Source: a virus (taxonomy: Duplodnaviria > Heunggongvirae > Uroviricota > Caudoviricetes). Taken from it: a stretch of 49,353 nt of DNA. The stretch spans positions 1 to 49,353 of the IMG/VR virus record IMGVR_UViG_2627854282_000001; one strand, written 5' to 3'. Each line of letters begins with the position of its first letter. Within the stretch, counting starts at the first letter, position 1. Below, piece after piece: positions 1 through 49,353 of the stretch. The position numbers were made by a program, and so were the translations under genes. A model generated the notes under the pieces. That model saw only the letters and a program-made list of their open reading frames with translations, ran no database searches and was not told where the DNA came from.

Positions 1-891
1 TTACCCTTCGTCAGCCCGAATGCTCTCCACTGTGGCATGCCGCAGCTTCAACTCGCCACGCAGGTGCCGCACCCGGGCGGTAAAGCCAGGCTTGACCCAT
101 TGCACGCCGTCAACTACCGCGCTCGGAACCCCGGCCGGCTGCTTGGCCCTTGACGCTTCCAGGCTCCGCAATATTGGTTCCCTGATGGACTGGTTTGCGG
201 CGAGAATGGCGGATCCTGCATATTTCCCCTCGCGCGCCACCAGCGCAACAGTTGGCTTGCCGGGCGCGCGCCTGACGCCCAGCAGACCGAACTCGCCGAC
301 CTCCCAGCATTTCGCCTTGACCCAGGCTTCAGTTTTGCCGCTACGATAGAGGCTCTCGCTGCGCTTCGAGACAACGCCTTCCAGACCCATCTTCTCGACG
401 GCATTGAAGAACGCGAGGCCGTTGCCCTGGACGTGCACGCTATACTGGATGATGCCATCGGCCGGCTTGACGAGATCCCAAAGCCGATCCTTGCGCTCGA
501 TCAACGGCATATAGCGCAAGTCCTCGCCGTCGAGGTGCAGCAGGTCGAACGCGACGAAGGTGAGCAGCTCGGCGTTCCACCTCATTCGAGAATGCATCGC
601 ATGGAAGTTAGGCTTACCGTCAGCATCGAGCGCGGTCATCTCGCCGTCGATGATGAAGGATTTCGCAGGGAGCATTTCCGCCGCCTGGACGGTTGGCCAA
701 TATCGCTTTGACCAGTCGTGGCCATGCCGCGAGAACGCTCGGGCGCCGGCCCAATCGAGGATGACCTGGGTGCGGAAGCCATCGTATTTGATCTCGTGGA
801 GCCAGTCGTCGCTGATGGGTGGGCCCAAGATCTGTGCCGGCACCATAGGCCTGATGAACTTCAGCCTGGGTTTTTCGTTACGCATCAACAC
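1..891 (-). CDS. ATP-dependent DNA ligase (LigD-type ligase domain only)
   Basis: Motif I HEIKYDGFR, III IIDGEM, IIIa FVAFDLL, IV EGVVSK, V WVKAK. Confidence 0.92.
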   Translation of the reverse strand: MLMRNEKPRLKFIRPMVPAQILGPPISDDWLHEIKYDGFRTQVILDWAGARAFSRHGHDWSKRYWPTVQAAEMLPAKSFIIDGEMTALDADGKPNFHAMHSRMRWNAELLTFVAFDLLHLDGEDLRYMPLIERKDRLWDLVKPADGIIQYSVHVQGNGLAFFNAVEKMGLEGVVSKRSESLYRSGKTEAWVKAKCWEVGEFGLLGVRRAPGKPTVALVAREGKYAGSAILAANQSIREPILRSLEASRAKQPAGVPSAVVDGVQWVKPGFTARVRHLRGELKLRHATVESIRADEG

Positions 892-970
892 ATACCCAAC
901 AACCGCGATTCAAGCCGCAAGCGGCGGTCCGGTTCCGCGCATTTGAGCGAAATTTGATGGACGGAAGGTT

Positions 971-1198
971 ATGACGACTGAAACTATGTTCAATGACCCG
1001 CAGGGCCGGCAGGCGCTGCGCCTGATCCGCGCCACGATCGAGGAGCATTGCCCGCCTGGCGTGCTCATGAGCGAGGACCAGGTGAACGGGCACTACGGTC
1101 CAACGCTTCTCGGCGAGGCCGAGGCGCTGGCAGCTGCGATCGTAACCACGGTGCAGCGGCTGACGCAAAAACCGCCAGCGGCCAGCATCAAAGGCTAA
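971..1198 (+). CDS. Hypothetical protein (75 aa)
   Basis: ATG at 971 preceded by GGAAGG; fills the gap between ligase and terminator. Confidence 0.7.
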   Translation: MTTETMFNDPQGRQALRLIRATIEEHCPPGVLMSEDQVNGHYGPTLLGEAEALAAAIVTTVQRLTQKPPAASIKG

Positions 1199-1201
1199 AA
1201 C

Positions 1202-1235
1202 AAAAAAAGACCCCCGCCGGCCGGAGCCGACGGGG
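1202..1235 (-). terminator. Intrinsic terminator ending the lysis-region transcript
   Basis: Minus strand CCCCGTCGGC-TCCG-GCCGGCGGGG then GTC and 7 T. Confidence 0.85.
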
Positions 1236-1259
1236 CGCTGATCTTGGGAGGATCAGAAA

Positions 1260-1478
1260 TCAGGCAGGCGTGAAATCGACGTAGTATTCCTTGCCGACTT
1301 CGAACTGGATCGCGGCATCAGGATTATCGACGTTCATCTTCAGGTCGGCCCACGGGGTCGCCTTGGTGAACCGCCCATTCTCTGACTGGATGTCGTCGGA
1401 ATAGACGGCGTGCATGAAGACGGTGGTGCCCTCCTTCGAGCCGCAACAAAATTTCGCTCGTACTCGCTGGACCGTCAT
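1260..1478 (-). CDS. Small conserved phage-type hypothetical protein (72 aa)
   Basis: Clean ORF with SD (GGAGAAG); ENGRFTKATP...DNPDAAIQFEVGKEYYVDFTPA resembles a recurrent phage protein. Confidence 0.8.
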   Translation of the reverse strand: MTVQRVRAKFCCGSKEGTTVFMHAVYSDDIQSENGRFTKATPWADLKMNVDNPDAAIQFEVGKEYYVDFTPA

Positions 1479-1521
1479 CGGTCTTCTCCTTCTGAAATGC
1501 CCGGAACCGCCGGGCGCGGGT

Positions 1522-1818
1522 TCATCTCCGGCGTGTCTGCACCCGCCGATTGTGCTGCTCAGCTCGATCGAGACGCTCGATCAGCTGCTGGTGCATCTCG
1601 GTCAGTTCTTCCGTGCGACGGTCGGCAAGCGCCTCAAGCGCGACAGCGCAACGCGTCAGCAGCGCGAGGAACCGTTCGTCGCCAAAGCCAAGAGCGATGC
1701 CGGCGATCACCGGATCTCTTGTTGCCTCCTTAGGCTTGGTCAGGTAGCGGCCGACCGCGGCCAGAACGATGATCCCGCCATAGGCGCCGGCTATCCATAC
1801 CTCAGCTGGGATGTCCAT
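1522..1818 (-). CDS. Membrane-anchored protein of lysis region (98 aa)
   Basis: Start moved to MDIPAEVW (1818); N-terminal TM then helical C-terminus; overlaps upstream gene end. Confidence 0.7.
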   Translation of the reverse strand: MDIPAEVWIAGAYGGIIVLAAVGRYLTKPKEATRDPVIAGIALGFGDERFLALLTRCAVALEALADRRTEELTEMHQQLIERLDRAEQHNRRVQTRRR

Positions 1819-2266
1819 TGTCCGCCACTCGTCTGTTTTGGTGATCAGATAGGCCGGCTTCACCAGCTGCACGAATGACGTTGTAGGAATCGAGGAGCAT
1901 GAGGATCGGATAAACGCCGAGGCCGGTCGCGCCGGAGCCAGAACGGAAAATACCAATCGAAATCATGAACCAGACGCCTGTGCCAAGGAATGCCCCGAAA
2001 GCCCGAAGATGTGGCGAGCGCCGCCAAGCGCCGTTGATGGCCAAGCTGACCAGACGGCCAAACCCGACCAGAAAGCACATGCCGGCGAAGGTTACCTGCG
2101 GCATGAGCTTGGCCAACGACGAGAAGGCGCCGACTTTTGCGAAGAGGTCCGGCTGCAGGAACAGGACCACCGACCAGTTGAACAGGATTGCCGCTAATGC
2201 CCATTCCGACGCTCTAACCGGAAAGGTTTCGCGGAAAGACTTCGAGATGTGAGCAAGGGTCGTCAT
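1802..2266 (-). CDS. Multi-pass (about 4 TM) membrane protein, putative holin-like
   Basis: Start MTTLAHIS at 2266 with SD GAGAGG (alternative 2281); four hydrophobic segments; in lysis cassette. Confidence 0.7.
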   Translation of the reverse strand: MTTLAHISKSFRETFPVRASEWALAAILFNWSVVLFLQPDLFAKVGAFSSLAKLMPQVTFAGMCFLVGFGRLVSLAINGAWRRSPHLRAFGAFLGTGVWFMISIGIFRSGSGATGLGVYPILMLLDSYNVIRAAGEAGLSDHQNRRVADNGHPS

Positions 2267-2277
2267 AAGAGCCTCTC

Positions 2278-2559
2278 TCATTGGATAAGAGCCTTGATGG
2301 TGTCCCCCTTGGCATGATCTAGGCGCTTGCAATCACGGAAGGCGATCCGGTCCTGCGCCCAGAGACGGCTCGCCTCGGCGTCTGGAATAAAACGATGCGG
2401 CACGTCGGAGAGCTCGCCACACTCGCTCATGATGCTCGGATCGACGTGTGGTTTCGCCGGTTCATCGACCGGCGTTATCGATACCGATTGACAGCCGGGC
2501 GGCGATGCCGCGCCCAGGCTTGCAAGTGCCAGAAACATCACCAGCCGGCTTCGGCGCAT
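2278..2559 (-). CDS. Putative o-spanin (Rz1-like lipoprotein)
   Basis: Signal peptide MRRSRLVMFLALASLGAASPPGC ending in Cys (non-canonical lipobox), Pro-rich, two further Cys; 5' end overlaps i-spanin. Confidence 0.6.
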   Translation of the reverse strand: MRRSRLVMFLALASLGAASPPGCQSVSITPVDEPAKPHVDPSIMSECGELSDVPHRFIPDAEASRLWAQDRIAFRDCKRLDHAKGDTIKALIQ

Positions 2560-2956
2560 CGTCTTCTTCCTTTTGTTGCCTGATACGTTCCTCAAGGTCG
2601 GCGATCCGCAAGGTGGCGGTCCGCTTATCCTCGGCTACGCTGTCCGCGAATTTCTGCGCTGCGGCGTCGACGTTCGCCTGCTGCTTTTTGAGATCGGCAT
2701 CCCGCGCCATGGCGGCGAAGCGCATCTTTTCCTGCCAGATCGCTTCCTCAGTCTTCTGGCCGGCGGCGTATTCACGATCGACGCGGCCGTCGACGAGGCC
2801 CGAAAGCGCCGGCCCTACCCAGGGGATGTTCCGGATCGGCCCCAGCGGGACGCCTTCGTAGTAGAAAATGATGGCTCCGGCCACGACGATCGGCAGGCCG
2901 ACCCGCGATTTTGCGAAGGACCAGAAGCCCCAGAAGAATGCGATCACGGGATCCAT
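2462..2956 (-). CDS. Putative i-spanin (Rz-like)
   Basis: Start MDPVIAFF at 2956; N-terminal TM, long helical/coiled-coil periplasmic part, overlapped by lipoprotein gene. Confidence 0.7.
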   Translation of the reverse strand: MDPVIAFFWGFWSFAKSRVGLPIVVAGAIIFYYEGVPLGPIRNIPWVGPALSGLVDGRVDREYAAGQKTEEAIWQEKMRFAAMARDADLKKQQANVDAAAQKFADSVAEDKRTATLRIADLEERIRQQKEEDDAPKPAGDVSGTCKPGRGIAARLSIGIDNAGR

Positions 2957-2960
2957 GAAT

Positions 2961-3053
2961 TCATCCCCACGCCATGAAGAGACCGAAGGCGATTGCCAGC
3001 GCGACAACTTCCATGCACACGATATGGAGAAGCGTCGCCCCGAGGCTTTGCAT
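2961..3053 (-). CDS. 30-aa hydrophobic peptide MQSLGATLLHIVCMEVVALAIAFGLFMAWG (not in ORF track)
   Basis: ATG shares a base with the endolysin stop (TGATG); fills the gap to i-spanin exactly; single TM. Confidence 0.6.
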   Translation of the reverse strand: MQSLGATLLHIVCMEVVALAIAFGLFMAWG

Positions 3054-3823
3054 CAGCTCGACGGGCCTTGCAGGCAGAGCTTCTTCTCGCGCTGGCGCCG
3101 CTCGAAGAGGCCGCGCAGCACCCGTTTGCCTGCCCGGTCGAACCAGGTGAGCGCGTCACAGCCGCCGACGATGTCGCCGGCGTTGAGCCGGCGCGTTGCA
3201 GTGCTCTTGCCGATGCCGGCAACGCCGACATTGAAGGCGGTCGAGGTGTACGCAGCGTCGCGCGTCGGCGGCAGGCGCACGAAGATCGTCGCTGGCACGA
3301 AATAGCGATGCAGTCCGGTCCGATGCTTCGCGACGTCCTGGCGCAGCATATCGAGCGCCTGCTCGTGCGTGATCACCATCCCCATGTACACGCCATCGGT
3401 GTGGCCGAATCCGATCGTGGGAACGCCGACAGCATCCCGGTAGGCGACAAGCCTTTCGCCTTCTTCCCTGGCGATGAATGGAACGGCAATATCGAGGGTT
3501 TCCGCCTCAATCGCAGGCGCCTTGTTCCCCGGCGCTGCCGCCGATGGCCATGCCAGCAGCACCGCGAGCAAGAAGACGATCACGCCGACCGCGGTGATCC
3601 GCAGCCATTCCTTCCACGGGGAGAGCCCCTGCTCGAGAAGGCGACCGCCAACGCCGGCGACAAGCAGCCCGAGGCCGAGCCACCATGCGATGTTGGGGTC
3701 GTAGTCCTGCTCAGTCAGGCGATACCAGAACTCAGGCAGCACCAGGACGGCAATGCCGAGGATCTGCATCCAGAAGCTCAAAGACAATAGCACCACGCGG
3801 CGCCAGTCGGTGACGAGACGCAT
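3053..3823 (-). CDS. Holin-like 3-TM domain fused to GH24 (T4/lambda-type) lysozyme endolysin
   Basis: Start MRLVTDW at 3823 with SD GGAG; three TM segments then E-x8-D-x5-T catalytic triad (EEGERLVAYRDAVGVPTIGFGHT). Confidence 0.9.
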   Translation of the reverse strand: MRLVTDWRRVVLLSLSFWMQILGIAVLVLPEFWYRLTEQDYDPNIAWWLGLGLLVAGVGGRLLEQGLSPWKEWLRITAVGVIVFLLAVLLAWPSAAAPGNKAPAIEAETLDIAVPFIAREEGERLVAYRDAVGVPTIGFGHTDGVYMGMVITHEQALDMLRQDVAKHRTGLHRYFVPATIFVRLPPTRDAAYTSTAFNVGVAGIGKSTATRRLNAGDIVGGCDALTWFDRAGKRVLRGLFERRQREKKLCLQGPSS

Positions 3824-3858
3824 GCAAGTTCTCCATAAGTTGAGGTTGAGAATGGGTT

Positions 3859-3910
3859 TTAACCAACTGCTAATAGACCCCTTGCCGGCCGGAATCGCTG
3901 GCTCTATGCT
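3859..3910 (+). promoter_or_regulatory. CtrA-like box plus sigma70-type promoter of tadG-like moron
   Basis: TTAA-ccaactg-CTAA (3859-3873), -35 TTGCCG (3882-3887), 17-nt spacer, -10 TATGCT (3905-3910). Confidence 0.7.
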
Positions 3911-3959
3911 TGGGGGCACGGGGAAATAGTTGCGGCTACAGGGGTAGAGGGGCGCTGCG

Positions 3960-5462
3960 ATGCTTCGCGTCTTGCGGAATTTCTGGAACGATCAGCGCGG
4001 TGTCGCGATGATCCTGGTGGCGATCATGCTGCCGGTGCTGGTCGGCTTCGCGCTGTTGGCGGTCGATATGAGCCGGGCAAATGGGCTCCATGCCGATCTA
4101 CAAAAGGGCGTCGATGCGCTCGCGCTTGCCGGAGCCGCGGAACTCGACGGCAGATCCGACAGCATCACCAGGGCCGATAGGGCGATCAACAATCTCGTCG
4201 CCAACCATACGCTCTTTTCGACCGTCGGCGACCACCAAATTGCCCGAGCCGACATTACGGTGGCGTACTTGACCGGCATCCCCGCCAGCGACAACACAGG
4301 GCTTGGCGCCAACGGCGTCGATGCCAACGGCGTCAATTGGGCGAGCGTGGACCCAACCGCCGTGAGCCTTGTCGTGGTAACCTTGAACGCCTCGAGCGGT
4401 GGCACCTTCGAAAGCTTCTTCCCGGTGAGTTTCACCAGCGGCAACGCCAGTTTCGACATCCGTCCGCAGGCGGTGGCCGGCTTCAGGCAGTCGATCTGCG
4501 AGACCGTCCCGATCTACATGTGCAATCCGTTCGAGACGACGACGCCGGGAACCAGCAAGACGATCCAGCAGGCCTTTGCCTCTGGCGACACCTACGGCCG
4601 CGAGTTCCGCATCCTGAAGGTGGATTCGAATCCTGGCCCAGGCAATTTCGGCCTGATCGACAACAACCTGACGTCGCTACGCGATGCCATCGCGATCGGC
4701 ACCGCAGGCACCTGCTACGGTCGAGATTCGCTCACCACGAAGACCGGCGTTACCCTTGGCCAGGTGAACACCGGACTGAACACCCGCTTTGACCTCTACA
4801 GCGGCTCCCTCAACAAGGATAACAAGGATTGGAACTACCGGCCCGCGAGCAACGTCCGCAAGGGTCAGAAGACGGGCTGCAGCAAATATGATCCGGTGAC
4901 CGATGGGACGGCGCTACCACTGCCGCCCGGGAGCAATTACAACGACTCCAAGGGCATGTCCGACCCGATCACATCGCAAAGCTTCTGGAGCACCTATTGG
5001 TCGGTCAATCATGGGACGACCTATCCTAATGTCCCGAGCGCCAGCAATCCAACCGGCTCCAGAACCGCTCCAGCATCGCGATATGATGTGTATAGATACG
5101 AGATCGCGAACGGCCTCGTCGGAGATAAATCGAAGGCGCCGACAAAGGAAACTGGCAATCCGTCCTGCTTCAAGGGCGATACCCCCACGGCCAGCCCTGA
5201 CCGCCGCTTGCTCAACATGGCGATCGTCGACTGCATCGCCAATCAGTCGAAGATCAATGGCCATATCGCTATCAAGCCCGATGGGTACGCTAGCGTGTTC
5301 GTCAATACGCCGGTTCAGAAGCAGGACAATACCAAGGATCCCGAAGACCCCACGGCAGGCGAGAAGCCAATCAGCCTGGAAATCGTGGATGTCGATGGTG
5401 CTTTCGCCGACAACTTTACTGTCGATAAAGCTTTCCGAAACGAGGCGCAGCTATACCGATGA
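3960..5462 (+). CDS. TadG-like Tad/Flp pilus assembly or tip protein (500 aa)
   Basis: Prepilin-like leader NFWNDQRG|VAMILVAIMLPVLVGFALLAVD, LQKGVDALALAGA Tad-domain signature, Cys-rich C-terminal domain; opposite strand to the phage genes. Confidence 0.88.
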   Translation: MLRVLRNFWNDQRGVAMILVAIMLPVLVGFALLAVDMSRANGLHADLQKGVDALALAGAAELDGRSDSITRADRAINNLVANHTLFSTVGDHQIARADITVAYLTGIPASDNTGLGANGVDANGVNWASVDPTAVSLVVVTLNASSGGTFESFFPVSFTSGNASFDIRPQAVAGFRQSICETVPIYMCNPFETTTPGTSKTIQQAFASGDTYGREFRILKVDSNPGPGNFGLIDNNLTSLRDAIAIGTAGTCYGRDSLTTKTGVTLGQVNTGLNTRFDLYSGSLNKDNKDWNYRPASNVRKGQKTGCSKYDPVTDGTALPLPPGSNYNDSKGMSDPITSQSFWSTYWSVNHGTTYPNVPSASNPTGSRTAPASRYDVYRYEIANGLVGDKSKAPTKETGNPSCFKGDTPTASPDRRLLNMAIVDCIANQSKINGHIAIKPDGYASVFVNTPVQKQDNTKDPEDPTAGEKPISLEIVDVDGAFADNFTVDKAFRNEAQLYR

Positions 5463-5764
5463 GAGCATGCCTGACAATCGCCATGCTATTCCTTTTCGCC
5501 TTTCCAGCTGTCGCCGACGAAATGTCGCTGGTGAACTGCAATATCCTCAGCAACTCGGCGGCCAGCGGCGCGCTGAAACTTCGCCAGGCGATCGGCGAGG
5601 TGAAGGGCGAGGCCCTTCATGAGATGATTCCCGCCCTACCGGAAAGCGCCAAGGACGAGGCAAAGGACGTCGAGGACGCGAGGATTGGCATGGAATCAGC
5701 GATGCGCGAATACATGATCTCGCTCGATGCCTTCTCGAAAGCTGTGAAGGACTGCGGGAACTAA
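5459..5764 (+). CDS. Secreted helical protein coupled to tadG-like gene (101 aa)
   Basis: ATGA overlap with upstream stop; signal peptide ending AVA; two Cys. Confidence 0.75.
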   Translation: MRACLTIAMLFLFAFPAVADEMSLVNCNILSNSAASGALKLRQAIGEVKGEALHEMIPALPESAKDEAKDVEDARIGMESAMREYMISLDAFSKAVKDCGN

Positions 5765-7029
5765 GACCAGACAGTCGAGAGATCCTGCAAGGCTGAATCT
5801 GCCATCGGCGCCCAGACGTGGATGAAGCGGATAGAGCCACCGTTTGTTGTGGTGTCGCCAGGAAGTCCGCCGAAAGCAGCCGCCTCAGCAGTCGCTGTAA
5901 GACTGGTCCCAACCGTCACCAGAGGATCGCCGTTCACCGACATCGAAAGACGCCCGTCAGCGCGCGTCAACGCGATCTGATGAAGATTGGCAAAATGGTG
6001 GTAGCGAGGGTCGGTGACGGTACGGCTGGCCGGCGTCGAGTTGAAATCGCTCGCCTGCATGTTGAGGTTATCGACCTGGGCAAGGCGCCTCAGCGTGATG
6101 CCCTGATCGAGTGCGTTGGTGGCGATCCCGAGGATCGTCGTGACATCGTCGTCGGTATCTTCCGAATAACCGATGAGGATGGTCCAATCCATCGAAGTCA
6201 GCGTGGCGAGGAAATCACCGATGATGCCGATCGGAAAATCGCCATACGGCATCTCCAATCCAAAGGCAGTCAGCGCCCCGGGCGTGTCGACGATATCGGC
6301 CAAAGTGACGGGGCTGCCGGCGACGGAATAGACCTCGTTGATGAAATCGGCCGAGGCAAGCATGCTGCCGGGCAGGCTGTAGGTCGGGCGCGGCGACAAT
6401 GTCGGAAGACTGGCTACGTCCTGAAGATCGAGACGTTCGATGGACCGGATATAGATACTGCGAGCGAGGAAGCTCGAGCCTGGTGCGGCACCGAGTGAGA
6501 GCGCGGTCGCGGTCAGCGCAAAGACATCGGCCGTCGTGCTCTGGGTTGGGTTACCATCGACCGACATCGAAAGCTCCCCATTCGAGCGGGACACCGCGAT
6601 CTTGTGAATGCCGGTGGGAAAGCCTGCGGTATCGGTGACCTGCCGGAAATGGATGCCAGCGGTGTCGCTGGCGTTCATGTAGCCGCTGGTCAACCGGTGA
6701 AGATTGTAGTTGCCGTCACCGGCGTCGGTGTAGACGAATGGGTAGCTGTTGCTGCTGTCGCTGCGTTCGTAATACTCAACGATCACGGTTTGATTGTCAC
6801 CGAGGAAAGCAGCCAAGGCATCGCCGATAACCGAGACGCATGGCGACTCCTCGGTATCGAGAATCTCGAGGCCAGCCGCGGTGACCCATCCGGGCTGATC
6901 AATGACATCGGCCACGGTGACGGAGACGCCGGCGACGGTATAGACGCCATTCTTGAAATCAAGCTTCGTTTGCCCCCCTGGCGCCGGGCTACCTCCGCCG
7001 AAGATGAACGGGTTGAGAAGCCCGGTCAT
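5761..7029 (-). CDS. Putative tail receptor-binding protein with two tandem ConA/LamG-like domains
   Basis: Internal duplication DFKNGVYTVAGVSVTVADVIDQPG / DFINEVYSVAGSPVTLADIVDTPG and HKIAVSRSNGELSMSVDG / HQIALTRADGRLSMSVNG; last gene of tail operon. Confidence 0.7.
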   Translation of the reverse strand: MTGLLNPFIFGGGSPAPGGQTKLDFKNGVYTVAGVSVTVADVIDQPGWVTAAGLEILDTEESPCVSVIGDALAAFLGDNQTVIVEYYERSDSSNSYPFVYTDAGDGNYNLHRLTSGYMNASDTAGIHFRQVTDTAGFPTGIHKIAVSRSNGELSMSVDGNPTQSTTADVFALTATALSLGAAPGSSFLARSIYIRSIERLDLQDVASLPTLSPRPTYSLPGSMLASADFINEVYSVAGSPVTLADIVDTPGALTAFGLEMPYGDFPIGIIGDFLATLTSMDWTILIGYSEDTDDDVTTILGIATNALDQGITLRRLAQVDNLNMQASDFNSTPASRTVTDPRYHHFANLHQIALTRADGRLSMSVNGDPLVTVGTSLTATAEAAAFGGLPGDTTTNGGSIRFIHVWAPMADSALQDLSTVWS

Positions 7030-7793
7030 GCCACACCGAGGAAGACGAGCTTCAGGCCAGCGGCGCCGGCCCCCGCATCATCGATATCGACCGAGACTTC
7101 GGCGTCGTCGGTCATTGCGGTGGTGCTGAGCACCGCTGGCACCGTGGCGGTCGTCGACGTCTTCTCAAGGGCATCGATCGTGAGCCGCGTCGAGAAGATC
7201 GAAACCCCGTTTTGATTGACGTCGACAGTGACGGTCCCACCAGAATCTGAGGCTTCATTGAGTGAAGCCCTGACGCTGGAGAGCGTGAAACCAGTCGGCC
7301 ACCTGAATCTTACTTTCGCGGTTCCGGCGGTGAGCTCGGTGGTCTCATCGCTCACCGCTACAGGATATTGGAATGGCATCGGCGGCGCCGATCCGCTTGC
7401 GCCGGCTGCGGTGCGAACGTTGGTGCCATCCGATTGGAAGCATCCCATATCGCCATTCGCGATTGTCGGTGGCGTCGCAGCCTGCCCAGAAATCCGAATG
7501 GTAACGGTCTGGCCGCACTGATTGAGCACCGTGAAGAGGCCGCGCTGCTCCGCCGGCACATTCAACGTGACCGGACCGCCCGGCGCCGGCGACCCAACAC
7601 CGATCCGGAGGTGCGAACCTTCCCAAAACTGATCCGAGGTGAGATTGACGCTCGTGCCGTCGATGGTGACGTCGACAAAGCCGAAAGCGGCGGACTCAAT
7701 CCGGTCATTGCGGTTGTTGATGGCTGGGATGCCATCAGTCACCTGTCCCTGGGCGACCGGAACCGCCTGGGGGATCTTTTTCTCGATTGTCAT
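7026..7793 (-). CDS. Tail fibre base/adaptor protein (DUF2793-like N-terminus)
   Basis: Position after tip protein; N-terminus AQGQ...INNRNDRIE resembles GTA-type fibre anchors; beta-rich C-terminal domain. Confidence 0.6.
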   Translation of the reverse strand: MTIEKKIPQAVPVAQGQVTDGIPAINNRNDRIESAAFGFVDVTIDGTSVNLTSDQFWEGSHLRIGVGSPAPGGPVTLNVPAEQRGLFTVLNQCGQTVTIRISGQAATPPTIANGDMGCFQSDGTNVRTAAGASGSAPPMPFQYPVAVSDETTELTAGTAKVRFRWPTGFTLSSVRASLNEASDSGGTVTVDVNQNGVSIFSTRLTIDALEKTSTTATVPAVLSTTAMTDDAEVSVDIDDAGAGAAGLKLVFLGVA

Positions 7794-7801
7794 GGATTAC
7801 C

Positions 7802-10800
7802 TCAGAGAGGGATCGTAACCTCAGCGACATGGCCGCGGCCGACCGTCGCCGACATCATGTAGACGCGCGCCTGCGCACTCGGCGGCGGCGAGCCCCAATC
7901 GGCCGACTTCTGCGCCGCCGTATAGGTGAATTGGTTGGTGCCAACGCTGATGGTCCGCAGCACGCCGGTCGGCGAGTCTGCGTCGAGCACGTCCATTTCG
8001 AACGCTAAGGTCGCCTCGCCGCAACTCGGTACCGCATTGAACATCTCCCATGCGGAGAGCCGGTTGCGATAATCGAAGTCGACGATGGTGTCGCCACCGG
8101 AGAGTTGGCCGCACAGATTGACGACCGCATACGGTCTTTCGGCAGCTCCGGCGATCTGGTGCGCCTCAGCAACCGCCGCAGCAATTGAACCGCCGAACCC
8201 GACCGCCTTGTAGTATTTGGTCAGATCGAGATCCGATGGCGGATGGGGCAGCTTTCTCACCCAGTCCTGTCTGACCAGGACGAACAGATCGCCGATTTGA
8301 TGCTGCGGGCCGTAGACCTCCGTGCCGCGCCAGCCGCGCACCGGGAAACCCGAGATCGTGAAGGTGCCGTCGCCATTGTCCACGACGGTCGTGAAGCCAA
8401 GCCCCTCCCAGCGCCCTTCCCTGCCGACGAAGGCGAGGTTGGTGCCGAGCATGACTGCGGACTCCGCGGCCGAGGTCGGCGCTGCCCCTGAAATCCTCTG
8501 GACGATGATGCTGCTTGAGAAGTCGCCAGAATGAGGGTTCGGGTTGTCCGGCAGCACCGTTTTGCAGATGCCGACGAAGGCGGTATGCGGAGCCTGATCG
8601 TACATCACGGCAAAGGTGCTTGCGGTGTCTCCTCGATAGAGAGTGCCGCCTCCCCAGTTCGGCTGGCCGCGGCCGGCAACCATGCCGTATTGGACCAGCG
8701 CGGCGCCGGCGGCGTCGTCACCAAGGCGCAAGAGCGGAATATCGAGATGGATGTATTGCGACTGCAGCGTGACCGAGGTGATGCCGGAGTAGCCAGTGTT
8801 CGATACAACCGCGACATCGGCCGCGAGTGACGTCTGGAAATCCCTGGCCTCGAAATCGATGACCAGGTTTTCCTTGATGTTCACCTTCGAGATCTCGACG
8901 GTGTAGTCGATGTTGCCCGAGGGGACGCTGATGACGTCCCCCGGAATGAGATGAGCGAAATCGGAGAACGTCGAGAAGCTGTGCGTGCGCTCTTTGGCCT
9001 GCTGCCGCAACAGCAGCTCCTGCACATACTGCTCGCCATCGGCATCGGAGAGCACCATAGACGTGGAAAAGTTCATTTCCTTCGTCGACCGGGTGACCTC
9101 ATATAGCGCGCTGTACTCGTCAGCCGTTACAGTTCTCGCCTGATAGTTGTTCTCCTTTGACACATACTCGAAGGTGACCTTGGCAACCCTCGTCAAATCG
9201 CTTTCATCGTCCGACCGGATGGAGCCATTGCTCTTGAAGACGATGTCGGTATCGGCAAGAGATTCATCGGCGACGAACGATCCGTCGGTGGGCGTCTTCC
9301 GGAAGACGATCTCGTCCCCTATGTCCGACCAGACGAACCCCAAGGGATCCTGATAGGTGCGCAGCACCGTGAGGATGCTGGTGTCCTTGTCGATAACGTC
9401 GCCCCAATCGAAGAGCGCGTTGAAGCCTTCGAAGCGGATTTGATCGACGGTGTAAGGGCCCAAATGGGTTAGAAGGTCGGTGACGTGGCTTTGAGTGGTG
9501 ATCTCGCCCGGCGTCGAGCCAGGAATCGTGTATTCAGTCCAAATCTTATTGGTGCTGCTGTACATGAAGTATGCCAGCCGCGCCTGATCGACGAAGACGA
9601 CGCCTGTGGCGTGCTCGTCAAGCTTCGTCGCAGTTTTCGCATTGATGTCAATCGACCAAATCTCTTGGTGATTGTGATCGAAAAGGGCGTAACCAGGGCG
9701 GGGGAACGCTCGCTCCGTCCACAGGGGTCCGGATATATAATCGAGCAGCAACGAGACCGTGAATGTCTCGACGATCGCTCCTGTGGTCGGTGTGATTAAC
9801 CGGACATTGTATGTGCCGGCCGGGAAGGTCTCGAGCACAACGAGGTATTCGGTGAGAGGATCATAATGCATCCCGGTGATCTGTCCGTCCGGGTCGAACA
9901 CCGTGGCCGTCGACCAGCCGTCGCCACCATAGGTGACCTCGTAGACCAGATTGCCGTCGTACATGAAGAAGGATGCGGAATCGGCGGCGACACGCCCGGC
10001 GACCATCGGGATTTCGCCGACTGAGACACTATTCCTCGTGACGCTGAATGAGCCGGCAGTCAGATCGATGACCGCGAAAGCGGTTGGATCGTAGGCAGTA
10101 TCGTAAATATCCGTGCCAGCGAGCAAGAACTGGTCGCCGAATTTGACGCTGGCGAACCAGACAAAGCGTTCATCAGAATTCTCGATGAACTCCGCTACGA
10201 TCGAACCGGTGGTCGCGTTGTAAACGCGGGTCGGAAGAACACCCGTCGGCGCGATATCCAGCCGGGCGAACACGACCACATATCCGGAACCGCGCAAGAC
10301 GGCCAAATAGGGATTCGCATCGACATAGATTTCCGACCCCTCGAGAGGCACTCGGTACTGCTCAACACCGGTGTCGACGTCGAGCGCAACAAGGTAGCAG
10401 ACCGTGAGCGAGGGGATCTCGGCATTCGTCAGGATCTGGTAGAGAATCCCGTCGACGGGGTCATAGCCCGCAAACCGGAACGTGTTCGTGCCAGGACTCG
10501 TCGGCGCCTGACCAACCCATGTCAGCTGCTTCGTTCCACCGGTCTGCGATGCTGCGTTGGAGATCACGGCGGTTATGGTCGGCGCCTGCGCCGCAGGGTA
10601 ATCAGGCAGCACCAGAAGCACGTCACCAGTGTGAGCTCCAGCATTAGCGCCGACGATCTGCTTGACCACCGGATCAACTGCCGTCTGCAGCCCGTTGTAG
10701 AAGCGAAATTGGATCGACGGGATAGCACCATTTTCAGCATCGAAGACGACCTGACCATCCGCCTCGATGCGAATGATGTCGTAGCCTCGGCCGAAATAAT

Positions 10801-11092
10801 CCTTGGCAAGGAGATAAACGACGTCGATTGTGGCAACGCTAGTCGGGTCCGGATAGGTCAGATTGAACTGCGAGCCGATGCGCGTGCCCTGGTAGGTCGT
10901 GGTGACGACCTTTGCCTGGCCGTAGACCGGGATGCCATCGACGCGGCCAGTACCGATGACTGCGGCCTTGGGTCGGCCCAAGGCAGGTGGCGTTACAAGG
11001 CCAGTGCGACGAGTGTAGACGCCGTCGATGCGCGGCGGATCCTTATACAGACTCAGTGTTGCTTTGTGGCCATCATAGATACCGTAGGCCAT
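7802..11092 (-). CDS. Tail tip / host-specificity protein (GTA megatron-like, phage-tail_3 type)
   Basis: 1096 aa after DUF2163; IPVYG N-terminal motif, C-terminal LDIPLLR, WGGGTLYRG, GWRGTE motifs; central beta-propeller-like insert. Confidence 0.8.
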   Translation of the reverse strand: MAYGIYDGHKATLSLYKDPPRIDGVYTRRTGLVTPPALGRPKAAVIGTGRVDGIPVYGQAKVVTTTYQGTRIGSQFNLTYPDPTSVATIDVVYLLAKDYFGRGYDIIRIEADGQVVFDAENGAIPSIQFRFYNGLQTAVDPVVKQIVGANAGAHTGDVLLVLPDYPAAQAPTITAVISNAASQTGGTKQLTWVGQAPTSPGTNTFRFAGYDPVDGILYQILTNAEIPSLTVCYLVALDVDTGVEQYRVPLEGSEIYVDANPYLAVLRGSGYVVVFARLDIAPTGVLPTRVYNATTGSIVAEFIENSDERFVWFASVKFGDQFLLAGTDIYDTAYDPTAFAVIDLTAGSFSVTRNSVSVGEIPMVAGRVAADSASFFMYDGNLVYEVTYGGDGWSTATVFDPDGQITGMHYDPLTEYLVVLETFPAGTYNVRLITPTTGAIVETFTVSLLLDYISGPLWTERAFPRPGYALFDHNHQEIWSIDINAKTATKLDEHATGVVFVDQARLAYFMYSSTNKIWTEYTIPGSTPGEITTQSHVTDLLTHLGPYTVDQIRFEGFNALFDWGDVIDKDTSILTVLRTYQDPLGFVWSDIGDEIVFRKTPTDGSFVADESLADTDIVFKSNGSIRSDDESDLTRVAKVTFEYVSKENNYQARTVTADEYSALYEVTRSTKEMNFSTSMVLSDADGEQYVQELLLRQQAKERTHSFSTFSDFAHLIPGDVISVPSGNIDYTVEISKVNIKENLVIDFEARDFQTSLAADVAVVSNTGYSGITSVTLQSQYIHLDIPLLRLGDDAAGAALVQYGMVAGRGQPNWGGGTLYRGDTASTFAVMYDQAPHTAFVGICKTVLPDNPNPHSGDFSSSIIVQRISGAAPTSAAESAVMLGTNLAFVGREGRWEGLGFTTVVDNGDGTFTISGFPVRGWRGTEVYGPQHQIGDLFVLVRQDWVRKLPHPPSDLDLTKYYKAVGFGGSIAAAVAEAHQIAGAAERPYAVVNLCGQLSGGDTIVDFDYRNRLSAWEMFNAVPSCGEATLAFEMDVLDADSPTGVLRTISVGTNQFTYTAAQKSADWGSPPPSAQARVYMMSATVGRGHVAEVTIPL

Positions 11093-11133
11093 TTACGAGC
11101 GTACCTCGTCAAACATCCGGGAGCCCTCGCACC

Positions 11134-11988
11134 TCACTTCAGCCCCCCGTAGAGCTCGCCTGGCGTATGGTCGTAGCCCGAGAAGTTGTTCTTCCGGCCA
11201 TTAGCAACGCAGACGGGTCGCGTCCGCGCGCAGCCACCATGCATGACGAAGGTGTCCCCGACTTCGACGTCGAGAGAGAAGCCTTCGGCGAGCTCGACAA
11301 GATGCGATCCGCTCGTCCATTTGCGGATCCTGCGGCTGTCGCCGATATTGGCGCCGGAGGTGAATTTGATCGCACCACCGAAATTGAAGTCGATGTTGGT
11401 CGGGTTCGAAATCGTGACAGTGAATTTTCCGTTGGTGGTGACCGTGGCGACAACGCCGGACAACTCACGCGTCGACAGATCAAAACCGCATTCCCGCGAC
11501 CCGAAGACGTGGTTGCATTTCGGCTGGATCTTATCGAGGACGATGTCGCCGAGCTGCTCGCCCTTCGTCGCGAATTCCAGAGTTCCAGCGATGCTGTCGG
11601 AAAAGGATGATTTCCCGACAAACCCGGTCGCCATGACTTGGCGGTAGTCAGGATTGTCGATGTCGCCGAGATAGAGGATTGCGGTGGCCTTGCGCCAAAC
11701 CCCTCGTTTCACATGCTCGGCATAGATCGGCCCCTGTTCATCGATCGGGACGGTGATGTCGACAGTCGCAGGGAATCCGTCCAGCGAGTAAGTCACGCTG
11801 GTCATGTTGAAACCGGGATCGCCCAGGAAAATCTCGGCAGGGCTGCCAGCAGTCGCCACCATCTCGCCAGACGATGAGAGGCGCACGACCTGGCCTATGC
11901 GGCTGGTCACCTCGATCAGCCATACCGGCGTGATCGTCCCGCCCTCAAGCATGGTCAGCAGAGGGATGGGGAAGGTAGATCTTGGCAT
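11134..11988 (-). CDS. Baseplate hub protein, DUF2163/BR0599 family
   Basis: QPKCNHVFGSRECG and GGCARTRPVC...NNFSGY Cys motifs. Confidence 0.88.
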   Translation of the reverse strand: MPRSTFPIPLLTMLEGGTITPVWLIEVTSRIGQVVRLSSSGEMVATAGSPAEIFLGDPGFNMTSVTYSLDGFPATVDITVPIDEQGPIYAEHVKRGVWRKATAILYLGDIDNPDYRQVMATGFVGKSSFSDSIAGTLEFATKGEQLGDIVLDKIQPKCNHVFGSRECGFDLSTRELSGVVATVTTNGKFTVTISNPTNIDFNFGGAIKFTSGANIGDSRRIRKWTSGSHLVELAEGFSLDVEVGDTFVMHGGCARTRPVCVANGRKNNFSGYDHTPGELYGGLK

Positions 11989-11989
11989 T

Positions 11990-12589
11990 TCAGGCGTTGA
12001 TGTCTTCGGTGGCGGTCATGCCATTGATCTTGGCGTAGGCTCCGTTCGGGCCATCAATCGAGACATCCTGGGTGGAATTCTCAAGCCGGACCGCGACGTA
12101 GTATTTGCCGGTCCAGGTCAAGGTTTCTCCGACTGCCCATGGGGTTGTCGGCACGATGACGCCATTGGTCTTGCTGTTGATCGCCTTCACGACGCCGTTC
12201 GACTTGATGACGACGGCGCCGTCATCTTCGTCCAGGAATTTCACCGGATAGTCATACGGCCGAGCGCCGGCGAAGGTGATGACAAGTTGCTTTCCGTCGC
12301 TGGTCCCATCTCCGAAGCCGAACACCTGATCGACCACGGAAAAGTGCCGCCAGTCGCGGATCAGCACCGGATACCCGCAGCCGCGGCATTCCTCGATCTT
12401 TTCCACGATGTTGCGCATGTCGGCGACTAGCGTGTTGGTATAGCCGAACTGGTAGCGTCGGAGCGGCCGGGTCCGGCGAACGATCGAGCGCACTCCCCCA
12501 CCATTCATCATGATAGACTCGGAGGCGAAATCCGGCGTTCCGGAAATGAAGCCGAGTGCTGTCGATTTGGGGAAAATCGGGTACGTCAT
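11990..12589 (-). CDS. Distal tail protein, DUF2460 family
   Basis: G.P.F.S..IM..GG, IRDWRHF, FGFGDGT and VAVRL motifs; directly after TMP. Confidence 0.85.
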   Translation of the reverse strand: MTYPIFPKSTALGFISGTPDFASESIMMNGGGVRSIVRRTRPLRRYQFGYTNTLVADMRNIVEKIEECRGCGYPVLIRDWRHFSVVDQVFGFGDGTSDGKQLVITFAGARPYDYPVKFLDEDDGAVVIKSNGVVKAINSKTNGVIVPTTPWAVGETLTWTGKYYVAVRLENSTQDVSIDGPNGAYAKINGMTATEDINA

Positions 12590-15500
12590 GCGACAGAACT
12601 GCTCATTGCGCCATAGACGGTCCGAACGAACTCATACGCGGCCTGGCGGCCAGCTTGGGCGCCATCAGTGACGCCGTTGATGTTGATGTCTCCGACCACG
12701 ATGTTCCCGATGGTGGCCTGCCCAGGAGCTGGCTGCGGCCCCAGCTTGATCGTCGGCCGTTTGAGGACGCCGATGCCCCAGCTGGATATGTAACTGCCGT
12801 GCTGAGGATCCCATGCGTCGCCGAACATGTGCGATTCTTTGGAAATGTTGCCGGTGTTCAGACCGCCATCCGGGCGCCACGCGTATGGATCGTTGCCGTT
12901 CTGACCCATTGCGGAAGTACCCTGCCAAAGGTCGTACATCCCGACGTCCAGCGCGCCGATAGTGCCCGCGACGTTCGCGAGACCGCCGGTGACACTTCGA
13001 TTCATGTCGTCGACGCTAGTGCCGACATCCTTGGTCGCTGACGTCGTCTGGTCCTGTCCGTATCGGGTGACGTTGACGCCGTTTTCCAGCTGCCGGACGA
13101 CCGCGCCGGTCCCATTGTCACCGCCGCCGGCGCCGCTGCTGAAACGGGTCACCGACACGCCGCCGGCATCAGGATAGGTGGTGCGCGTTCCGGTCGCCCC
13201 GGCTCTCTGCACAACCGGGTTGGCCTGGAAGGTGTTAATCGCCCCAGTCAGCCTGGCGATCCAGAAAAGAGCGTCCTCGATTCCTTTGATGAAGCCGTCG
13301 AGCGCATCTGAATTCGCGCCGAGCTTCTTCAGTTCGTCGCGAATCTTGGCGATACCGTCGGCGAGCTTGTAGGCGGGCAAGCGTCCAGCGAGGAATTTGT
13401 CGACCAGAGCCTGCAGGCGCGCTTCGATGGCGCCGTACTCCTGATTTAGCCCACCGATCTCCAGCGCTTGACCGAACATGCGCTCGCGGCCGGTCGCAAA
13501 GGCTGTGGCGAGATCGGTCTGCGCAAGCTTGAGGCGGATAGTGGTCGCTTCAACATCGGCCTGCCGCTGCCGGATCTCGTCATAGGCGCTGGCGACATTC
13601 GCGAACTTGGATTGGACAAGGTCCTTGCTTTCCGCGTTTTCCAGCGCTGTGGAGACGTGTTCGAGAATGTCGAGTTCACGCGTCGAGGCGGCAATCGCAT
13701 CAGCGCCGGCCCTCACCCTCTGGCGAACCGCATCGGTGATCCTGATGTTCTGGCCGGCGATCTTGGCGAGAAGATCGTCCTCGATCGCGAGGCGATTCTG
13801 CTCATCGCCAATGAGACCGCGCCGCTCCAGTATCTCCTTGTTGGCCTTTACCTGACCCTGGATAAGGTCGTTGATCGCCGCCAGCTGCGAGGCGGTTGCC
13901 TCCGGCTTGTCGAAGTTGATGTTTGGCGCAATCTGCTTCGCAGTCGCCAGCAGCCGGGCAAACTCGCCGCTGGTTGCCTCCGTGGACCGGAGCCACGCCT
14001 CCGATTTGCTATTGATGGTATCCAGCACGGTGTTGACGATGGCGACGTCCCTGGCCTCGCCCTCGAGAAGATCCTTGTTGTCCTTCATCACGGCGGCGGT
14101 GCCCTGCCGGATCTTCGACTCGAGATCGGTCTGCTCGTTGATCTGCTTAATGCTGAAAAGCAGCCCCTGCGCGGTCTTCTGCGACTGCTTCAGGTTTGTC
14201 TCATAGATTTCCAGGGCGTCGGCCGATGCGGCGGCCACCTTGTTGATCTGGTTCTCGACGTCGAGACTGCCGACGCCGCTCTTCAGCGAGGCGTTGAGCT
14301 GTTCCGCGGAGGCCGCCGACTTGTTGAGCGCGAGCTGGAGCTTGCCCTCTTCCGCGACGGCCGCGGCGATATTATCGAGTTCATGGTCGCTGACGAACTG
14401 GGCTTCCGGGATTGCCCGGATTTCCTTGTTGATGTCGGCAAACGCAAGAGTGCCCTCCGCGACCCTGTTGACGACCGACTGCACGCCGGCGGTCATCTTG
14501 TTGAACAGATCGACGAAATCGCTGCGGTTTTCGAGCTTCGGATTGGTGAACGCATCGAAAGCGTTCGTCAGGGCTTCATTGATCTTTGTGGCCTGCTCCT
14601 CGACCCCTGCCCTGAAAAGGGTAATATCGCCTTCGGTGGCGGCGAGCTTACCCTTGATCTCTTCCGACCTAAGGCTGGTTTCCGCAGCCTGCCCAGTTTG
14701 GCCACCGGCATCCGCGATCGACCCAAGTACATCGTGCAGCGCCTTCCTGGTATTCTCCTGCTGCTGCGCCGCCTCAGCCGATCTGATGCCCATGAGGGTA
14801 AGCAGCGAAATCGCACCAGTGAACGCGACACCCCATGGGCCGCCGAGGAAGCCAACCAGGCTGCTGGCGCCGGTCTTCAAAAGACCGAACGATTGCCGCA
14901 GCACGCTGGTGTTCTTTGTGGCGAGAGAAAGTGAGGTCGCTGTGGTCTCCAGGCTGGTGCGAAGACCGTCGAGCTCTGCCTGCGCGGCGCGCAGCTCGGC
15001 GCCTTTCGCAAGCGAGCCGACTTCCCCGATCGCCGCGCGGGCACGCCCCAGCCTTTGCGTCTGGTCGAACTCCTCGACCTGAAGACGGGCGGTCTCCTTC
15101 GCTTGCGCTCTGGCGACCTGCTGGTACTTCGACCGGGTTTCGGCGGCTTGCGCCTCGGCGGCGCCAACCCGTTCCGCAAGCGCGATTCGCTGGTTGCCGA
15201 GCTGCTCCTCGAGCGCGCCCTGCTTCAACGCTTCACTGGACTGCTGCTGCCGGATGCGAGTGATGTCGCGTTCCGCCTCCTTCACAGCGCCGATGTTGCC
15301 GATGTTGATCGCCTGCTGCCCAGATGCCGCGGTCAGCCGGGTCTGCGCCTTGGCGAGCTCGTTCGCGAGCGATACCTGCCGGCTTTGGCTGGCCTCGATC
15401 TTGCCCTGGGTCTCGACGATCTTGTCGGCCGCGGCCAGGGTCTGCTTGGTCCCCTTCACCTCGACCGAGTTGGCGGCGTCGATCGCGTTGCGCAGCTTCT

Positions 15501-16749
15501 CGGTTGTCGCCAGCCGGCTTTCCCGAATCTTGTTGAGCTTCGCCTCTTCGCGCTGGACGATCTTGAGGTCCGACTTTGACGCGAATTCCAAGTTGTCCCG
15601 CCCCTGCAGATTGGCGAACGCCCTGGTGCTCTGCTCAAGCTGAGATGAAAGATCGCCTTGCGCCTTCGTAAGCTTTTCGACCTGGTCCTTGGCATCGGCA
15701 GACCGTCTCGAGATTTCGCCGAAGGTGGCGTCGACGGCCTTGCCGACGCTGCTGCCGACGAGCCGGCCAGCAAAAGCCGAACCAAGGGCCAGGCCTAAGG
15801 TGGCGGCGCTGCCGGCAACCTTGTCGATATTGTTGGCGAACAGCAGGATGCCGCCGGAAACGATCCGGGTGAGACCATACGTCTTGTCGAGACCTCCGAC
15901 GAATTTCGTGAGCTGGTTGTCGGCCTTGACAAGGGATTGGTCGATGGTGAGAACCGACTTGTTGAAATCGGCATCGACACTGGCCTTGATCTTGTCGAGA
16001 GCGCCGAGGACTCTATCCGCGGTCAGCTGGCCGGTGATGCTGAGCTGCCGCAGCTTGCCGATGGTGACGTCGAGGCCCTTCGCGAGCTGCAGACCAAGCG
16101 GGGTTTCCAGCACGGCGCGGAATTCGTCGCCGCCCAGCCGATTCGAAGCGATCGCCTGCGAGAACTGGATGGCGGCCGATGTGGCTTCCTGAGCCGTGGC
16201 GCCGCCCAGAGCAAGCGCTTTCTGGATGGTCTGGACGTACTCGAGCACGGTGCTGCCCGATGTCGATGGCGCCGCCTTCTGCAAGCGAGAGTACAGCACA
16301 GCGGTCGAGGTAAGGGAGGCACGGCTGTTGTCGGCAGCCGCGGCAACGCCGGCAAGATTCCCAGCAAGGTCGGCGGCATCATCGGAGACGACGCGGATCT
16401 GGTTTGAGAGATTGTTGTAGGTGTCCGCGTACCGGAGCACCAAGTTCGACGACAGCGCCGCGGTCAGGCCGCCGAAAACGGCCGTCGTCGCCAGCATGGT
16501 GCCGCGCAGCAGGCCGACGCGGTCGTTGACGCGCTCGAAGGCGCGCGAAACAGCGATCAGACCATACGGCCTGATGCCGCTATCCGCGCTCCTGGAGAAT
16601 CGCTCGATCGAGGACTGCGCAAGACCAGCTTCCTTGCGCACGCTGGCGGCGCCGCGCGCCGTGATGCGGTCAGCAAGAGCCCAGCCGGCGGCATAGCCGC
16701 CGGTGTCCATCGTCAACGATGCATAGATGGAACCGATTGGCTCAGCCAT
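12586..16749 (-). CDS. Tape measure protein (1387 aa)
   Basis: Tape-measure domain (ADTYNNLSNQIR...AAIQFSQAIASNRLGGDEFRAVLE), long Ala-rich helical repeats. Confidence 0.95.
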   Translation of the reverse strand: MAEPIGSIYASLTMDTGGYAAGWALADRITARGAASVRKEAGLAQSSIERFSRSADSGIRPYGLIAVSRAFERVNDRVGLLRGTMLATTAVFGGLTAALSSNLVLRYADTYNNLSNQIRVVSDDAADLAGNLAGVAAAADNSRASLTSTAVLYSRLQKAAPSTSGSTVLEYVQTIQKALALGGATAQEATSAAIQFSQAIASNRLGGDEFRAVLETPLGLQLAKGLDVTIGKLRQLSITGQLTADRVLGALDKIKASVDADFNKSVLTIDQSLVKADNQLTKFVGGLDKTYGLTRIVSGGILLFANNIDKVAGSAATLGLALGSAFAGRLVGSSVGKAVDATFGEISRRSADAKDQVEKLTKAQGDLSSQLEQSTRAFANLQGRDNLEFASKSDLKIVQREEAKLNKIRESRLATTEKLRNAIDAANSVEVKGTKQTLAAADKIVETQGKIEASQSRQVSLANELAKAQTRLTAASGQQAINIGNIGAVKEAERDITRIRQQQSSEALKQGALEEQLGNQRIALAERVGAAEAQAAETRSKYQQVARAQAKETARLQVEEFDQTQRLGRARAAIGEVGSLAKGAELRAAQAELDGLRTSLETTATSLSLATKNTSVLRQSFGLLKTGASSLVGFLGGPWGVAFTGAISLLTLMGIRSAEAAQQQENTRKALHDVLGSIADAGGQTGQAAETSLRSEEIKGKLAATEGDITLFRAGVEEQATKINEALTNAFDAFTNPKLENRSDFVDLFNKMTAGVQSVVNRVAEGTLAFADINKEIRAIPEAQFVSDHELDNIAAAVAEEGKLQLALNKSAASAEQLNASLKSGVGSLDVENQINKVAAASADALEIYETNLKQSQKTAQGLLFSIKQINEQTDLESKIRQGTAAVMKDNKDLLEGEARDVAIVNTVLDTINSKSEAWLRSTEATSGEFARLLATAKQIAPNINFDKPEATASQLAAINDLIQGQVKANKEILERRGLIGDEQNRLAIEDDLLAKIAGQNIRITDAVRQRVRAGADAIAASTRELDILEHVSTALENAESKDLVQSKFANVASAYDEIRQRQADVEATTIRLKLAQTDLATAFATGRERMFGQALEIGGLNQEYGAIEARLQALVDKFLAGRLPAYKLADGIAKIRDELKKLGANSDALDGFIKGIEDALFWIARLTGAINTFQANPVVQRAGATGTRTTYPDAGGVSVTRFSSGAGGGDNGTGAVVRQLENGVNVTRYGQDQTTSATKDVGTSVDDMNRSVTGGLANVAGTIGALDVGMYDLWQGTSAMGQNGNDPYAWRPDGGLNTGNISKESHMFGDAWDPQHGSYISSWGIGVLKRPTIKLGPQPAPGQATIGNIVVGDININGVTDGAQAGRQAAYEFVRTVYGAMSSSVA

Positions 16750-17014
16750 TTTTGCCTATGCGTTTCTGATCGGAGGCTGCTTTGCGAAGCTGCTTTTTCT
16801 GCTGCTCCATGAAGAGCCGCATGCGCCGGTACATCTGGTCCGGCGTTTGCAGTCGCTGCGGATCGTCCCAAAGCTCCGACGACTTGTCGGGCAATCGCCT
16901 GGCCCGCTGCAGGCGCGCGTTGAAGTAGGCTTGCTCGACACGACCTTGCCAGGCAGGGCCGAGCCAGGTGCCGACTTCATGCGGGGTCAGTTCGAAGAAT
17001 TGATGCGGGAACAT
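16742..17014 (-). CDS. Tail assembly chaperone C-terminal (T) segment of the G-T frameshift product
   Basis: PHQFFELTPHEV motif; open in the -1 frame from the slippery site at 17077. Confidence 0.85.
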   Translation of the reverse strand: MFPHQFFELTPHEVGTWLGPAWQGRVEQAYFNARLQRARRLPDKSSELWDDPQRLQTPDQMYRRMRLFMEQQKKQLRKAASDQKRIGKNG

Positions 17015-17046
17015 GCCCGCCCGGTAGGCACTCTTTTGCAGTTCAG

Positions 17047-17436
17047 TTAGGAGCTCGCCGGGCTCGATTGGTTTCCCGAGTCATCATTCACCTCGAGCTT
17101 CCTGACGTTCTCGAGATAGTCGAGATGACCCTCAAAGGTGCGGCCATGCATTGCCAAGAACAGCGCATCCAGGATCGCGTTTGCAGTGACGACCTGCGGG
17201 CAGTCGAGATCATCGTATGCGATGCGAAACGGCTTGCCGTCCTTCTTGCCGCCGAAGGCGATGCATTCGCGCATGAACTTCGGGTCAAAGCGGTTCAGGC
17301 GCGGCACGCAGTCGGCGAAATAGTTGTCGCCGAATTTCGCCTGAAGATTGTCGAGATCGGGATTGGTGAAGCGGAGATAGACCCCCTCCCCGCCGTCCGG
17401 GAAGGGGACTTGTCCGCGGAGACGCACTTCTGACAA
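17047..17436 (-). CDS. Tail assembly chaperone (gpG-like)
   Basis: Between tube and TMP genes; ends with in-frame G GGA AAC slippery heptamer. Confidence 0.88.
   Translation of the reverse strand: MSEVRLRGQVPFPDGGEGVYLRFTNPDLDNLQAKFGDNYFADCVPRLNRFDPKFMRECIAFGGKKDGKPFRIAYDDLDCPQVVTANAILDALFLAMHGRTFEGHLDYLENVRKLEVNDDSGNQSSPASS
17071..17077 (-). other. Programmed -1 frameshift site GGGAAAC
   Basis: X XXY YYZ in correct phase (TCG GGA AAC); -1 frame reads GKPIEPGELLTELQKSAYRAGMFPHQ without a stop into the 16742-17014 ORF. Confidence 0.9.
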
Positions 17437-17448
17437 CGACGCCTCCTA

Positions 17449-17898
17449 TTAAGCCGACGGGCCTTCTTCGATCTGACCCGACACGCGGATCGTCACTTCG
17501 AAATTGATCGGATCCTCACCGGTGAAGGTGAAATCTCCGCCGGAGACGTAGCCGAAGCCGTACAGCATGTAATTGAAGCCGGCGCCGCTCATGTCGATCT
17601 GCCAGTTGAAGGTGGCGCCGGAGTTGAGCTTCGCCTCGAGGCCGGTCGTACCGTTGAGCGTGGCGTCGCTTGGGTTGTAGTGGCAGGTGATCTTGATCTC
17701 GCCCGGATCCTTGAAGCCCGGCCGGAACTCGCGGAAGCCGCCGGTCGAAGCGAGATGGGTGAAGTCGACCTCTTCGACCGAGCGGCCGGAAAGGTTGATG
17801 GCGGTGACGTTCACGACGGGCGTGAACGCTTCCGGCGATTCGCCGTCTCCGACCTTGAACTTGGTGCCAAGGCCGACTTTACCAGTGGACGCAACCAT
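17449..17898 (-). CDS. Major tail tube protein
   Basis: SVEEVDFTHLASTGGFREFRPGFKDPGEI motif typical of siphovirus tubes. Confidence 0.92.
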   Translation of the reverse strand: MVASTGKVGLGTKFKVGDGESPEAFTPVVNVTAINLSGRSVEEVDFTHLASTGGFREFRPGFKDPGEIKITCHYNPSDATLNGTTGLEAKLNSGATFNWQIDMSGAGFNYMLYGFGYVSGGDFTFTGEDPINFEVTIRVSGQIEEGPSA

Positions 17899-17911
17899 GG
17901 TGCGGGTTCTC

Positions 17912-18169
17912 CTATTTCAGTTTGGGTTTGCGACAGGCTTTCCGGGCCGCCGCGGCGTCCTCGGAGACGAGCGTATCCACCCCGCACTCCCGGCATTTCC
18001 AGCACGGCAGTCCGCTCCACTTGGTCTCGATCATCGAGCACTCGCGGGGGGCAGAAACGACTGAGGCCGCCTCGGGGGCGGCCTCAGATTTTGCGATTTC
18101 AGTTGCTGGCGACGACACGTCAGCTCGCACCGGACTCCTCGTCCGGCGCGCAGGGCGCCTTGCGGGCAT
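17912..18169 (-). CDS. Small basic protein with CWKCREC motif (85 aa)
   Basis: Strong SD AAGGAGG; fills the gap before the tube gene. Confidence 0.7.
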   Translation of the reverse strand: MPARRPARRTRSPVRADVSSPATEIAKSEAAPEAASVVSAPRECSMIETKWSGLPCWKCRECGVDTLVSEDAAAARKACRKPKLK

Positions 18170-18187
18170 GGCTGCCTCCTTACGCGC

Positions 18188-18685
18188 CTATCGACGGCGC
18201 ACGATGCTGTTGGTCAGTCGCAACCAGGCGCGGCGCCGCAGCGTGGCGATGACCTCGCCATGCTTGGAATCGAAGGCTGGCCGGAAGAATGGATGGGCGC
18301 GAGAGCCCGGATGGAAGAATCCGCCGCGAAAATTCTTCTGAAAGTGCGGTGCGGTCCCGAACTCGAGCAGGTGGACGATGGTTCTGGCGCGCCTCTTGAA
18401 CGACACCCACCAGGTGCGACGTTTCGCTGTGCCCGAGACCTTCACCGACACCACGTTTTCATCGACATGGCCGCCCGGCGGTGAGCCGCTTGGCTGCGGG
18501 AAGAAGTCTGGATATTTGCCAGCGAAGTTGCGCAGTGCGGCCGCATTGCGCTCGGTCTCGCGCCGCATCGGCTCCAACGCGGCTTCCATATCCTCGTCCA
18601 TGGCGCGGCCGTCATAGATGCCGGCGGCACGGCGCATGTTGGCGCGCAGCTGCACGTCGCCGGTCAGCTTAAAGCCCTTAGCCAT
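18188..18685 (-). CDS. HK97 gp10-like tail completion protein
   Basis: Start MAKGF at 18685; HLLEFGT and HPFFRPAFD motifs. Confidence 0.88.
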   Translation of the reverse strand: MAKGFKLTGDVQLRANMRRAAGIYDGRAMDEDMEAALEPMRRETERNAAALRNFAGKYPDFFPQPSGSPPGGHVDENVVSVKVSGTAKRRTWWVSFKRRARTIVHLLEFGTAPHFQKNFRGGFFHPGSRAHPFFRPAFDSKHGEVIATLRRRAWLRLTNSIVRRR

Positions 18686-18686
18686 G

Positions 18687-19091
18687 TCAGGCTGCCTTTT
18701 TCCAGCGGATGAAGAAGTCCACCGTCCAGACATAGACGGAGCGATCGTCCGCCTTTGCGGTCCGCTCGAAATTTGCAAAGGAGGTGGAGATGTCGACGAA
18801 ACCGCCGATCGCGAGGTTCTTGTTGTCCTGGAGCGCACCCATGACGGCGTTGCGAAGCTGTTCGGCACCGAGGGCGGTTTCCGCCAGGCAATTGACGGTC
18901 ACGCGGTTCCGATAATATTGTCCGGCGCCGTCGAGCATTGACTCGTCGAAGCCGCTGACGATGTTCACCTCGACGCAGGGCAACTGCGCGCGTTGCGGAA
19001 GGTCGATTGGATAGATGCCTTCCGAGCTGACGATGTCTGTGACGGCCGCCTCGCTGCCGAGCCGGGCGATCGCAATGGTGAGCGCCGACAT
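18687..19091 (-). CDS. Tail terminator (DUF3168-like)
   Basis: IYPIDLPQ...LPCV, R.TVNCLA, final VDFFIRW pattern. Confidence 0.8.
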   Translation of the reverse strand: MSALTIAIARLGSEAAVTDIVSSEGIYPIDLPQRAQLPCVEVNIVSGFDESMLDGAGQYYRNRVTVNCLAETALGAEQLRNAVMGALQDNKNLAIGGFVDISTSFANFERTAKADDRSVYVWTVDFFIRWKKAA

Positions 19092-19438
19092 CAGGCGTTC
19101 CGGATCAGCGTCGGCTTGATGGTGACGGCACCGGTGACCACAGTAGCGACCGATCCGGCAAAGCTGACGCCTTCGGCTTCGTGGTAGTAGACCCCTCCCT
19201 TGAAGCCGTCAGTGTCGGCAGCGCTAATCGTGACCTCGAACTCACCATTGCTTGGGTCTGTCAGCTGGATGCCCGATCCTGTCGCTTTCGAGACCAGGGG
19301 CGAGCTCTTGACATTCTTCGCGAGCCGCCATCGAAACGTCCAGCCGGTGATGTCGACCAAGGCGTTGTTTTCGTCTCGCACGATGACGAGAACGATCTTT
19401 GTATCGCCGGCATACATCTCGAAATCGGTAACCGCCAT
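19091..19438 (-). CDS. BppU-N-like virion adaptor protein
   Basis: GDT.IV.V..RDEN...VDITG, I..TDPSNGEFEVTISAADT, YYHEAE pattern. Confidence 0.65.
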   Translation of the reverse strand: MAVTDFEMYAGDTKIVLVIVRDENNALVDITGWTFRWRLAKNVKSSPLVSKATGSGIQLTDPSNGEFEVTISAADTDGFKGGVYYHEAEGVSFAGSVATVVTGAVTIKPTLIRNA

Positions 19439-19439
19439 G

Positions 19440-19961
19440 TCATTGGATCCTTCTCACGACGCGCCCGTCGAGATGGATGCGAGAAGTGGCAGACCCGGTC
19501 AGCTCGATCGTGCCGGCGAGCAGACCGTCCAGGACGATCCTGGCCAGCGTCTCGATTTCGATACCTGCAGCTTCATCATCCAGGAGCAGCAGCAAAGCAT
19601 CTGCGACGGCGAACGCTGCCCGGATAGCAGCGGAGCCGGCGATCGCCGGCTCAAGACTGTCGGAGGCACGCACTGTTGCCGCTACAGTGGCGGTCGAATC
19701 TAGACGAAATGGCAATGCGTCCTGGCAGTGCAGCCGCCCCAGCAATTCGTCGATGGCGTCGTCTCCAAGAACAGAAAGGATATCCGCCCGTCCTAGCAGC
19801 GCCGAGACGGCCGACGTCTCCGATAAAAGCGCGTCGACGTCATCCGAAAGAGCAAGTGTTGACCGGGCATCCCTGTTCTCAGCGAACGCCATTTCCAGGC
19901 TGTCTGACGCAGATACGTCGACTTGCGTCGGGCCTCCTGCAAATAGAAGTAGAAGGCTCAT
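19440..19961 (-). CDS. Putative fibre protein with short D/A/L repeats
   Basis: MSLLLLFAGG start, quasi-periodic ASDSL/LSDDV/RADIL/VADAL units; coupled to neighbours. Confidence 0.6.
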   Translation of the reverse strand: MSLLLLFAGGPTQVDVSASDSLEMAFAENRDARSTLALSDDVDALLSETSAVSALLGRADILSVLGDDAIDELLGRLHCQDALPFRLDSTATVAATVRASDSLEPAIAGSAAIRAAFAVADALLLLLDDEAAGIEIETLARIVLDGLLAGTIELTGSATSRIHLDGRVVRRIQ

Positions 19962-20347
19962 TACGAACCGATGTTGACTGTGATGTCGATGGTGATGAGC
20001 CAGCTCTGCGCTGAGGTCTTCGTGCCCAGCGACTCAACCTTGCGGCTCAACATCACTCCAGCCGTCGGGTCGTTGAAGATCCCCCATTCTTCCCAAGCGA
20101 AGTTGCCGTCTGATGTGCCGTAGAGAGATTGGAAGGTCAGAACGTTGTTCGCTCGCTGTGGATAGCCTGACTCCATGCCCATTCGCAGCTTGTTTGATGC
20201 CGCCTGGAGATCGGTTTGACCGACATCAAAGGCGGTGGAGGAGTCCCCTGCGCCAATGAAGGTGCCAGCCTCATCGAAGAAGGCCGGTGGGCCGTCGTTC
20301 ATAATTGCGGCAGCGATGAAGTTGCGGCCTGCATTGGTCATCGGCAT
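19961..20347 (-). CDS. Conserved phage structural protein (fibre/collar-base-like)
   Basis: GDSSTAF...QTDLQ, GNFAWEEWGIFN, MLSRKV motifs. Confidence 0.7.
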   Translation of the reverse strand: MPMTNAGRNFIAAAIMNDGPPAFFDEAGTFIGAGDSSTAFDVGQTDLQAASNKLRMGMESGYPQRANNVLTFQSLYGTSDGNFAWEEWGIFNDPTAGVMLSRKVESLGTKTSAQSWLITIDITVNIGS

Positions 20348-20360
20348 AGCGGTATCCCCT

Positions 20361-20579
20361 TTAAAGCGTATCGACGCCTTCGATCACCTCGACGGGCCGC
20401 TTGTTGGTCGCGAACTCACCATCGAATTTCTGGAGCCGCCAAGCGATACCGACAGAAATATTCAACCCCTCGCGCCGGCCATCATCAGCCTCTGCGAGGC
20501 GGGCCCGTATTTCGGCCGCCTTTTGCGGGTCCGACAATTCGATCAGCGCCGCAATCCGTTCAAGATCAGTGCGGTCCAT
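20361..20579 (-). CDS. Hypothetical protein (72 aa)
   Basis: SD GAGTAGAAG before ATG; co-oriented with the structural operon. Confidence 0.55.
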   Translation of the reverse strand: MDRTDLERIAALIELSDPQKAAEIRARLAEADDGRREGLNISVGIAWRLQKFDGEFATNKRPVEVIEGVDTL

Positions 20580-20750
20580 CTTCTACTCTCGAAAGGATGG
20601 AGTTTATACTCCGATATATTGTGGACGACGGGCGACAGACCCTTTATCCGGTCCAGCCTCAGCCTGTTGGCGATACGGTTAACCGGCCGGATTTCAGCGA
20701 AGATTCAGCAACTTATCGGCGCGCAACTATCGGCTCCGAGTAGATCGCGG

Positions 20751-20802
20751 TTAATGAATTGCTAATTTTCCTTTGACTCCAAGAGCCTGGCAGGAACAGG
20801 AT
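20751..20802 (+). promoter_or_regulatory. CtrA-like box plus -35 element of flp pilin moron
   Basis: TTAA-tgaattg-CTAA (20751-20765), -35 TTGACT (20773-20778), weak -10 CAGGAT (20797-20802); extra TTAACC half-site at 20679. Confidence 0.65.
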
Positions 20803-20871
20803 CGCTTTCGGGACCAGGGGGATGAGCTCGAAAGCACCTCTGTCCGGGTATTGGGTAACAGGGGAATTCAA

Positions 20872-21084
20872 ATGAAGAAGCTTCTCAACATCGCGAAGTC
20901 GTTCCGTGACGAAGAGTCCGGCGCTGCCATGGTCGAATATTCGATCCTCATCGGCATCATCACTGCCGCCGTCATCACCATGATTGTTGCCGTCGGCATT
21001 TACGTTACCGGCGCATGGACCAAGCTCTGCTCAAATCTGCAGGCTCACGAATCGACCGTTGGCGTCACGATGAGCTGCGGCTGA
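20872..21084 (+). CDS. flp: Flp/Fap (type IVc) pilin, 70 aa
   Basis: Start MKKLL at 20872 with SD GGGGA; class III signal RDEESG|AAMVEYSILIGII followed by a hydrophobic helix. Confidence 0.95.
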   Translation: MKKLLNIAKSFRDEESGAAMVEYSILIGIITAAVITMIVAVGIYVTGAWTKLCSNLQAHESTVGVTMSCG

Positions 21085-21172
21085 TGACAGTTCGCGCGCC
21101 CTGAACCAGCGCGCATGCGATAGATGGTTTGGGATGACTTGGAGGTTACCCCTGGCCAGACTATCGGCGGGA

Positions 21173-21206
21173 AAGGGTCGGCGTCCTCGCGCCGGCCCTT
21201 TTTCTT
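21173..21206 (+). terminator. Intrinsic terminator of flp
   Basis: AAGGGTCGGCG-tcctcg-CGCCGGCCCTT then TTTCTT. Confidence 0.8.
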
Positions 21207-21443
21207 GAAAGCGCCATGAAGCGCGTCAAAACCATGGCAATGAAGACGCTCATTGGCTATATTGCCTGCATGGTAGAGACTTTCACATTTTCATCCGTAT
21301 CGTTTGGCTCTTCAGACGACAGAACCATCGTCAGGCACGTCCCGTTCACAGTCGATGGCGTCGCGGCTACCCGGATATCGGAAGGCGAATGGGCCTATCG
21401 GCTGCTCCCTCACCAGTGCCGCGTCACCATCACCGAAATTTCA

Positions 21444-23363
21444 TCAAAGGAATGACGCAGCAGCCACTCGCTTGAGGTTGCTGGTGCCGCTGGAAATGCC
21501 GCCCGTGACGGCCTGGTTGAACTCCGTATTGAGGCATGAGAAGAACGCCACGCTGTCGACGGATTCCGCCGTGACCTGGCTGTCCTTGTTCAATGTGTCG
21601 GCGCCCGAGTAATTGGCGCTGATGGTCTCGACTGCAGCAGCGATATAGCCCGATTGGATGAAGAACCCGCCATCGTTGATTTGCATGGCAGCGGTGGAGA
21701 CGGAAAGCGCCGTCGAGGAAACCGTCTTGCTGTCCATCGGCGTGAACGAGTAGCGGCAGCGGGTATCGTAGACCGCGCCATACATATGCGTGCAGCCGCC
21801 GCTCATCGTTATGACGATGTTGCCCGTCGTGCCGGTCGAAAGCGGGAAGCGGAAGATCGCTGTGCCGCCCGTCGTGCTGCCGACCTGCTGCACCAGGGTC
21901 GCCGCAACGCCACCGACCGTTACGCTTGAGACCGTTCTCGAAACCGTCGATCCCCAGGCGAAGCAGATGACCAGCTGCCGGTTGGCATTCGCGGTGCCGA
22001 TATTCACCGCATTGAAGGTGTAGGTCGTAAGGTTGGTATCGTCGCTGAAACTGCCGGCGAGAACCGGACTGTAAGCGGAGCCGGAGAGCGGCACGAACGA
22101 CCCGGCGTCGGCCGCAATGCCCACGGCGGTCGGTGCCGTGGCGGTGATGGTGATCGTCGAGACGGACGTTGTGAGGATCGATCCCGTGTATAGCCTGTAG
22201 GTCGAGACGGTCCTGAAATCATCCTGGCTGAGCGCGTCCGAGCCCGATGTTGTGACGCCGGAGATATTTCCAGCACGCGCCTGGGTCAGAACAAAACCGC
22301 CGCTGGCTATCTTGAGATTGCTCAGGGTCACCGTGGTGCCGGAGCCGAAGCCGCCAAGCCCATGGATAGGCTTCACGCCAGCCGTTATCGATCGATAGAC
22401 AGCACAGTTGCAGTTGGTGGCACTGCCGGCCGTCGTGACGACAATGGTTGCCGTCGTGCCGGTCGGAACCTCGGCATAATAGATGCCTTGCGGGCCGGCG
22501 CTGGTGACGGTGCCGTTGATGACCCTCTTGGCCGTCACGCCGCCGATCGTGACCGAGGAGATGCTGGTCGATCCCTGGGTGAAGGATATCACCGCATAGA
22601 TCGTTCGATTGGCGTTGGCTGCGCCGATCGGCACCGACGACATGGTGAAGATGGTCGCCGACGCCGAGGTATCCGCCACGACGGTGACTAATTCGATCAG
22701 CGGATCGACTTCCGCGAACTGGTCAATGGTGATCGAAAACGGCCCGGCGTCGGTGTTGTTGAACCAGAGCGCCACGCCGAAGGTGGTGACGCTCGACACG
22801 TCCGAGAACGGCGATAGCGATTGTCCCGAAAATTCTGTGTTCCAGGTCGATCCGTCGGCACTTGATTGCAGCGTATAGGTCGTGCCGTCGACCGAGACCG
22901 TCAGACGGAGATAATTCGGCCCGGCCTGCGTGCCGGATGCCGAAGCGCCGCCGTCATTCGTCGTGTGGCCGGTCTGCGCATTCCAGCCGTTCGGAGGGGT
23001 GCCATAGACCTGGTATTTGTCGAGCCCCGTCGAGCCGTCGCCGCGCAGCCCGACGATGTGGAAATCATTGTTGGTCTTGAATCCGAAGCCGACCATGGCG
23101 AGCTTGCCCTGCTGGGCGAGCTGGGAGAATTGCGGCGTGTAGCGGAAGGTGTATTGCCGGCCGGCCTGCACGGTCGCCAGCGGCACCACGAACTTGCCGA
23201 AGGATCCGGCCTTGACCTTGCCCTTGATGGTGGTGTCGCCACTCGATGTGGTGGTGACGACGGGCTGGTCGACGAAGCCACCGTCGCCATCACCGCTGCC
23301 GCTTCCGGGCGCGATATAGGCGCCGGGACCGCGGCGACCGAGCAGATAGGGAGCGGCGGTCAT
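21444..23363 (-). CDS. Large beta-rich neck/head fibre protein (lectin-like domain plus duplicated C-terminal domains)
   Basis: 639 aa, very Thr/Ser/Gly rich; repeat PIGAANANRTIYAV..SSVTIGGVTA / NIGTANANRQLVIC..SSVTVGGVAA. Confidence 0.7.
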   Translation of the reverse strand: MTAAPYLLGRRGPGAYIAPGSGSGDGDGGFVDQPVVTTTSSGDTTIKGKVKAGSFGKFVVPLATVQAGRQYTFRYTPQFSQLAQQGKLAMVGFGFKTNNDFHIVGLRGDGSTGLDKYQVYGTPPNGWNAQTGHTTNDGGASASGTQAGPNYLRLTVSVDGTTYTLQSSADGSTWNTEFSGQSLSPFSDVSSVTTFGVALWFNNTDAGPFSITIDQFAEVDPLIELVTVVADTSASATIFTMSSVPIGAANANRTIYAVISFTQGSTSISSVTIGGVTAKRVINGTVTSAGPQGIYYAEVPTGTTATIVVTTAGSATNCNCAVYRSITAGVKPIHGLGGFGSGTTVTLSNLKIASGGFVLTQARAGNISGVTTSGSDALSQDDFRTVSTYRLYTGSILTTSVSTITITATAPTAVGIAADAGSFVPLSGSAYSPVLAGSFSDDTNLTTYTFNAVNIGTANANRQLVICFAWGSTVSRTVSSVTVGGVAATLVQQVGSTTGGTAIFRFPLSTGTTGNIVITMSGGCTHMYGAVYDTRCRYSFTPMDSKTVSSTALSVSTAAMQINDGGFFIQSGYIAAAVETISANYSGADTLNKDSQVTAESVDSVAFFSCLNTEFNQAVTGGISSGTSNLKRVAAASFL

Positions 23364-24595
23364 CAGGCGGCGCCCTGGAAGCCTTCCAGCGTGGCAATCC
23401 AGGTGGACTGCGCGACTGGCGTGAAGGCCTCAAGCGTCTGCAGCAGACCGAACACGGTCTTTGCCCCGGAGGTCGGAAGCGTGATGATGCGCGAACCCTC
23501 ATCAGGCACGAAGATGCCTCCGCTGCCGTCGCTGAAGGTGCGCATGGTGCCGGAAAGAGAACCGATGAAGGTAGCGCGCGGATTGGAAAAAGCGGCGTTG
23601 TCGCCGGCACCTACAGTCGGGGATGCCCGGAACAACCACATGCGCAGCGCGTGGCCAGCAACGCCCGTGTCGGACGTAATCAGGCGCAGGCGCTCGATCG
23701 TGACCAAATCGTCGTTAACGTCGGACACGGTGAAGGAGAACGGCGTCACCGAGCCGGCAGTGGTGTTGTTGGCGACCGCATCGTTGGCGGCGTAGGCATT
23801 CGAATCGTTCGGCCGCGTCATCGTCGAGGCCGCCGCCTCGATGAACTTGGTCTTCACCTTGCCGATGAGGTTGGTGCCGGCGGGTGTCGCTGCGACGAGA
23901 TCGGTATGGACCTGGTCGAGCTTGGTGTTGGTGCTGGTCACCAGCCCTTCAAGCCCATCGACATAGCCTTCGAGCTGGTCGGTATAGCCCTTGAGGTCTG
24001 TGAGCAGGCCGGCAAGCGTCGTGGCGAGATCCGTGTGGATGGTGTCCAACTTGCTGTTGGAACTCGTCACGAGAGTTTCTAGGCCATCTACGTAGCCGGC
24101 GATCGTCGAATTCAATGCCGTCAGGATGCTGGACAGGCTCGAATTGCTGGTGCCGATCAGCGCTTCGAGGCCATCGACATAGCCCGCCAGTGTCGTAGCG
24201 AGATCGGTATGCAGCGTGTCCAGCTTGGTATTAGTCGAGCCTATCGCCGTGACCGCTGGATCGTCACTCGCCAGCGTGACGCGCTGCGCCGCCGCAGCTG
24301 TCCCTGCCCCAAAGACGAAAAGCTGGATGGATTTCGAAATCTGCTTGAGGATCGAGACGATGGAAACTGATGTAGCGTCCGTCGCCGTCGCGGCGGCATC
24401 GGTCGGTTCGCCGATCGGGATCAGATTTGTAGCGCTGCGGACTTGGACGGGTAGAGCATCGCCCGATGCGGTATCCGCTTTGTTGACGGTATCGTCAGGG
24501 CCCCACGCCACCTTGACGTATTGGTACTTTTTGCCGCCGACCTCGTCGGCAGCGACGGTATCTCCCGTCCCGGGAAGGACTACGTCGTCAGCCAT
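23363..24595 (-). CDS. Coiled-coil fibre (fibritin/whisker-like) protein
   Basis: Three GYVDGLE and three KLD..HTDL heptad repeats followed by a globular beta domain. Confidence 0.7.
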   Translation of the reverse strand: MADDVVLPGTGDTVAADEVGGKKYQYVKVAWGPDDTVNKADTASGDALPVQVRSATNLIPIGEPTDAAATATDATSVSIVSILKQISKSIQLFVFGAGTAAAAQRVTLASDDPAVTAIGSTNTKLDTLHTDLATTLAGYVDGLEALIGTSNSSLSSILTALNSTIAGYVDGLETLVTSSNSKLDTIHTDLATTLAGLLTDLKGYTDQLEGYVDGLEGLVTSTNTKLDQVHTDLVAATPAGTNLIGKVKTKFIEAAASTMTRPNDSNAYAANDAVANNTTAGSVTPFSFTVSDVNDDLVTIERLRLITSDTGVAGHALRMWLFRASPTVGAGDNAAFSNPRATFIGSLSGTMRTFSDGSGGIFVPDEGSRIITLPTSGAKTVFGLLQTLEAFTPVAQSTWIATLEGFQGAA

Positions 24596-24605
24596 GTCCC
24601 CTCCC

Positions 24606-25229
24606 TTATGCCGTCATCGTTAGATCGATTGACGGCAATGGCGCCACCGCGCCGGCGGAATCCGTCACCTTGAAGACGACCGCTGATGTCTCTGCCGCCG
24701 TCGGCGTGCCGGAAATCGCTCCAGTTGAAGCATTCAGCGCCAATCCAGCGGGCAGCGTCCCCGACGAAATCGCGAAGGTGTATCCCGTTCCGGAGCCGCC
24801 CGCGGCTGTCAGGCTGAAGCCGCCATAGGCGACCCCGACGTTGCCCTGCGGGATCGCTTGCTTGATCGCGATCGACAGCGGCGCCGGACCGAGAACGGCA
24901 TCCTGGACAGTGCATTCGAGGATGCAGTCGATCTGCTTCTGGCCATCGGGCCGGATCGCCTTGATGTCGAACTCCATGCCGTTGTGCAGGACGCGCATCG
25001 TGGCATCGACGCCTTCGACCTCGATGTACCTGACACAGAACTGCCAGACCTCTTCCGAGTAGCGCTGCTTGGTCTGGGGGTCGAAATGCTCGCGGCCGCG
25101 CAGCACGGTGATTTCGGCAAATGGTTCGCGCCACGTCTGCCAAACCATTTTCGGCGCATTCAGGCTGTCGACGCCGACCTGGACCTTTCGCTGAATCTCG
25201 ATCGGGTTGCGTTGCGAACCAGCGCGCAC
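24606..25229 (-). CDS. Head closure protein (SPP1 gp16-like) fused to a putative Ig (He_PIG-like) domain
   Basis: N-terminal MRAG..R..IEIQ, F.VRY.E.VDATMRV..NG..FDI; C-terminal LTAAGG..YTFAISSGTLPAGLALNASTGAISGTPT. Confidence 0.88.
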   Translation of the reverse strand: MRAGSQRNPIEIQRKVQVGVDSLNAPKMVWQTWREPFAEITVLRGREHFDPQTKQRYSEEVWQFCVRYIEVEGVDATMRVLHNGMEFDIKAIRPDGQKQIDCILECTVQDAVLGPAPLSIAIKQAIPQGNVGVAYGGFSLTAAGGSGTGYTFAISSGTLPAGLALNASTGAISGTPTAAETSAVVFKVTDSAGAVAPLPSIDLTMTA

Positions 25230-25865
25230 TTATTCGTTCCAGTCGTCGTAGGACTTCGGCACCGCCAGCGCGGCGCGCAGATCGTCCATGGCGAAGAGCA
25301 CGTTGCGATCGATCAACGTCTTGTTCTGCTCGAGGATCGTCGCTTCCGCGTTCTCGATATAGTGGGCGGCGAGGAACTTGATCATTCTCGCCAGCTTCGG
25401 CGGATATTCCTCATACCCGTTGCGATAGGTGATGGAGATCGCGCGCGGCCCTGGGGTCACCGTCGGCCAGCTGGTGCGCGGATGGATCTCGGGCACGATC
25501 ATGCCGCTCTTCACGACATAGGAATCCTCGTCGACCACGTTCTCCGGGCTGCTGCCGTCCTCGATCGTGATCCCGATGAACTGCAGCAGAGGCGGATATG
25601 GAATAAGGATCGGCAGCGGCTTGCCGTCCTTGTCGTTGCCCGGGAATTTCGAGAGATAGCGCTTGAAGGTCGTCGGAAATAGCGTGCGGTTGAGCTCGCC
25701 CGTGACACCATGAAGCTTGTCCGCAGCGTCCGTCACCGCCTGATCGATGACGTCATCGAGTTTCGTCACCGTCGCCGAGATGCGCAGATGCTTCTTCATG
25801 TCGGCACGGCTGACGATATCCAGGCCGGTGTCATCCGGCGGAACGATGACCTCGATGTCGAGCAT
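25230..25865 (-). CDS. Head-tail connector (gp6/gp15-like)
   Basis: VS.ADMKKHLRI, YRNGYEE.P, IKFLAAHYIENAE motifs. Confidence 0.88.
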   Translation of the reverse strand: MLDIEVIVPPDDTGLDIVSRADMKKHLRISATVTKLDDVIDQAVTDAADKLHGVTGELNRTLFPTTFKRYLSKFPGNDKDGKPLPILIPYPPLLQFIGITIEDGSSPENVVDEDSYVVKSGMIVPEIHPRTSWPTVTPGPRAISITYRNGYEEYPPKLARMIKFLAAHYIENAEATILEQNKTLIDRNVLFAMDDLRAALAVPKSYDDWNE

Positions 25866-25868
25866 GGC

Positions 25869-26021
25869 TCAGCGCGTCTGATATCCGCGGCCACCGCCCT
25901 TGCGGGCCGGCTGCATGTCACGAGGCGTGATCGGAACTTCCTTGCCCTGCGGCCGCGTCACCGGCTTGGGCTTCTGGCCCTTCACCGACTTCGATCCCGG
26001 GATTTTTTCGTATCGGATCAT
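25869..26021 (-). CDS. Small basic protein (50 aa, MIRYEK...GYQTR)
   Basis: SD GAGGA; the longer upstream in-frame extension overlaps the decoration gene and was discarded. Confidence 0.6.
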   Translation of the reverse strand: MIRYEKIPGSKSVKGQKPKPVTRPQGKEVPITPRDMQPARKGGGRGYQTR

Positions 26022-26041
26022 GCTTGTCCTCGCCGGGTGAA

Positions 26042-26065
26042 ATGGCGGGCCCGAAAGCCCGCCAT
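26042..26065 (-). terminator. Hairpin after capsid-decoration gene (weak terminator)
   Basis: ATGGCGGGC-N6-GCCCGCCAT, short TTTC tail on minus strand. Confidence 0.55.
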
Positions 26066-26083
26066 CACTCAATCGTTCACCGA

Positions 26084-26581
26084 TTAGGCTGCCGCGACCG
26101 AAGCGACCGCCAAGCTGGCGGGCTGGCGGCCGTCGCCGAAGAACACCAGCGCGGCCGACCACTCCAGCGTGTCGGTATTCGCCCGGTTGAGGTCCGGCGT
26201 GATCTGGGCGCGGATGAACTCGCGGGCGCCACCGAGATCGACGTCGACCTCGAAGGTGCCAGTCTCGGTCGAACCGCCGGAATCGCCGGTCGCTGCGACC
26301 GTCGCCGAAACGGCGTCGCCATAGTCCGCGGCGCCGGAACCGCCGACGGTGTCGGCATCCTGGAAATTCAGAGCGAAGGACAGCGTGTTGCCCTGGCCAA
26401 GCGCGGTCGTGTAGGTGATGATCAGCTTGGCCGACATCGCGATGCCTTTGTCGCCCTTCCGGTCGACCCAGGCGCAGTCCACTTCGGTCGCATCGCCGGA
26501 GCCGCCGGCGGTCGCAGTCTTGTTGATTGCCTCGAAGGCGGTGCGGCAGTATGCGCCGCCATTGTAGATTTTGTCGCGCAT
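26084..26581 (-). CDS. Putative capsid decoration/cement protein
   Basis: Jelly-roll-like beta pattern (LSFALNFQDADT, REFIRAQIT) downstream of the major capsid gene. Confidence 0.65.
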   Translation of the reverse strand: MRDKIYNGGAYCRTAFEAINKTATAGGSGDATEVDCAWVDRKGDKGIAMSAKLIITYTTALGQGNTLSFALNFQDADTVGGSGAADYGDAVSATVAATGDSGGSTETGTFEVDVDLGGAREFIRAQITPDLNRANTDTLEWSAALVFFGDGRQPASLAVASVAAA

Positions 26582-26637
26582 GGGAATCTCCTGTTAGCGG
26601 GACGTTGCGGATGACCGATATGGCCGGATCGCTCCGG

Positions 26638-27045
26638 CTACTCGGCCTGCTTCTCAGCGGCGGCGCGCCGCTGAACTTCTGCGCTGATGACGCGCATCGC
26701 GGCATCCAGCGGCTTCTCTTCGGCCAGGAGCGTAAGCTCGCCGCCAACGATCTGCTGGGCGAGCTTGACGCGCTTCAGCCACTGCATGGTTTCCCAGTCA
26801 TCCGGGATGACGACGTCGCCGGCGGGCTCGACGACAGCCTCTTCGACCGGCGCCGCCGCCGGGGTGAAATCCGCGACGTCGTAGGTCTCAATGCCGTCCG
26901 GGACGGGGTAGAGCTCGATCTCCTTGGCTGCCAGACCCTTTCGGGCCAGCTCGGGAGTGATGCCGAACACCTTGCCCGACGGGATGTTCTTGTGGCGGAC
27001 GAGCGCCTTGACCGGAACCAGGCCGGTCAGCTTGATCACTTTCAT
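26638..27045 (-). CDS. Head-region hypothetical protein (135 aa)
   Basis: SD GAGGA; between capsid and decoration genes. Confidence 0.7.
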   Translation of the reverse strand: MKVIKLTGLVPVKALVRHKNIPSGKVFGITPELARKGLAAKEIELYPVPDGIETYDVADFTPAAAPVEEAVVEPAGDVVIPDDWETMQWLKRVKLAQQIVGGELTLLAEEKPLDAAMRVISAEVQRRAAAEKQAE

Positions 27046-27077
27046 GACTCTTTCCTCTCAGTTCCTTTTCGACACAC

Positions 27078-27105
27078 AGCGGGCCGGGGATGATCCCGGC
27101 CCGCT
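27078..27105 (-). other. Stem-loop just after the major capsid gene
   Basis: AGCGGGCCGGG-N6-CCCGGCCCGCT, 11-bp perfect stem, no U tract. Confidence 0.6.
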
Positions 27106-27112
27106 ATTGCGA

Positions 27113-28420
27113 TTAGGCGCCCCAGCGAACTGCGGTGAGAGAGGCGATCGCCTCGACGTATCGGCAGTCGAAGTCGTGCTCCGATTCCGCCCGCAGAACG
27201 GTGACGCCGTCCTGGAAGGCGTTGATGGTCTGCGAGCCGTTCTTGACGGTGGCGACGTCCGAAATCGCCAGCTGCATGCGCAGGCAGTCGCCGAACATGA
27301 CGTGGCCGAAGGCGATGAGCGAGATCGTGCTCTCGTCGGTCGTGCCGCCGCCGTTGATCGGGAACTGCGTGGTCTTGCGGACGCGGTAGCCCTTCCAGAT
27401 CGGGTTCTCACCCTGCAAGGTCGGGTAGATCGGGTTGCCGTTGCCGTCGCGCATGTCGGCCAAGAAGTTCATCACCCGGGGCGCCATGCGCCACTCAACA
27501 CGGACCAGCGGAACATTCGCGTTTTCGATCGCATTGAGCAGCTTGCGGGCATCGGCGTCGACCTGGGAATAAGTCGGCGCCGTGCTGTTGGTCGCGGCGG
27601 TGGTGTAGACGCCCGGGATATTGAGGATGCCGAGCGGGGTGTCTTCGAGGCCGTCACCGAAGAAGGCATTGTAGTCCATGACGGTGCCCATGGAGGTGGC
27701 GAGATCGCCCTGCGCCCAAGCGCCGACGTTCGGCCCGCTCCAGCGGATCAGCTGGTTGGAGATCGGCACGATGCCAGCGAGCAGCTTCGCCGACATGTTG
27801 ATGGCCTTGAACGACGGCGTGGTCACCGCGGCGGGCTTGGCTTCACCGCGGTACGCAGCGGTGGCTCCGGAAGCTGCCGCCGGCAGCTTGTAGGTGCCGT
27901 TCGGCATCGGGATGACTTCCGGCATGCCCTGCAGGAACGTGGTGTTCGGGCGCAGGATGTCGATGATGTCGTTCGACATGTCTTCCGGCAGCAGGATGCC
28001 GCCGGCGCTGGCGTTCGAGGAGATCATGGTGCGCTTCTGCGCGGGCTCGAACTCCCTGGCGACAGCGGCGTAGCCGTTGTCCTCGATGGCCTTCATCGTC
28101 GGGCGAAAACCGCGCACACCGTTCTCGTTGAGAGCGGTGACCATACCGGAAATGACGATGCCGACCTTCTCGACCGGCGTCAGATCCTTCTTCGGCTGAG
28201 CCGCGACCGTGGTGCCGGCCGGAGCATCGGCAGGCACCGCCGCGCGAGCGCGCGCCGCTTCCGAAGCCTGGAGGGTAGCGATATCCTCCAAAGTCTTCTC
28301 GACCTCGGTGGTCTTATCCTTCATGGCCTTCAGGTCATCGGCCGTGAGGGTGTCCTTCTTCTCGAGAGCCTCGAGTTCGCCGGCGAGTTCCTTCAACCGG
28401 GCTTGCAGTTTGGCGAGCAT
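27113..28420 (-). CDS. Major capsid protein, HK97 fold with N-terminal delta domain
   Basis: Coiled-coil N-terminus, GGILLPED, KLLAGIVPIS, GDGLEDTPLGIL, FQDGVTVLRAE motifs. Confidence 0.95.
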   Translation of the reverse strand: MLAKLQARLKELAGELEALEKKDTLTADDLKAMKDKTTEVEKTLEDIATLQASEAARARAAVPADAPAGTTVAAQPKKDLTPVEKVGIVISGMVTALNENGVRGFRPTMKAIEDNGYAAVAREFEPAQKRTMISSNASAGGILLPEDMSNDIIDILRPNTTFLQGMPEVIPMPNGTYKLPAAASGATAAYRGEAKPAAVTTPSFKAINMSAKLLAGIVPISNQLIRWSGPNVGAWAQGDLATSMGTVMDYNAFFGDGLEDTPLGILNIPGVYTTAATNSTAPTYSQVDADARKLLNAIENANVPLVRVEWRMAPRVMNFLADMRDGNGNPIYPTLQGENPIWKGYRVRKTTQFPINGGGTTDESTISLIAFGHVMFGDCLRMQLAISDVATVKNGSQTINAFQDGVTVLRAESEHDFDCRYVEAIASLTAVRWGA

Positions 28421-28441
28421 GGATACCTCCGTTCGCTCATG

Positions 28442-28469
28442 AAAAAAGCCGCCCGGTGAGGAGCGGCTT
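28442..28469 (-). terminator. Intrinsic terminator-like element immediately upstream of the major capsid gene
   Basis: Minus strand AAGCCGCTCC-tcacc-GGGCGGCTT then TTTT, ending about 20 nt before the capsid ATG. Confidence 0.7.
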
Positions 28470-28515
28470 GGTGATCCCCCGGGGAGCCCGGCAGGGAATT
28501 TCTGGATGCTGGTGG

Positions 28516-30099
28516 CTAGGCTGCGAGCAGTCCCTTCTCGGCGACGCGTGCGCGCGCCGCGGCCGCGGCAGCCTTGGCTGCGGTGACGTCTTCTTCAGAG
28601 GGCGGTTCCGGTGTCGGCGCCGGCGGTTCGGGCTCGGCGGCACGGCCGAAGATCTTCGCGAGCTTGGCGCTGAGGCGGTCAACGATCGCCTCGAGGGCGG
28701 TGACCTTCTCCGTGGCGTCCTTGGTGTCGACCTCGATCGACATCGACGCCACCGAGACCGGCGGTTTGGGCTGCGCGGCCTCCTTGATCTTGTTGACGCG
28801 GTCGCAGATCGATTGCGAGGTCTCGCCGATCTGCTTGATGGTCATCTCGAGCGGCAGCTTGAGCTCTTCAACCCGCTCGCCGGCGCGCTCGATCACCAGC
28901 GCCATGTCATCGCCGTCGCGGAGCACGACGATGTCGCCGTCCTCGACCAGCGTGGCGAAGGCGTCGAGCACTTCATCGGTCAGAAGGCCCTTGGCCTCTT
29001 CGCTCTTGCCTTCTTCGTCCGGATCGATCTCGGGATCATCCTGGTCATCCGGATCGTCGTCATCGTCCTTGACCTCCTTGTCGGCCTTCTCAGCGAGGAG
29101 GAAACGGTCGGCCTTGATGCCGCGGAACAGGCCGTTCCAGCCGTCGGTCAGGAATTCCACAGCCAGCGCGTGAACCCCCTTGAACTCGCCGTCGCTGACG
29201 ATCCAGCTGGCGATGACTTCGCCGGTTGCTTTCGCCAGGCAGTCCGAGAACGGCGAGCCCTTGTTTTCAGGATGGTCAGGCTTGAGCGTAACCTTGGCGC
29301 CGACGAACTTCTCAGCATCGTCGTTCGTCGCAGCCTTGATCTCCATCTCGGCGACCGGCACAAACTTGCGCGGCGCCGGGACCAAAGCCTTGTCGACGAT
29401 GAAAGTGGAGCGATTGACGCCGAGATCGAAATGCTTGGCCCGGTATTCCTCCATCGGGATCAGCAGGCCCTCAGGCGTCTTCGCCCATGTGTCGAGCACC
29501 TCCTCGATCAGCTCCCGCGCCAGCTTCAGGTCGCCGCCGGCATCCTTCACCAGCGCGTCGGGCTGCGCCGGGATCGGCACCACCGAGCACTCGAGGAGCT
29601 CCCAGGTGTTGTAGCGGAAGCCGCCCGTCCAATCGTCATCGTCATCGAGGATGAAATCGATGTCGTCCCAGTTCGGCGCGAAGCCGATCGACACGGTGCG
29701 CAGCGTACCCGCAGCGACGTGGCGCGCGGCGCGATCGGCATCTTCATCGACACCTTCGGCCAAGAAATTCAGTGTGCCTTCGGTCCGCTTCGGCCGACCG
29801 TTGAGGATTTTGGTGACGTCGGACCAGAGGCCGCATGGCCAGGACCGGCTGTTGTGGAACAGAAGGCCCTGCGGATTCTCCAGAAAGTGCGTGAAGTCGC
29901 CACCAGCCTGGACCACGATATCGCGGTAGCGGTCGACGCTCTCGCTGGTCATGATGAACCGCGCGCTTCGCGCTTCCTTGTTCCACGACGGCGGGGACTT
30001 GAAACCCTTCACCATCACCGGGCCGCGGGCGCCGTCGCGGACATGTTCCTTCCGCTTGGCGTGCACCTCGTCGGCGGACGCCCTTTTGAACTTGGCCAT
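28516..30099 (-). CDS. Prohead protease (HK97-type) with long C-terminal extension
   Basis: DRYRDIV, LLFHN, SIGF, ELLECSVVPIPAQPDAL motifs in the first ~190 aa. Confidence 0.9.
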   Translation of the reverse strand: MAKFKRASADEVHAKRKEHVRDGARGPVMVKGFKSPPSWNKEARSARFIMTSESVDRYRDIVVQAGGDFTHFLENPQGLLFHNSRSWPCGLWSDVTKILNGRPKRTEGTLNFLAEGVDEDADRAARHVAAGTLRTVSIGFAPNWDDIDFILDDDDDWTGGFRYNTWELLECSVVPIPAQPDALVKDAGGDLKLARELIEEVLDTWAKTPEGLLIPMEEYRAKHFDLGVNRSTFIVDKALVPAPRKFVPVAEMEIKAATNDDAEKFVGAKVTLKPDHPENKGSPFSDCLAKATGEVIASWIVSDGEFKGVHALAVEFLTDGWNGLFRGIKADRFLLAEKADKEVKDDDDDPDDQDDPEIDPDEEGKSEEAKGLLTDEVLDAFATLVEDGDIVVLRDGDDMALVIERAGERVEELKLPLEMTIKQIGETSQSICDRVNKIKEAAQPKPPVSVASMSIEVDTKDATEKVTALEAIVDRLSAKLAKIFGRAAEPEPPAPTPEPPSEEDVTAAKAAAAAARARVAEKGLLAA

Positions 30100-30107
30100 G
30101 ATGCCTC

Positions 30108-31502
30108 CTAGTTGCTGGAAATGAGGCGCAGCGACTTCTTGCCGGCCTCGGTCTGCGATCCGTCGCCGGTGTCGGACGTCCCGTCGCCCTTGCCGCCGTT
30201 CTTATCCGGCGCGTTGGAGCCCTGCAGGACGACCTTCCCGTCGCGGCCGACCACGGTCATGTTGGCCGGCACCAGCCGCACCTGGCCCTGCCCGTTGGGC
30301 AGTGGACCCCAGCCCAGCTTTGCGCGCGCCTCGTCGATCTCGATGACGCCACGCTCGACCGACCGGATGACTCGTTCGGTCTCGCGCTGCGTATCGCGCA
30401 AAGTCATCTCGTCGCGATCATGCTCGAAGAAGAGACCGTTGAGACGGTCCTTGCGGCTGAGGAGGACCCGCTCATAGCGCTGCTCGAAACGCTCGCAGAC
30501 AGGGACGAGCGTGTCGCCGACGTACATCTTTTCCTGCGTTTCCAGATTCTCGTACTTCGCGCCGTCCATCTGAAAGACCTTGTGCGGCGGCACGCGCAGC
30601 AGCCGGCAGGTCTCCTCGATCTGCGAGATGAACTGCTTGGAGAGCTCCAGTTCCTGAGGATTCGAGGCGATCTGATCGAACTTCAGGCCGCCCTCGAGCA
30701 CCACAGGCTCGACGCCGGCGCGGAAGCGATCCATGAGGATGCGAAACTGGCTGCGAAGCCGTTGGAACGCCACTTCGTCAAGGACGCCAGGCTGGTCGCG
30801 CGTGAAGACGCCTCTGATCTGGCCTTCCTCGCCGAACAGGGTATCGCGGAATTCCCCGATCGATTGCGCGGTCTCCAAGGTCCGACGCCCGGCGATCATG
30901 GTAGAATAGCCGTCCATGCCGTCGATCAAGCGACCGCGGACATGGATCATGTCGCGCTCAGGGAAGATCCTGTAGGAGTCGCCAAGTAGCGCTTGCTCCT
31001 GCATCGTGCTCGCCGAGACATGGTAGAAGATGTCGCGGCCTTCGACCATTTCGATGACTCGATTGGTCATGAACGGAAGCAGCTCGAGCGGATCGCCGAC
31101 CATGTTGCGGACGACGCCAGCCAGCGAATTCTGGCTGAAGCACATCCAATAGGCGGTCATCTCCTTGTACTCGTACCAAGTGTGGCGCCGGTTCGGCTCC
31201 AGAGCCAGCATCGCGGCGATGGGATGCTCGTTCGGATCGATCACGACCGACGTGTTGATCCCGATCTTCTTGCGAAGCCGGAGCGTGCTCTTCGCGATGT
31301 CCTGGGCGATGACGTCGCAGCACAGCATGAAGGCGGCTTGCTCGAGCGCCTCCCGAATGCCGAGCGTGCCGAAATTCGTGTTCATCCACTGGACCATCTC
31401 GGTCATGTCCATGACCGGGCCGTGGGACTTCTCCACAACTGGCACCTGCGATTTCGCCTCGACGACGTCCGCTGTGACGGTCGTCTCGCTCACATCATCC
31501 AT
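30108..31502 (-). CDS. Portal protein, HK97 family
   Basis: MIHVRG..DG..GYS, VLEGGLKF, CRLLRVPPH, YVGDTLVP motifs. Confidence 0.95.
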   Translation of the reverse strand: MDDVSETTVTADVVEAKSQVPVVEKSHGPVMDMTEMVQWMNTNFGTLGIREALEQAAFMLCCDVIAQDIAKSTLRLRKKIGINTSVVIDPNEHPIAAMLALEPNRRHTWYEYKEMTAYWMCFSQNSLAGVVRNMVGDPLELLPFMTNRVIEMVEGRDIFYHVSASTMQEQALLGDSYRIFPERDMIHVRGRLIDGMDGYSTMIAGRRTLETAQSIGEFRDTLFGEEGQIRGVFTRDQPGVLDEVAFQRLRSQFRILMDRFRAGVEPVVLEGGLKFDQIASNPQELELSKQFISQIEETCRLLRVPPHKVFQMDGAKYENLETQEKMYVGDTLVPVCERFEQRYERVLLSRKDRLNGLFFEHDRDEMTLRDTQRETERVIRSVERGVIEIDEARAKLGWGPLPNGQGQVRLVPANMTVVGRDGKVVLQGSNAPDKNGGKGDGTSDTGDGSQTEAGKKSLRLISSN

Positions 31503-33297
31503 TCGCTACTTCCTCGAATCCGATGATCCCGCGCAGCTTGTACGGGTCGATCACTTCCGGCTCCGGAGCCGTGGCCTTGGCATTTCCCGGCTCGAGCCTG
31601 CAGCCGTTGGCGAAGCAGAGCGCGACGGCGCCGTCGATCTTGCGGATGGAATTCTGCGTTTCCTTGCGCGGCAAGATGAGCCCGTTGCCCTTCCTGTCGC
31701 CGTGCACGTTCTGCATCATCCATTGCAGGACCGGATTGCCGTCATGCCACAGCCTTTCCGTCGCGATGCGGCCCTCGATGTCGTCCCAGGGCGGCGTCAT
31801 CGTCGGCGCTGTGTTCGGGTAGGTCATCACCGGACGGTTGCCGTCCCAAAGATGCTTGACGGTGTTGTGCGCCTGGTGCGGATCGCAGGCCACGACGACG
31901 ACATCAAAGACATCGCAGAACGCTTCAACATCCTCTCGGACCCGATCATGATCGGCGAGCGGGCCCGGCGTCAGCTCAAGGAAGCCGGCCTCATGCCAGG
32001 CCGCCAGATAGTCCGAAATCTCGGGGTTGCTCGCGGTGTCCGATAGCTCCGGCAGATAGAATTTGCCGAAGACGACGATTTCTCCAGTGGGCTCCTCGAA
32101 CAGCAAGATGAGCGCGCACATGTCGCGAACCTGCGCTAGATCGACGCCGATCCAGCAGCGGCGCCCGATATAGTTCTCGATCGCGATGTTGCGCTTGCAC
32201 GCCGCCCAGACATGCGCCTCGATGAGGCTGGTTCCGGAACCGATCCAGAGGTTGAAGCGCGTCCGGGCGACCTCCCGGCGCTTGTCGGGAAGACGCTTTG
32301 CCTTTGCGACGTCGGTGCGAATCTTGATGATGTCGAGGCTGACATCCATCATCGGATTGCACTTGTAGATCAGATCCTCGTTGCCGAAGAGCTTGTCGTA
32401 GTCGACCGCCTTTGTTTCCGGGTTGATGTAGTCATCGGGATCGAGAGTGTAGACCGCGGCGAAGAGCGTCCAGTCCTCGACCTTTCCCTCGAGGACCATC
32501 TTCGCTTCCAGGAGGAGATCGTAGCCCGGGCCTTCCGGACGATACCCCGCCGTCGTGATCATCCGTTTCAGAGCGTTCGGTCTGGCGCCGAAAGCTGATT
32601 CAACGACCGCATACACCGATTTCGCGCCGGCGTGGCCTTCCTCGAAGATCGCCAGGCTCGGGTTGAGACCGTCCTGCCGCTCTCCCTGGGAGCTCAGCAT
32701 GAAGATGCGGCCGTCGCCGCGGGTGATCGCTTCCTTGGTGACCTTCAGCCCGTACAGCTCTTTGAGCTCGGGCTCGTTGTTCACCATCTTGATGATGTCG
32801 CCGAAGAGCGTGTCCTCGGACTGCTTCTGCGTCGAGGCCGCGATCGGCACCTCGGCGGACCCACCACCGCAGCAGAGATCGAACAGCGCAGCAACCGTCG
32901 CCTTCAACGACTTCGCGTTCTTGCGCGGCATGATCTCGAGTGCCGTCGAGACCAGACGCTCGCCGGTGAGACGCCGGCGGAATCCTTGGATCGCCGCCTC
33001 AATCCATATCTGGCATGGCTCGAGGATGATGCGCGGATCGGGCTTCCCATCGGGCCCGATCTGGGTGAACTCCCAAGACCCGGGCTCGAAGTGCCGCAGC
33101 CTTTCCGCGAAACGGCAGTAATCGATGACGTGGATAGGCGAGAAGTAGAAATCGTTTGCCTGGTCTTCCGCCATCCCCAGCATGCGGAGATACCGCTCCG
33201 CCGCGGCGACCAGTAGGCGATTGGTCGGCAATCTCTTCGACGCCACCGCCTCGGCATATAGCCGGGCCATCCCGCAATAGTCGGGGACGAGCTCCAC
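31495..33297 (-). CDS. terL: Terminase large subunit
   Basis: Walker A PRKNAKS, Walker B AIFEEGH, RNase H IGVDLAQVRD and RKIDGAVA; start uncertain (GTG 33297 chosen, ATG 33270 alternative). Confidence 0.95.
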   Translation of the reverse strand: MELVPDYCGMARLYAEAVASKRLPTNRLLVAAAERYLRMLGMAEDQANDFYFSPIHVIDYCRFAERLRHFEPGSWEFTQIGPDGKPDPRIILEPCQIWIEAAIQGFRRRLTGERLVSTALEIMPRKNAKSLKATVAALFDLCCGGGSAEVPIAASTQKQSEDTLFGDIIKMVNNEPELKELYGLKVTKEAITRGDGRIFMLSSQGERQDGLNPSLAIFEEGHAGAKSVYAVVESAFGARPNALKRMITTAGYRPEGPGYDLLLEAKMVLEGKVEDWTLFAAVYTLDPDDYINPETKAVDYDKLFGNEDLIYKCNPMMDVSLDIIKIRTDVAKAKRLPDKRREVARTRFNLWIGSGTSLIEAHVWAACKRNIAIENYIGRRCWIGVDLAQVRDMCALILLFEEPTGEIVVFGKFYLPELSDTASNPEISDYLAAWHEAGFLELTPGPLADHDRVREDVEAFCDVFDVVVVACDPHQAHNTVKHLWDGNRPVMTYPNTAPTMTPPWDDIEGRIATERLWHDGNPVLQWMMQNVHGDRKGNGLILPRKETQNSIRKIDGAVALCFANGCRLEPGNAKATAPEPEVIDPYKLRGIIGFEEVANG

Positions 33298-33316
33298 CTC
33301 GCCCGTTTCGGTGTTC

Positions 33317-33802
33317 TCAAGCTCGAGTTTTGCCAGGTGTTCGCAGTCGGAACGGCGAAGCCCGCGAATTCGAGAAGCCGCAGTCCGCGAACTTGTTTTT
33401 CGCGCCGCCGGGCGCCGTGACTTGCGCATGCTGGGCGATGTCTAGTTCGCGCAGCGCGCTCTGGAATTTTGCCACGTCATGCGCACTGGGATACTTTCCG
33501 CTGGCGGCGAGATGATCGAATTTCTGATGCAGCAGCGCGACCAGCGATGCCCTCGTCACCGAGATCTTCGTCAGCTTGCTCTGCTTGAGGAGCTCGCCGG
33601 TGAGCTCGTCATATTTCTTCCGGCCGACAGCGTTGAGCGTGTATTCCGGTTCCGGAATCTCGGAGAGCCACGGGCCGACAACGATCTTTGCAGCCTGCCT
33701 TTCGGCATAGACAGCTTCTGAATTGTCGGCCCGGAACGTCCCCCGACGTTTCTTTTCGGCGTCCGAGAGCTTGTTGTGCCCCCCGCTACCCCTTCCGCCC
33801 AT
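33317..33802 (-). CDS. terS: Terminase small subunit (P27-like)
   Basis: MGGRGSGG...KKRRGTFR start, PEPEYTL...KKY, NKF end; directly upstream of terL. Confidence 0.85.
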   Translation of the reverse strand: MGGRGSGGHNKLSDAEKKRRGTFRADNSEAVYAERQAAKIVVGPWLSEIPEPEYTLNAVGRKKYDELTGELLKQSKLTKISVTRASLVALLHQKFDHLAASGKYPSAHDVAKFQSALRELDIAQHAQVTAPGGAKNKFADCGFSNSRASPFRLRTPGKTRA

Positions 33803-33998
33803 TGCTGCGCTCCTGCGCCCGCGGGCGGCCGTAAATCTTCTCGCCGATCTGGCGGAGCATCTCACGCTGCGGCCAGCTCAGTCGCGGATCGTCGACTGAG
33901 ATCACCAGCAAGCCCTGATCATGCAGCGCGTTCCGCTTCATGGCCTCGTAGTCGACCGTCGTCGGCGGCCTCAGTCCCGGCCGGAATCCAAGATTCAT
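33786..33998 (-). CDS. Small hypothetical protein (70 aa)
   Basis: ATGA-coupled to the upstream glycosyltransferase and overlapping the terS start. Confidence 0.7.
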   Translation of the reverse strand: MNLGFRPGLRPPTTVDYEAMKRNALHDQGLLVISVDDPRLSWPQREMLRQIGEKIYGRPRAQERSNGRKG

Positions 33999-34723
33999 GC
34001 GACGGCGACCGCGCCGGCCGCCCAGCGCTCGAGCTCCGCGCGCCACTCGTCGGCATACTCGCAGTTCTCATAGCCCGGCATGGTCGGAATACCGTCGGTG
34101 AAGTGCACGATGTCAGGATCTATCTCGGGATTCGTATGCCCGACCAGATAGTTCCAGGAGGCGTCGAGTTCGCCGATGAGACCGTCCTCGAGCCAGCAGA
34201 ATGCATGCAGATCGCGACCCGGCAGCGTGTTGACCATCTCGACGGTCAGCGCCTTGTTGGCCGGATGGTCGACGTTGAAAATCATGCAGCTCGACCAGTT
34301 CTTGCGCGCATACTGCGTCTGGACCTGGCCGTCCATTTTCAGACCTTCCGGCGGCGCGAAATTGTGCTTCACCACCATGACGGCTTTGTCGGTGTCGAAC
34401 CTGTTGAAAAGCGTCTCGACATTGGCGCGCGCCAGCACGTCGCAGTCGACGAAAAGCGCCAATCCGGTCTTGGCGAGATGCGGCACCAGGAAGCGCGAGT
34501 TCGAGAATTCGGTCGAGCACGGCGCATCCGAGATGTCATCCCAGATGCGGCCATCTCGAACGCTGGTCGGCCGATAGTAAAGGCCGGCGGCGCGCAGATT
34601 GGATTGCACCAGGCCGCGCACCTGAATCGGCGAGATCAGCCGGCGCTCGATCGACGCCTTGGCAGCCGCGAACGCCGCGGCCTCGCGCGGATCCCAGCCG
34701 ATCCAGATCGAATGCCGCGTCAT
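33995..34723 (-). CDS. GT-A glycosyltransferase (GT8-like phage family)
   Basis: IWIGWDPRE, STEFSNSRFLVP, DxD FVDCD, RKNWSS, HFTDGIP motifs; start 34723 by ATGA overlap. Confidence 0.85.
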   Translation of the reverse strand: MTRHSIWIGWDPREAAAFAAAKASIERRLISPIQVRGLVQSNLRAAGLYYRPTSVRDGRIWDDISDAPCSTEFSNSRFLVPHLAKTGLALFVDCDVLARANVETLFNRFDTDKAVMVVKHNFAPPEGLKMDGQVQTQYARKNWSSCMIFNVDHPANKALTVEMVNTLPGRDLHAFCWLEDGLIGELDASWNYLVGHTNPEIDPDIVHFTDGIPTMPGYENCEYADEWRAELERWAAGAVAVA

Positions 34724-35433
34724 TGAGGCTTCCTTTTGCCCTTGTGGTGGACGAGGCATGCCGCCAGTGGGCTCGTGGGAAACACGTGGCCCTTGCCGCC
34801 TGGGTTGAGATTGCGGACGACCATGCCCGGAATGCTTTCGAGGCAGCGGTCGAAGACGAATGCCGAGTGCCATTCCCGCAGCTCGAAGACCTTGTCGGTT
34901 CGGTAGAACATTGCGAATTTTTCGAGCAGCAGCCGGGTGCGGCTGTTCATCCGCAGCGCATAGAAGCCGATCTCGGAATGCGTGCCGGCCCTTTGCAGGC
35001 AGGCGATATCGCATATGCCGAGAAGATCCTGGACCCAGCCATTGGGCACGGGCTTTATGGTTTCGACGTCGGCGTCCAGCCAGACGAAGATGTCTCCGTC
35101 TTTCAGATCATCTAGCGCCGCCATGGGCGCCATCGCCTGCGGCATCCATTTCAGCGCATCATGCCGCCAGGAATAGCCGTTCTCATCGACCTTGACCCCG
35201 GCGATCTCTCGTCCAGAGGCTTTCGGAATGTCCGACCAGCGCCGGCGGAAAGCGTCGACGCCCGGGATCGCCTGAAGCGGAAGCGGGACACCGCGGTCGA
35301 TCGCCAAATGGGCGTCCGAGACCATTACCAGTTCATTGGCGCGCGGCCAGTATCTGGCGAAGCTCGCAACGAAGGTCTTGCCGTAGCGCTCCCACGCTGT
35401 GCCCCAGACCAGGCTGCAGACCCGGATGGTCAC
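34720..35433 (-). CDS. GT-A nucleotide-sugar transferase
   Basis: DxD motif WLDAD, HSEIGF, WHSAFVFD, HHKGKRK. Confidence 0.8.
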   Translation of the reverse strand: MTIRVCSLVWGTAWERYGKTFVASFARYWPRANELVMVSDAHLAIDRGVPLPLQAIPGVDAFRRRWSDIPKASGREIAGVKVDENGYSWRHDALKWMPQAMAPMAALDDLKDGDIFVWLDADVETIKPVPNGWVQDLLGICDIACLQRAGTHSEIGFYALRMNSRTRLLLEKFAMFYRTDKVFELREWHSAFVFDRCLESIPGMVVRNLNPGGKGHVFPTSPLAACLVHHKGKRKPQ

Positions 35434-36023
35434 CGGTCACCACCATGCATTCGGATGACCGTGCCGGACACATATGGCTGGAAGTAGAGCAGCGTCCGCG
35501 CCATCGCGGCGACCTCGGTCGCCGTCAGGAATCGCCTTTTCGGATGCGCAATGCGCCGGCGCTCGAGGTTTTCGACATCGACCCGCGATGTCGTCATCCT
35601 GCAGTCGCCGATGATGCCGGGCGAGATTGCCACCAGCTGCTGCAACTGGGAGGTCAGTTTCTTCCCTTCGACGTAGCTGTGCAGCAGCGCTTTGGCCGAT
35701 GCGTAGTTTTCGTCGAAGGAGCCGCGGTATCCGCTTTCGGAACCGATGACGCAGACCCTCGCAAGCACGTTCGAGGCGAAGATGAGATCGCAGGCCCGGA
35801 CGATCGAGCCATAGTTCACCTCGATCCCTTCCTTGATCTCCTCGTCGGTCTGATCCTCGATCCGCTTCGGCCGAAGCAGGCCTTGGCAGAACAGATACCG
35901 TTCCGCGCCGAGCGGGAAATTCGCATCGAGCGGTTTCCCGTGCACGATCTCCTCGTTCGACCGCAGAAGGCGCCTGAATTCCTCGGCGATGGCGCTGCGC
36001 CATCCGGTGATGACGATGGTCAT
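35430..36023 (-). CDS. Short-chain dehydrogenase/reductase (atypical)
   Basis: IVITGWRSAIA Rossmann start, VIGSESG, YASAK (YxxxK), ISPGII. Confidence 0.8.
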   Translation of the reverse strand: MTIVITGWRSAIAEEFRRLLRSNEEIVHGKPLDANFPLGAERYLFCQGLLRPKRIEDQTDEEIKEGIEVNYGSIVRACDLIFASNVLARVCVIGSESGYRGSFDENYASAKALLHSYVEGKKLTSQLQQLVAISPGIIGDCRMTTSRVDVENLERRRIAHPKRRFLTATEVAAMARTLLYFQPYVSGTVIRMHGGDR

Positions 36024-36029
36024 CTCCAG

Positions 36030-36101
36030 CTACGCTGATGTGAGTGCGAAGAGGATGAAGCTGACGAGGATAAACGCTGACCAGCCGATGATCTCACCCA
36101 T
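36030..36101 (-). CDS. 23-aa hydrophobic peptide MGEIIGWSAFILVSFILFALTSA (not in ORF track)
   Basis: SD AAGGA, 8-nt overlap with the oxidoreductase end, fills the gap to the SDR gene. Confidence 0.45.
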   Translation of the reverse strand: MGEIIGWSAFILVSFILFALTSA

Positions 36102-37089
36102 CGATCATGTCCTTGATGACCCTCTCCGCTTGCACCACCGCGTCGATCTTCCCCGCGCGCACGCGCAGCGCGCGCTCACCAACCTTGACGACCTCGACCA
36201 GCCGGCTGTCGGCGCCGGAAAGCGGCATCGCGCGGATGCTCAAGCGATAGTCTTCAACCTGGTAGAGATCGCGGACCGCCGGGTAGAAACCGGCCATGTC
36301 GCTGATCATGAACTGGGCTTGGCGCTCCACATCGGCGGCGCTGAGGCCGTCGAGCAGCGCCTTCGCCTCGCGCCAGGTCTTGCAGGTCTTCGAAAATGGC
36401 GTCCATTTCGCCGAGGAAAGACTCGAAAGGCCGAGATCCTCGTTCCAGACATAGAGCGATGGGAACGGCCCATCGACAATGGTCACCGACTTGTCGGTCG
36501 GCCCCCTCAGCAGGACGACCAGGCAGGGCTCGTAGCGATCGACGCCGGCGCCGTCGTTGGCGCAGAAAGTGGCATCGATCGTGAAATCGAAATCCTTGCT
36601 GTCGACCTCGCCGATCGGCGTGTTGAGCTTCACCGCGCCGGCAAGCTGGGCCGCGAAGTGCATCCTGGCGTCGTCGACCACGATATGCCGTTCGCCGACC
36701 ATGACGCCGCCCTCCACAAACGCCAGACCGAACTCAGCCGGGTCGTGGAGCGTGATGAACTCGATCTGGTCACGGAGAATCCGGCGATAGGTGCCGAAAT
36801 CGATCAGCGAGTGATCGGCGGCGACCGCATAGATGTTGATCGGCACCGGCCGGGTGAAGCGGCCATACCGCTCCATGAATTCCGCGTTATGCTCCTGGCA
36901 CGCCCGCTGCGTCGCCGCCGACCGCGGATAGTGTGGCGCTCCAAGATGCAAGCGGGCCGGGATATTCCCGGATGCTCCGTTGAAGATGCGGCCGCCGCTC
37001 TCATGCACCTCGACGTCATGGCCGTCGGCGATCAAGCCAAGGGCGATGCTGCAGCCGTAGAACCCGGCGCCGAGAACGCGAATGCGCAT
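36094..37089 (-). CDS. FAD-dependent oxidoreductase (DAO-like)
   Basis: VLGAGFYG dinucleotide-binding motif, GASG...RLHLG, GKID. Confidence 0.85.
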   Translation of the reverse strand: MRIRVLGAGFYGCSIALGLIADGHDVEVHESGGRIFNGASGNIPARLHLGAPHYPRSAATQRACQEHNAEFMERYGRFTRPVPINIYAVAADHSLIDFGTYRRILRDQIEFITLHDPAEFGLAFVEGGVMVGERHIVVDDARMHFAAQLAGAVKLNTPIGEVDSKDFDFTIDATFCANDGAGVDRYEPCLVVLLRGPTDKSVTIVDGPFPSLYVWNEDLGLSSLSSAKWTPFSKTCKTWREAKALLDGLSAADVERQAQFMISDMAGFYPAVRDLYQVEDYRLSIRAMPLSGADSRLVEVVKVGERALRVRAGKIDAVVQAERVIKDMIDG

Positions 37090-37092
37090 GCG

Positions 37093-37677
37093 TCAGAGCT
37101 TCAGCCGTTCCACGACGACACCGGCGGCGCGCTGCTCGCGGATCGACAGGACCGCCTCGATCGATGTCTCCCGCTTGAGCGCGGCGACCCAGCGCTTGGC
37201 GTCCCACTCGAATGGATGGAGATCCGGCCGGTCAAAGACCTGTTTCTTCACCGGTGCCAACTTTTCTGCGATGTAGAGCGCCTTGTTGGCGAGCGAGTAG
37301 AGCCGGTCGACGATCACCGGCAAGTCTCTGACCGGGATTGACCCCAGGGTGTGCGTGCAGATGACCAAATCGAACGTCCCGGTTGGCTCTGCGGCAAAAG
37401 GCGGATACGCCGGATCGAACTTCGTGACCTCGACACCCCAGAATTCCTCGATCGTCATTCCGACCGGGATGGCGCCGGCGGGGTCCGTGTTACGCCAGGT
37501 ATACTGGGCGCCCTTCCCGCATCCGTAGTCCAGGATCGACGTGCAGCCGAGTCGGTCGATGATCTCCTTGATAAAGGGAGCGTGCGGCCGGAGGAAACGG
37601 CCTGAAAACGTCTTGTTGCTTGCGTGGTGACGCTTGCTCGCTTCAAGCGCGGCAAAATACTCGGCGCTCAAACGCAT
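37093..37677 (-). CDS. Class I SAM-dependent methyltransferase
   Basis: ILDYGCGKG motif I, FDPAY, FDLVICTHTL. Confidence 0.88.
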   Translation of the reverse strand: MRLSAEYFAALEASKRHHASNKTFSGRFLRPHAPFIKEIIDRLGCTSILDYGCGKGAQYTWRNTDPAGAIPVGMTIEEFWGVEVTKFDPAYPPFAAEPTGTFDLVICTHTLGSIPVRDLPVIVDRLYSLANKALYIAEKLAPVKKQVFDRPDLHPFEWDAKRWVAALKRETSIEAVLSIREQRAAGVVVERLKL

Positions 37678-37680
37678 CGA

Positions 37681-38541
37681 TCACCCGTAAATCTGCGGCC
37701 GCAGGATATTCCAAGCTTCGCCCGAGCTCATCTCGTGCATCGTGTATTGGCAGTAGGCGAGATTGTAGGCCCACTGCCTGCGCTCCTCGTCGGTGGCGAG
37801 CAGCGGATTCTCGATATCGTTCAGCCGCGTCGACGAAACAGGCTTCGCAACCGCATCTCCGAGCACGATCGTCGGTACACCGGCGAGCATCGCCTCGAAA
37901 CAGGCGTTGGAGCCATGGGTGATGACGACATGCGCGTTTTCGAGCACCTGGTCGATGCTCTCTGGCGATCGCGAAAAATATGTCCCTTCGATCGGCTCCG
38001 CCTCGCGCCAACTCGGCTTTGGCCTGTAAACGATCGGACGCTCCGGCGAATATTTGCGCAGCTTCTTGATCACACGGCGCGCATACGAGGTCGGATCGTC
38101 GAGCGAATAGAATTCGTGGTATTTCGCCGACGACCCCGCGATGACGATTTTCTCGCCGGCCGCGCGCCAGGGCTTCATCTCGAGCTCAAGCCTATCCCAG
38201 CGGTCCGACGGCCGCGCTACCCTCATCAGCTTCGATGTCGGGTGGTGGCCGTCAACGGCGACCCGCCAGAACTCCCAGAGCTTGACCGGGCCGTCGAGGC
38301 GGTGCCGGCAGTAGCCCTTGTCGAACATGATGGTGTGGACGCCGGCCTGCCAGTTCGACATGAAGAGCTCCTTGCTCTTCACGCCGACCATGCAGGCGAC
38401 CTCGCAGTCGTTGGCGACCTGAGGCTCTTCGGTCAGCGGCCGGATCACGATCTCGTCGCCATGCTCGATGACGCCGCGGGCGAAGGCGTCGGCGAGCAAC
38501 CGCTCGCGCGGCTTCTCGGAGGCGAAGAAGCAGATTCTCAT
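37681..38541 (-). CDS. GT-B-like protein, KpsS/KpsC (capsule synthesis)-like paralogue 3
   Basis: DKGYCR, YRPKP, VITHGSNACFEAMLAGVP, YNLAYCQY. Confidence 0.7.
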   Translation of the reverse strand: MRICFFASEKPRERLLADAFARGVIEHGDEIVIRPLTEEPQVANDCEVACMVGVKSKELFMSNWQAGVHTIMFDKGYCRHRLDGPVKLWEFWRVAVDGHHPTSKLMRVARPSDRWDRLELEMKPWRAAGEKIVIAGSSAKYHEFYSLDDPTSYARRVIKKLRKYSPERPIVYRPKPSWREAEPIEGTYFSRSPESIDQVLENAHVVITHGSNACFEAMLAGVPTIVLGDAVAKPVSSTRLNDIENPLLATDEERRQWAYNLAYCQYTMHEMSSGEAWNILRPQIYG

Positions 38542-39389
38542 GCCGAAACGAGGCCTTCGTCTTTCAGGTGGCGCCAGGCCAGTCCCGCTTCCATTTCAGC
38601 GGGCGTCCACTGGCAATAGCTGATGTCGTTGATCCATTGCTGCCGGCCATTCGGCCACCGCGGCGACTCGATCTTCTCAAGGTCGGCCAGCGCCATCGGC
38701 GCCGCCACTCCTTCGAGGCAGAAGGCAGGAACCCCGGCGAGCAGGCCGTCAATTGCGGCGTTGGAATGATGGGTGACGACGGCGTGGCAGTCCTTGAGCC
38801 ATTCGCCGATATCGACCCTTGTCTGGCAGAAGGTGGAACCGGGGATCGGCGTCGCCGCCGTCCAACTCGGCTTCGGCCGATAGATGATTTCGCGATCGGT
38901 ATGCTTGCGCAGCGTGTTGATCGCGTTGGTTTCCCATTCCTGCGGGTAGAACCCGTCGACCGCGGCGCCCTTGCCGCTGGTGCCGGCGACGATGATGGTG
39001 CGGCCGCCACGAAATGGCGCAATCGTCAGGCGGAAACGCGAGACGCGACTATCGTCATGCTTGACGCGCTGGAAATATTCGGTCGGATGTCGGGCGTTGA
39101 CCGATATCTTGTGATAACCAGACCACTTCCCGCCCTCGAGCCGGCCCCAATATCCCATGTCGATGTAGACGACCGGCCGGCCCGCCGCACGGTAGGCGCT
39201 GAAGATTTCCTGGAGGCGATCGTCGAATCCATAAAAGACCGCAGCGTCGCCGGCGGGTTCCTGGAAATCCGTATAGGGGACAAACCGCGGCTGATCGCCA
39301 ACTGCGGCGATGCCTTTCGCCATCGCCATGCCCATCAGCATCGAACGCTTGTGGTTCGGGATGTGATAGACCGTTACGCGAGCAACCAA
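38538..39389 (-). CDS. GT-B-like protein, KpsS/KpsC-like paralogue 2
   Basis: DMGYW, YRPKP, VVTHHSNAAIDGLLAGVP, ISYCQW; TTG start 39389 with SD AGGAG (ATG 39428 alternative). Confidence 0.7.
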   Translation of the reverse strand: MVARVTVYHIPNHKRSMLMGMAMAKGIAAVGDQPRFVPYTDFQEPAGDAAVFYGFDDRLQEIFSAYRAAGRPVVYIDMGYWGRLEGGKWSGYHKISVNARHPTEYFQRVKHDDSRVSRFRLTIAPFRGGRTIIVAGTSGKGAAVDGFYPQEWETNAINTLRKHTDREIIYRPKPSWTAATPIPGSTFCQTRVDIGEWLKDCHAVVTHHSNAAIDGLLAGVPAFCLEGVAAPMALADLEKIESPRWPNGRQQWINDISYCQWTPAEMEAGLAWRHLKDEGLVSA

Positions 39390-40141
39390 GGGAACGGCTC
39401 TCCTGCCTTGATTTCCGCTATCGTCCACTGCGCATAGGCGAGGCGCCGAAACATCGGCATCCGATCGCCTACGAATGGATCCTCAAGATGCTCGAGTCCG
39501 AAGCGCGCCGCCGGCGCACCGATCCACGCGGGGAGCTCATGGATCACCGGGACCCCGGCGAAGATCGCCTTGATCCCTGCCCCGCTGCCCCATGTCACCG
39601 CAGCCCAAGCGTCTTTCAGGTCTTCGTAGGGCTCGGTGCGCGCCTTGCCAGGATGGTTGCGAACGCGGATCGGCCGATCGGTGGCCTTGCACAGCCGTGC
39701 GACGACGTCGCCGGGCCAGCTCAGCGGCATCGCAATGCCTGGTGTCCCGATCCCGCGCTGCGGCAGCACGACGATTTCCCGGCCGCTGGCGCGCCATGGT
39801 CGCGGCACGATATCGAGCAGATTCCAGCGGTCCGTTGGGCCTTCAACCCATGTTCCGGCGCCGAGGTGGAAGCTCAGCGCCATCGCATAGAGCTGGCGGG
39901 CTTCTTGGTCCTTCCCGATGTAGCCGTTCTCGACGACAATGACCTTGGCGCCGACCTTTTCGTAGCGCTCCGCGAAGAAGATATCGGCTCGAGACCGATT
40001 CCAGATCACCAGGACGTCATCCGGCGACGGACGATCGAGCGGCTTGCGATCAACAACGAAGCCATGCCGAGCCAAGCCGGCAAGGATCTCCCTGCGGATG
40101 TAATGCGGGGAATCCTTCAGCGTGTCGGAGGCGACCTTCAT
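39374..40141 (-). CDS. GT-B-like protein, KpsS/KpsC-like paralogue 1
   Basis: VENGY, RNHP, AVTWGSGAGIKAIFAGVP, LAYAQW. Confidence 0.7.
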   Translation of the reverse strand: MKVASDTLKDSPHYIRREILAGLARHGFVVDRKPLDRPSPDDVLVIWNRSRADIFFAERYEKVGAKVIVVENGYIGKDQEARQLYAMALSFHLGAGTWVEGPTDRWNLLDIVPRPWRASGREIVVLPQRGIGTPGIAMPLSWPGDVVARLCKATDRPIRVRNHPGKARTEPYEDLKDAWAAVTWGSGAGIKAIFAGVPVIHELPAWIGAPAARFGLEHLEDPFVGDRMPMFRRLAYAQWTIAEIKAGEPFPWLLA

Positions 40142-40761
40142 GCCAAGAGCGTTTGGAGATCGAAGGGAGGCAACCAGTTGATGTTGGACTGCAGCGTTGC
40201 GTTGAAGACTTTCACGCCGCGCTTATCGAGCTCGCCGGTCAGGATCCGAAACAGCCTGAGCCGCTCCTGGATGTTCGAATGCTTGTCCATCGACCCGTCG
40301 TGACGGCCGAACCAGTGCTCGCGCGAGCCGTTGTCCGAAAAATCATATCCGGCGAGGATGACGCCGCCGCTGCTCGCCCCGATCTTCGCGGCGAGATGCA
40401 CCGCCTGGGCGCCTCCGTTGGCGCCGGATCGAATGCAGCCCGGCGTGTCGTCGTATCCCTCAATGCCGGTGTTCTTCAAATGCCGGACATCGTGATAGCC
40501 GGTGATCTCGAGAGAGACCTTCAGCCCGGGGAATCCGGGGACGCCCTTCTTGCTCTGCCACCAGACCTTGTCGCAGGCATAGCCGACATCGGCGAACCAG
40601 CACGGGAACATGTTGTCGTTGATCGCGATGACGCGGCAGCGGTCCAGCGACCTCGCCCGCCCGATCTGCCAGACCTGTTTCAGGGTCAGCGATGGGCCCG
40701 AGGCGACGCAGATGACCGGCCGATCTCCAAATGGAGGGACCGGGATGCACTTCTCGATCAA
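40138..40761 (-). CDS. MptE/Maf (DUF115)/GT29-like transferase-fold protein
   Basis: CVASGPSL, VIAIND, SGANGGAQAVHLA, ILAGYD, HWFG motifs; start uncertain (TTG 40761). Confidence 0.65.
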   Translation of the reverse strand: MIEKCIPVPPFGDRPVICVASGPSLTLKQVWQIGRARSLDRCRVIAINDNMFPCWFADVGYACDKVWWQSKKGVPGFPGLKVSLEITGYHDVRHLKNTGIEGYDDTPGCIRSGANGGAQAVHLAAKIGASSGGVILAGYDFSDNGSREHWFGRHDGSMDKHSNIQERLRLFRILTGELDKRGVKVFNATLQSNINWLPPFDLQTLLA

Positions 40762-40769
40762 GCGAAAAC

Positions 40770-41132
40770 TCAGTAGGACGGCGGCGGAACGAACAGACAA
40801 ATCGTCTTGCCGGCATCGAGGCCGGTTTGGTGCGCACACCAGTGATATTCGCCGTCCGGCGAATCCTTGATCCGCTTGTCGCGGTAAGCGACGACCTCGC
40901 CAGTATCCTTGATCACGTAGCCTTCCGGGCGCTCGGCGATCGAGGACTGCGGGATCTCCTTGCAGTCGTAGTTGGCGCAGCAGGAAAATGGATACTTCCA
41001 TCCCTGCGGCATCGCCGCCGTGGGCGTCGCATCGTGAGCGAGCGCGGTTCCGATCCAGAACAGCGATGTCAGGATCGCGAGCACGAGAGAGCCGGCCAGC
41101 AGAATCCGGCTCTGGCGGTCACGATGGTGCAT
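40770..41132 (-). CDS. Secreted Cys-rich protein (120 aa)
   Basis: SD AGGAG, signal peptide ending ALA-H, YPFSCC..YDC, PDG.YHWC, ICLFVPP. Confidence 0.8.
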   Translation of the reverse strand: MHHRDRQSRILLAGSLVLAILTSLFWIGTALAHDATPTAAMPQGWKYPFSCCANYDCKEIPQSSIAERPEGYVIKDTGEVVAYRDKRIKDSPDGEYHWCAHQTGLDAGKTICLFVPPPSY

Positions 41133-41171
41133 CGGAAGGCTCCTGATGGAGTTGATTGATGCCGGCGTCGA

Positions 41172-41191
41172 TGATATTAGATTTAATATCA
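41172..41191. promoter_or_regulatory. Inverted repeat operator upstream of hicB
   Basis: TGATATTA-gatt-TAATATCA overlapping a possible TTGATG-N16-TAGATT promoter. Confidence 0.55.
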
Positions 41192-41211
41192 ACAAGACGG
41201 AGGCAAAACGG

Positions 41212-41565
41212 TTGAAACCCTACAAGGGCTATCTGCCCGTGATTGAATTCGATGAGGGCGACATGGTTTTCCATGGGCGCGTCGCCGGGCTTCGCGACAT
41301 CTTCACGTTCGAGGCAACGACGGCCGAGGATCTCGTGAAGTCGTTCCACGATTCAGTCGATGATTATCTCGCCTTTTGTGCGGAAAAGGGTAGGGAGCCC
41401 GAGAAGCCGCACAGCGGTAAGATTGCGCTTCGCATACCGCCGGCGACACATCGCCTGGTCGCGATGGCGGCAGAGGCCGATGACAAATCCATCAATCAGT
41501 GGATGGCCGATACACTTGAGACAGCGGTCCGGGACCGCGAAACTCGCATCCGCATCAAGGCTTGA
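41212..41565 (+). CDS. hicB: HicB-family antitoxin (orphan)
   Basis: YKGY..IEFD, FHGRVAGLRD, SFHDSVDDYLAFC, KPHSGK..LRIPP..HR, SINQW RHH domain; TTG start with SD GGAGG. Confidence 0.9.
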   Translation: MKPYKGYLPVIEFDEGDMVFHGRVAGLRDIFTFEATTAEDLVKSFHDSVDDYLAFCAEKGREPEKPHSGKIALRIPPATHRLVAMAAEADDKSINQWMADTLETAVRDRETRIRIKA

Positions 41566-41568
41566 AAC

Positions 41569-41594
41569 GGGACGGCCGATCATCTGGCCGTCCC
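41569..41594. terminator. Hairpin between convergent hicB and tRNA transcripts
   Basis: GGGACGGCC-N8-GGCCGTCCC; GTTTC tail on the minus strand. Confidence 0.55.
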
Positions 41595-41907
41595 ACGCGG
41601 CACCCCGGCAAGGAACGTCTTCGGCTGGCTCGTCACCTCTAGCGGACCGTCCGCTTGCGCAGTGAACTCCGCCGATGGGCTTCGTTTTCTGCGGTTTCGT
41701 TGGCAAACACGCCGCTCTACCCATGTCTGGGCAGGATATCCGCGCGGGCATTCCCCGGCGGCCGCAGCCTGCTATCGGCCAATCCATTTGGCTGAGTTCA
41801 GGGGAGGATCATAGCGACCGACTGATCAGGCCGGCCCCATCCCCTCCCCCTTCTCTCAGGTTTATCGCGGAAGACCGCCCCGTACCGGAAGGCAGAGGGG
41901 ACGGCCA
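41585..41907 (-). ncRNA. Candidate structured non-coding RNA (about 320 nt) downstream of the tRNA
   Basis: Ends complementary (TGGCCGTCCC 41907-41898 / GGGACGGCCA 41594-41585); long internal hairpin 41792-41859; GACA-tetraloop hairpin 41717-41734; no credible ORF. Confidence 0.4.
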
Positions 41908-41911
41908 TATT

Positions 41912-41988
<77 letters not shown>

Positions 41989-42258
41989 TTAGAATTCGAC
42001 GGTCTCGCCGTCCGCAAAGGTAATCGACTTCACCGCCCGCGGAGTTCCCGTCCTCGGATCGCCAACCATGAAGCATGGCACCCCCACGATCTCGGCGGCG
42101 GAAAATAGTTCGATGTTGACCCGAATTGGATCCTTGGCGCTAAAACGTGGCACCTCGATCGCTACGACGGACGGGACATCCTGGCCAGTCTCAAGATCCG
42201 TTACCTTGGTGCCGACGCCTATCCCTTCATCGGGGGTGACCACTTTCACCAGGCGCAT
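41989..42258 (-). CDS. Hypothetical protein (89 aa)
   Basis: SD AAGGA; its stop codon abuts the tRNA 5' end. Confidence 0.7.
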   Translation of the reverse strand: MRLVKVVTPDEGIGVGTKVTDLETGQDVPSVVAIEVPRFSAKDPIRVNIELFSAAEIVGVPCFMVGDPRTGTPRAVKSITFADGETVEF

Positions 42259-42334
42259 CGTGTTTTCCTTCGGGTGATTCTGCTTCACCGACAAAGCGAT
42301 GATTCCGCCGAGAAGTGACTCGCGCACCGCATAC

Positions 42335-42360
42335 CGTCAACGAGTTGTGTTAATAACTCG
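42335..42360 (-). promoter_or_regulatory. Candidate -35 (TTGACG) with adjacent upstream inverted repeat; possible late promoter
   Basis: CGAGTT-N8-AACTCG (42341-42360) abutting minus-strand TTGACG (42340-42335); no good -10. Confidence 0.35.
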
Positions 42361-42603
42361 CATCAGCCACCTGATGTGGTGTTCAGAAACATTCCACTGC
42401 GACAAGAACTTTTGCGAACGCCGAAATTTTTTTCGGGCTGATCGAAATTCAGTCAGGCGATCAAAGGGCCGATTTCGCCATTTCAGAGGCGGGAGATCCG
42501 TCTTTTGTCCGGTTGAAAGGCATCAGAAAGTTCCTCTGCCAGTTGACGTTTTAGGCTTTTCGGGCTTTCAAATGTCCGAACCAATGTCCATTGAGGTACA
42601 TTC

Positions 42604-42906
42604 ATGGCCGCGAAAGGCGTCACCGAGATCGAAAAGCTCCGTCCAGAGCTCCTGGATATGTCAGTCGCCGAGCTTGAGCGGCGGCGCACCGAGATCGACA
42701 TGGCGATCGCCAAGAAGGCCGAGATCGAGGCCGCCGAGCTCCGCGCCAAGGACATCAAGGAGGCAGATGAACGGATCACCCGGCTGTTCGAGGATCTCCG
42801 CTGGCTCTACGACAAGAACTTCCTCAGCCCGAAGATTCTTGAAGCTTTCACAAGTGCCGACGGCCAGTTCGCTCCGCATCGGTCGCTGAAACGGCCGCGG
42901 GCATAA
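42604..42906 (+). CDS. Helical hypothetical protein (100 aa), H-NS N-terminus-like
   Basis: SD GAGGT; LLDMSVAELERRRTEIDMAIAKK coiled coil. Confidence 0.75.
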   Translation: MAAKGVTEIEKLRPELLDMSVAELERRRTEIDMAIAKKAEIEAAELRAKDIKEADERITRLFEDLRWLYDKNFLSPKILEAFTSADGQFAPHRSLKRPRA

Positions 42907-42908
42907 CC

Positions 42909-43172
42909 ATGCGTGTTCTGGTCGCCGCGGCATGCATTGCGATCATCATCGGCGTCACCTATTTCGTGAGCTCTGAATTCGTGAGCTATCGGATCGCCCA
43001 CGATGCTGATATCAAGAAGGCGCTCGCCGACACGCTTCGTGTCGCCTGCCTGGATGATCTGCAGTCCGTCCTGCCGAACAAGACGAAGATCCGCAACTGC
43101 CTCGACATGGGCGCCTTGGGCGAGGTCGACGTCGTCCGGCGCGAGCAGCAGATCGGCATGATCCTGCACTAG
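42909..43172 (+). CDS. Membrane-anchored/exported protein (87 aa)
   Basis: N-terminal TM, two Cys in the soluble part; 2 nt after the upstream stop. Confidence 0.7.
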   Translation: MRVLVAAACIAIIIGVTYFVSSEFVSYRIAHDADIKKALADTLRVACLDDLQSVLPNKTKIRNCLDMGALGEVDVVRREQQIGMILH

Positions 43173-43177
43173 TCGCC

Positions 43178-43217
43178 GTCAAATTTCGTCGAAATCTGAC
43201 GGAATTTGACGAAATCT
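43178..43217. repeat. Four degenerate 10-bp tandem units in a convergent gap
   Basis: GTCAAATTTC GTCGAAATCT GACGGAATTT GACGAAATCT; also folds as a hairpin. Confidence 0.55.
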
Positions 43218-43223
43218 TCCGTT

Positions 43224-43448
43224 CTACTGCAGCTTGGATGCTCCGGGAGTGGACTTCAAGCGCAGCAGAAGTTCTTCGTCGCTCATTTCCTCTGAGGCGA
43301 GCACATAGGCATCTCCAACGCAACGGCGAGCGTAAATAAACCACCCGCCAGGCACCGAAACTTGAAGTTTCAGACATGTGTCATCGAGCGGAAGCAGTCT
43401 TCCGTCGGCCGGCCCGCCGATGCAGAGAAGGACCGACTCAGCCCTCAC
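43224..43448 (-). CDS. Small phage hypothetical protein (74 aa)
   Basis: CIGGPADG motif; coupled to the upstream gene. Confidence 0.65.
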   Translation of the reverse strand: MRAESVLLCIGGPADGRLLPLDDTCLKLQVSVPGGWFIYARRCVGDAYVLASEEMSDEELLLRLKSTPGASKLQ

Positions 43449-43953
43449 GGCTGATTTCCATCCCTGAAACGACCAGTTTGAAGCCAGTTTTCACTGCGCC
43501 GCCGTCGAGTGAGAAATGCCTGTCGATCTGGGAAATGAACGACTTCTTCAACACATAGACGCCATAGCGGCCTTGGCCGACGGCGAAATCGGTGCTGGCA
43601 TATTCAACGAACTGGCTATGGAGCAGCCGCTCACCTTCGGAGTCAAAGACGCCCTCGCCGTCAGCGTTGATGCTGACCGTCCTCAGCGCCGTGTACCTCC
43701 GCTCACTTGGTGAAATCCAAGTCTCTTCCTCGTCCCGGTCGACCTTGATCTGCATTCGGCTGGACCGCCCGATGAACCGCCAAGCGTTTGCGACCTGCAT
43801 GAAGATGTCACCGACATCAGCATCGGGAAATGGAAGCGGCGGCGGCTCAGGCACGATCTCCGCGACGGCCGGCGCCAGCGGGATGCCTACCGCGGCGACG
43901 CCAGCGGCCGCCATGAGGCCTTTGAGAAAATTGCGGCGGCTAAGATCGGTCAT
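43438..43953 (-). CDS. Twin-arginine signal protein with a possible tail-tube-like domain
   Basis: Start [13 protein letters not shown] at 43953 (ATGA overlap), hydrophobic h-region, AVA cleavage site. Confidence 0.8.
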   Translation of the reverse strand: MTDLSRRNFLKGLMAAAGVAAVGIPLAPAVAEIVPEPPPLPFPDADVGDIFMQVANAWRFIGRSSRMQIKVDRDEEETWISPSERRYTALRTVSINADGEGVFDSEGERLLHSQFVEYASTDFAVGQGRYGVYVLKKSFISQIDRHFSLDGGAVKTGFKLVVSGMEISREG

Positions 43954-44162
43954 GCGATTACAAGCCCCGCCTTCAGCGCTCGGCCTTTGGCTGCACGAAG
44001 TTCCCAAGCCTCGCCGTAGTTGCTACGGAGCGCGGCGACGGCATCTTTGCCGCTGAAGGCGACGACGTAGTGTCGATTCACATCCTTTTCAGGGTCGTGA
44101 TAACCATCGTCGGGATGGTAGTGCTTCGCCGTGACGCGGAATATTTTCAGCTCACTCATCAT
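43950..44162 (-). CDS. Hypothetical protein (70 aa)
   Basis: ATGA-coupled on both sides. Confidence 0.7.
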
Positions 44163-45067
44163 TCCTCACACTGCGCGGCCGCGCGCGCCCAAAGCGTCGG
44201 ATCCCCGTCCTTCAGCACCTCGAGCAGCGCCAATTTCTCCAGGCGGTATATCTTCCAGAAATCCGGATCACGTTCCTTGATCGTCGAGGTGTTATCGATC
44301 AGGTCGGCCAGCTTGATCGTCTTCGCCTCGGACGGTGCCCCGGCGATGTGATCTCGATCGAGCGCCTTGCGCGCGGCGCGGTTGCCGTCTTCTGGTTTTG
44401 AGACGTCGGTTAGCCAACTGACCAAGTCGGCCACCTTGTGTCCAAAATCACGCAAGATCTGCGCTTGCTCGACCGGAGTATCCTCGACCACGTCATGAAG
44501 CAGTGCCGCGGCAACCATCTCCGGCGTATGGGGGACAGACCTTACAATTTCAGCCACGGCAATCGGGTGAGCAACATAGTCTTCGTTTGAGTATTTTCTT
44601 TTCTGATTGATCGACCCATGGGCTTCTGATGCGACGCTCAGCGCTAAATCCACAATGTTCAATCTTTTTACCTTTCTCCGACTATGCGTTCGTATGCGAT
44701 GACAATTGGCGCATACGAGATCGCACTTTGCCAGTTCGGCTCTGAGAACCGCCTCGCTGATTTTCCAATTGCCCACCATTTGGCTGATCGATGCGCCTTT
44801 CTTGACGCCAGGGCGGTGATCAAAATCCATAACGCAGACTGGGTATGTACTCCCACAATCCATGCAGGGGCCGGTTTTTAGTTGATCAACGATATAGCGG
44901 TGTTTGGCCAGCCGGCGCTTCGTCCAGAACCTCGTCCGAGCCAAGATTTGCTCTCGATTCGCGACGTAGTACCGCTTCCTCTGTTCGATAATGCGAGCCT
45001 TGACGTGGGGATCGGCATACCTCTGGCGATCATATTCACGCTTTTCCTCTTTGGTCTTAAACGGCAC
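44159..45067 (-). CDS. HNH endonuclease domain fused in frame to an HD-domain (p)ppGpp-hydrolase (SAH/Mesh1-like)
   Basis: [22 protein letters not shown] followed without a stop by AHG..QKRK...[26 protein letters not shown]; GTG start with SD GGAGG. Confidence 0.85.
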
Positions 45068-46031
45068 CAAGCACCTCCGTCCGATAGACGCTGGCCACAA
45101 AATCATCGATCCATTCCAGGTCGGGCTCGTCTGGAAGCGCGGACCTCGCCGCGGCGGCCTCGACGCGCACCAGTAAGTCCTCGATCTCCGCCGCGACTTC
45201 CTGATACGGCAGCTTGCCCTGCTTGATCTCGAGCACATGGGCGGCGTTCGGCAGCGGGAACGTCACGAAGCCGGTATCGAGAAGCTCGATCGCCTGGCTG
45301 CCGACGCGAACTGCATGGGAAAGCGCCTTCCAGTCGACGCCTTGTTGGCTTTCCGCCATAAGCGCACGCTTCCCATACTCGTCGACCAGGCGCTTCATGA
45401 TGTCGTGGGCGTTCTTGATCGATGCCGTGAAGGGCATTTTCCGGTTGCAGACCTCCCAAAGAATGACCGTCTGCCCATGCGGCGTGCGATCCTCGTGCAG
45501 GGCCATATGCTCGTGCGTGTCGCACAGCGCGCGGATCGAGACATCAAGCGTCGCGAGCTTGTCCGTCGATGAAAACGCGTCGGCGAGCAGCTTCAGCGCC
45601 GCGCGTGACGCTGCTACACGCGACCCTCGAATGCCGTATTTGTTGGCCTGCTGGCGGGCATAGCCGATGAAGGCGGCTGACTTCCTCGTCAAAAGCCGAT
45701 GTCTGTTGGCGATGATCTCGCCCCACTCCGGCGCCGGCGGTTCCGTCGCCGCCCATGCCGGTGCGAAAAGGACGTCCAGCGCGACGGTCTGTCCCTCCGA
45801 GGCGAGTTCCAAGAACCGTTGGAGGCTGAAGCGCTCTTCCTCAACCTCACCGGCGTAGTTCTTCTCCTTCTCGGCCTTCGGGCGCTGATCGTTCACGACT
45901 CTTTTGGCACGCTGGAGCAGGATCGACCTCGCGTCGGGCACGAAGATGCTCTTGACGTCGAAGTCTGACGAAGGCGTCGACGTGCCATAGAGATGGGAGC
46001 CGAATTGGATGCGCAGTATCTGTCTAGCCAT
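45057..46031 (-). CDS. Pol-beta superfamily nucleotidyltransferase (T4 NrdC.11/RlaP-like)
   Basis: [16 protein letters not shown] motif, [10 protein letters not shown]; start MARQIL at 46031. Confidence 0.85.
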
Positions 46032-46224
46032 CGACTTTCTCCGCCTGCACCTCGACAAAATTCCAGCCGCGCTCATCGTCCCAAGAGCGGTGGTAGCAGG
46101 ATCTTTCGGTCGGAATTATCTGCGCGAGGTAGGTGACGATATGGAATCCGTCGACTTCCCTCGTGCGCTGCTCCTTGACGCCGCCGCAGTGCCTGCAGGA
46201 GAAGAAAATCACTTTGTCGGTCAT
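46024..46224 (-). CDS. Small protein with CRHC motif (66 aa)
   Basis: Coupled ORF in the early region. Confidence 0.6.
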   Translation of the reverse strand: MTDKVIFFSCRHCGGVKEQRTREVDGFHIVTYLAQIIPTERSCYHRSWDDERGWNFVEVQAEKVDG

Positions 46225-46460
46225 TTCCGCTCGCCTGTAAGCCAGTCGATTTCACCGCGGCGGATAGCGGCCTGCTCCGCCTGGGCCCGGTTGATCTCCG
46301 AGATGAGAAGGTTCCAATACGGATGACGATGGAGCCGCGCCGATGCTCGGCGAAATTGTTGCGGCCTGCCTTCCTTGTCCGCGTAGATGAGGACATCTCC
46401 ATAATCGACGTTGTATTTCTTGGCGATCGCGAGGAAGGGAAATGTCGTGGGTCTGGTCAT
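46221..46460 (-). CDS. Hypothetical protein (79 aa)
   Basis: Start MTRPTT at 46460, ATGA overlaps. Confidence 0.65.
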   Translation of the reverse strand: MTRPTTFPFLAIAKKYNVDYGDVLIYADKEGRPQQFRRASARLHRHPYWNLLISEINRAQAEQAAIRRGEIDWLTGERK

Positions 46461-47827
46461 GCAGCCTCGTCGAATTTGATGCTGGCGCGCAGCCGGCGCC
46501 AAAGCGGCGCGGCACGGCCGAAGACGATCGTCGCGATTATCTCCTCGTAGACGGGGCCCATCTCTTCCAGATACGCTTGCTTGCCGGCGTTGTAGGCTTG
46601 TTGGTTGTCATGGATGTCCTGCCGCCTGATACGGCCGAGCCTTTCAGGCCGTTCGGCCGGCGGTACTTCCCATTCGCCCGCGTGAAGATCCAGCCGCGCG
46701 CCGCGGTGCGCGACAATAAGAGGATGCGCGTCGGCCGCCGGCTCGATCGAATAGAGGTTGCCGATCGTCAGAATGTCTTCGACGTTGCCAGACTGCACGT
46801 GCATCGCCAGCGACACGAGCTGATCAAGCGCTGGCGCCTCCTGGTAGACGCAGACCCCAGCCAGCCTCGTTCCATCGAGTTGATGCACGCCGACGGACAG
46901 CGCGCCGTGGCCGCTTTCGGATATTGGACCGGTCAGTTTTGCGGAGATCGAAACCTCTGGCCCGGGCAGCATCACCTGTTCGCCGCGCGCGAAGGCGGAT
47001 ACCGTCGAGGCGCCCAGCACGGCGGCGGCGAGCATCGAGGCGCGCTTCACCGCGCGCCGGCGTTGCTTCCGGTCTTTAAGCTCGAGGCGAATCTTGTCGC
47101 GAATCCTGCGTCGAGCATCTGGTTTCAGCCGGACAAGCACTTGATCCACCTGTGCGGCTGGGGACATCGCCTCCATTTCCGCCATCCAGTTGGCGGTCTC
47201 GACCGCCTGGCGCGCTGCCCGCGCATGCGATTCCATCTGGTCGCCGAGATCCCGGAAGATGGCATCACGATCTTCATCCGTCGCCGGACCGCCCGGTGGA
47301 ATCGCGGCCAAGGTCTCGAACAGCTTGCGCTGCTTCGGCAACTCGTCGCCCTCATCGAGGATATATCGCTTGATCGCCGCGCGACTGCGCAGCCGGCGCG
47401 CCACCTTCGGCGTTGGAAGCATATCGCGACGCACACGAGGGACCGGCAGCCAGTCGCGCAGCGCGCCGCCTTTCGTCATGTCTTCGTAATAGCAATCCGA
47501 CAGCCACTCCGTCTTGGTGATGACGTCATGGACCAGCGAAAGGATCCCGCGCTCCATCAGCGCCATCCGCCGCGGTCCCGGCAACTGGGCGATGATCTCG
47601 GCGCCGTAGCGCTCGACGGCGAGCTCGCGATCGAGGAGGCTCAAGCGCCATTTCCTGCCGCAGTCGACGTCCTTTCCGCTATTCCATATCTGGTCGAGCC
47701 GGCTGGCTTCACCATAGAGCCGGATGGCTATCTCGGCGGCCGCGGTGATGCCGCAGCACTGCGAGGCGTTATCCAGGCAATACGAGAGGTCGTGAGGAAG
47801 CAGCGTGCGGCGGATTTCGAGAGCCAT
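46457..47827 (-). CDS. Large hypothetical protein (456 aa)
   Basis: Start MALEIRR at 47827; coupled in the operon; no motif recognised. Confidence 0.75.
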   Translation of the reverse strand: MALEIRRTLLPHDLSYCLDNASQCCGITAAAEIAIRLYGEASRLDQIWNSGKDVDCGRKWRLSLLDRELAVERYGAEIIAQLPGPRRMALMERGILSLVHDVITKTEWLSDCYYEDMTKGGALRDWLPVPRVRRDMLPTPKVARRLRSRAAIKRYILDEGDELPKQRKLFETLAAIPPGGPATDEDRDAIFRDLGDQMESHARAARQAVETANWMAEMEAMSPAAQVDQVLVRLKPDARRRIRDKIRLELKDRKQRRRAVKRASMLAAAVLGASTVSAFARGEQVMLPGPEVSISAKLTGPISESGHGALSVGVHQLDGTRLAGVCVYQEAPALDQLVSLAMHVQSGNVEDILTIGNLYSIEPAADAHPLIVAHRGARLDLHAGEWEVPPAERPERLGRIRRQDIHDNQQAYNAGKQAYLEEMGPVYEEIIATIVFGRAAPLWRRLRASIKFDEAA

Positions 47828-47831
47828 TCGA

Positions 47832-48179
47832 TCATCCAAGATTGACCGGGGTGAACAACCATTCGACATGCTTCCCCTGCGCTTCCGCGTAGGCGATTTC
47901 CCGTTTTGTGCTTGATCCGATGTAGCCGCCAACGTTCACCACGAAGATCGCATCAGCCATATCGATCTTGCGAAAATGAATCTGATCGAGGGTCGTCTTC
48001 TCGGAAGCGCTCTCATCACCATCAGACGTCAGGAATCGAGCCCCGATCGGCTCATCAGCGTGACCAAAAAGCCCGAGCGAAATGACGATATGCCCCTGCA
48101 TGCTGAGGTGCATGTTGACGAGGTGGAATGCTCCCGGAAACCGAGAAGATCCGCAAAGGGTATATACTTTCGGCCGCAT
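47832..48179 (-). CDS. Nucleoside 2-deoxyribosyltransferase-fold protein (DUF4406-like)
   Basis: TLCGSSRF, H..KID.ADAIFVVN..GYIG.ST.REI.YA..QGK.V. Confidence 0.78.
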   Translation of the reverse strand: MRPKVYTLCGSSRFPGAFHLVNMHLSMQGHIVISLGLFGHADEPIGARFLTSDGDESASEKTTLDQIHFRKIDMADAIFVVNVGGYIGSSTKREIAYAEAQGKHVEWLFTPVNLG

Positions 48180-48181
48180 CG

Positions 48182-48556
48182 TTATCCGCCCCGCATGGGA
48201 CGCACCCCCACGCTCTCATTCTTGGCGACTTCCTCGGCAGTTTTCGCCTTCCGGACCGTCGCGACAGGCTTGTCAGGCGTCTTCACGACGCCGCCGCCGC
48301 CCTCGCCGACGAACCTGGCGAAATCCTCGTCTCGGATCGCCAAGGCGCGATGTTTTCGCGCCTCATCAGCATCGGTCAGCGGCGTCTTTTTCGACGGCAG
48401 CAGACCAAAGAACCGCGGCTCGACTATGAAAAAGATGACGCCTTGCTCCATCTTCTTGCGGATGATCTCCGTCATCCGTTCATCGCTGGATTCGTCCCAA
48501 ACGATCGTCTGATCGCCGGCCTCATTCAGGATCGTCACCGCACGTTGCTTGCTCAT
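48182..48556 (-). CDS. Conserved-type hypothetical phage protein (124 aa)
   Basis: Start MSKQRAV at 48556 with SD GGAAGGGGA. Confidence 0.75.
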   Translation of the reverse strand: MSKQRAVTILNEAGDQTIVWDESSDERMTEIIRKKMEQGVIFFIVEPRFFGLLPSKKTPLTDADEARKHRALAIRDEDFARFVGEGGGGVVKTPDKPVATVRKAKTAEEVAKNESVGVRPMRGG

Positions 48557-48903
48557 TTCCCCTTCCCCATGCTGTCCAAAACATCCAATCGATACGGCGC
48601 GCTCGTTTGCGCCCTCCACCAAAGGCGGAAACTGTCGGTATCGGCCGGTTCGCTCATGACCATGATAGAACTGGGCGCCAGCGGGCCTCCGAAGTGGAGC
48701 AATTCAAGGTAGATGTCCGCCCCTTCAGCGATCGCCTTGCGCTGGGCGTCGGTGAAATGGAAACGCGCAATAGCACTGTTGCCGTTTCTGGCCGGCAAAG
48801 TGCGCAGCGGGAGATACTGAGGCTGGTCTTTGGCATAGACAGTCTCGAATCTTTCAAGCCCGACTACCACGGGGCCGTCATGTGGCTTCACGAAATCGAA
48901 CAT
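48553..48903 (-). CDS. Hypothetical phage protein (116 aa)
   Basis: Start MFDFVK at 48903 with SD GAGGA; YAKDQPQYLPL motif. Confidence 0.75.
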   Translation of the reverse strand: MFDFVKPHDGPVVVGLERFETVYAKDQPQYLPLRTLPARNGNSAIARFHFTDAQRKAIAEGADIYLELLHFGGPLAPSSIMVMSEPADTDSFRLWWRAQTSAPYRLDVLDSMGKGK

Positions 48904-48919
48904 TTCCAAAATCCTCTTT

Positions 48920-49132
48920 TCAGTCCGCATGCCCCTGCATGCGATATAAATCTTCCAGCTCGATTGGCTCGGCTTCGATTTCGACGTCGCCGGCGCCGTG
49001 GCATACTGGGCATTCGCCGGTGTCGCGTTCGCCCCAATGAGGATGGCCGCAGCCGGGCTCATAAACGAGATCGCGGACATAGATGCGGCCTTCAGAACCA
49101 CAGGCCTCGCATAAGACGAAGAGCGGGCTCAT
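48920..49132 (-). CDS. Small zinc-finger protein (DnaJ-type CxxCxGxG twice)
   Basis: CEACGSEG and CPVCHGAG. Confidence 0.75.
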   Translation of the reverse strand: MSPLFVLCEACGSEGRIYVRDLVYEPGCGHPHWGERDTGECPVCHGAGDVEIEAEPIELEDLYRMQGHAD

Positions 49133-49141
49133 TGGTGCACC

Positions 49142-49324
49142 TCACGGCCCGCTTCCATGTTCAGGAACCGGCCGGCCGATGTTAGCTCTCGTGTAGAGGC
49201 TCAGAAAAGCGCGCTCTTCCTCGAGTGAGAGCTCATGCTTGCGCCAGAATTCCTCCATCATTGCGACGATCACTTTGGCGTCTTCCATCTTGATGACGAC
49301 CATCTCGCTCTGAGCCTCCGTCAT
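49142..49324 (-). CDS. Hypothetical protein (60 aa)
   Basis: SD GGAGT; co-oriented with the early genes. Confidence 0.6.
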   Translation of the reverse strand: MTEAQSEMVVIKMEDAKVIVAMMEEFWRKHELSLEEERAFLSLYTRANIGRPVPEHGSGP

Positions 49325-49353
49325 TCGCAGGACTCCGAATGCGAGTACCAGAG

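Follow-up and report, generated by a model that had tools for sequence, protein, structure and literature searches.

The question raised by this locus is what governs the transcription of two pilus genes in a prophage of Mesorhizobium, each of which is preceded by a short sequence resembling a binding site of the host response regulator CtrA. The window (the whole stretch of DNA that was analysed, 49,353 nt) is a section of this prophage, which has taken two genes from the Tad/Flp pilus locus of its host and made each into an independent transcription unit. Both units occupy the tail-fibre/lysis slot, between the tail and lysis genes, on the strand opposite to the late genes. They have the properties of morons, being independently oriented and variably present with conserved promoters of their own; the flp unit also ends in a terminator hairpin (-30.2 kcal/mol, z = -4.66), and a search for a terminator 3' of the TadG unit found none.

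The TadG-like protein shares 86% identity with a native protein of the Mesorhizobium tad locus and nests among the native copies in a tree; its gene was captured from that host locus. The 101-aa open reading frame that follows it is kept in relatives L002, L003, L006 and L209, and is absent from L001. The phage Flp has an ESG/AAMVEY processing motif followed by a hydrophobic stretch, as is characteristic of Flp/Fap pilins (G/XXXXEY plus a hydrophobic helix), and is 48-65% identical to native Mesorhizobium Flp proteins; its match to the Pfam Flp_Fap model scores 19 bits, under the 32-bit cutoff. Both morons are covered by contigs from two RNA-seq libraries that are 100% identical to the window: those covering the TadG-like gene come from two libraries and span the junction with the 101-aa reading frame, and flp is covered by a contig from one. 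These contigs were assembled within a single study, and transcript starts and levels cannot be read from them.

Table 1. Features of the two pilus morons and their surroundings (window coordinates).
Feature	Position	Strand	Details
Divergent holin-like/lysozyme gene (context only)	3053..3823	-	Pfam Phage_lysozyme and DUF7940
Box 1, TTAACCAACTGCTAA	3859..3873	+	15 bp; CtrA-type site TTAA-N7-CTAA
TadG-moron promoter	3882..3910	+	-35 TTGCCG (3882-3887), 17-nt spacer, -10 TATGCT (3905-3910)
Conserved start of TadG-moron 5' leader, GCACGGGGAAATAGTTGCGGC	3916..3936	+	Blocks kept in relatives
TadG/TadE-like protein, 500 aa	3960..5462	+	Pfam Tad PF13400
101-aa reading frame, second TadG-moron gene	5459..5764	+	Signal-peptide-like N terminus; overlaps the TadG-like stop
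Box 2, TTAATGAATTGCTAA	20751..20765	+	15 bp; CtrA-type site TTAA-N7-CTAA
flp-moron promoter	20773..20802	+	-35 TTGACT (20773-20778), 17-nt spacer, -10 ACAGGAT (20796-20802)
Flp-type pilin, 70 aa	20872..21084	+	Translation with G/AAMVEY prepilin motif
Intrinsic terminator ending the flp moron	21174..21206	+	10-bp GC-rich stem, then T run

The two boxes had been noticed in an earlier note as a pair of 16-mers sharing one mismatch, and both were found on the plus strand where it had placed them. Each matches seven of the eight positions of the CtrA core TTAA-N7-TTAA, and the departure, C instead of T where the second half-site begins, is common to all 11 phage-type boxes. Box 1 agrees with the extended host form TTAAC-N5-GTTAA at 9 of 10 positions; box 2 has T at position 5 in the window copy and C in relatives. 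Apart from this T5, the phage boxes keep C5 and G11, flanks that the host motif prefers, as seen in TTAAC-N5-GTTAA for Mesorhizobium and GTTAACC for S. meliloti (PMC4914127).

TTAA occurs 14 times in the window and 20 times in the 113-kb provirus record, and only at the two boxes is it followed by N7-[CT]TAA. The scarcity of TTAA remarked upon previously is real, but it is a product of trinucleotide composition, given which the observed/expected ratio is 0.75-1.15. A motif scan run over the whole record at up to one mismatch to TTAA-N7-TTAA returned exactly two sites, box 1 and box 2, but this is not above the 3.6 +/- 2.1 expected from first-order Markov simulations; spacings from N5 to N9 gave 0-3 sites. 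Near-consensus sites are not enriched in the record, as would be the case were the boxes a chance likeness of two AT-rich intergenic stretches. For the 16-mer pattern derived from the boxes, 0.16 chance matches are expected at up to two mismatches, although this test is circular. However, the two sites have the same mismatch, orientation and position 5' of a -35 element, they stand only at the two Tad-related genes, and they are conserved across eleven related promoters, which effectively refutes coincidence and leaves it barely credible. The weight of the boxes lies in these properties, to which the host's own sites add.

The promoter elements proposed downstream of box 1 (TTGCCG, a 17-nt spacer and TATGCT) are in place and conserved in relatives. 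Box 2 precedes a TTGACT -35, as reported, and a -10 that had not been named, which is homologous to the native CTAGGAT. Predicted starts at about 3917-3918 and 20808 put the box centres near -51 and -50 respectively. The common geometry claimed for the two promoters is approximate, the gap from box to -35 being 8 nt at box 1 and 7 nt at box 2 (7-9 nt in relatives, as against 5-6 nt in native promoters). Although conserved, TTGCCG-17-TATGCT and TTGACT-17-ACAGGA both fall under the threshold of an E. coli-consensus scan, on which basis the TadG promoter is weak. Both boxes lie 7-8 nt 5' of the -35 of genes belonging to a CtrA-controlled class, a Flp pilin and a Tad minor-pilin-like gene; CtrA targets pilin genes directly in S. 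meliloti (PMC4433202) and Caulobacter (PMC11264516).

TTAA-N7-CTAA is kept in all six box-1 and five box-2 promoters of related Mesorhizobium prophages, whilst the flanks diverge. The box-1 type (the window, L001, L002/3, L006, L209 and L232) has a constant TTAACC-N4-GCTAA, -35 and -10, with divergence in the 30 upstream columns and in the -35/-10 spacer, which lies between invariant CTTGC[CT] and TATGCTT blocks. When five relatives are aligned, 11 of 15 columns are invariant within the box against 1 of 30 upstream, a footprint; the leader blocks GCACGGGGAAA and TGCGGC are invariant in the same alignment and also present at the sixth locus, L232, which, together with two others, was retrieved with a search pattern that did not include the box. 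The box-2 type, conserved in L004/L005, L211, L216 and L214, reads GTTAA-N6-GCTAA, then 7 nt, then TTGACT. The earlier proposal that the two genes form one regulon is plausible for this prophage, but the pairing is not fixed: two essentially complete relatives have the TadG moron and its box alone, the flp moron being missing.

The phage lineage has the consensus GTTAAC-N5-GCTAA and shows no variation at G11, at C12 or in much of the spacer (AATTG). In the 33 native flp boxes, by contrast, position 12 is always T and position 11 is variable; the phage boxes could therefore have a somewhat different specificity. This difference, and the 4/5 dyad formed by the TTAAC and GCTAA half-sites, would also suit an operator for some other protein, either a phage regulator or another host factor, reading the phage consensus as an imperfect inverted repeat that only partially overlaps a CtrA site. 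However, canonical host sites also favour C5 and G11 as flanks, and no second protein has to be invoked to explain why both are conserved. The 113-kb record contains no further copy of the box, for instance at an immunity region, and encodes no OmpR-family DNA-binding protein, whilst the same variant precedes eipA and pilus genes in host genomes lacking the prophage. We consider such an operator unlikely.

The native flp promoter, found in 33 Mesorhizobium loci, has TTAA-N7-TTAA 5-6 nt 5' of TTGACT-N17-CTAGGAT, and aligns with the phage flp promoter; on this alignment the two are homologous. In the first 2.5 Mb of a complete Mesorhizobium chromosome, TTAA-Nx-TTAA shows a sharp peak at N7, with 17 sites compared to 2-5 for each other spacing. 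These N7 sites are mostly TTAAC-N5-GTTAA and lie upstream of minC, outer-membrane protein genes and flp, locations that fit the rhizobial CtrA regulon, since in S. meliloti ChIP-seq and a lacZ fusion identify pilA1 as directly controlled by CtrA, and minCD is repressed (PMC4433202). For the C variant, TTAA-N7-CTAA, the host chromosome shows no clear excess over other spacings (6 sites versus 5 and 5), but this variant is found 73 nt upstream of eipA and before pilus-related genes, which are known members of the CtrA regulon, and recurs in two other species at what seem to be the same loci.

The phage and native rhizobial flp/pilA1 promoters thus share a box just 5' of the same TTGACT, a 17-nt spacer, an AGGAT-type -10 and a homologous leader and gene; the native ones differ in having the canonical TTAA half-site and the shorter gap, where the phage promoters always have CTAA. 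Given this homology, and a nearly identical 17-mer in the two box classes (L209 versus L214), the boxes might be passive relics, box 2 having been carried in with the captured flp promoter and box 1 resembling it by descent from the same cassette, with no present function. Yet box, -35 and -10 are invariant even in lineages whose TadG protein is down to 48% identity and whose neighbouring columns are scrambled. Furthermore, the native TadG-like gene is internal to the host tad operon and lacks both a promoter and a box, which means that box 1 was placed in front of the prophage gene rather than inherited with it. That the boxes are functionless leftovers is accordingly very improbable.

Published sites bear on the C variant. 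A footprinted CtrA site at the Caulobacter hemE Ps promoter reads TTAA-N7-CTAA (PMC11264516), a TAAA-N7-CTAA site at Brucella abortus eipA binds CtrA in EMSA (10.1101/442541), and a T1C change in the half-site left binding by S. meliloti CtrA unaltered (PMC4914127). Binding was experimentally established at the first two, whose second half-site likewise begins with C in place of T, and is predicted here; they differ in organism and in promoter position, the hemE site overlapping a -10 and repressing. Counting against CtrA is the T5 of window box 2, as in a one-hybrid assay C5T lowered binding by S. meliloti CtrA (PMC4914127). Overall, the likeness to CtrA sites now has support beyond that originally offered, from the host flp boxes, the conserved footprints, the use of CTAA in the host and published binding to such variants.

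Box 1 does lie 36 bp from the start of the divergent holin-like/lysozyme gene, which has a GGAGA ribosome-binding site and an ATG at 3823, and it had been suggested that the box could gate lysis. CtrA might bind but repress or delay, or box 1 might mainly serve to control the lysis genes, whether by direct action or because moron transcription and late read-through interfere with each other. The boxes stand 5' of a separate -35, not over it as is common in Caulobacter and S. meliloti, which counts against activation, and upstream CtrA sites are inhibitory at Caulobacter pilA (PMC11264516); the lysis gene starts 23-36 nt from the box in four relatives, and for other phages of alphaproteobacteria a 'lytic deferment' linked to CtrA has been put forward (PMC9437464). 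However, the sequence between box and lysis start is unconserved, and neither a promoter scan nor direct reading could place a leftward -35/-10 around box 1 or within the 36 bp, leaving lysis gating unsupported; the lysis genes more likely depend on read-through of the late operon. What is conserved is a rightward-pointing unit made up of box, promoter, leader and gene, and the poor -10 elements of both promoters, below the consensus scan, fit dependence on an activator. Repression or lysis control is therefore improbable.

The best reading, and in our view a likely one, is that host CtrA controls both pilus morons, probably as an activator timed with host flp. Each moron would have a weak sigma-70-type promoter with the 15-bp CtrA-type site 7-8 nt 5' of the -35, spanning about -58 to -44; a phosphorylated CtrA dimer on the box would assist RNA polymerase, such that the TadG-like protein, its 101-aa partner and the phage Flp would be made in the cell-cycle window when CtrA switches on host flp. 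From the sequence evidence we infer CtrA binding, activation rather than repression, and this cell-cycle timing.

CtrA control of phage genes has already been published. CtrA sites occur in promoter regions of phiCbK, vB_BsubS-Delta and the Mesorhizobium phage Cp1R7A-A1, with binding and CtrA-dependent expression demonstrated, including activation of a Mesorhizobium phage promoter (PMC9437464). Those are dense early or intergenic clusters, thought by that study's proposal to time lysis in phages that target pili and flagella, whereas this temperate prophage has two single predicted sites, each before a lysogenic-conversion-type moron with pilus parts. Caulobacter pilA is also a pilin gene with off-consensus CtrA sites, which make it sensitive to CtrA level; of its four sites the activating one overlaps the -35 and the upstream ones delay or repress (PMC11264516), unlike the single site 5' of an intact -35 here, where CtrA control is predicted. 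As promoter-gene-terminator units amid late genes, morons such as lambda bor and lom (PMC3594210) are comparable to the prophage units, which are variably present on the opposite strand, with a terminator in the case of flp; the prophage cargo differs in being two host-derived pilus subunits behind promoters with a host cell-cycle regulator-type site.

A more elaborate possibility, which we regard as doubtful, is that the phage lineage has built its own fixed CtrA-box variant, GTTAAC-N5-GCTAA, as a portable promoter cassette that never takes the canonical host flp form, tying captured pilus subunits, together with an unrelated small membrane protein in one relative, to a given CtrA~P threshold or cell-cycle window. 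Pilin and tip protein of phage origin would then be built into the host Tad pilus just as it is being assembled, for example blocking superinfection by way of the pilus or changing adhesion, and transcription of the morons, which is antisense to the late operon, would link lysis-gene read-through to the cell cycle.

Rhizobial Tad pili matter for attachment, and are possibly phage receptors. If CtrA drives these promoters, the master cell-cycle regulator of the host would be used to time accessory genes remodelling a host surface organelle, rather than lytic genes. Two short promoters one base off the host site form a compact, testable system for how temperate phages tune captured host genes, and one that can also address whether phage Flp and TadG subunits change rhizobial Tad pili. 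The Mesorhizobium sequences additionally suggest that the CtrA box is also used with a CTAA half-site, a form that recurs before host eipA and pilus genes and is conserved across species.

The prophage is a siphovirus of Mesorhizobium with a GTA-like tail, the tail genes of which match Phage-tail_3/Rcc01698_C, BR0599 and DUF2460; the surrounding record of 113 kb carries a provirus classification, and a holin-like/lysozyme gene lies within the window. The earlier note had reported CtrA-like boxes before both of its pilus morons, and both 16-mers are present at exactly the coordinates it gave. All close homologues of the TadG-like protein come from Mesorhizobium. Most relatives also have the 101-aa ORF behind the phage TadG gene, the IMG/VR relative L001 being without it; the ORF is unrelated to the lipoprotein, also of 101 aa, that precedes TadG in the native tad locus. 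Folding shows that a strong terminator closes the flp unit. Immediately beyond it, RNA-library contigs cover 21246-22024, overlapping the 3' end of a 639-aa minus-strand gene, and there is a promoter-like ATGGCA-18-TATATT at 21234-21263 (+).

Pilus units of the window and their boxes
Feature	Position	Strand	Remarks
Box 1	3859-3873	+	TTAA-N7-CTAA
TadE/G-like gene, 500 aa	3960-5462	opposite late genes	preceded by box 1
101-aa ORF	5459-5764		overlaps TadG-like gene; signal-peptide-like start, conserved C-terminal half
Box 2	20751-20765	+	TTAA-N7-CTAA
Flp pilin, 70 aa		opposite late genes	downstream of box 2; intact G/AAMVEY motif

The window contains 14 TTAA and the whole record 20, and N7-CTAA follows only at boxes 1 and 2. 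The earlier note had seen no similar box at the other TTAA sites it checked, and this holds throughout the 113 kb, these being the only sites within one mismatch of the canonical TTAA-N7-TTAA. TTAA is indeed rare, as had been said, but its rarity is compositional: the observed/expected ratio from trinucleotides is 0.75-1.15, which rules out avoidance by the phage. Nor could enrichment be argued from counts, since two sites are not above the 3.6 +/- 2.1 found in Markov simulations of the record, and the number at N7 does not exceed those at other spacings. Hence the window alone is no proof that the boxes function; its case consists of three coincidences, namely a shared mismatch, a shared orientation and a shared site upstream of a -35 before the two Tad genes, the only ones present.

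Relatives carrying box 1 were found in IMG/VR (L001, L002/3), M. argentiipisi (L006) and M. silamurunense (L209), along with one from a further species genome (L232) retrieved with a pattern built solely from the -10 and leader. All have TTAACC-N4-GCTAA, CTTGC[CT], a variable spacer, TATGCTT and a conserved leader, a pattern kept even at 48% protein identity; 11 of 15 columns are invariant inside the box, against 1 of 30 upstream. Six prophages share without change the opening ~20 nt of the leader of the TadG moron, at 3916-3936 (GCACGGGGAAA..TGCGGC), despite this protein divergence to 48% identity; the stretch may serve as an operator or as an RNA element. The solitary TadG paralogue carried by L017 was set aside, having a long upstream region with no box; its context is of a third kind, neither phage nor tad locus. 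Neither BLAST against phage and plasmid collections, which returned a lysozyme match or nothing, nor a loose -35/-10 pattern scan of viral contigs, in which all 118 stretches were chance matches except for contigs already known, added to these.

The box-2 relatives (L004/L005, L211, L216 and L214) all have GTTAA-N6-GCTAA, 7 nt and TTGACT. In L214 (G114:C115:30052-33069), the same cassette of box and TTGACT, with an identical 18-mer, precedes not flp but an unrelated small membrane protein, and therefore the promoter behaves like a module that is portable. L211 and L216 lie on one contig (G025:C16), where each of two Flp-like genes, separated by 3.3 kb, has a GTTAA-N6-GCTAA box and a TTGACT -35 to itself. 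That the two morons form a single regulon, as previously proposed, is plausible for this prophage, but the pairing is not universal: box 1 alone is present in two essentially complete relatives, one a 96%-complete provirus and the other a complete phage that has terminal repeats.

In the first 2.5 Mb of the complete Mesorhizobium sp. WSM4083 chromosome, TTAA-Nx-TTAA peaks at N7, with 17 sites against two to five at each other spacing, mostly reading TTAAC-N5-GTTAA. Those sampled are intergenic, before minC, DUF1465, outer-membrane beta-barrel proteins and flp; in S. meliloti, CtrA directly targets pilA1 and directly represses minCD (PMC4433202), and its motif is GTTAACC-N5-TTWAMCAT (PMC4914127). 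Given these flanks, C5 and G11, which are conserved in the phage boxes, fit the host motif, the sole deviation being T12 to C. Compared with other spacings, the TTAA-N7-CTAA variant shows no clear enrichment in the host chromosome; G occupies position 11 in nine of its 17 sites, and the sites include one 73 nt ahead of eipA and others ahead of a pilus N-terminal-domain gene, a Tad-domain gene and DUF2336. Several of them are seen again in two other species. Such a site was footprinted by CtrA at Caulobacter hemE Ps (PMC11264516), and Brucella CtrA binds TAAA-N7-CTAA at eipA by EMSA (10.1101/442541). In one-hybrid assays with S. meliloti CtrA, T1C caused no loss of binding and C5T lowered it, the latter bearing on the window's own box 2 (PMC4914127). 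At position 2522 of host locus L221 (G001:C1:3178521), the first 15 bases of a box are identical to the flp box of L004; a canonical box preceding minC is ~2.3 kb away, no pilus gene lies downstream, and a 499-aa ORF beside the L221 box proved unrelated to TadG and without a Pfam match.

The native tad locus of Mesorhizobium is ordered flp, cpaB, cpaC, lipoprotein, TadG-like, TadE, TadE, cpaE, and its TadG-like gene, 62-88% identical to that of the phage, has no promoter of its own; box 1 was therefore installed before the gene. Phage TadG copies nest among native copies at several places in the tree, which suggests repeated capture or exchange. Across 33 loci, TTGACT-N17-CTAGGAT of the native flp promoter is preceded, at a distance of 5-6 nt, by the canonical TTAA-N7-TTAA. 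Since the flp promoter and leader of the phage can be aligned with this native promoter, box 2 most simply would have arrived with the captured flp promoter. The native leader (~95 nt; about 2400-2830 of loci L007-L055) is nearly invariant across 33 species and holds a GGATG...CATCC hairpin, suggesting post-transcriptional control of pilin synthesis. In L004 (6050-7202), the closest of the relatives that carry flp, the tail-fibre/lysis slot that holds the TadG moron in the window is taken by the flp moron; hence this junction is a recurrent insertion slot.

Counted from the starts that the conserved -10 elements predict, the boxes reach from about -58 to -44, resembling the promoter-proximal sites of OmpR-family activators. 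As at the native flp promoter, they adjoin the -35 rather than covering it. CtrA would act as an activator at the morons, and their weak -10 elements fit activator dependence; we only infer the sign of regulation, because upstream CtrA sites delay expression at Caulobacter pilA (PMC11264516). The alternative that the CTAAT half-site is itself the -10 of another promoter was rejected, since in the window it works for box 1 alone and it is not conserved. A consensus promoter scan found neither moron promoter and did not list the flp terminator, though folding shows one. Both morons are covered by contigs that match the window identically and come from two RNA libraries of the same study, with starts and levels not readable from them. 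Because these are assembled contigs from a single study, their beginnings at 3931/3932 and 20820 (runs X1 and X2), 12-14 nt past the predicted starts, are not start-site evidence, and the little cover over the lysis genes is not evidence that uncovered parts are silent.

The suggestion that box 1 gates lysis found no support: the 23-36 nt between box and lysis start are unconserved, and on the minus strand no acceptable -35/-10 pair could be read with which to place a leftward promoter using the box.

It is well established that CtrA controls pilin genes, and CtrA binding sites with CtrA-dependent expression have been published for alphaproteobacterial phages, including a Mesorhizobium phage (PMC9437464); our non-exhaustive literature search found no description of a temperate prophage with a fixed CTAA box variant before captured Tad-pilus genes. 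No phage-borne CtrA-like regulator, nor any OmpR-family gene, was found in the record. Boxes 1 and 2 are, from sequence comparison, well supported as candidate sites for the CtrA of the host. Outside the window, the record encodes a GcrA homologue (G000:C1:87032-87544, minus strand; Pfam GcrA, 104 bits), as does phiCbK, and this is a second link from the phage to the cell-cycle circuit of its host.

Follow-up and report, generated by a model that had tools for sequence, protein, structure and literature searches.

The presence of pilus-subunit genes in a temperate phage raises the question of their role in the lysogen. The window, the 49,353-nucleotide stretch of DNA analysed here, originates from a 113-kb Mesorhizobium provirus, the late operon of which is located on the minus strand. 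This operon comprises the genes for TerL (31495-33429) and TMP (12586-16749), as well as portal, protease, capsid, tail tube, hub, fibre and endolysin genes. Two genes on the plus strand, one of the tadG type (3960-5462) and one of the flp type (20872-21084), are antisense inside it. The earlier note, made from the letters of this DNA, took them for prophage morons that form a split remodelling kit for the Tad pilus; their strand and position agree with the first part of this description. The window was also considered as host DNA with a tad locus. This was rejected, as the rest of the 113-kb record contains replication genes (DnaB, beta clamp, SNF2, methylase and HNH) and no tad genes. Genes of the Tad machine, reported as missing from the window, are absent from the whole provirus (tblastn for prepilin peptidase, secretin, ATPase, TadB/C, RcpC, TadE and TadZ), so both subunits would have to rely on the host machine, as had been assumed.

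Identity of the two pilus genes

Sequence comparison traces both phage genes to one and the same type of host tad locus. This single, complete locus is arranged as tadV-D-C-B-A and, divergently, flp-rcpC-secretin-x-tadG-tadE-tadE-tadZ.

The product of 20872-21084 (70 aa) is a Flp pilin. It is a short prepilin with the N-terminus MKKLLNIAKSFRDEESG/AAMVEYSILIGII and the processing site ESG/AAMVEYSILIGIITAAVITMIVAVG, which fits the Flp prepilin motif G/XXXXEY (here G/AAMVEY) and precedes a hydrophobic helix; a variable loop with two Cys lies at the C-terminus. The processing motif is the same in 14 host and 11 phage copies. The protein is 53-69% identical to the one encoded by the flp gene that heads the Mesorhizobium tad locus, directly upstream of rcpC and the secretin gene. 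Pfam family Flp_Fap (PF04964) matches it with 19.1 bits, under the gathering score of 32.2. Flp of the host tad locus scores equally low (19-27 bits, compared to 65-72 bits for canonical Flp), and the window Flp is thus a member of the divergent subfamily of that locus rather than a non-member. Downstream, a hairpin with a 16-bp stem and a 4-nt loop, flanked by A and U runs (21169-21204; z = -3.5 in a 131-nt stretch), separates flp from a convergent fibre-like gene. It was picked up by RNA folding, not by a consensus terminator scan, and bears out the earlier description of a pilin gene with its own terminator. Phage L041 carries PAP2-flp-flp, in the same order as the host locus. A 70-aa plus-strand ORF of L027 (19763-19975), a possible Flp by its look, was not Flp on inspection.

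The gene at 3960-5462 encodes a TadG-like large minor pilin of 500 aa, with a conserved N-terminal part of ~200 aa and a type-variable C-terminal part of ~300 aa. Pfam family Tad (PF13400) matches residues 14-60 with 32.6 bits at the protein and 37.2 bits at the DNA level (cut-off 22.3), and the protein is 86-88% identical to the TadG that some Mesorhizobium strains encode between the secretin gene and two TadE-family genes. The AF2 model (pLDDT 78) has a long N-terminal helix (residues 12-59) and a modular C-terminal domain. Its best matches in the AFDB are clusters of proteins with a TadG-like N-terminal domain (E down to 9e-21), and Foldseek found no match in the PDB at E <= 0.001. A vWA domain was found neither by Pfam nor in this PDB search. 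Such a domain is not universal in the TadG family, as KilN4 also has a domain without PDB homologues (PMC12075869).

The N-terminus of the protein is pilin-like, with a basic leader, Gly14 and a 48-residue helix. The assignment to TadG thus stands, and of the prepilin-type leader ascribed to it this general shape stands as well, but not the cleavage site. The sequence DQRG/VAMILV has Leu instead of Glu at +5 and is therefore not a canonical G/XXXXE prepilin-peptidase site, whereas the neighbouring host TadE proteins keep such sites (G/AILVE and G/AAMVE). This makes the route of TadG into the fibre uncertain.

The stop codon of tadG is overlapped by 4 nt by the start of a gene for a 101-aa protein (5459-5764, plus strand), which has a Sec signal peptide, MRACLTIAMLFLFAFPAVA/DE, a dN/dS of 0.12 and no Pfam or PHROG family. 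Its homologues come after phage tadG in L003/L027, L011, L022/L023 and L048, and not in host loci. The ~100-aa ORF upstream of tadG in the host locus was considered as its counterpart and rejected, the sequences being unrelated.

Phage cassettes and flp-type promoters

Fibre-like genes accompany both morons. The tadG gene is divergent from an endolysin gene (3053-3919, minus strand), encoding a GH24 phage lysozyme with a membrane N-terminus (PF00959, 107 bits); with an alternative in-frame ATG at 3823, this gene would leave a 136-nt intergenic promoter region before tadG. Convergent with the tadG unit is a tail-fibre candidate (5761-7029, minus strand; Laminin_G_3/ConA-like, PF13385, E = 7.7e-6). 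In L012/L021, L022/L023 and L027, too, phage tadG is flanked by homologues of this protein or by further Laminin_G_3 proteins. Phage flp is accompanied by two fibre-like genes (21444-24595, minus strand) for proteins of 639 aa (S/T/G-rich, with internal repeats) and 410 aa, whose nearest Atlas clusters are, by a weak match, viral Laminin_G_3 proteins. Together with four small ORFs, flp and its two fibre-like genes make up an inserted 5.5-kb block (19091-24595) that separates the head-completion gene from the tail-completion genes. G017, a related provirus of 108 kb, has the homologues of 24606-25229 and 18687-19091 in succession, 9 nt apart, and its flp and fibre-like genes adjoin the lysozyme gene instead.

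A scan of the 49-kb window for TTAA-N7-TTAA, allowing one mismatch, gave two matches only, each upstream of one moron. These CtrA-type boxes are TTAACCAACTGCTAA (3859-3873, plus strand), 101 nt upstream of the tadG start, and TTAATGAATTGCTAA (20751-20765, plus strand), 121 nt upstream of the flp start. Host flp has a perfect TTAA-N7-TTAA at about -133 in all 13 loci, and phage flp a box at -106 to -130 in 12 of 13. The tadG box is kept at -101/-102 before phage tadG in L003, L012 and L022/L023, and is absent before host tadG. The half-sites are invariant in the alignment while the N7 spacer varies, and the position is kept across host and phage loci. A simple promoter scan called no sigma-70-like promoter near tadG. 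Judged from these sequences, an flp-type promoter with a TTAA-N7-(C/T)TAA box lies before each moron, in a layout that host flp and phage copies elsewhere have in common with it. With both genes behind such a promoter, the lysogen probably builds altered Tad pili. CtrA sites are known to work in alphaproteobacterial phages (Mascolo et al. 2022, PMC9437464).

Variation, selection and the possible role in the lysogen

Between host loci with rcpC, secretin and tadZ 86-98% identical, tadG is merely 44-45% identical, a divergence restricted to the part after ~residue 200; the N-terminal ~200 aa of TadG remain 70-86% identical across all types. Likewise, the first ~45 residues are common to all Flp copies and the two-Cys tail differs. 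In strain CA8, prophage and resident Flp are identical in the mature core and differ in leader and C-terminal tail. These alignments place the variability in the exposed parts of the pilus, the C-terminal ~300 aa of TadG and the C-terminal Cys loop of Flp. Substitution rates indicate strong purifying selection on both genes. The dN/dS of TadG is 0.05-0.10 over its full length, C-terminal domain included, at a dS of ~1, and 0.04-0.07 for the C-terminal domain within each type; that of Flp is 0.2-0.4 against other phage copies.

The tadG survey covered 201 genomes, in which single-copy tadG was sorted into host locus and prophage only in part. In nine of the ten genomes with an extra copy, this copy and the resident allele share 31-56% identity in the C-terminal domain; the exception, G068, has extra copies that are ~90% identical to the resident one. 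The excess of differing alleles over chance is weak (P ~0.05), with ~39% of random host pairs, in a biased sample, being of the same type.

We give about even chances to the reading that the two genes are independent lysogenic-conversion morons, phage-maintained alleles of exposed subunits of one resident Mesorhizobium Tad pilus. The parts expected to serve machine entry are retained: the G/AAMVEYSILIGII site of Flp, the same as in host Flp, and the N-terminal ~200 aa of TadG. CtrA, or another driver of host flp, would turn both genes on along with the host pilus genes. Phage Flp would be cleaved by the host TadV peptidase and co-polymerise into the shaft, while phage and resident TadG would vie for the TadE/TadF tip-initiation complex. 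The resulting pili would have a different tip and/or a mixed shaft, and would still function. By analogy with P-FimU on type IVa pili, the most likely pay-off would be weaker binding by pilus-adsorbing phages, possibly including kin of the prophage, from which we infer resistance to pilus-tropic phages. As there is one tip per pilus, protection by phage TadG would be incomplete if the resident allele is not out-competed.

It is rather unlikely that the new tip or shaft surface instead serves adhesion or colonisation, altering attachment to roots, soil particles or cells with no phage exclusion. In Myxococcus, the range of targets of a single Tad machine shifts with alternative TadE/F/G-type tips (PMC12075869), and work cited in that paper ties Bradyrhizobium TadGEF to adhesion and soybean root infectivity. 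The constraint on a full-length C-terminal domain within each type would suit such a conversion, as would an extra allele that is mostly unlike the resident one. However, the hypervariability fits phage pressure equally well, and the genes recur specifically in phages, where they adjoin genes of the receptor-binding type.

Phage subunits that jam the initiation complex or the fibre, leaving a lysogen without Tad pili from which pilus-dependent phages are excluded, are an improbable explanation. Such a shut-off of type IVa pili is the way in which Tip, Aqs1 and Zip exclude pilus-dependent phages. The conserved N-terminal module would be enough for entry into the machine, the Glu+5 of processed pilins is missing from TadG, and the same action has been proposed for truncated phage PilA copies (PMC12952977). 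Poisoning would have no need, however, of an intact type-specific C-terminal domain of 300 aa, yet this is where constraint is strongest. Moreover, phage TadG keeps all invariant Cys and motif positions of the host alleles, and the phage Flp is a complete pilin.

Separate distribution of flp and tadG

Neither gene needs the other. Twenty other elements (16 viral records and 4 prophages) carry flp or tadG singly, never both. Among the 16 related viral records, six of which are at least 93% complete, TadG alone is found in three and Flp alone in 13; of the genomic prophages, three have TadG but no Flp and one the reverse. The recurrent partner of phage TadG is the secreted 101-aa protein, not Flp. 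Given this independent distribution, the split kit of the earlier note is not supported, and an obligate, co-adapted pair of shaft and tip acting together has little probability. The origin from the same host locus and the common flp-type promoter with its CtrA-like box do point to a real functional link of flp and tadG, and the same strains, G004 and G005, give the best host matches for both. Yet the genes lie in separate cassettes, one of them an insertion relative to the closest relative, and both occur in this provirus because it holds two fibre-plus-moron cassettes.

That the genes are passenger DNA, host fragments gained by imprecise recombination with no role in the lysogen and merely shuttled as tad alleles, is very hard to credit even though the phage copies have polyphyletic positions within the host alleles and the conserved N-terminal part could serve as homology for exchanging alleles, since a dS of ~1 with dN/dS <0.1 between phage copies implies long maintenance under selection, phage tadG has gained a conserved promoter and box of its own, and the same arrangement recurs on unrelated phage backbones.

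The reading as exchanged pilus subunits may, tentatively, be extended. Temperate phages of Mesorhizobium might carry mobile cassettes of fibre plus pilus subunit, in which the fibre recognises one Tad tip or shaft type and the moron, under CtrA, re-dresses the lysogen pilus with another. Phage-phage competition would then drive the deep types of tadG (with tadE/tadF and flp), and phages would carry alleles between strains. No co-variation was seen between Flp identity and the identity of the neighbouring fibres. Morons usually sit between fibre and lysis genes, so that the linkage to fibre genes may mean nothing.

Comparison with known systems

The statement that no Tad equivalent had been described withstood the searches made here. 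PHROGs has no family for TadG, Flp or the fibre-like proteins, tblastn of TadG and Flp against 50,697 GenBank phage records gave no match, nor did megablast of window positions 3000-24000 against GenBank phages, and no described Tad counterpart was found in the literature searched.

The closest precedent for both morons is P-FimU and P-PilA, the tip minor pilin and the major pilin of type IVa pili. A prophage FimU takes the place of the host protein and, with pilus function kept, blocks phages that bind the tip (Sztanko et al., Cell Rep 2026, PMC12952977), and Xylella prophages carry PilA genes (PMC12952977). As in P-FimU of F10-like Pseudomonas aeruginosa prophages and in P-PilA, both genes here are sequence-diverse prophage homologues of structural subunits of a host pilus, carried without the machine that they need. 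By this analogy, the system is probably their Tad-pilus counterpart. It differs in concerning the Tad/type IVc pilus and the unrelated families Flp and TadG; in one provirus having both shaft and tip genes; in a promoter that copies the host flp type with its CtrA-like box; and in TadG being a large tip backbone, where P-FimU is a small core minor pilin. If confirmed, superinfection exclusion by replacing the receptor subunit would extend from type IVa pili to Tad pili, an evolutionarily separate kind that is important for attachment in rhizobia and many pathogens. It would also suggest a reason why tadG, tadE and tadF vary as a cassette in otherwise conserved tad loci, and nature here offers a set of TadG tip domains and Flp surface loops that can be exchanged for one another, useful for studying the binding targets of the Tad tip.

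In TadE/F/G tip complexes TadG provides the backbone, and a single Tad machine can work with alternative tips (PMC12075869); in Caulobacter, loss of the orphan TadG orthologue CpaL lowers sensitivity to phiCbK (PMC12607857). Like CpaL and the "adaptable tips" KilL/M/N of Myxococcus, the window TadG is a large minor pilin of the TadG type that combines a pilin-like N-terminus with a C-terminal domain of modular build. For proteins of this kind, one machine can draw on alternative or orphan copies that are encoded apart from it. The Caulobacter and Myxococcus copies are chromosomal paralogues, whereas the copies described here are phage genes. CpaL also has a vWA domain, which the window TadG lacks, and KilN-type sets are full L/M/N trios, while the phage brings TadG alone with an unrelated secreted 101-aa protein.

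Receptor-blocking morons that adjoin receptor-binding genes include Llp of T5, next to pb5, and Cor of phi80 and N15, which are thought to protect either the lysogen or the progeny against adsorption at the receptor that the phage itself uses. The morons described here are, similarly, small conversion genes on the opposite strand by tail-fibre genes. Llp and Cor are lipoproteins blocking an outer-membrane receptor, whereas here the phage would supply a variant of the receptor structure itself.

Finally, phage genes, including those of a Mesorhizobium phage, have been found wired to the host cell-cycle regulator via TTAA-N7-TTAA (PMC9437464). The common CtrA-type promoter provides a simple test handle, namely that the prophage genes would be timed by the host cell cycle and not by the phage repressor. 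The sites of that study form clusters within terminal repeats, upstream of genes without known function, in virulent phiCbK-like phages, with a proposed role in lysis timing; the provirus, by contrast, has one box before each of its pilus-subunit genes, in an arrangement that mirrors the host flp promoter.

Organization of the provirus and its plus-strand units

The window covers the first 49 kb of an IMG/VR provirus of 113 kb, assigned to Mesorhizobium by its homologues. The remainder of the record consists of replication genes, with no host genes. A late operon of siphovirus type is encoded on the minus strand: TerL (31495-33429), portal, S78 protease and HK97-type capsid, a connector and head-completion gene (24606-25229), tail tube (17449-17898), tape measure (12586-16749), hub genes (DUF2460, Gp84-like and Rcc01698-like), a Laminin_G_3 fibre candidate (5761-7029) and a GH24 endolysin (3053-3919). 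In the endolysin ORF, a membrane-spanning N-terminal part (DUF7940, with a weak MFS-like match) precedes the GH24 domain; the internal ATG at 3823 is the likelier start, because the promoter region is common to endolysin and tadG. The minus-strand ORF at the window edge (1-891) matches PHROG 114 (ATP-dependent DNA ligase), and its homologues are located near the lysis/moron region in several related proviruses. Adjoining the terminase genes, a minus-strand run (35430-41001) shows SDR, FAD oxidoreductase, SAM methyltransferase and glycosyltransferase family matches. This run may be a second surface-conversion module of the same provirus, based on glycans.

The late operon is broken by two plus-strand units, one formed by flp and the other by tadG with a gene for a 101-aa protein. 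The Flp pilin (70 aa, 20872-21084) has a G/AAMVEY site and a Shine-Dalgarno sequence, and its gene is followed by a 16-bp hairpin terminator (21169-21204). The TadG-like protein (500 aa, 3960-5462) carries PF13400. Its AF2 model (pLDDT 78), with an N-terminal helix of 48 residues, matches TadG-like AFDB clusters; no match to PDB entries was obtained, and a vWA domain was not found in the protein. The earlier note had described a Flp pilin with its own terminator and a TadG-like protein antisense to the late operon, with no Tad machine genes alongside. All of this holds, and no such machine genes were found across the whole provirus. The prepilin-type leader claimed for TadG stands only in part: the TadG-like identity is sound, but the Glu+5 typical of processed prepilins is absent.

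The 101-aa protein (5459-5764, plus strand) has a Sec signal peptide and two Cys, and is translationally coupled to the phage tadG, the end of which is overlapped by its start over 4 nt. The gene is conserved alongside tadG in five or more phage contexts and was never found in host tad loci. The protein belongs to no known family and may act as a chaperone, an inhibitor or an additional component of the tip.

Origin and distribution of the phage genes

A complete tad locus is present in Mesorhizobium chromosomes. One side comprises tadV (Peptidase_A24), tadD (TPR), tadC, tadB, tadA and a PAP2 gene; the divergent side comprises one to three flp, rcpC, the secretin, a ~100-aa ORF, tadG (~500 aa), two TadE-family genes, tadZ and a YkuD protein. 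The window TadG is 86-88% identical to that of the host locus in some strains, and the window Flp falls within the divergent Flp subfamily of this locus (19-27 bits in Pfam). The window Flp lies outside the canonical group found in other tad loci (65-72 bits in Pfam). In L041, a 64-kb viral record (IMGVR_UViG_3300038393_001965, CheckV completeness 100%), a PAP2-family gene and then two tandem flp (8777-10174) follow the order seen at the head of the host tad locus. This arrangement is a direct trace of capture from that locus.

Outside the tad locus, tadG was found in at least 11 surveyed genomes and three IMG/VR records. It adjoins Laminin_G_3 fibre genes in M. loti DSM 2626, M. argentiipisi and two metagenomic phages, while other copies lie in the lysis region (locus L048), next to an integrase (L065) or among other phage-related neighbours (L053, L058). 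Four extra copies (L045, L054, L060, L063) lie in unclassified surroundings, and the second tadG match of genome G065 is partial only. The tree splits the phage copies into at least three groups that lie nested among host alleles. The window's Flp subfamily is represented in 13 IMG/VR records, and strain CA8 carries it on a prophage. The flp gene is almost always positioned between lysozyme and the distal tail genes, directly adjoining homologues of window 21444-23363 and 23363-24595 in five records. The CA8 prophage Flp and the resident Flp have an identical mature core and differ in leader and C-terminal tail.

The two genes had been proposed to form a split kit. They are in fact distributed independently: among 16 related viral records, three carry tadG without flp and 13 flp without tadG (completeness is 93-100% in six of these single-gene records), and the genomic prophages add three cases of tadG without flp and one of flp without tadG. 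Both genes occur together only in the window's provirus, one of 21 elements, and a strict two-gene kit is unlikely. In its closest relative, a 108-kb provirus (G017), the head-completion gene directly precedes the homologue of 18687-19091, and flp with two fibre-like genes adjoins lysozyme. In the window, a 5.5-kb block (19091-24595) containing four small ORFs (72-173 aa), flp and two fibre-like genes is inserted between the head-completion and tail-completion genes, flanks that are adjacent in G017. At the distal slot, the window has another fibre, accompanied by tadG and the 101-aa gene. This comparison accounts for the co-presence of the flp and tadG morons, which are therefore independent cassettes combined here.

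Promoter boxes

TTAA-N7-TTAA is the CtrA consensus. With one mismatch allowed, only two sites were found in the 49-kb window, a total no more than chance. Both are on the plus strand and have the form TTAA-N7-CTAA, and they precede tadG and flp by 101 and 121 nt, respectively; the chance of two random sites falling in those two 150-nt stretches is of the order of 1e-5. A box precedes phage flp at -106 to -130 in 12 of 13 loci, L041 being the one without it (300 nt scanned), and a perfect box is found at about -133 of host flp in all 13 loci. Fibre-adjacent phage tadG has it at -101/-102 in four of five loci; the operon-internal host tadG has none (0 loci). When the three promoter classes are aligned, the TTAA and TAA half-sites do not vary, unlike the spacer, and a TTGAC/TTGCC and a TAGGAT/TATGCT block lie downstream at constant spacing. 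The boxes before phage tadG and flp are putative CtrA sites, CtrA-like by sequence. In alphaproteobacterial phages, one of them a Mesorhizobium phage, sites have been demonstrated that CtrA binds and that drive expression (PMC9437464).

Variation of the tip genes and proposed role

Among 201 Mesorhizobium species genomes surveyed, 137 contain tadG, at 37-88% identity to the window. Relative to a reference locus, tadG can be only 44-45% identical where rcpC, secretin, tadE2 and tadZ are at 86-98%. Compared window by window, the first ~200 residues of TadG are 70-86% identical between allelic types and the remainder 24-45%. In other strains, tadE1 and tadE2 change along with tadG (37-51%) while tadZ stays at 88-98%, so that the tip genes vary together, as one cassette. 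Across the host loci L042-L044, L049-L051, L055, L057, L059, L061 and L062, tadG alone (about 44%), or tadG with both tadE genes (37-51%), is deeply divergent between strains, with rcpC, secretin and tadZ at 75-98%. This swappable tip-gene cassette resembles the minor-pilin/PilY1 allele groups of Pseudomonas. Flp repeats the TadG pattern on a small scale: it hardly varies in leader, processing site and helix, but does so in the C-terminal tail, which has two conserved Cys.

The C-terminal domain of the extra tadG is 31-56% identical to the resident allele, the copy in the chromosomal tad locus, in nine of ten genomes. Genome G068 is the only case of an extra tadG matching the resident type: its three copies (L053, L054, L055), of which only one lies in the tad locus, are ~90% mutually identical. 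Because the host-allele sample is biased, the excess of differing copies over chance is only suggestive.

By analogy with published systems, the most likely reading is that phage Flp and TadG would be made along with the host pilus genes, enter the resident pilus and alter the surface it exposes, the main benefit being phage exclusion; we give this sequence of steps an even chance. As rival explanations, the two proteins might instead change adhesion or poison pilus assembly. A further rival holds that flp and tadG are passenger DNA. However, in both phage-phage and phage-host comparisons TadG has a dS of ~1 and a dN/dS of 0.05-0.10 (0.04-0.07 for the C-terminal domain alone); dN/dS is 0.2-0.4 for Flp and, for the 101-aa partner, 0.12. 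The genes are therefore old and maintained, not recent debris.

No description of a phage-borne Flp or TadG was found in PHROGs, GenBank phages or the literature searched, in agreement with the earlier note, which knew of no Tad equivalent. The analogy drawn above builds on three published results. TadE/F/G tip complexes have TadG-type proteins as their backbone, and one Tad machine can be primed by alternative tips (PMC12075869). CpaL, an orphan TadG orthologue, affects sensitivity to the pilus phage phiCbK (PMC12607857). In type IVa pili, a prophage FimU takes the place of host FimU at the tip, blocking tip-binding phages while function is kept, and prophage PilA genes are present in Xylella (PMC12952977).
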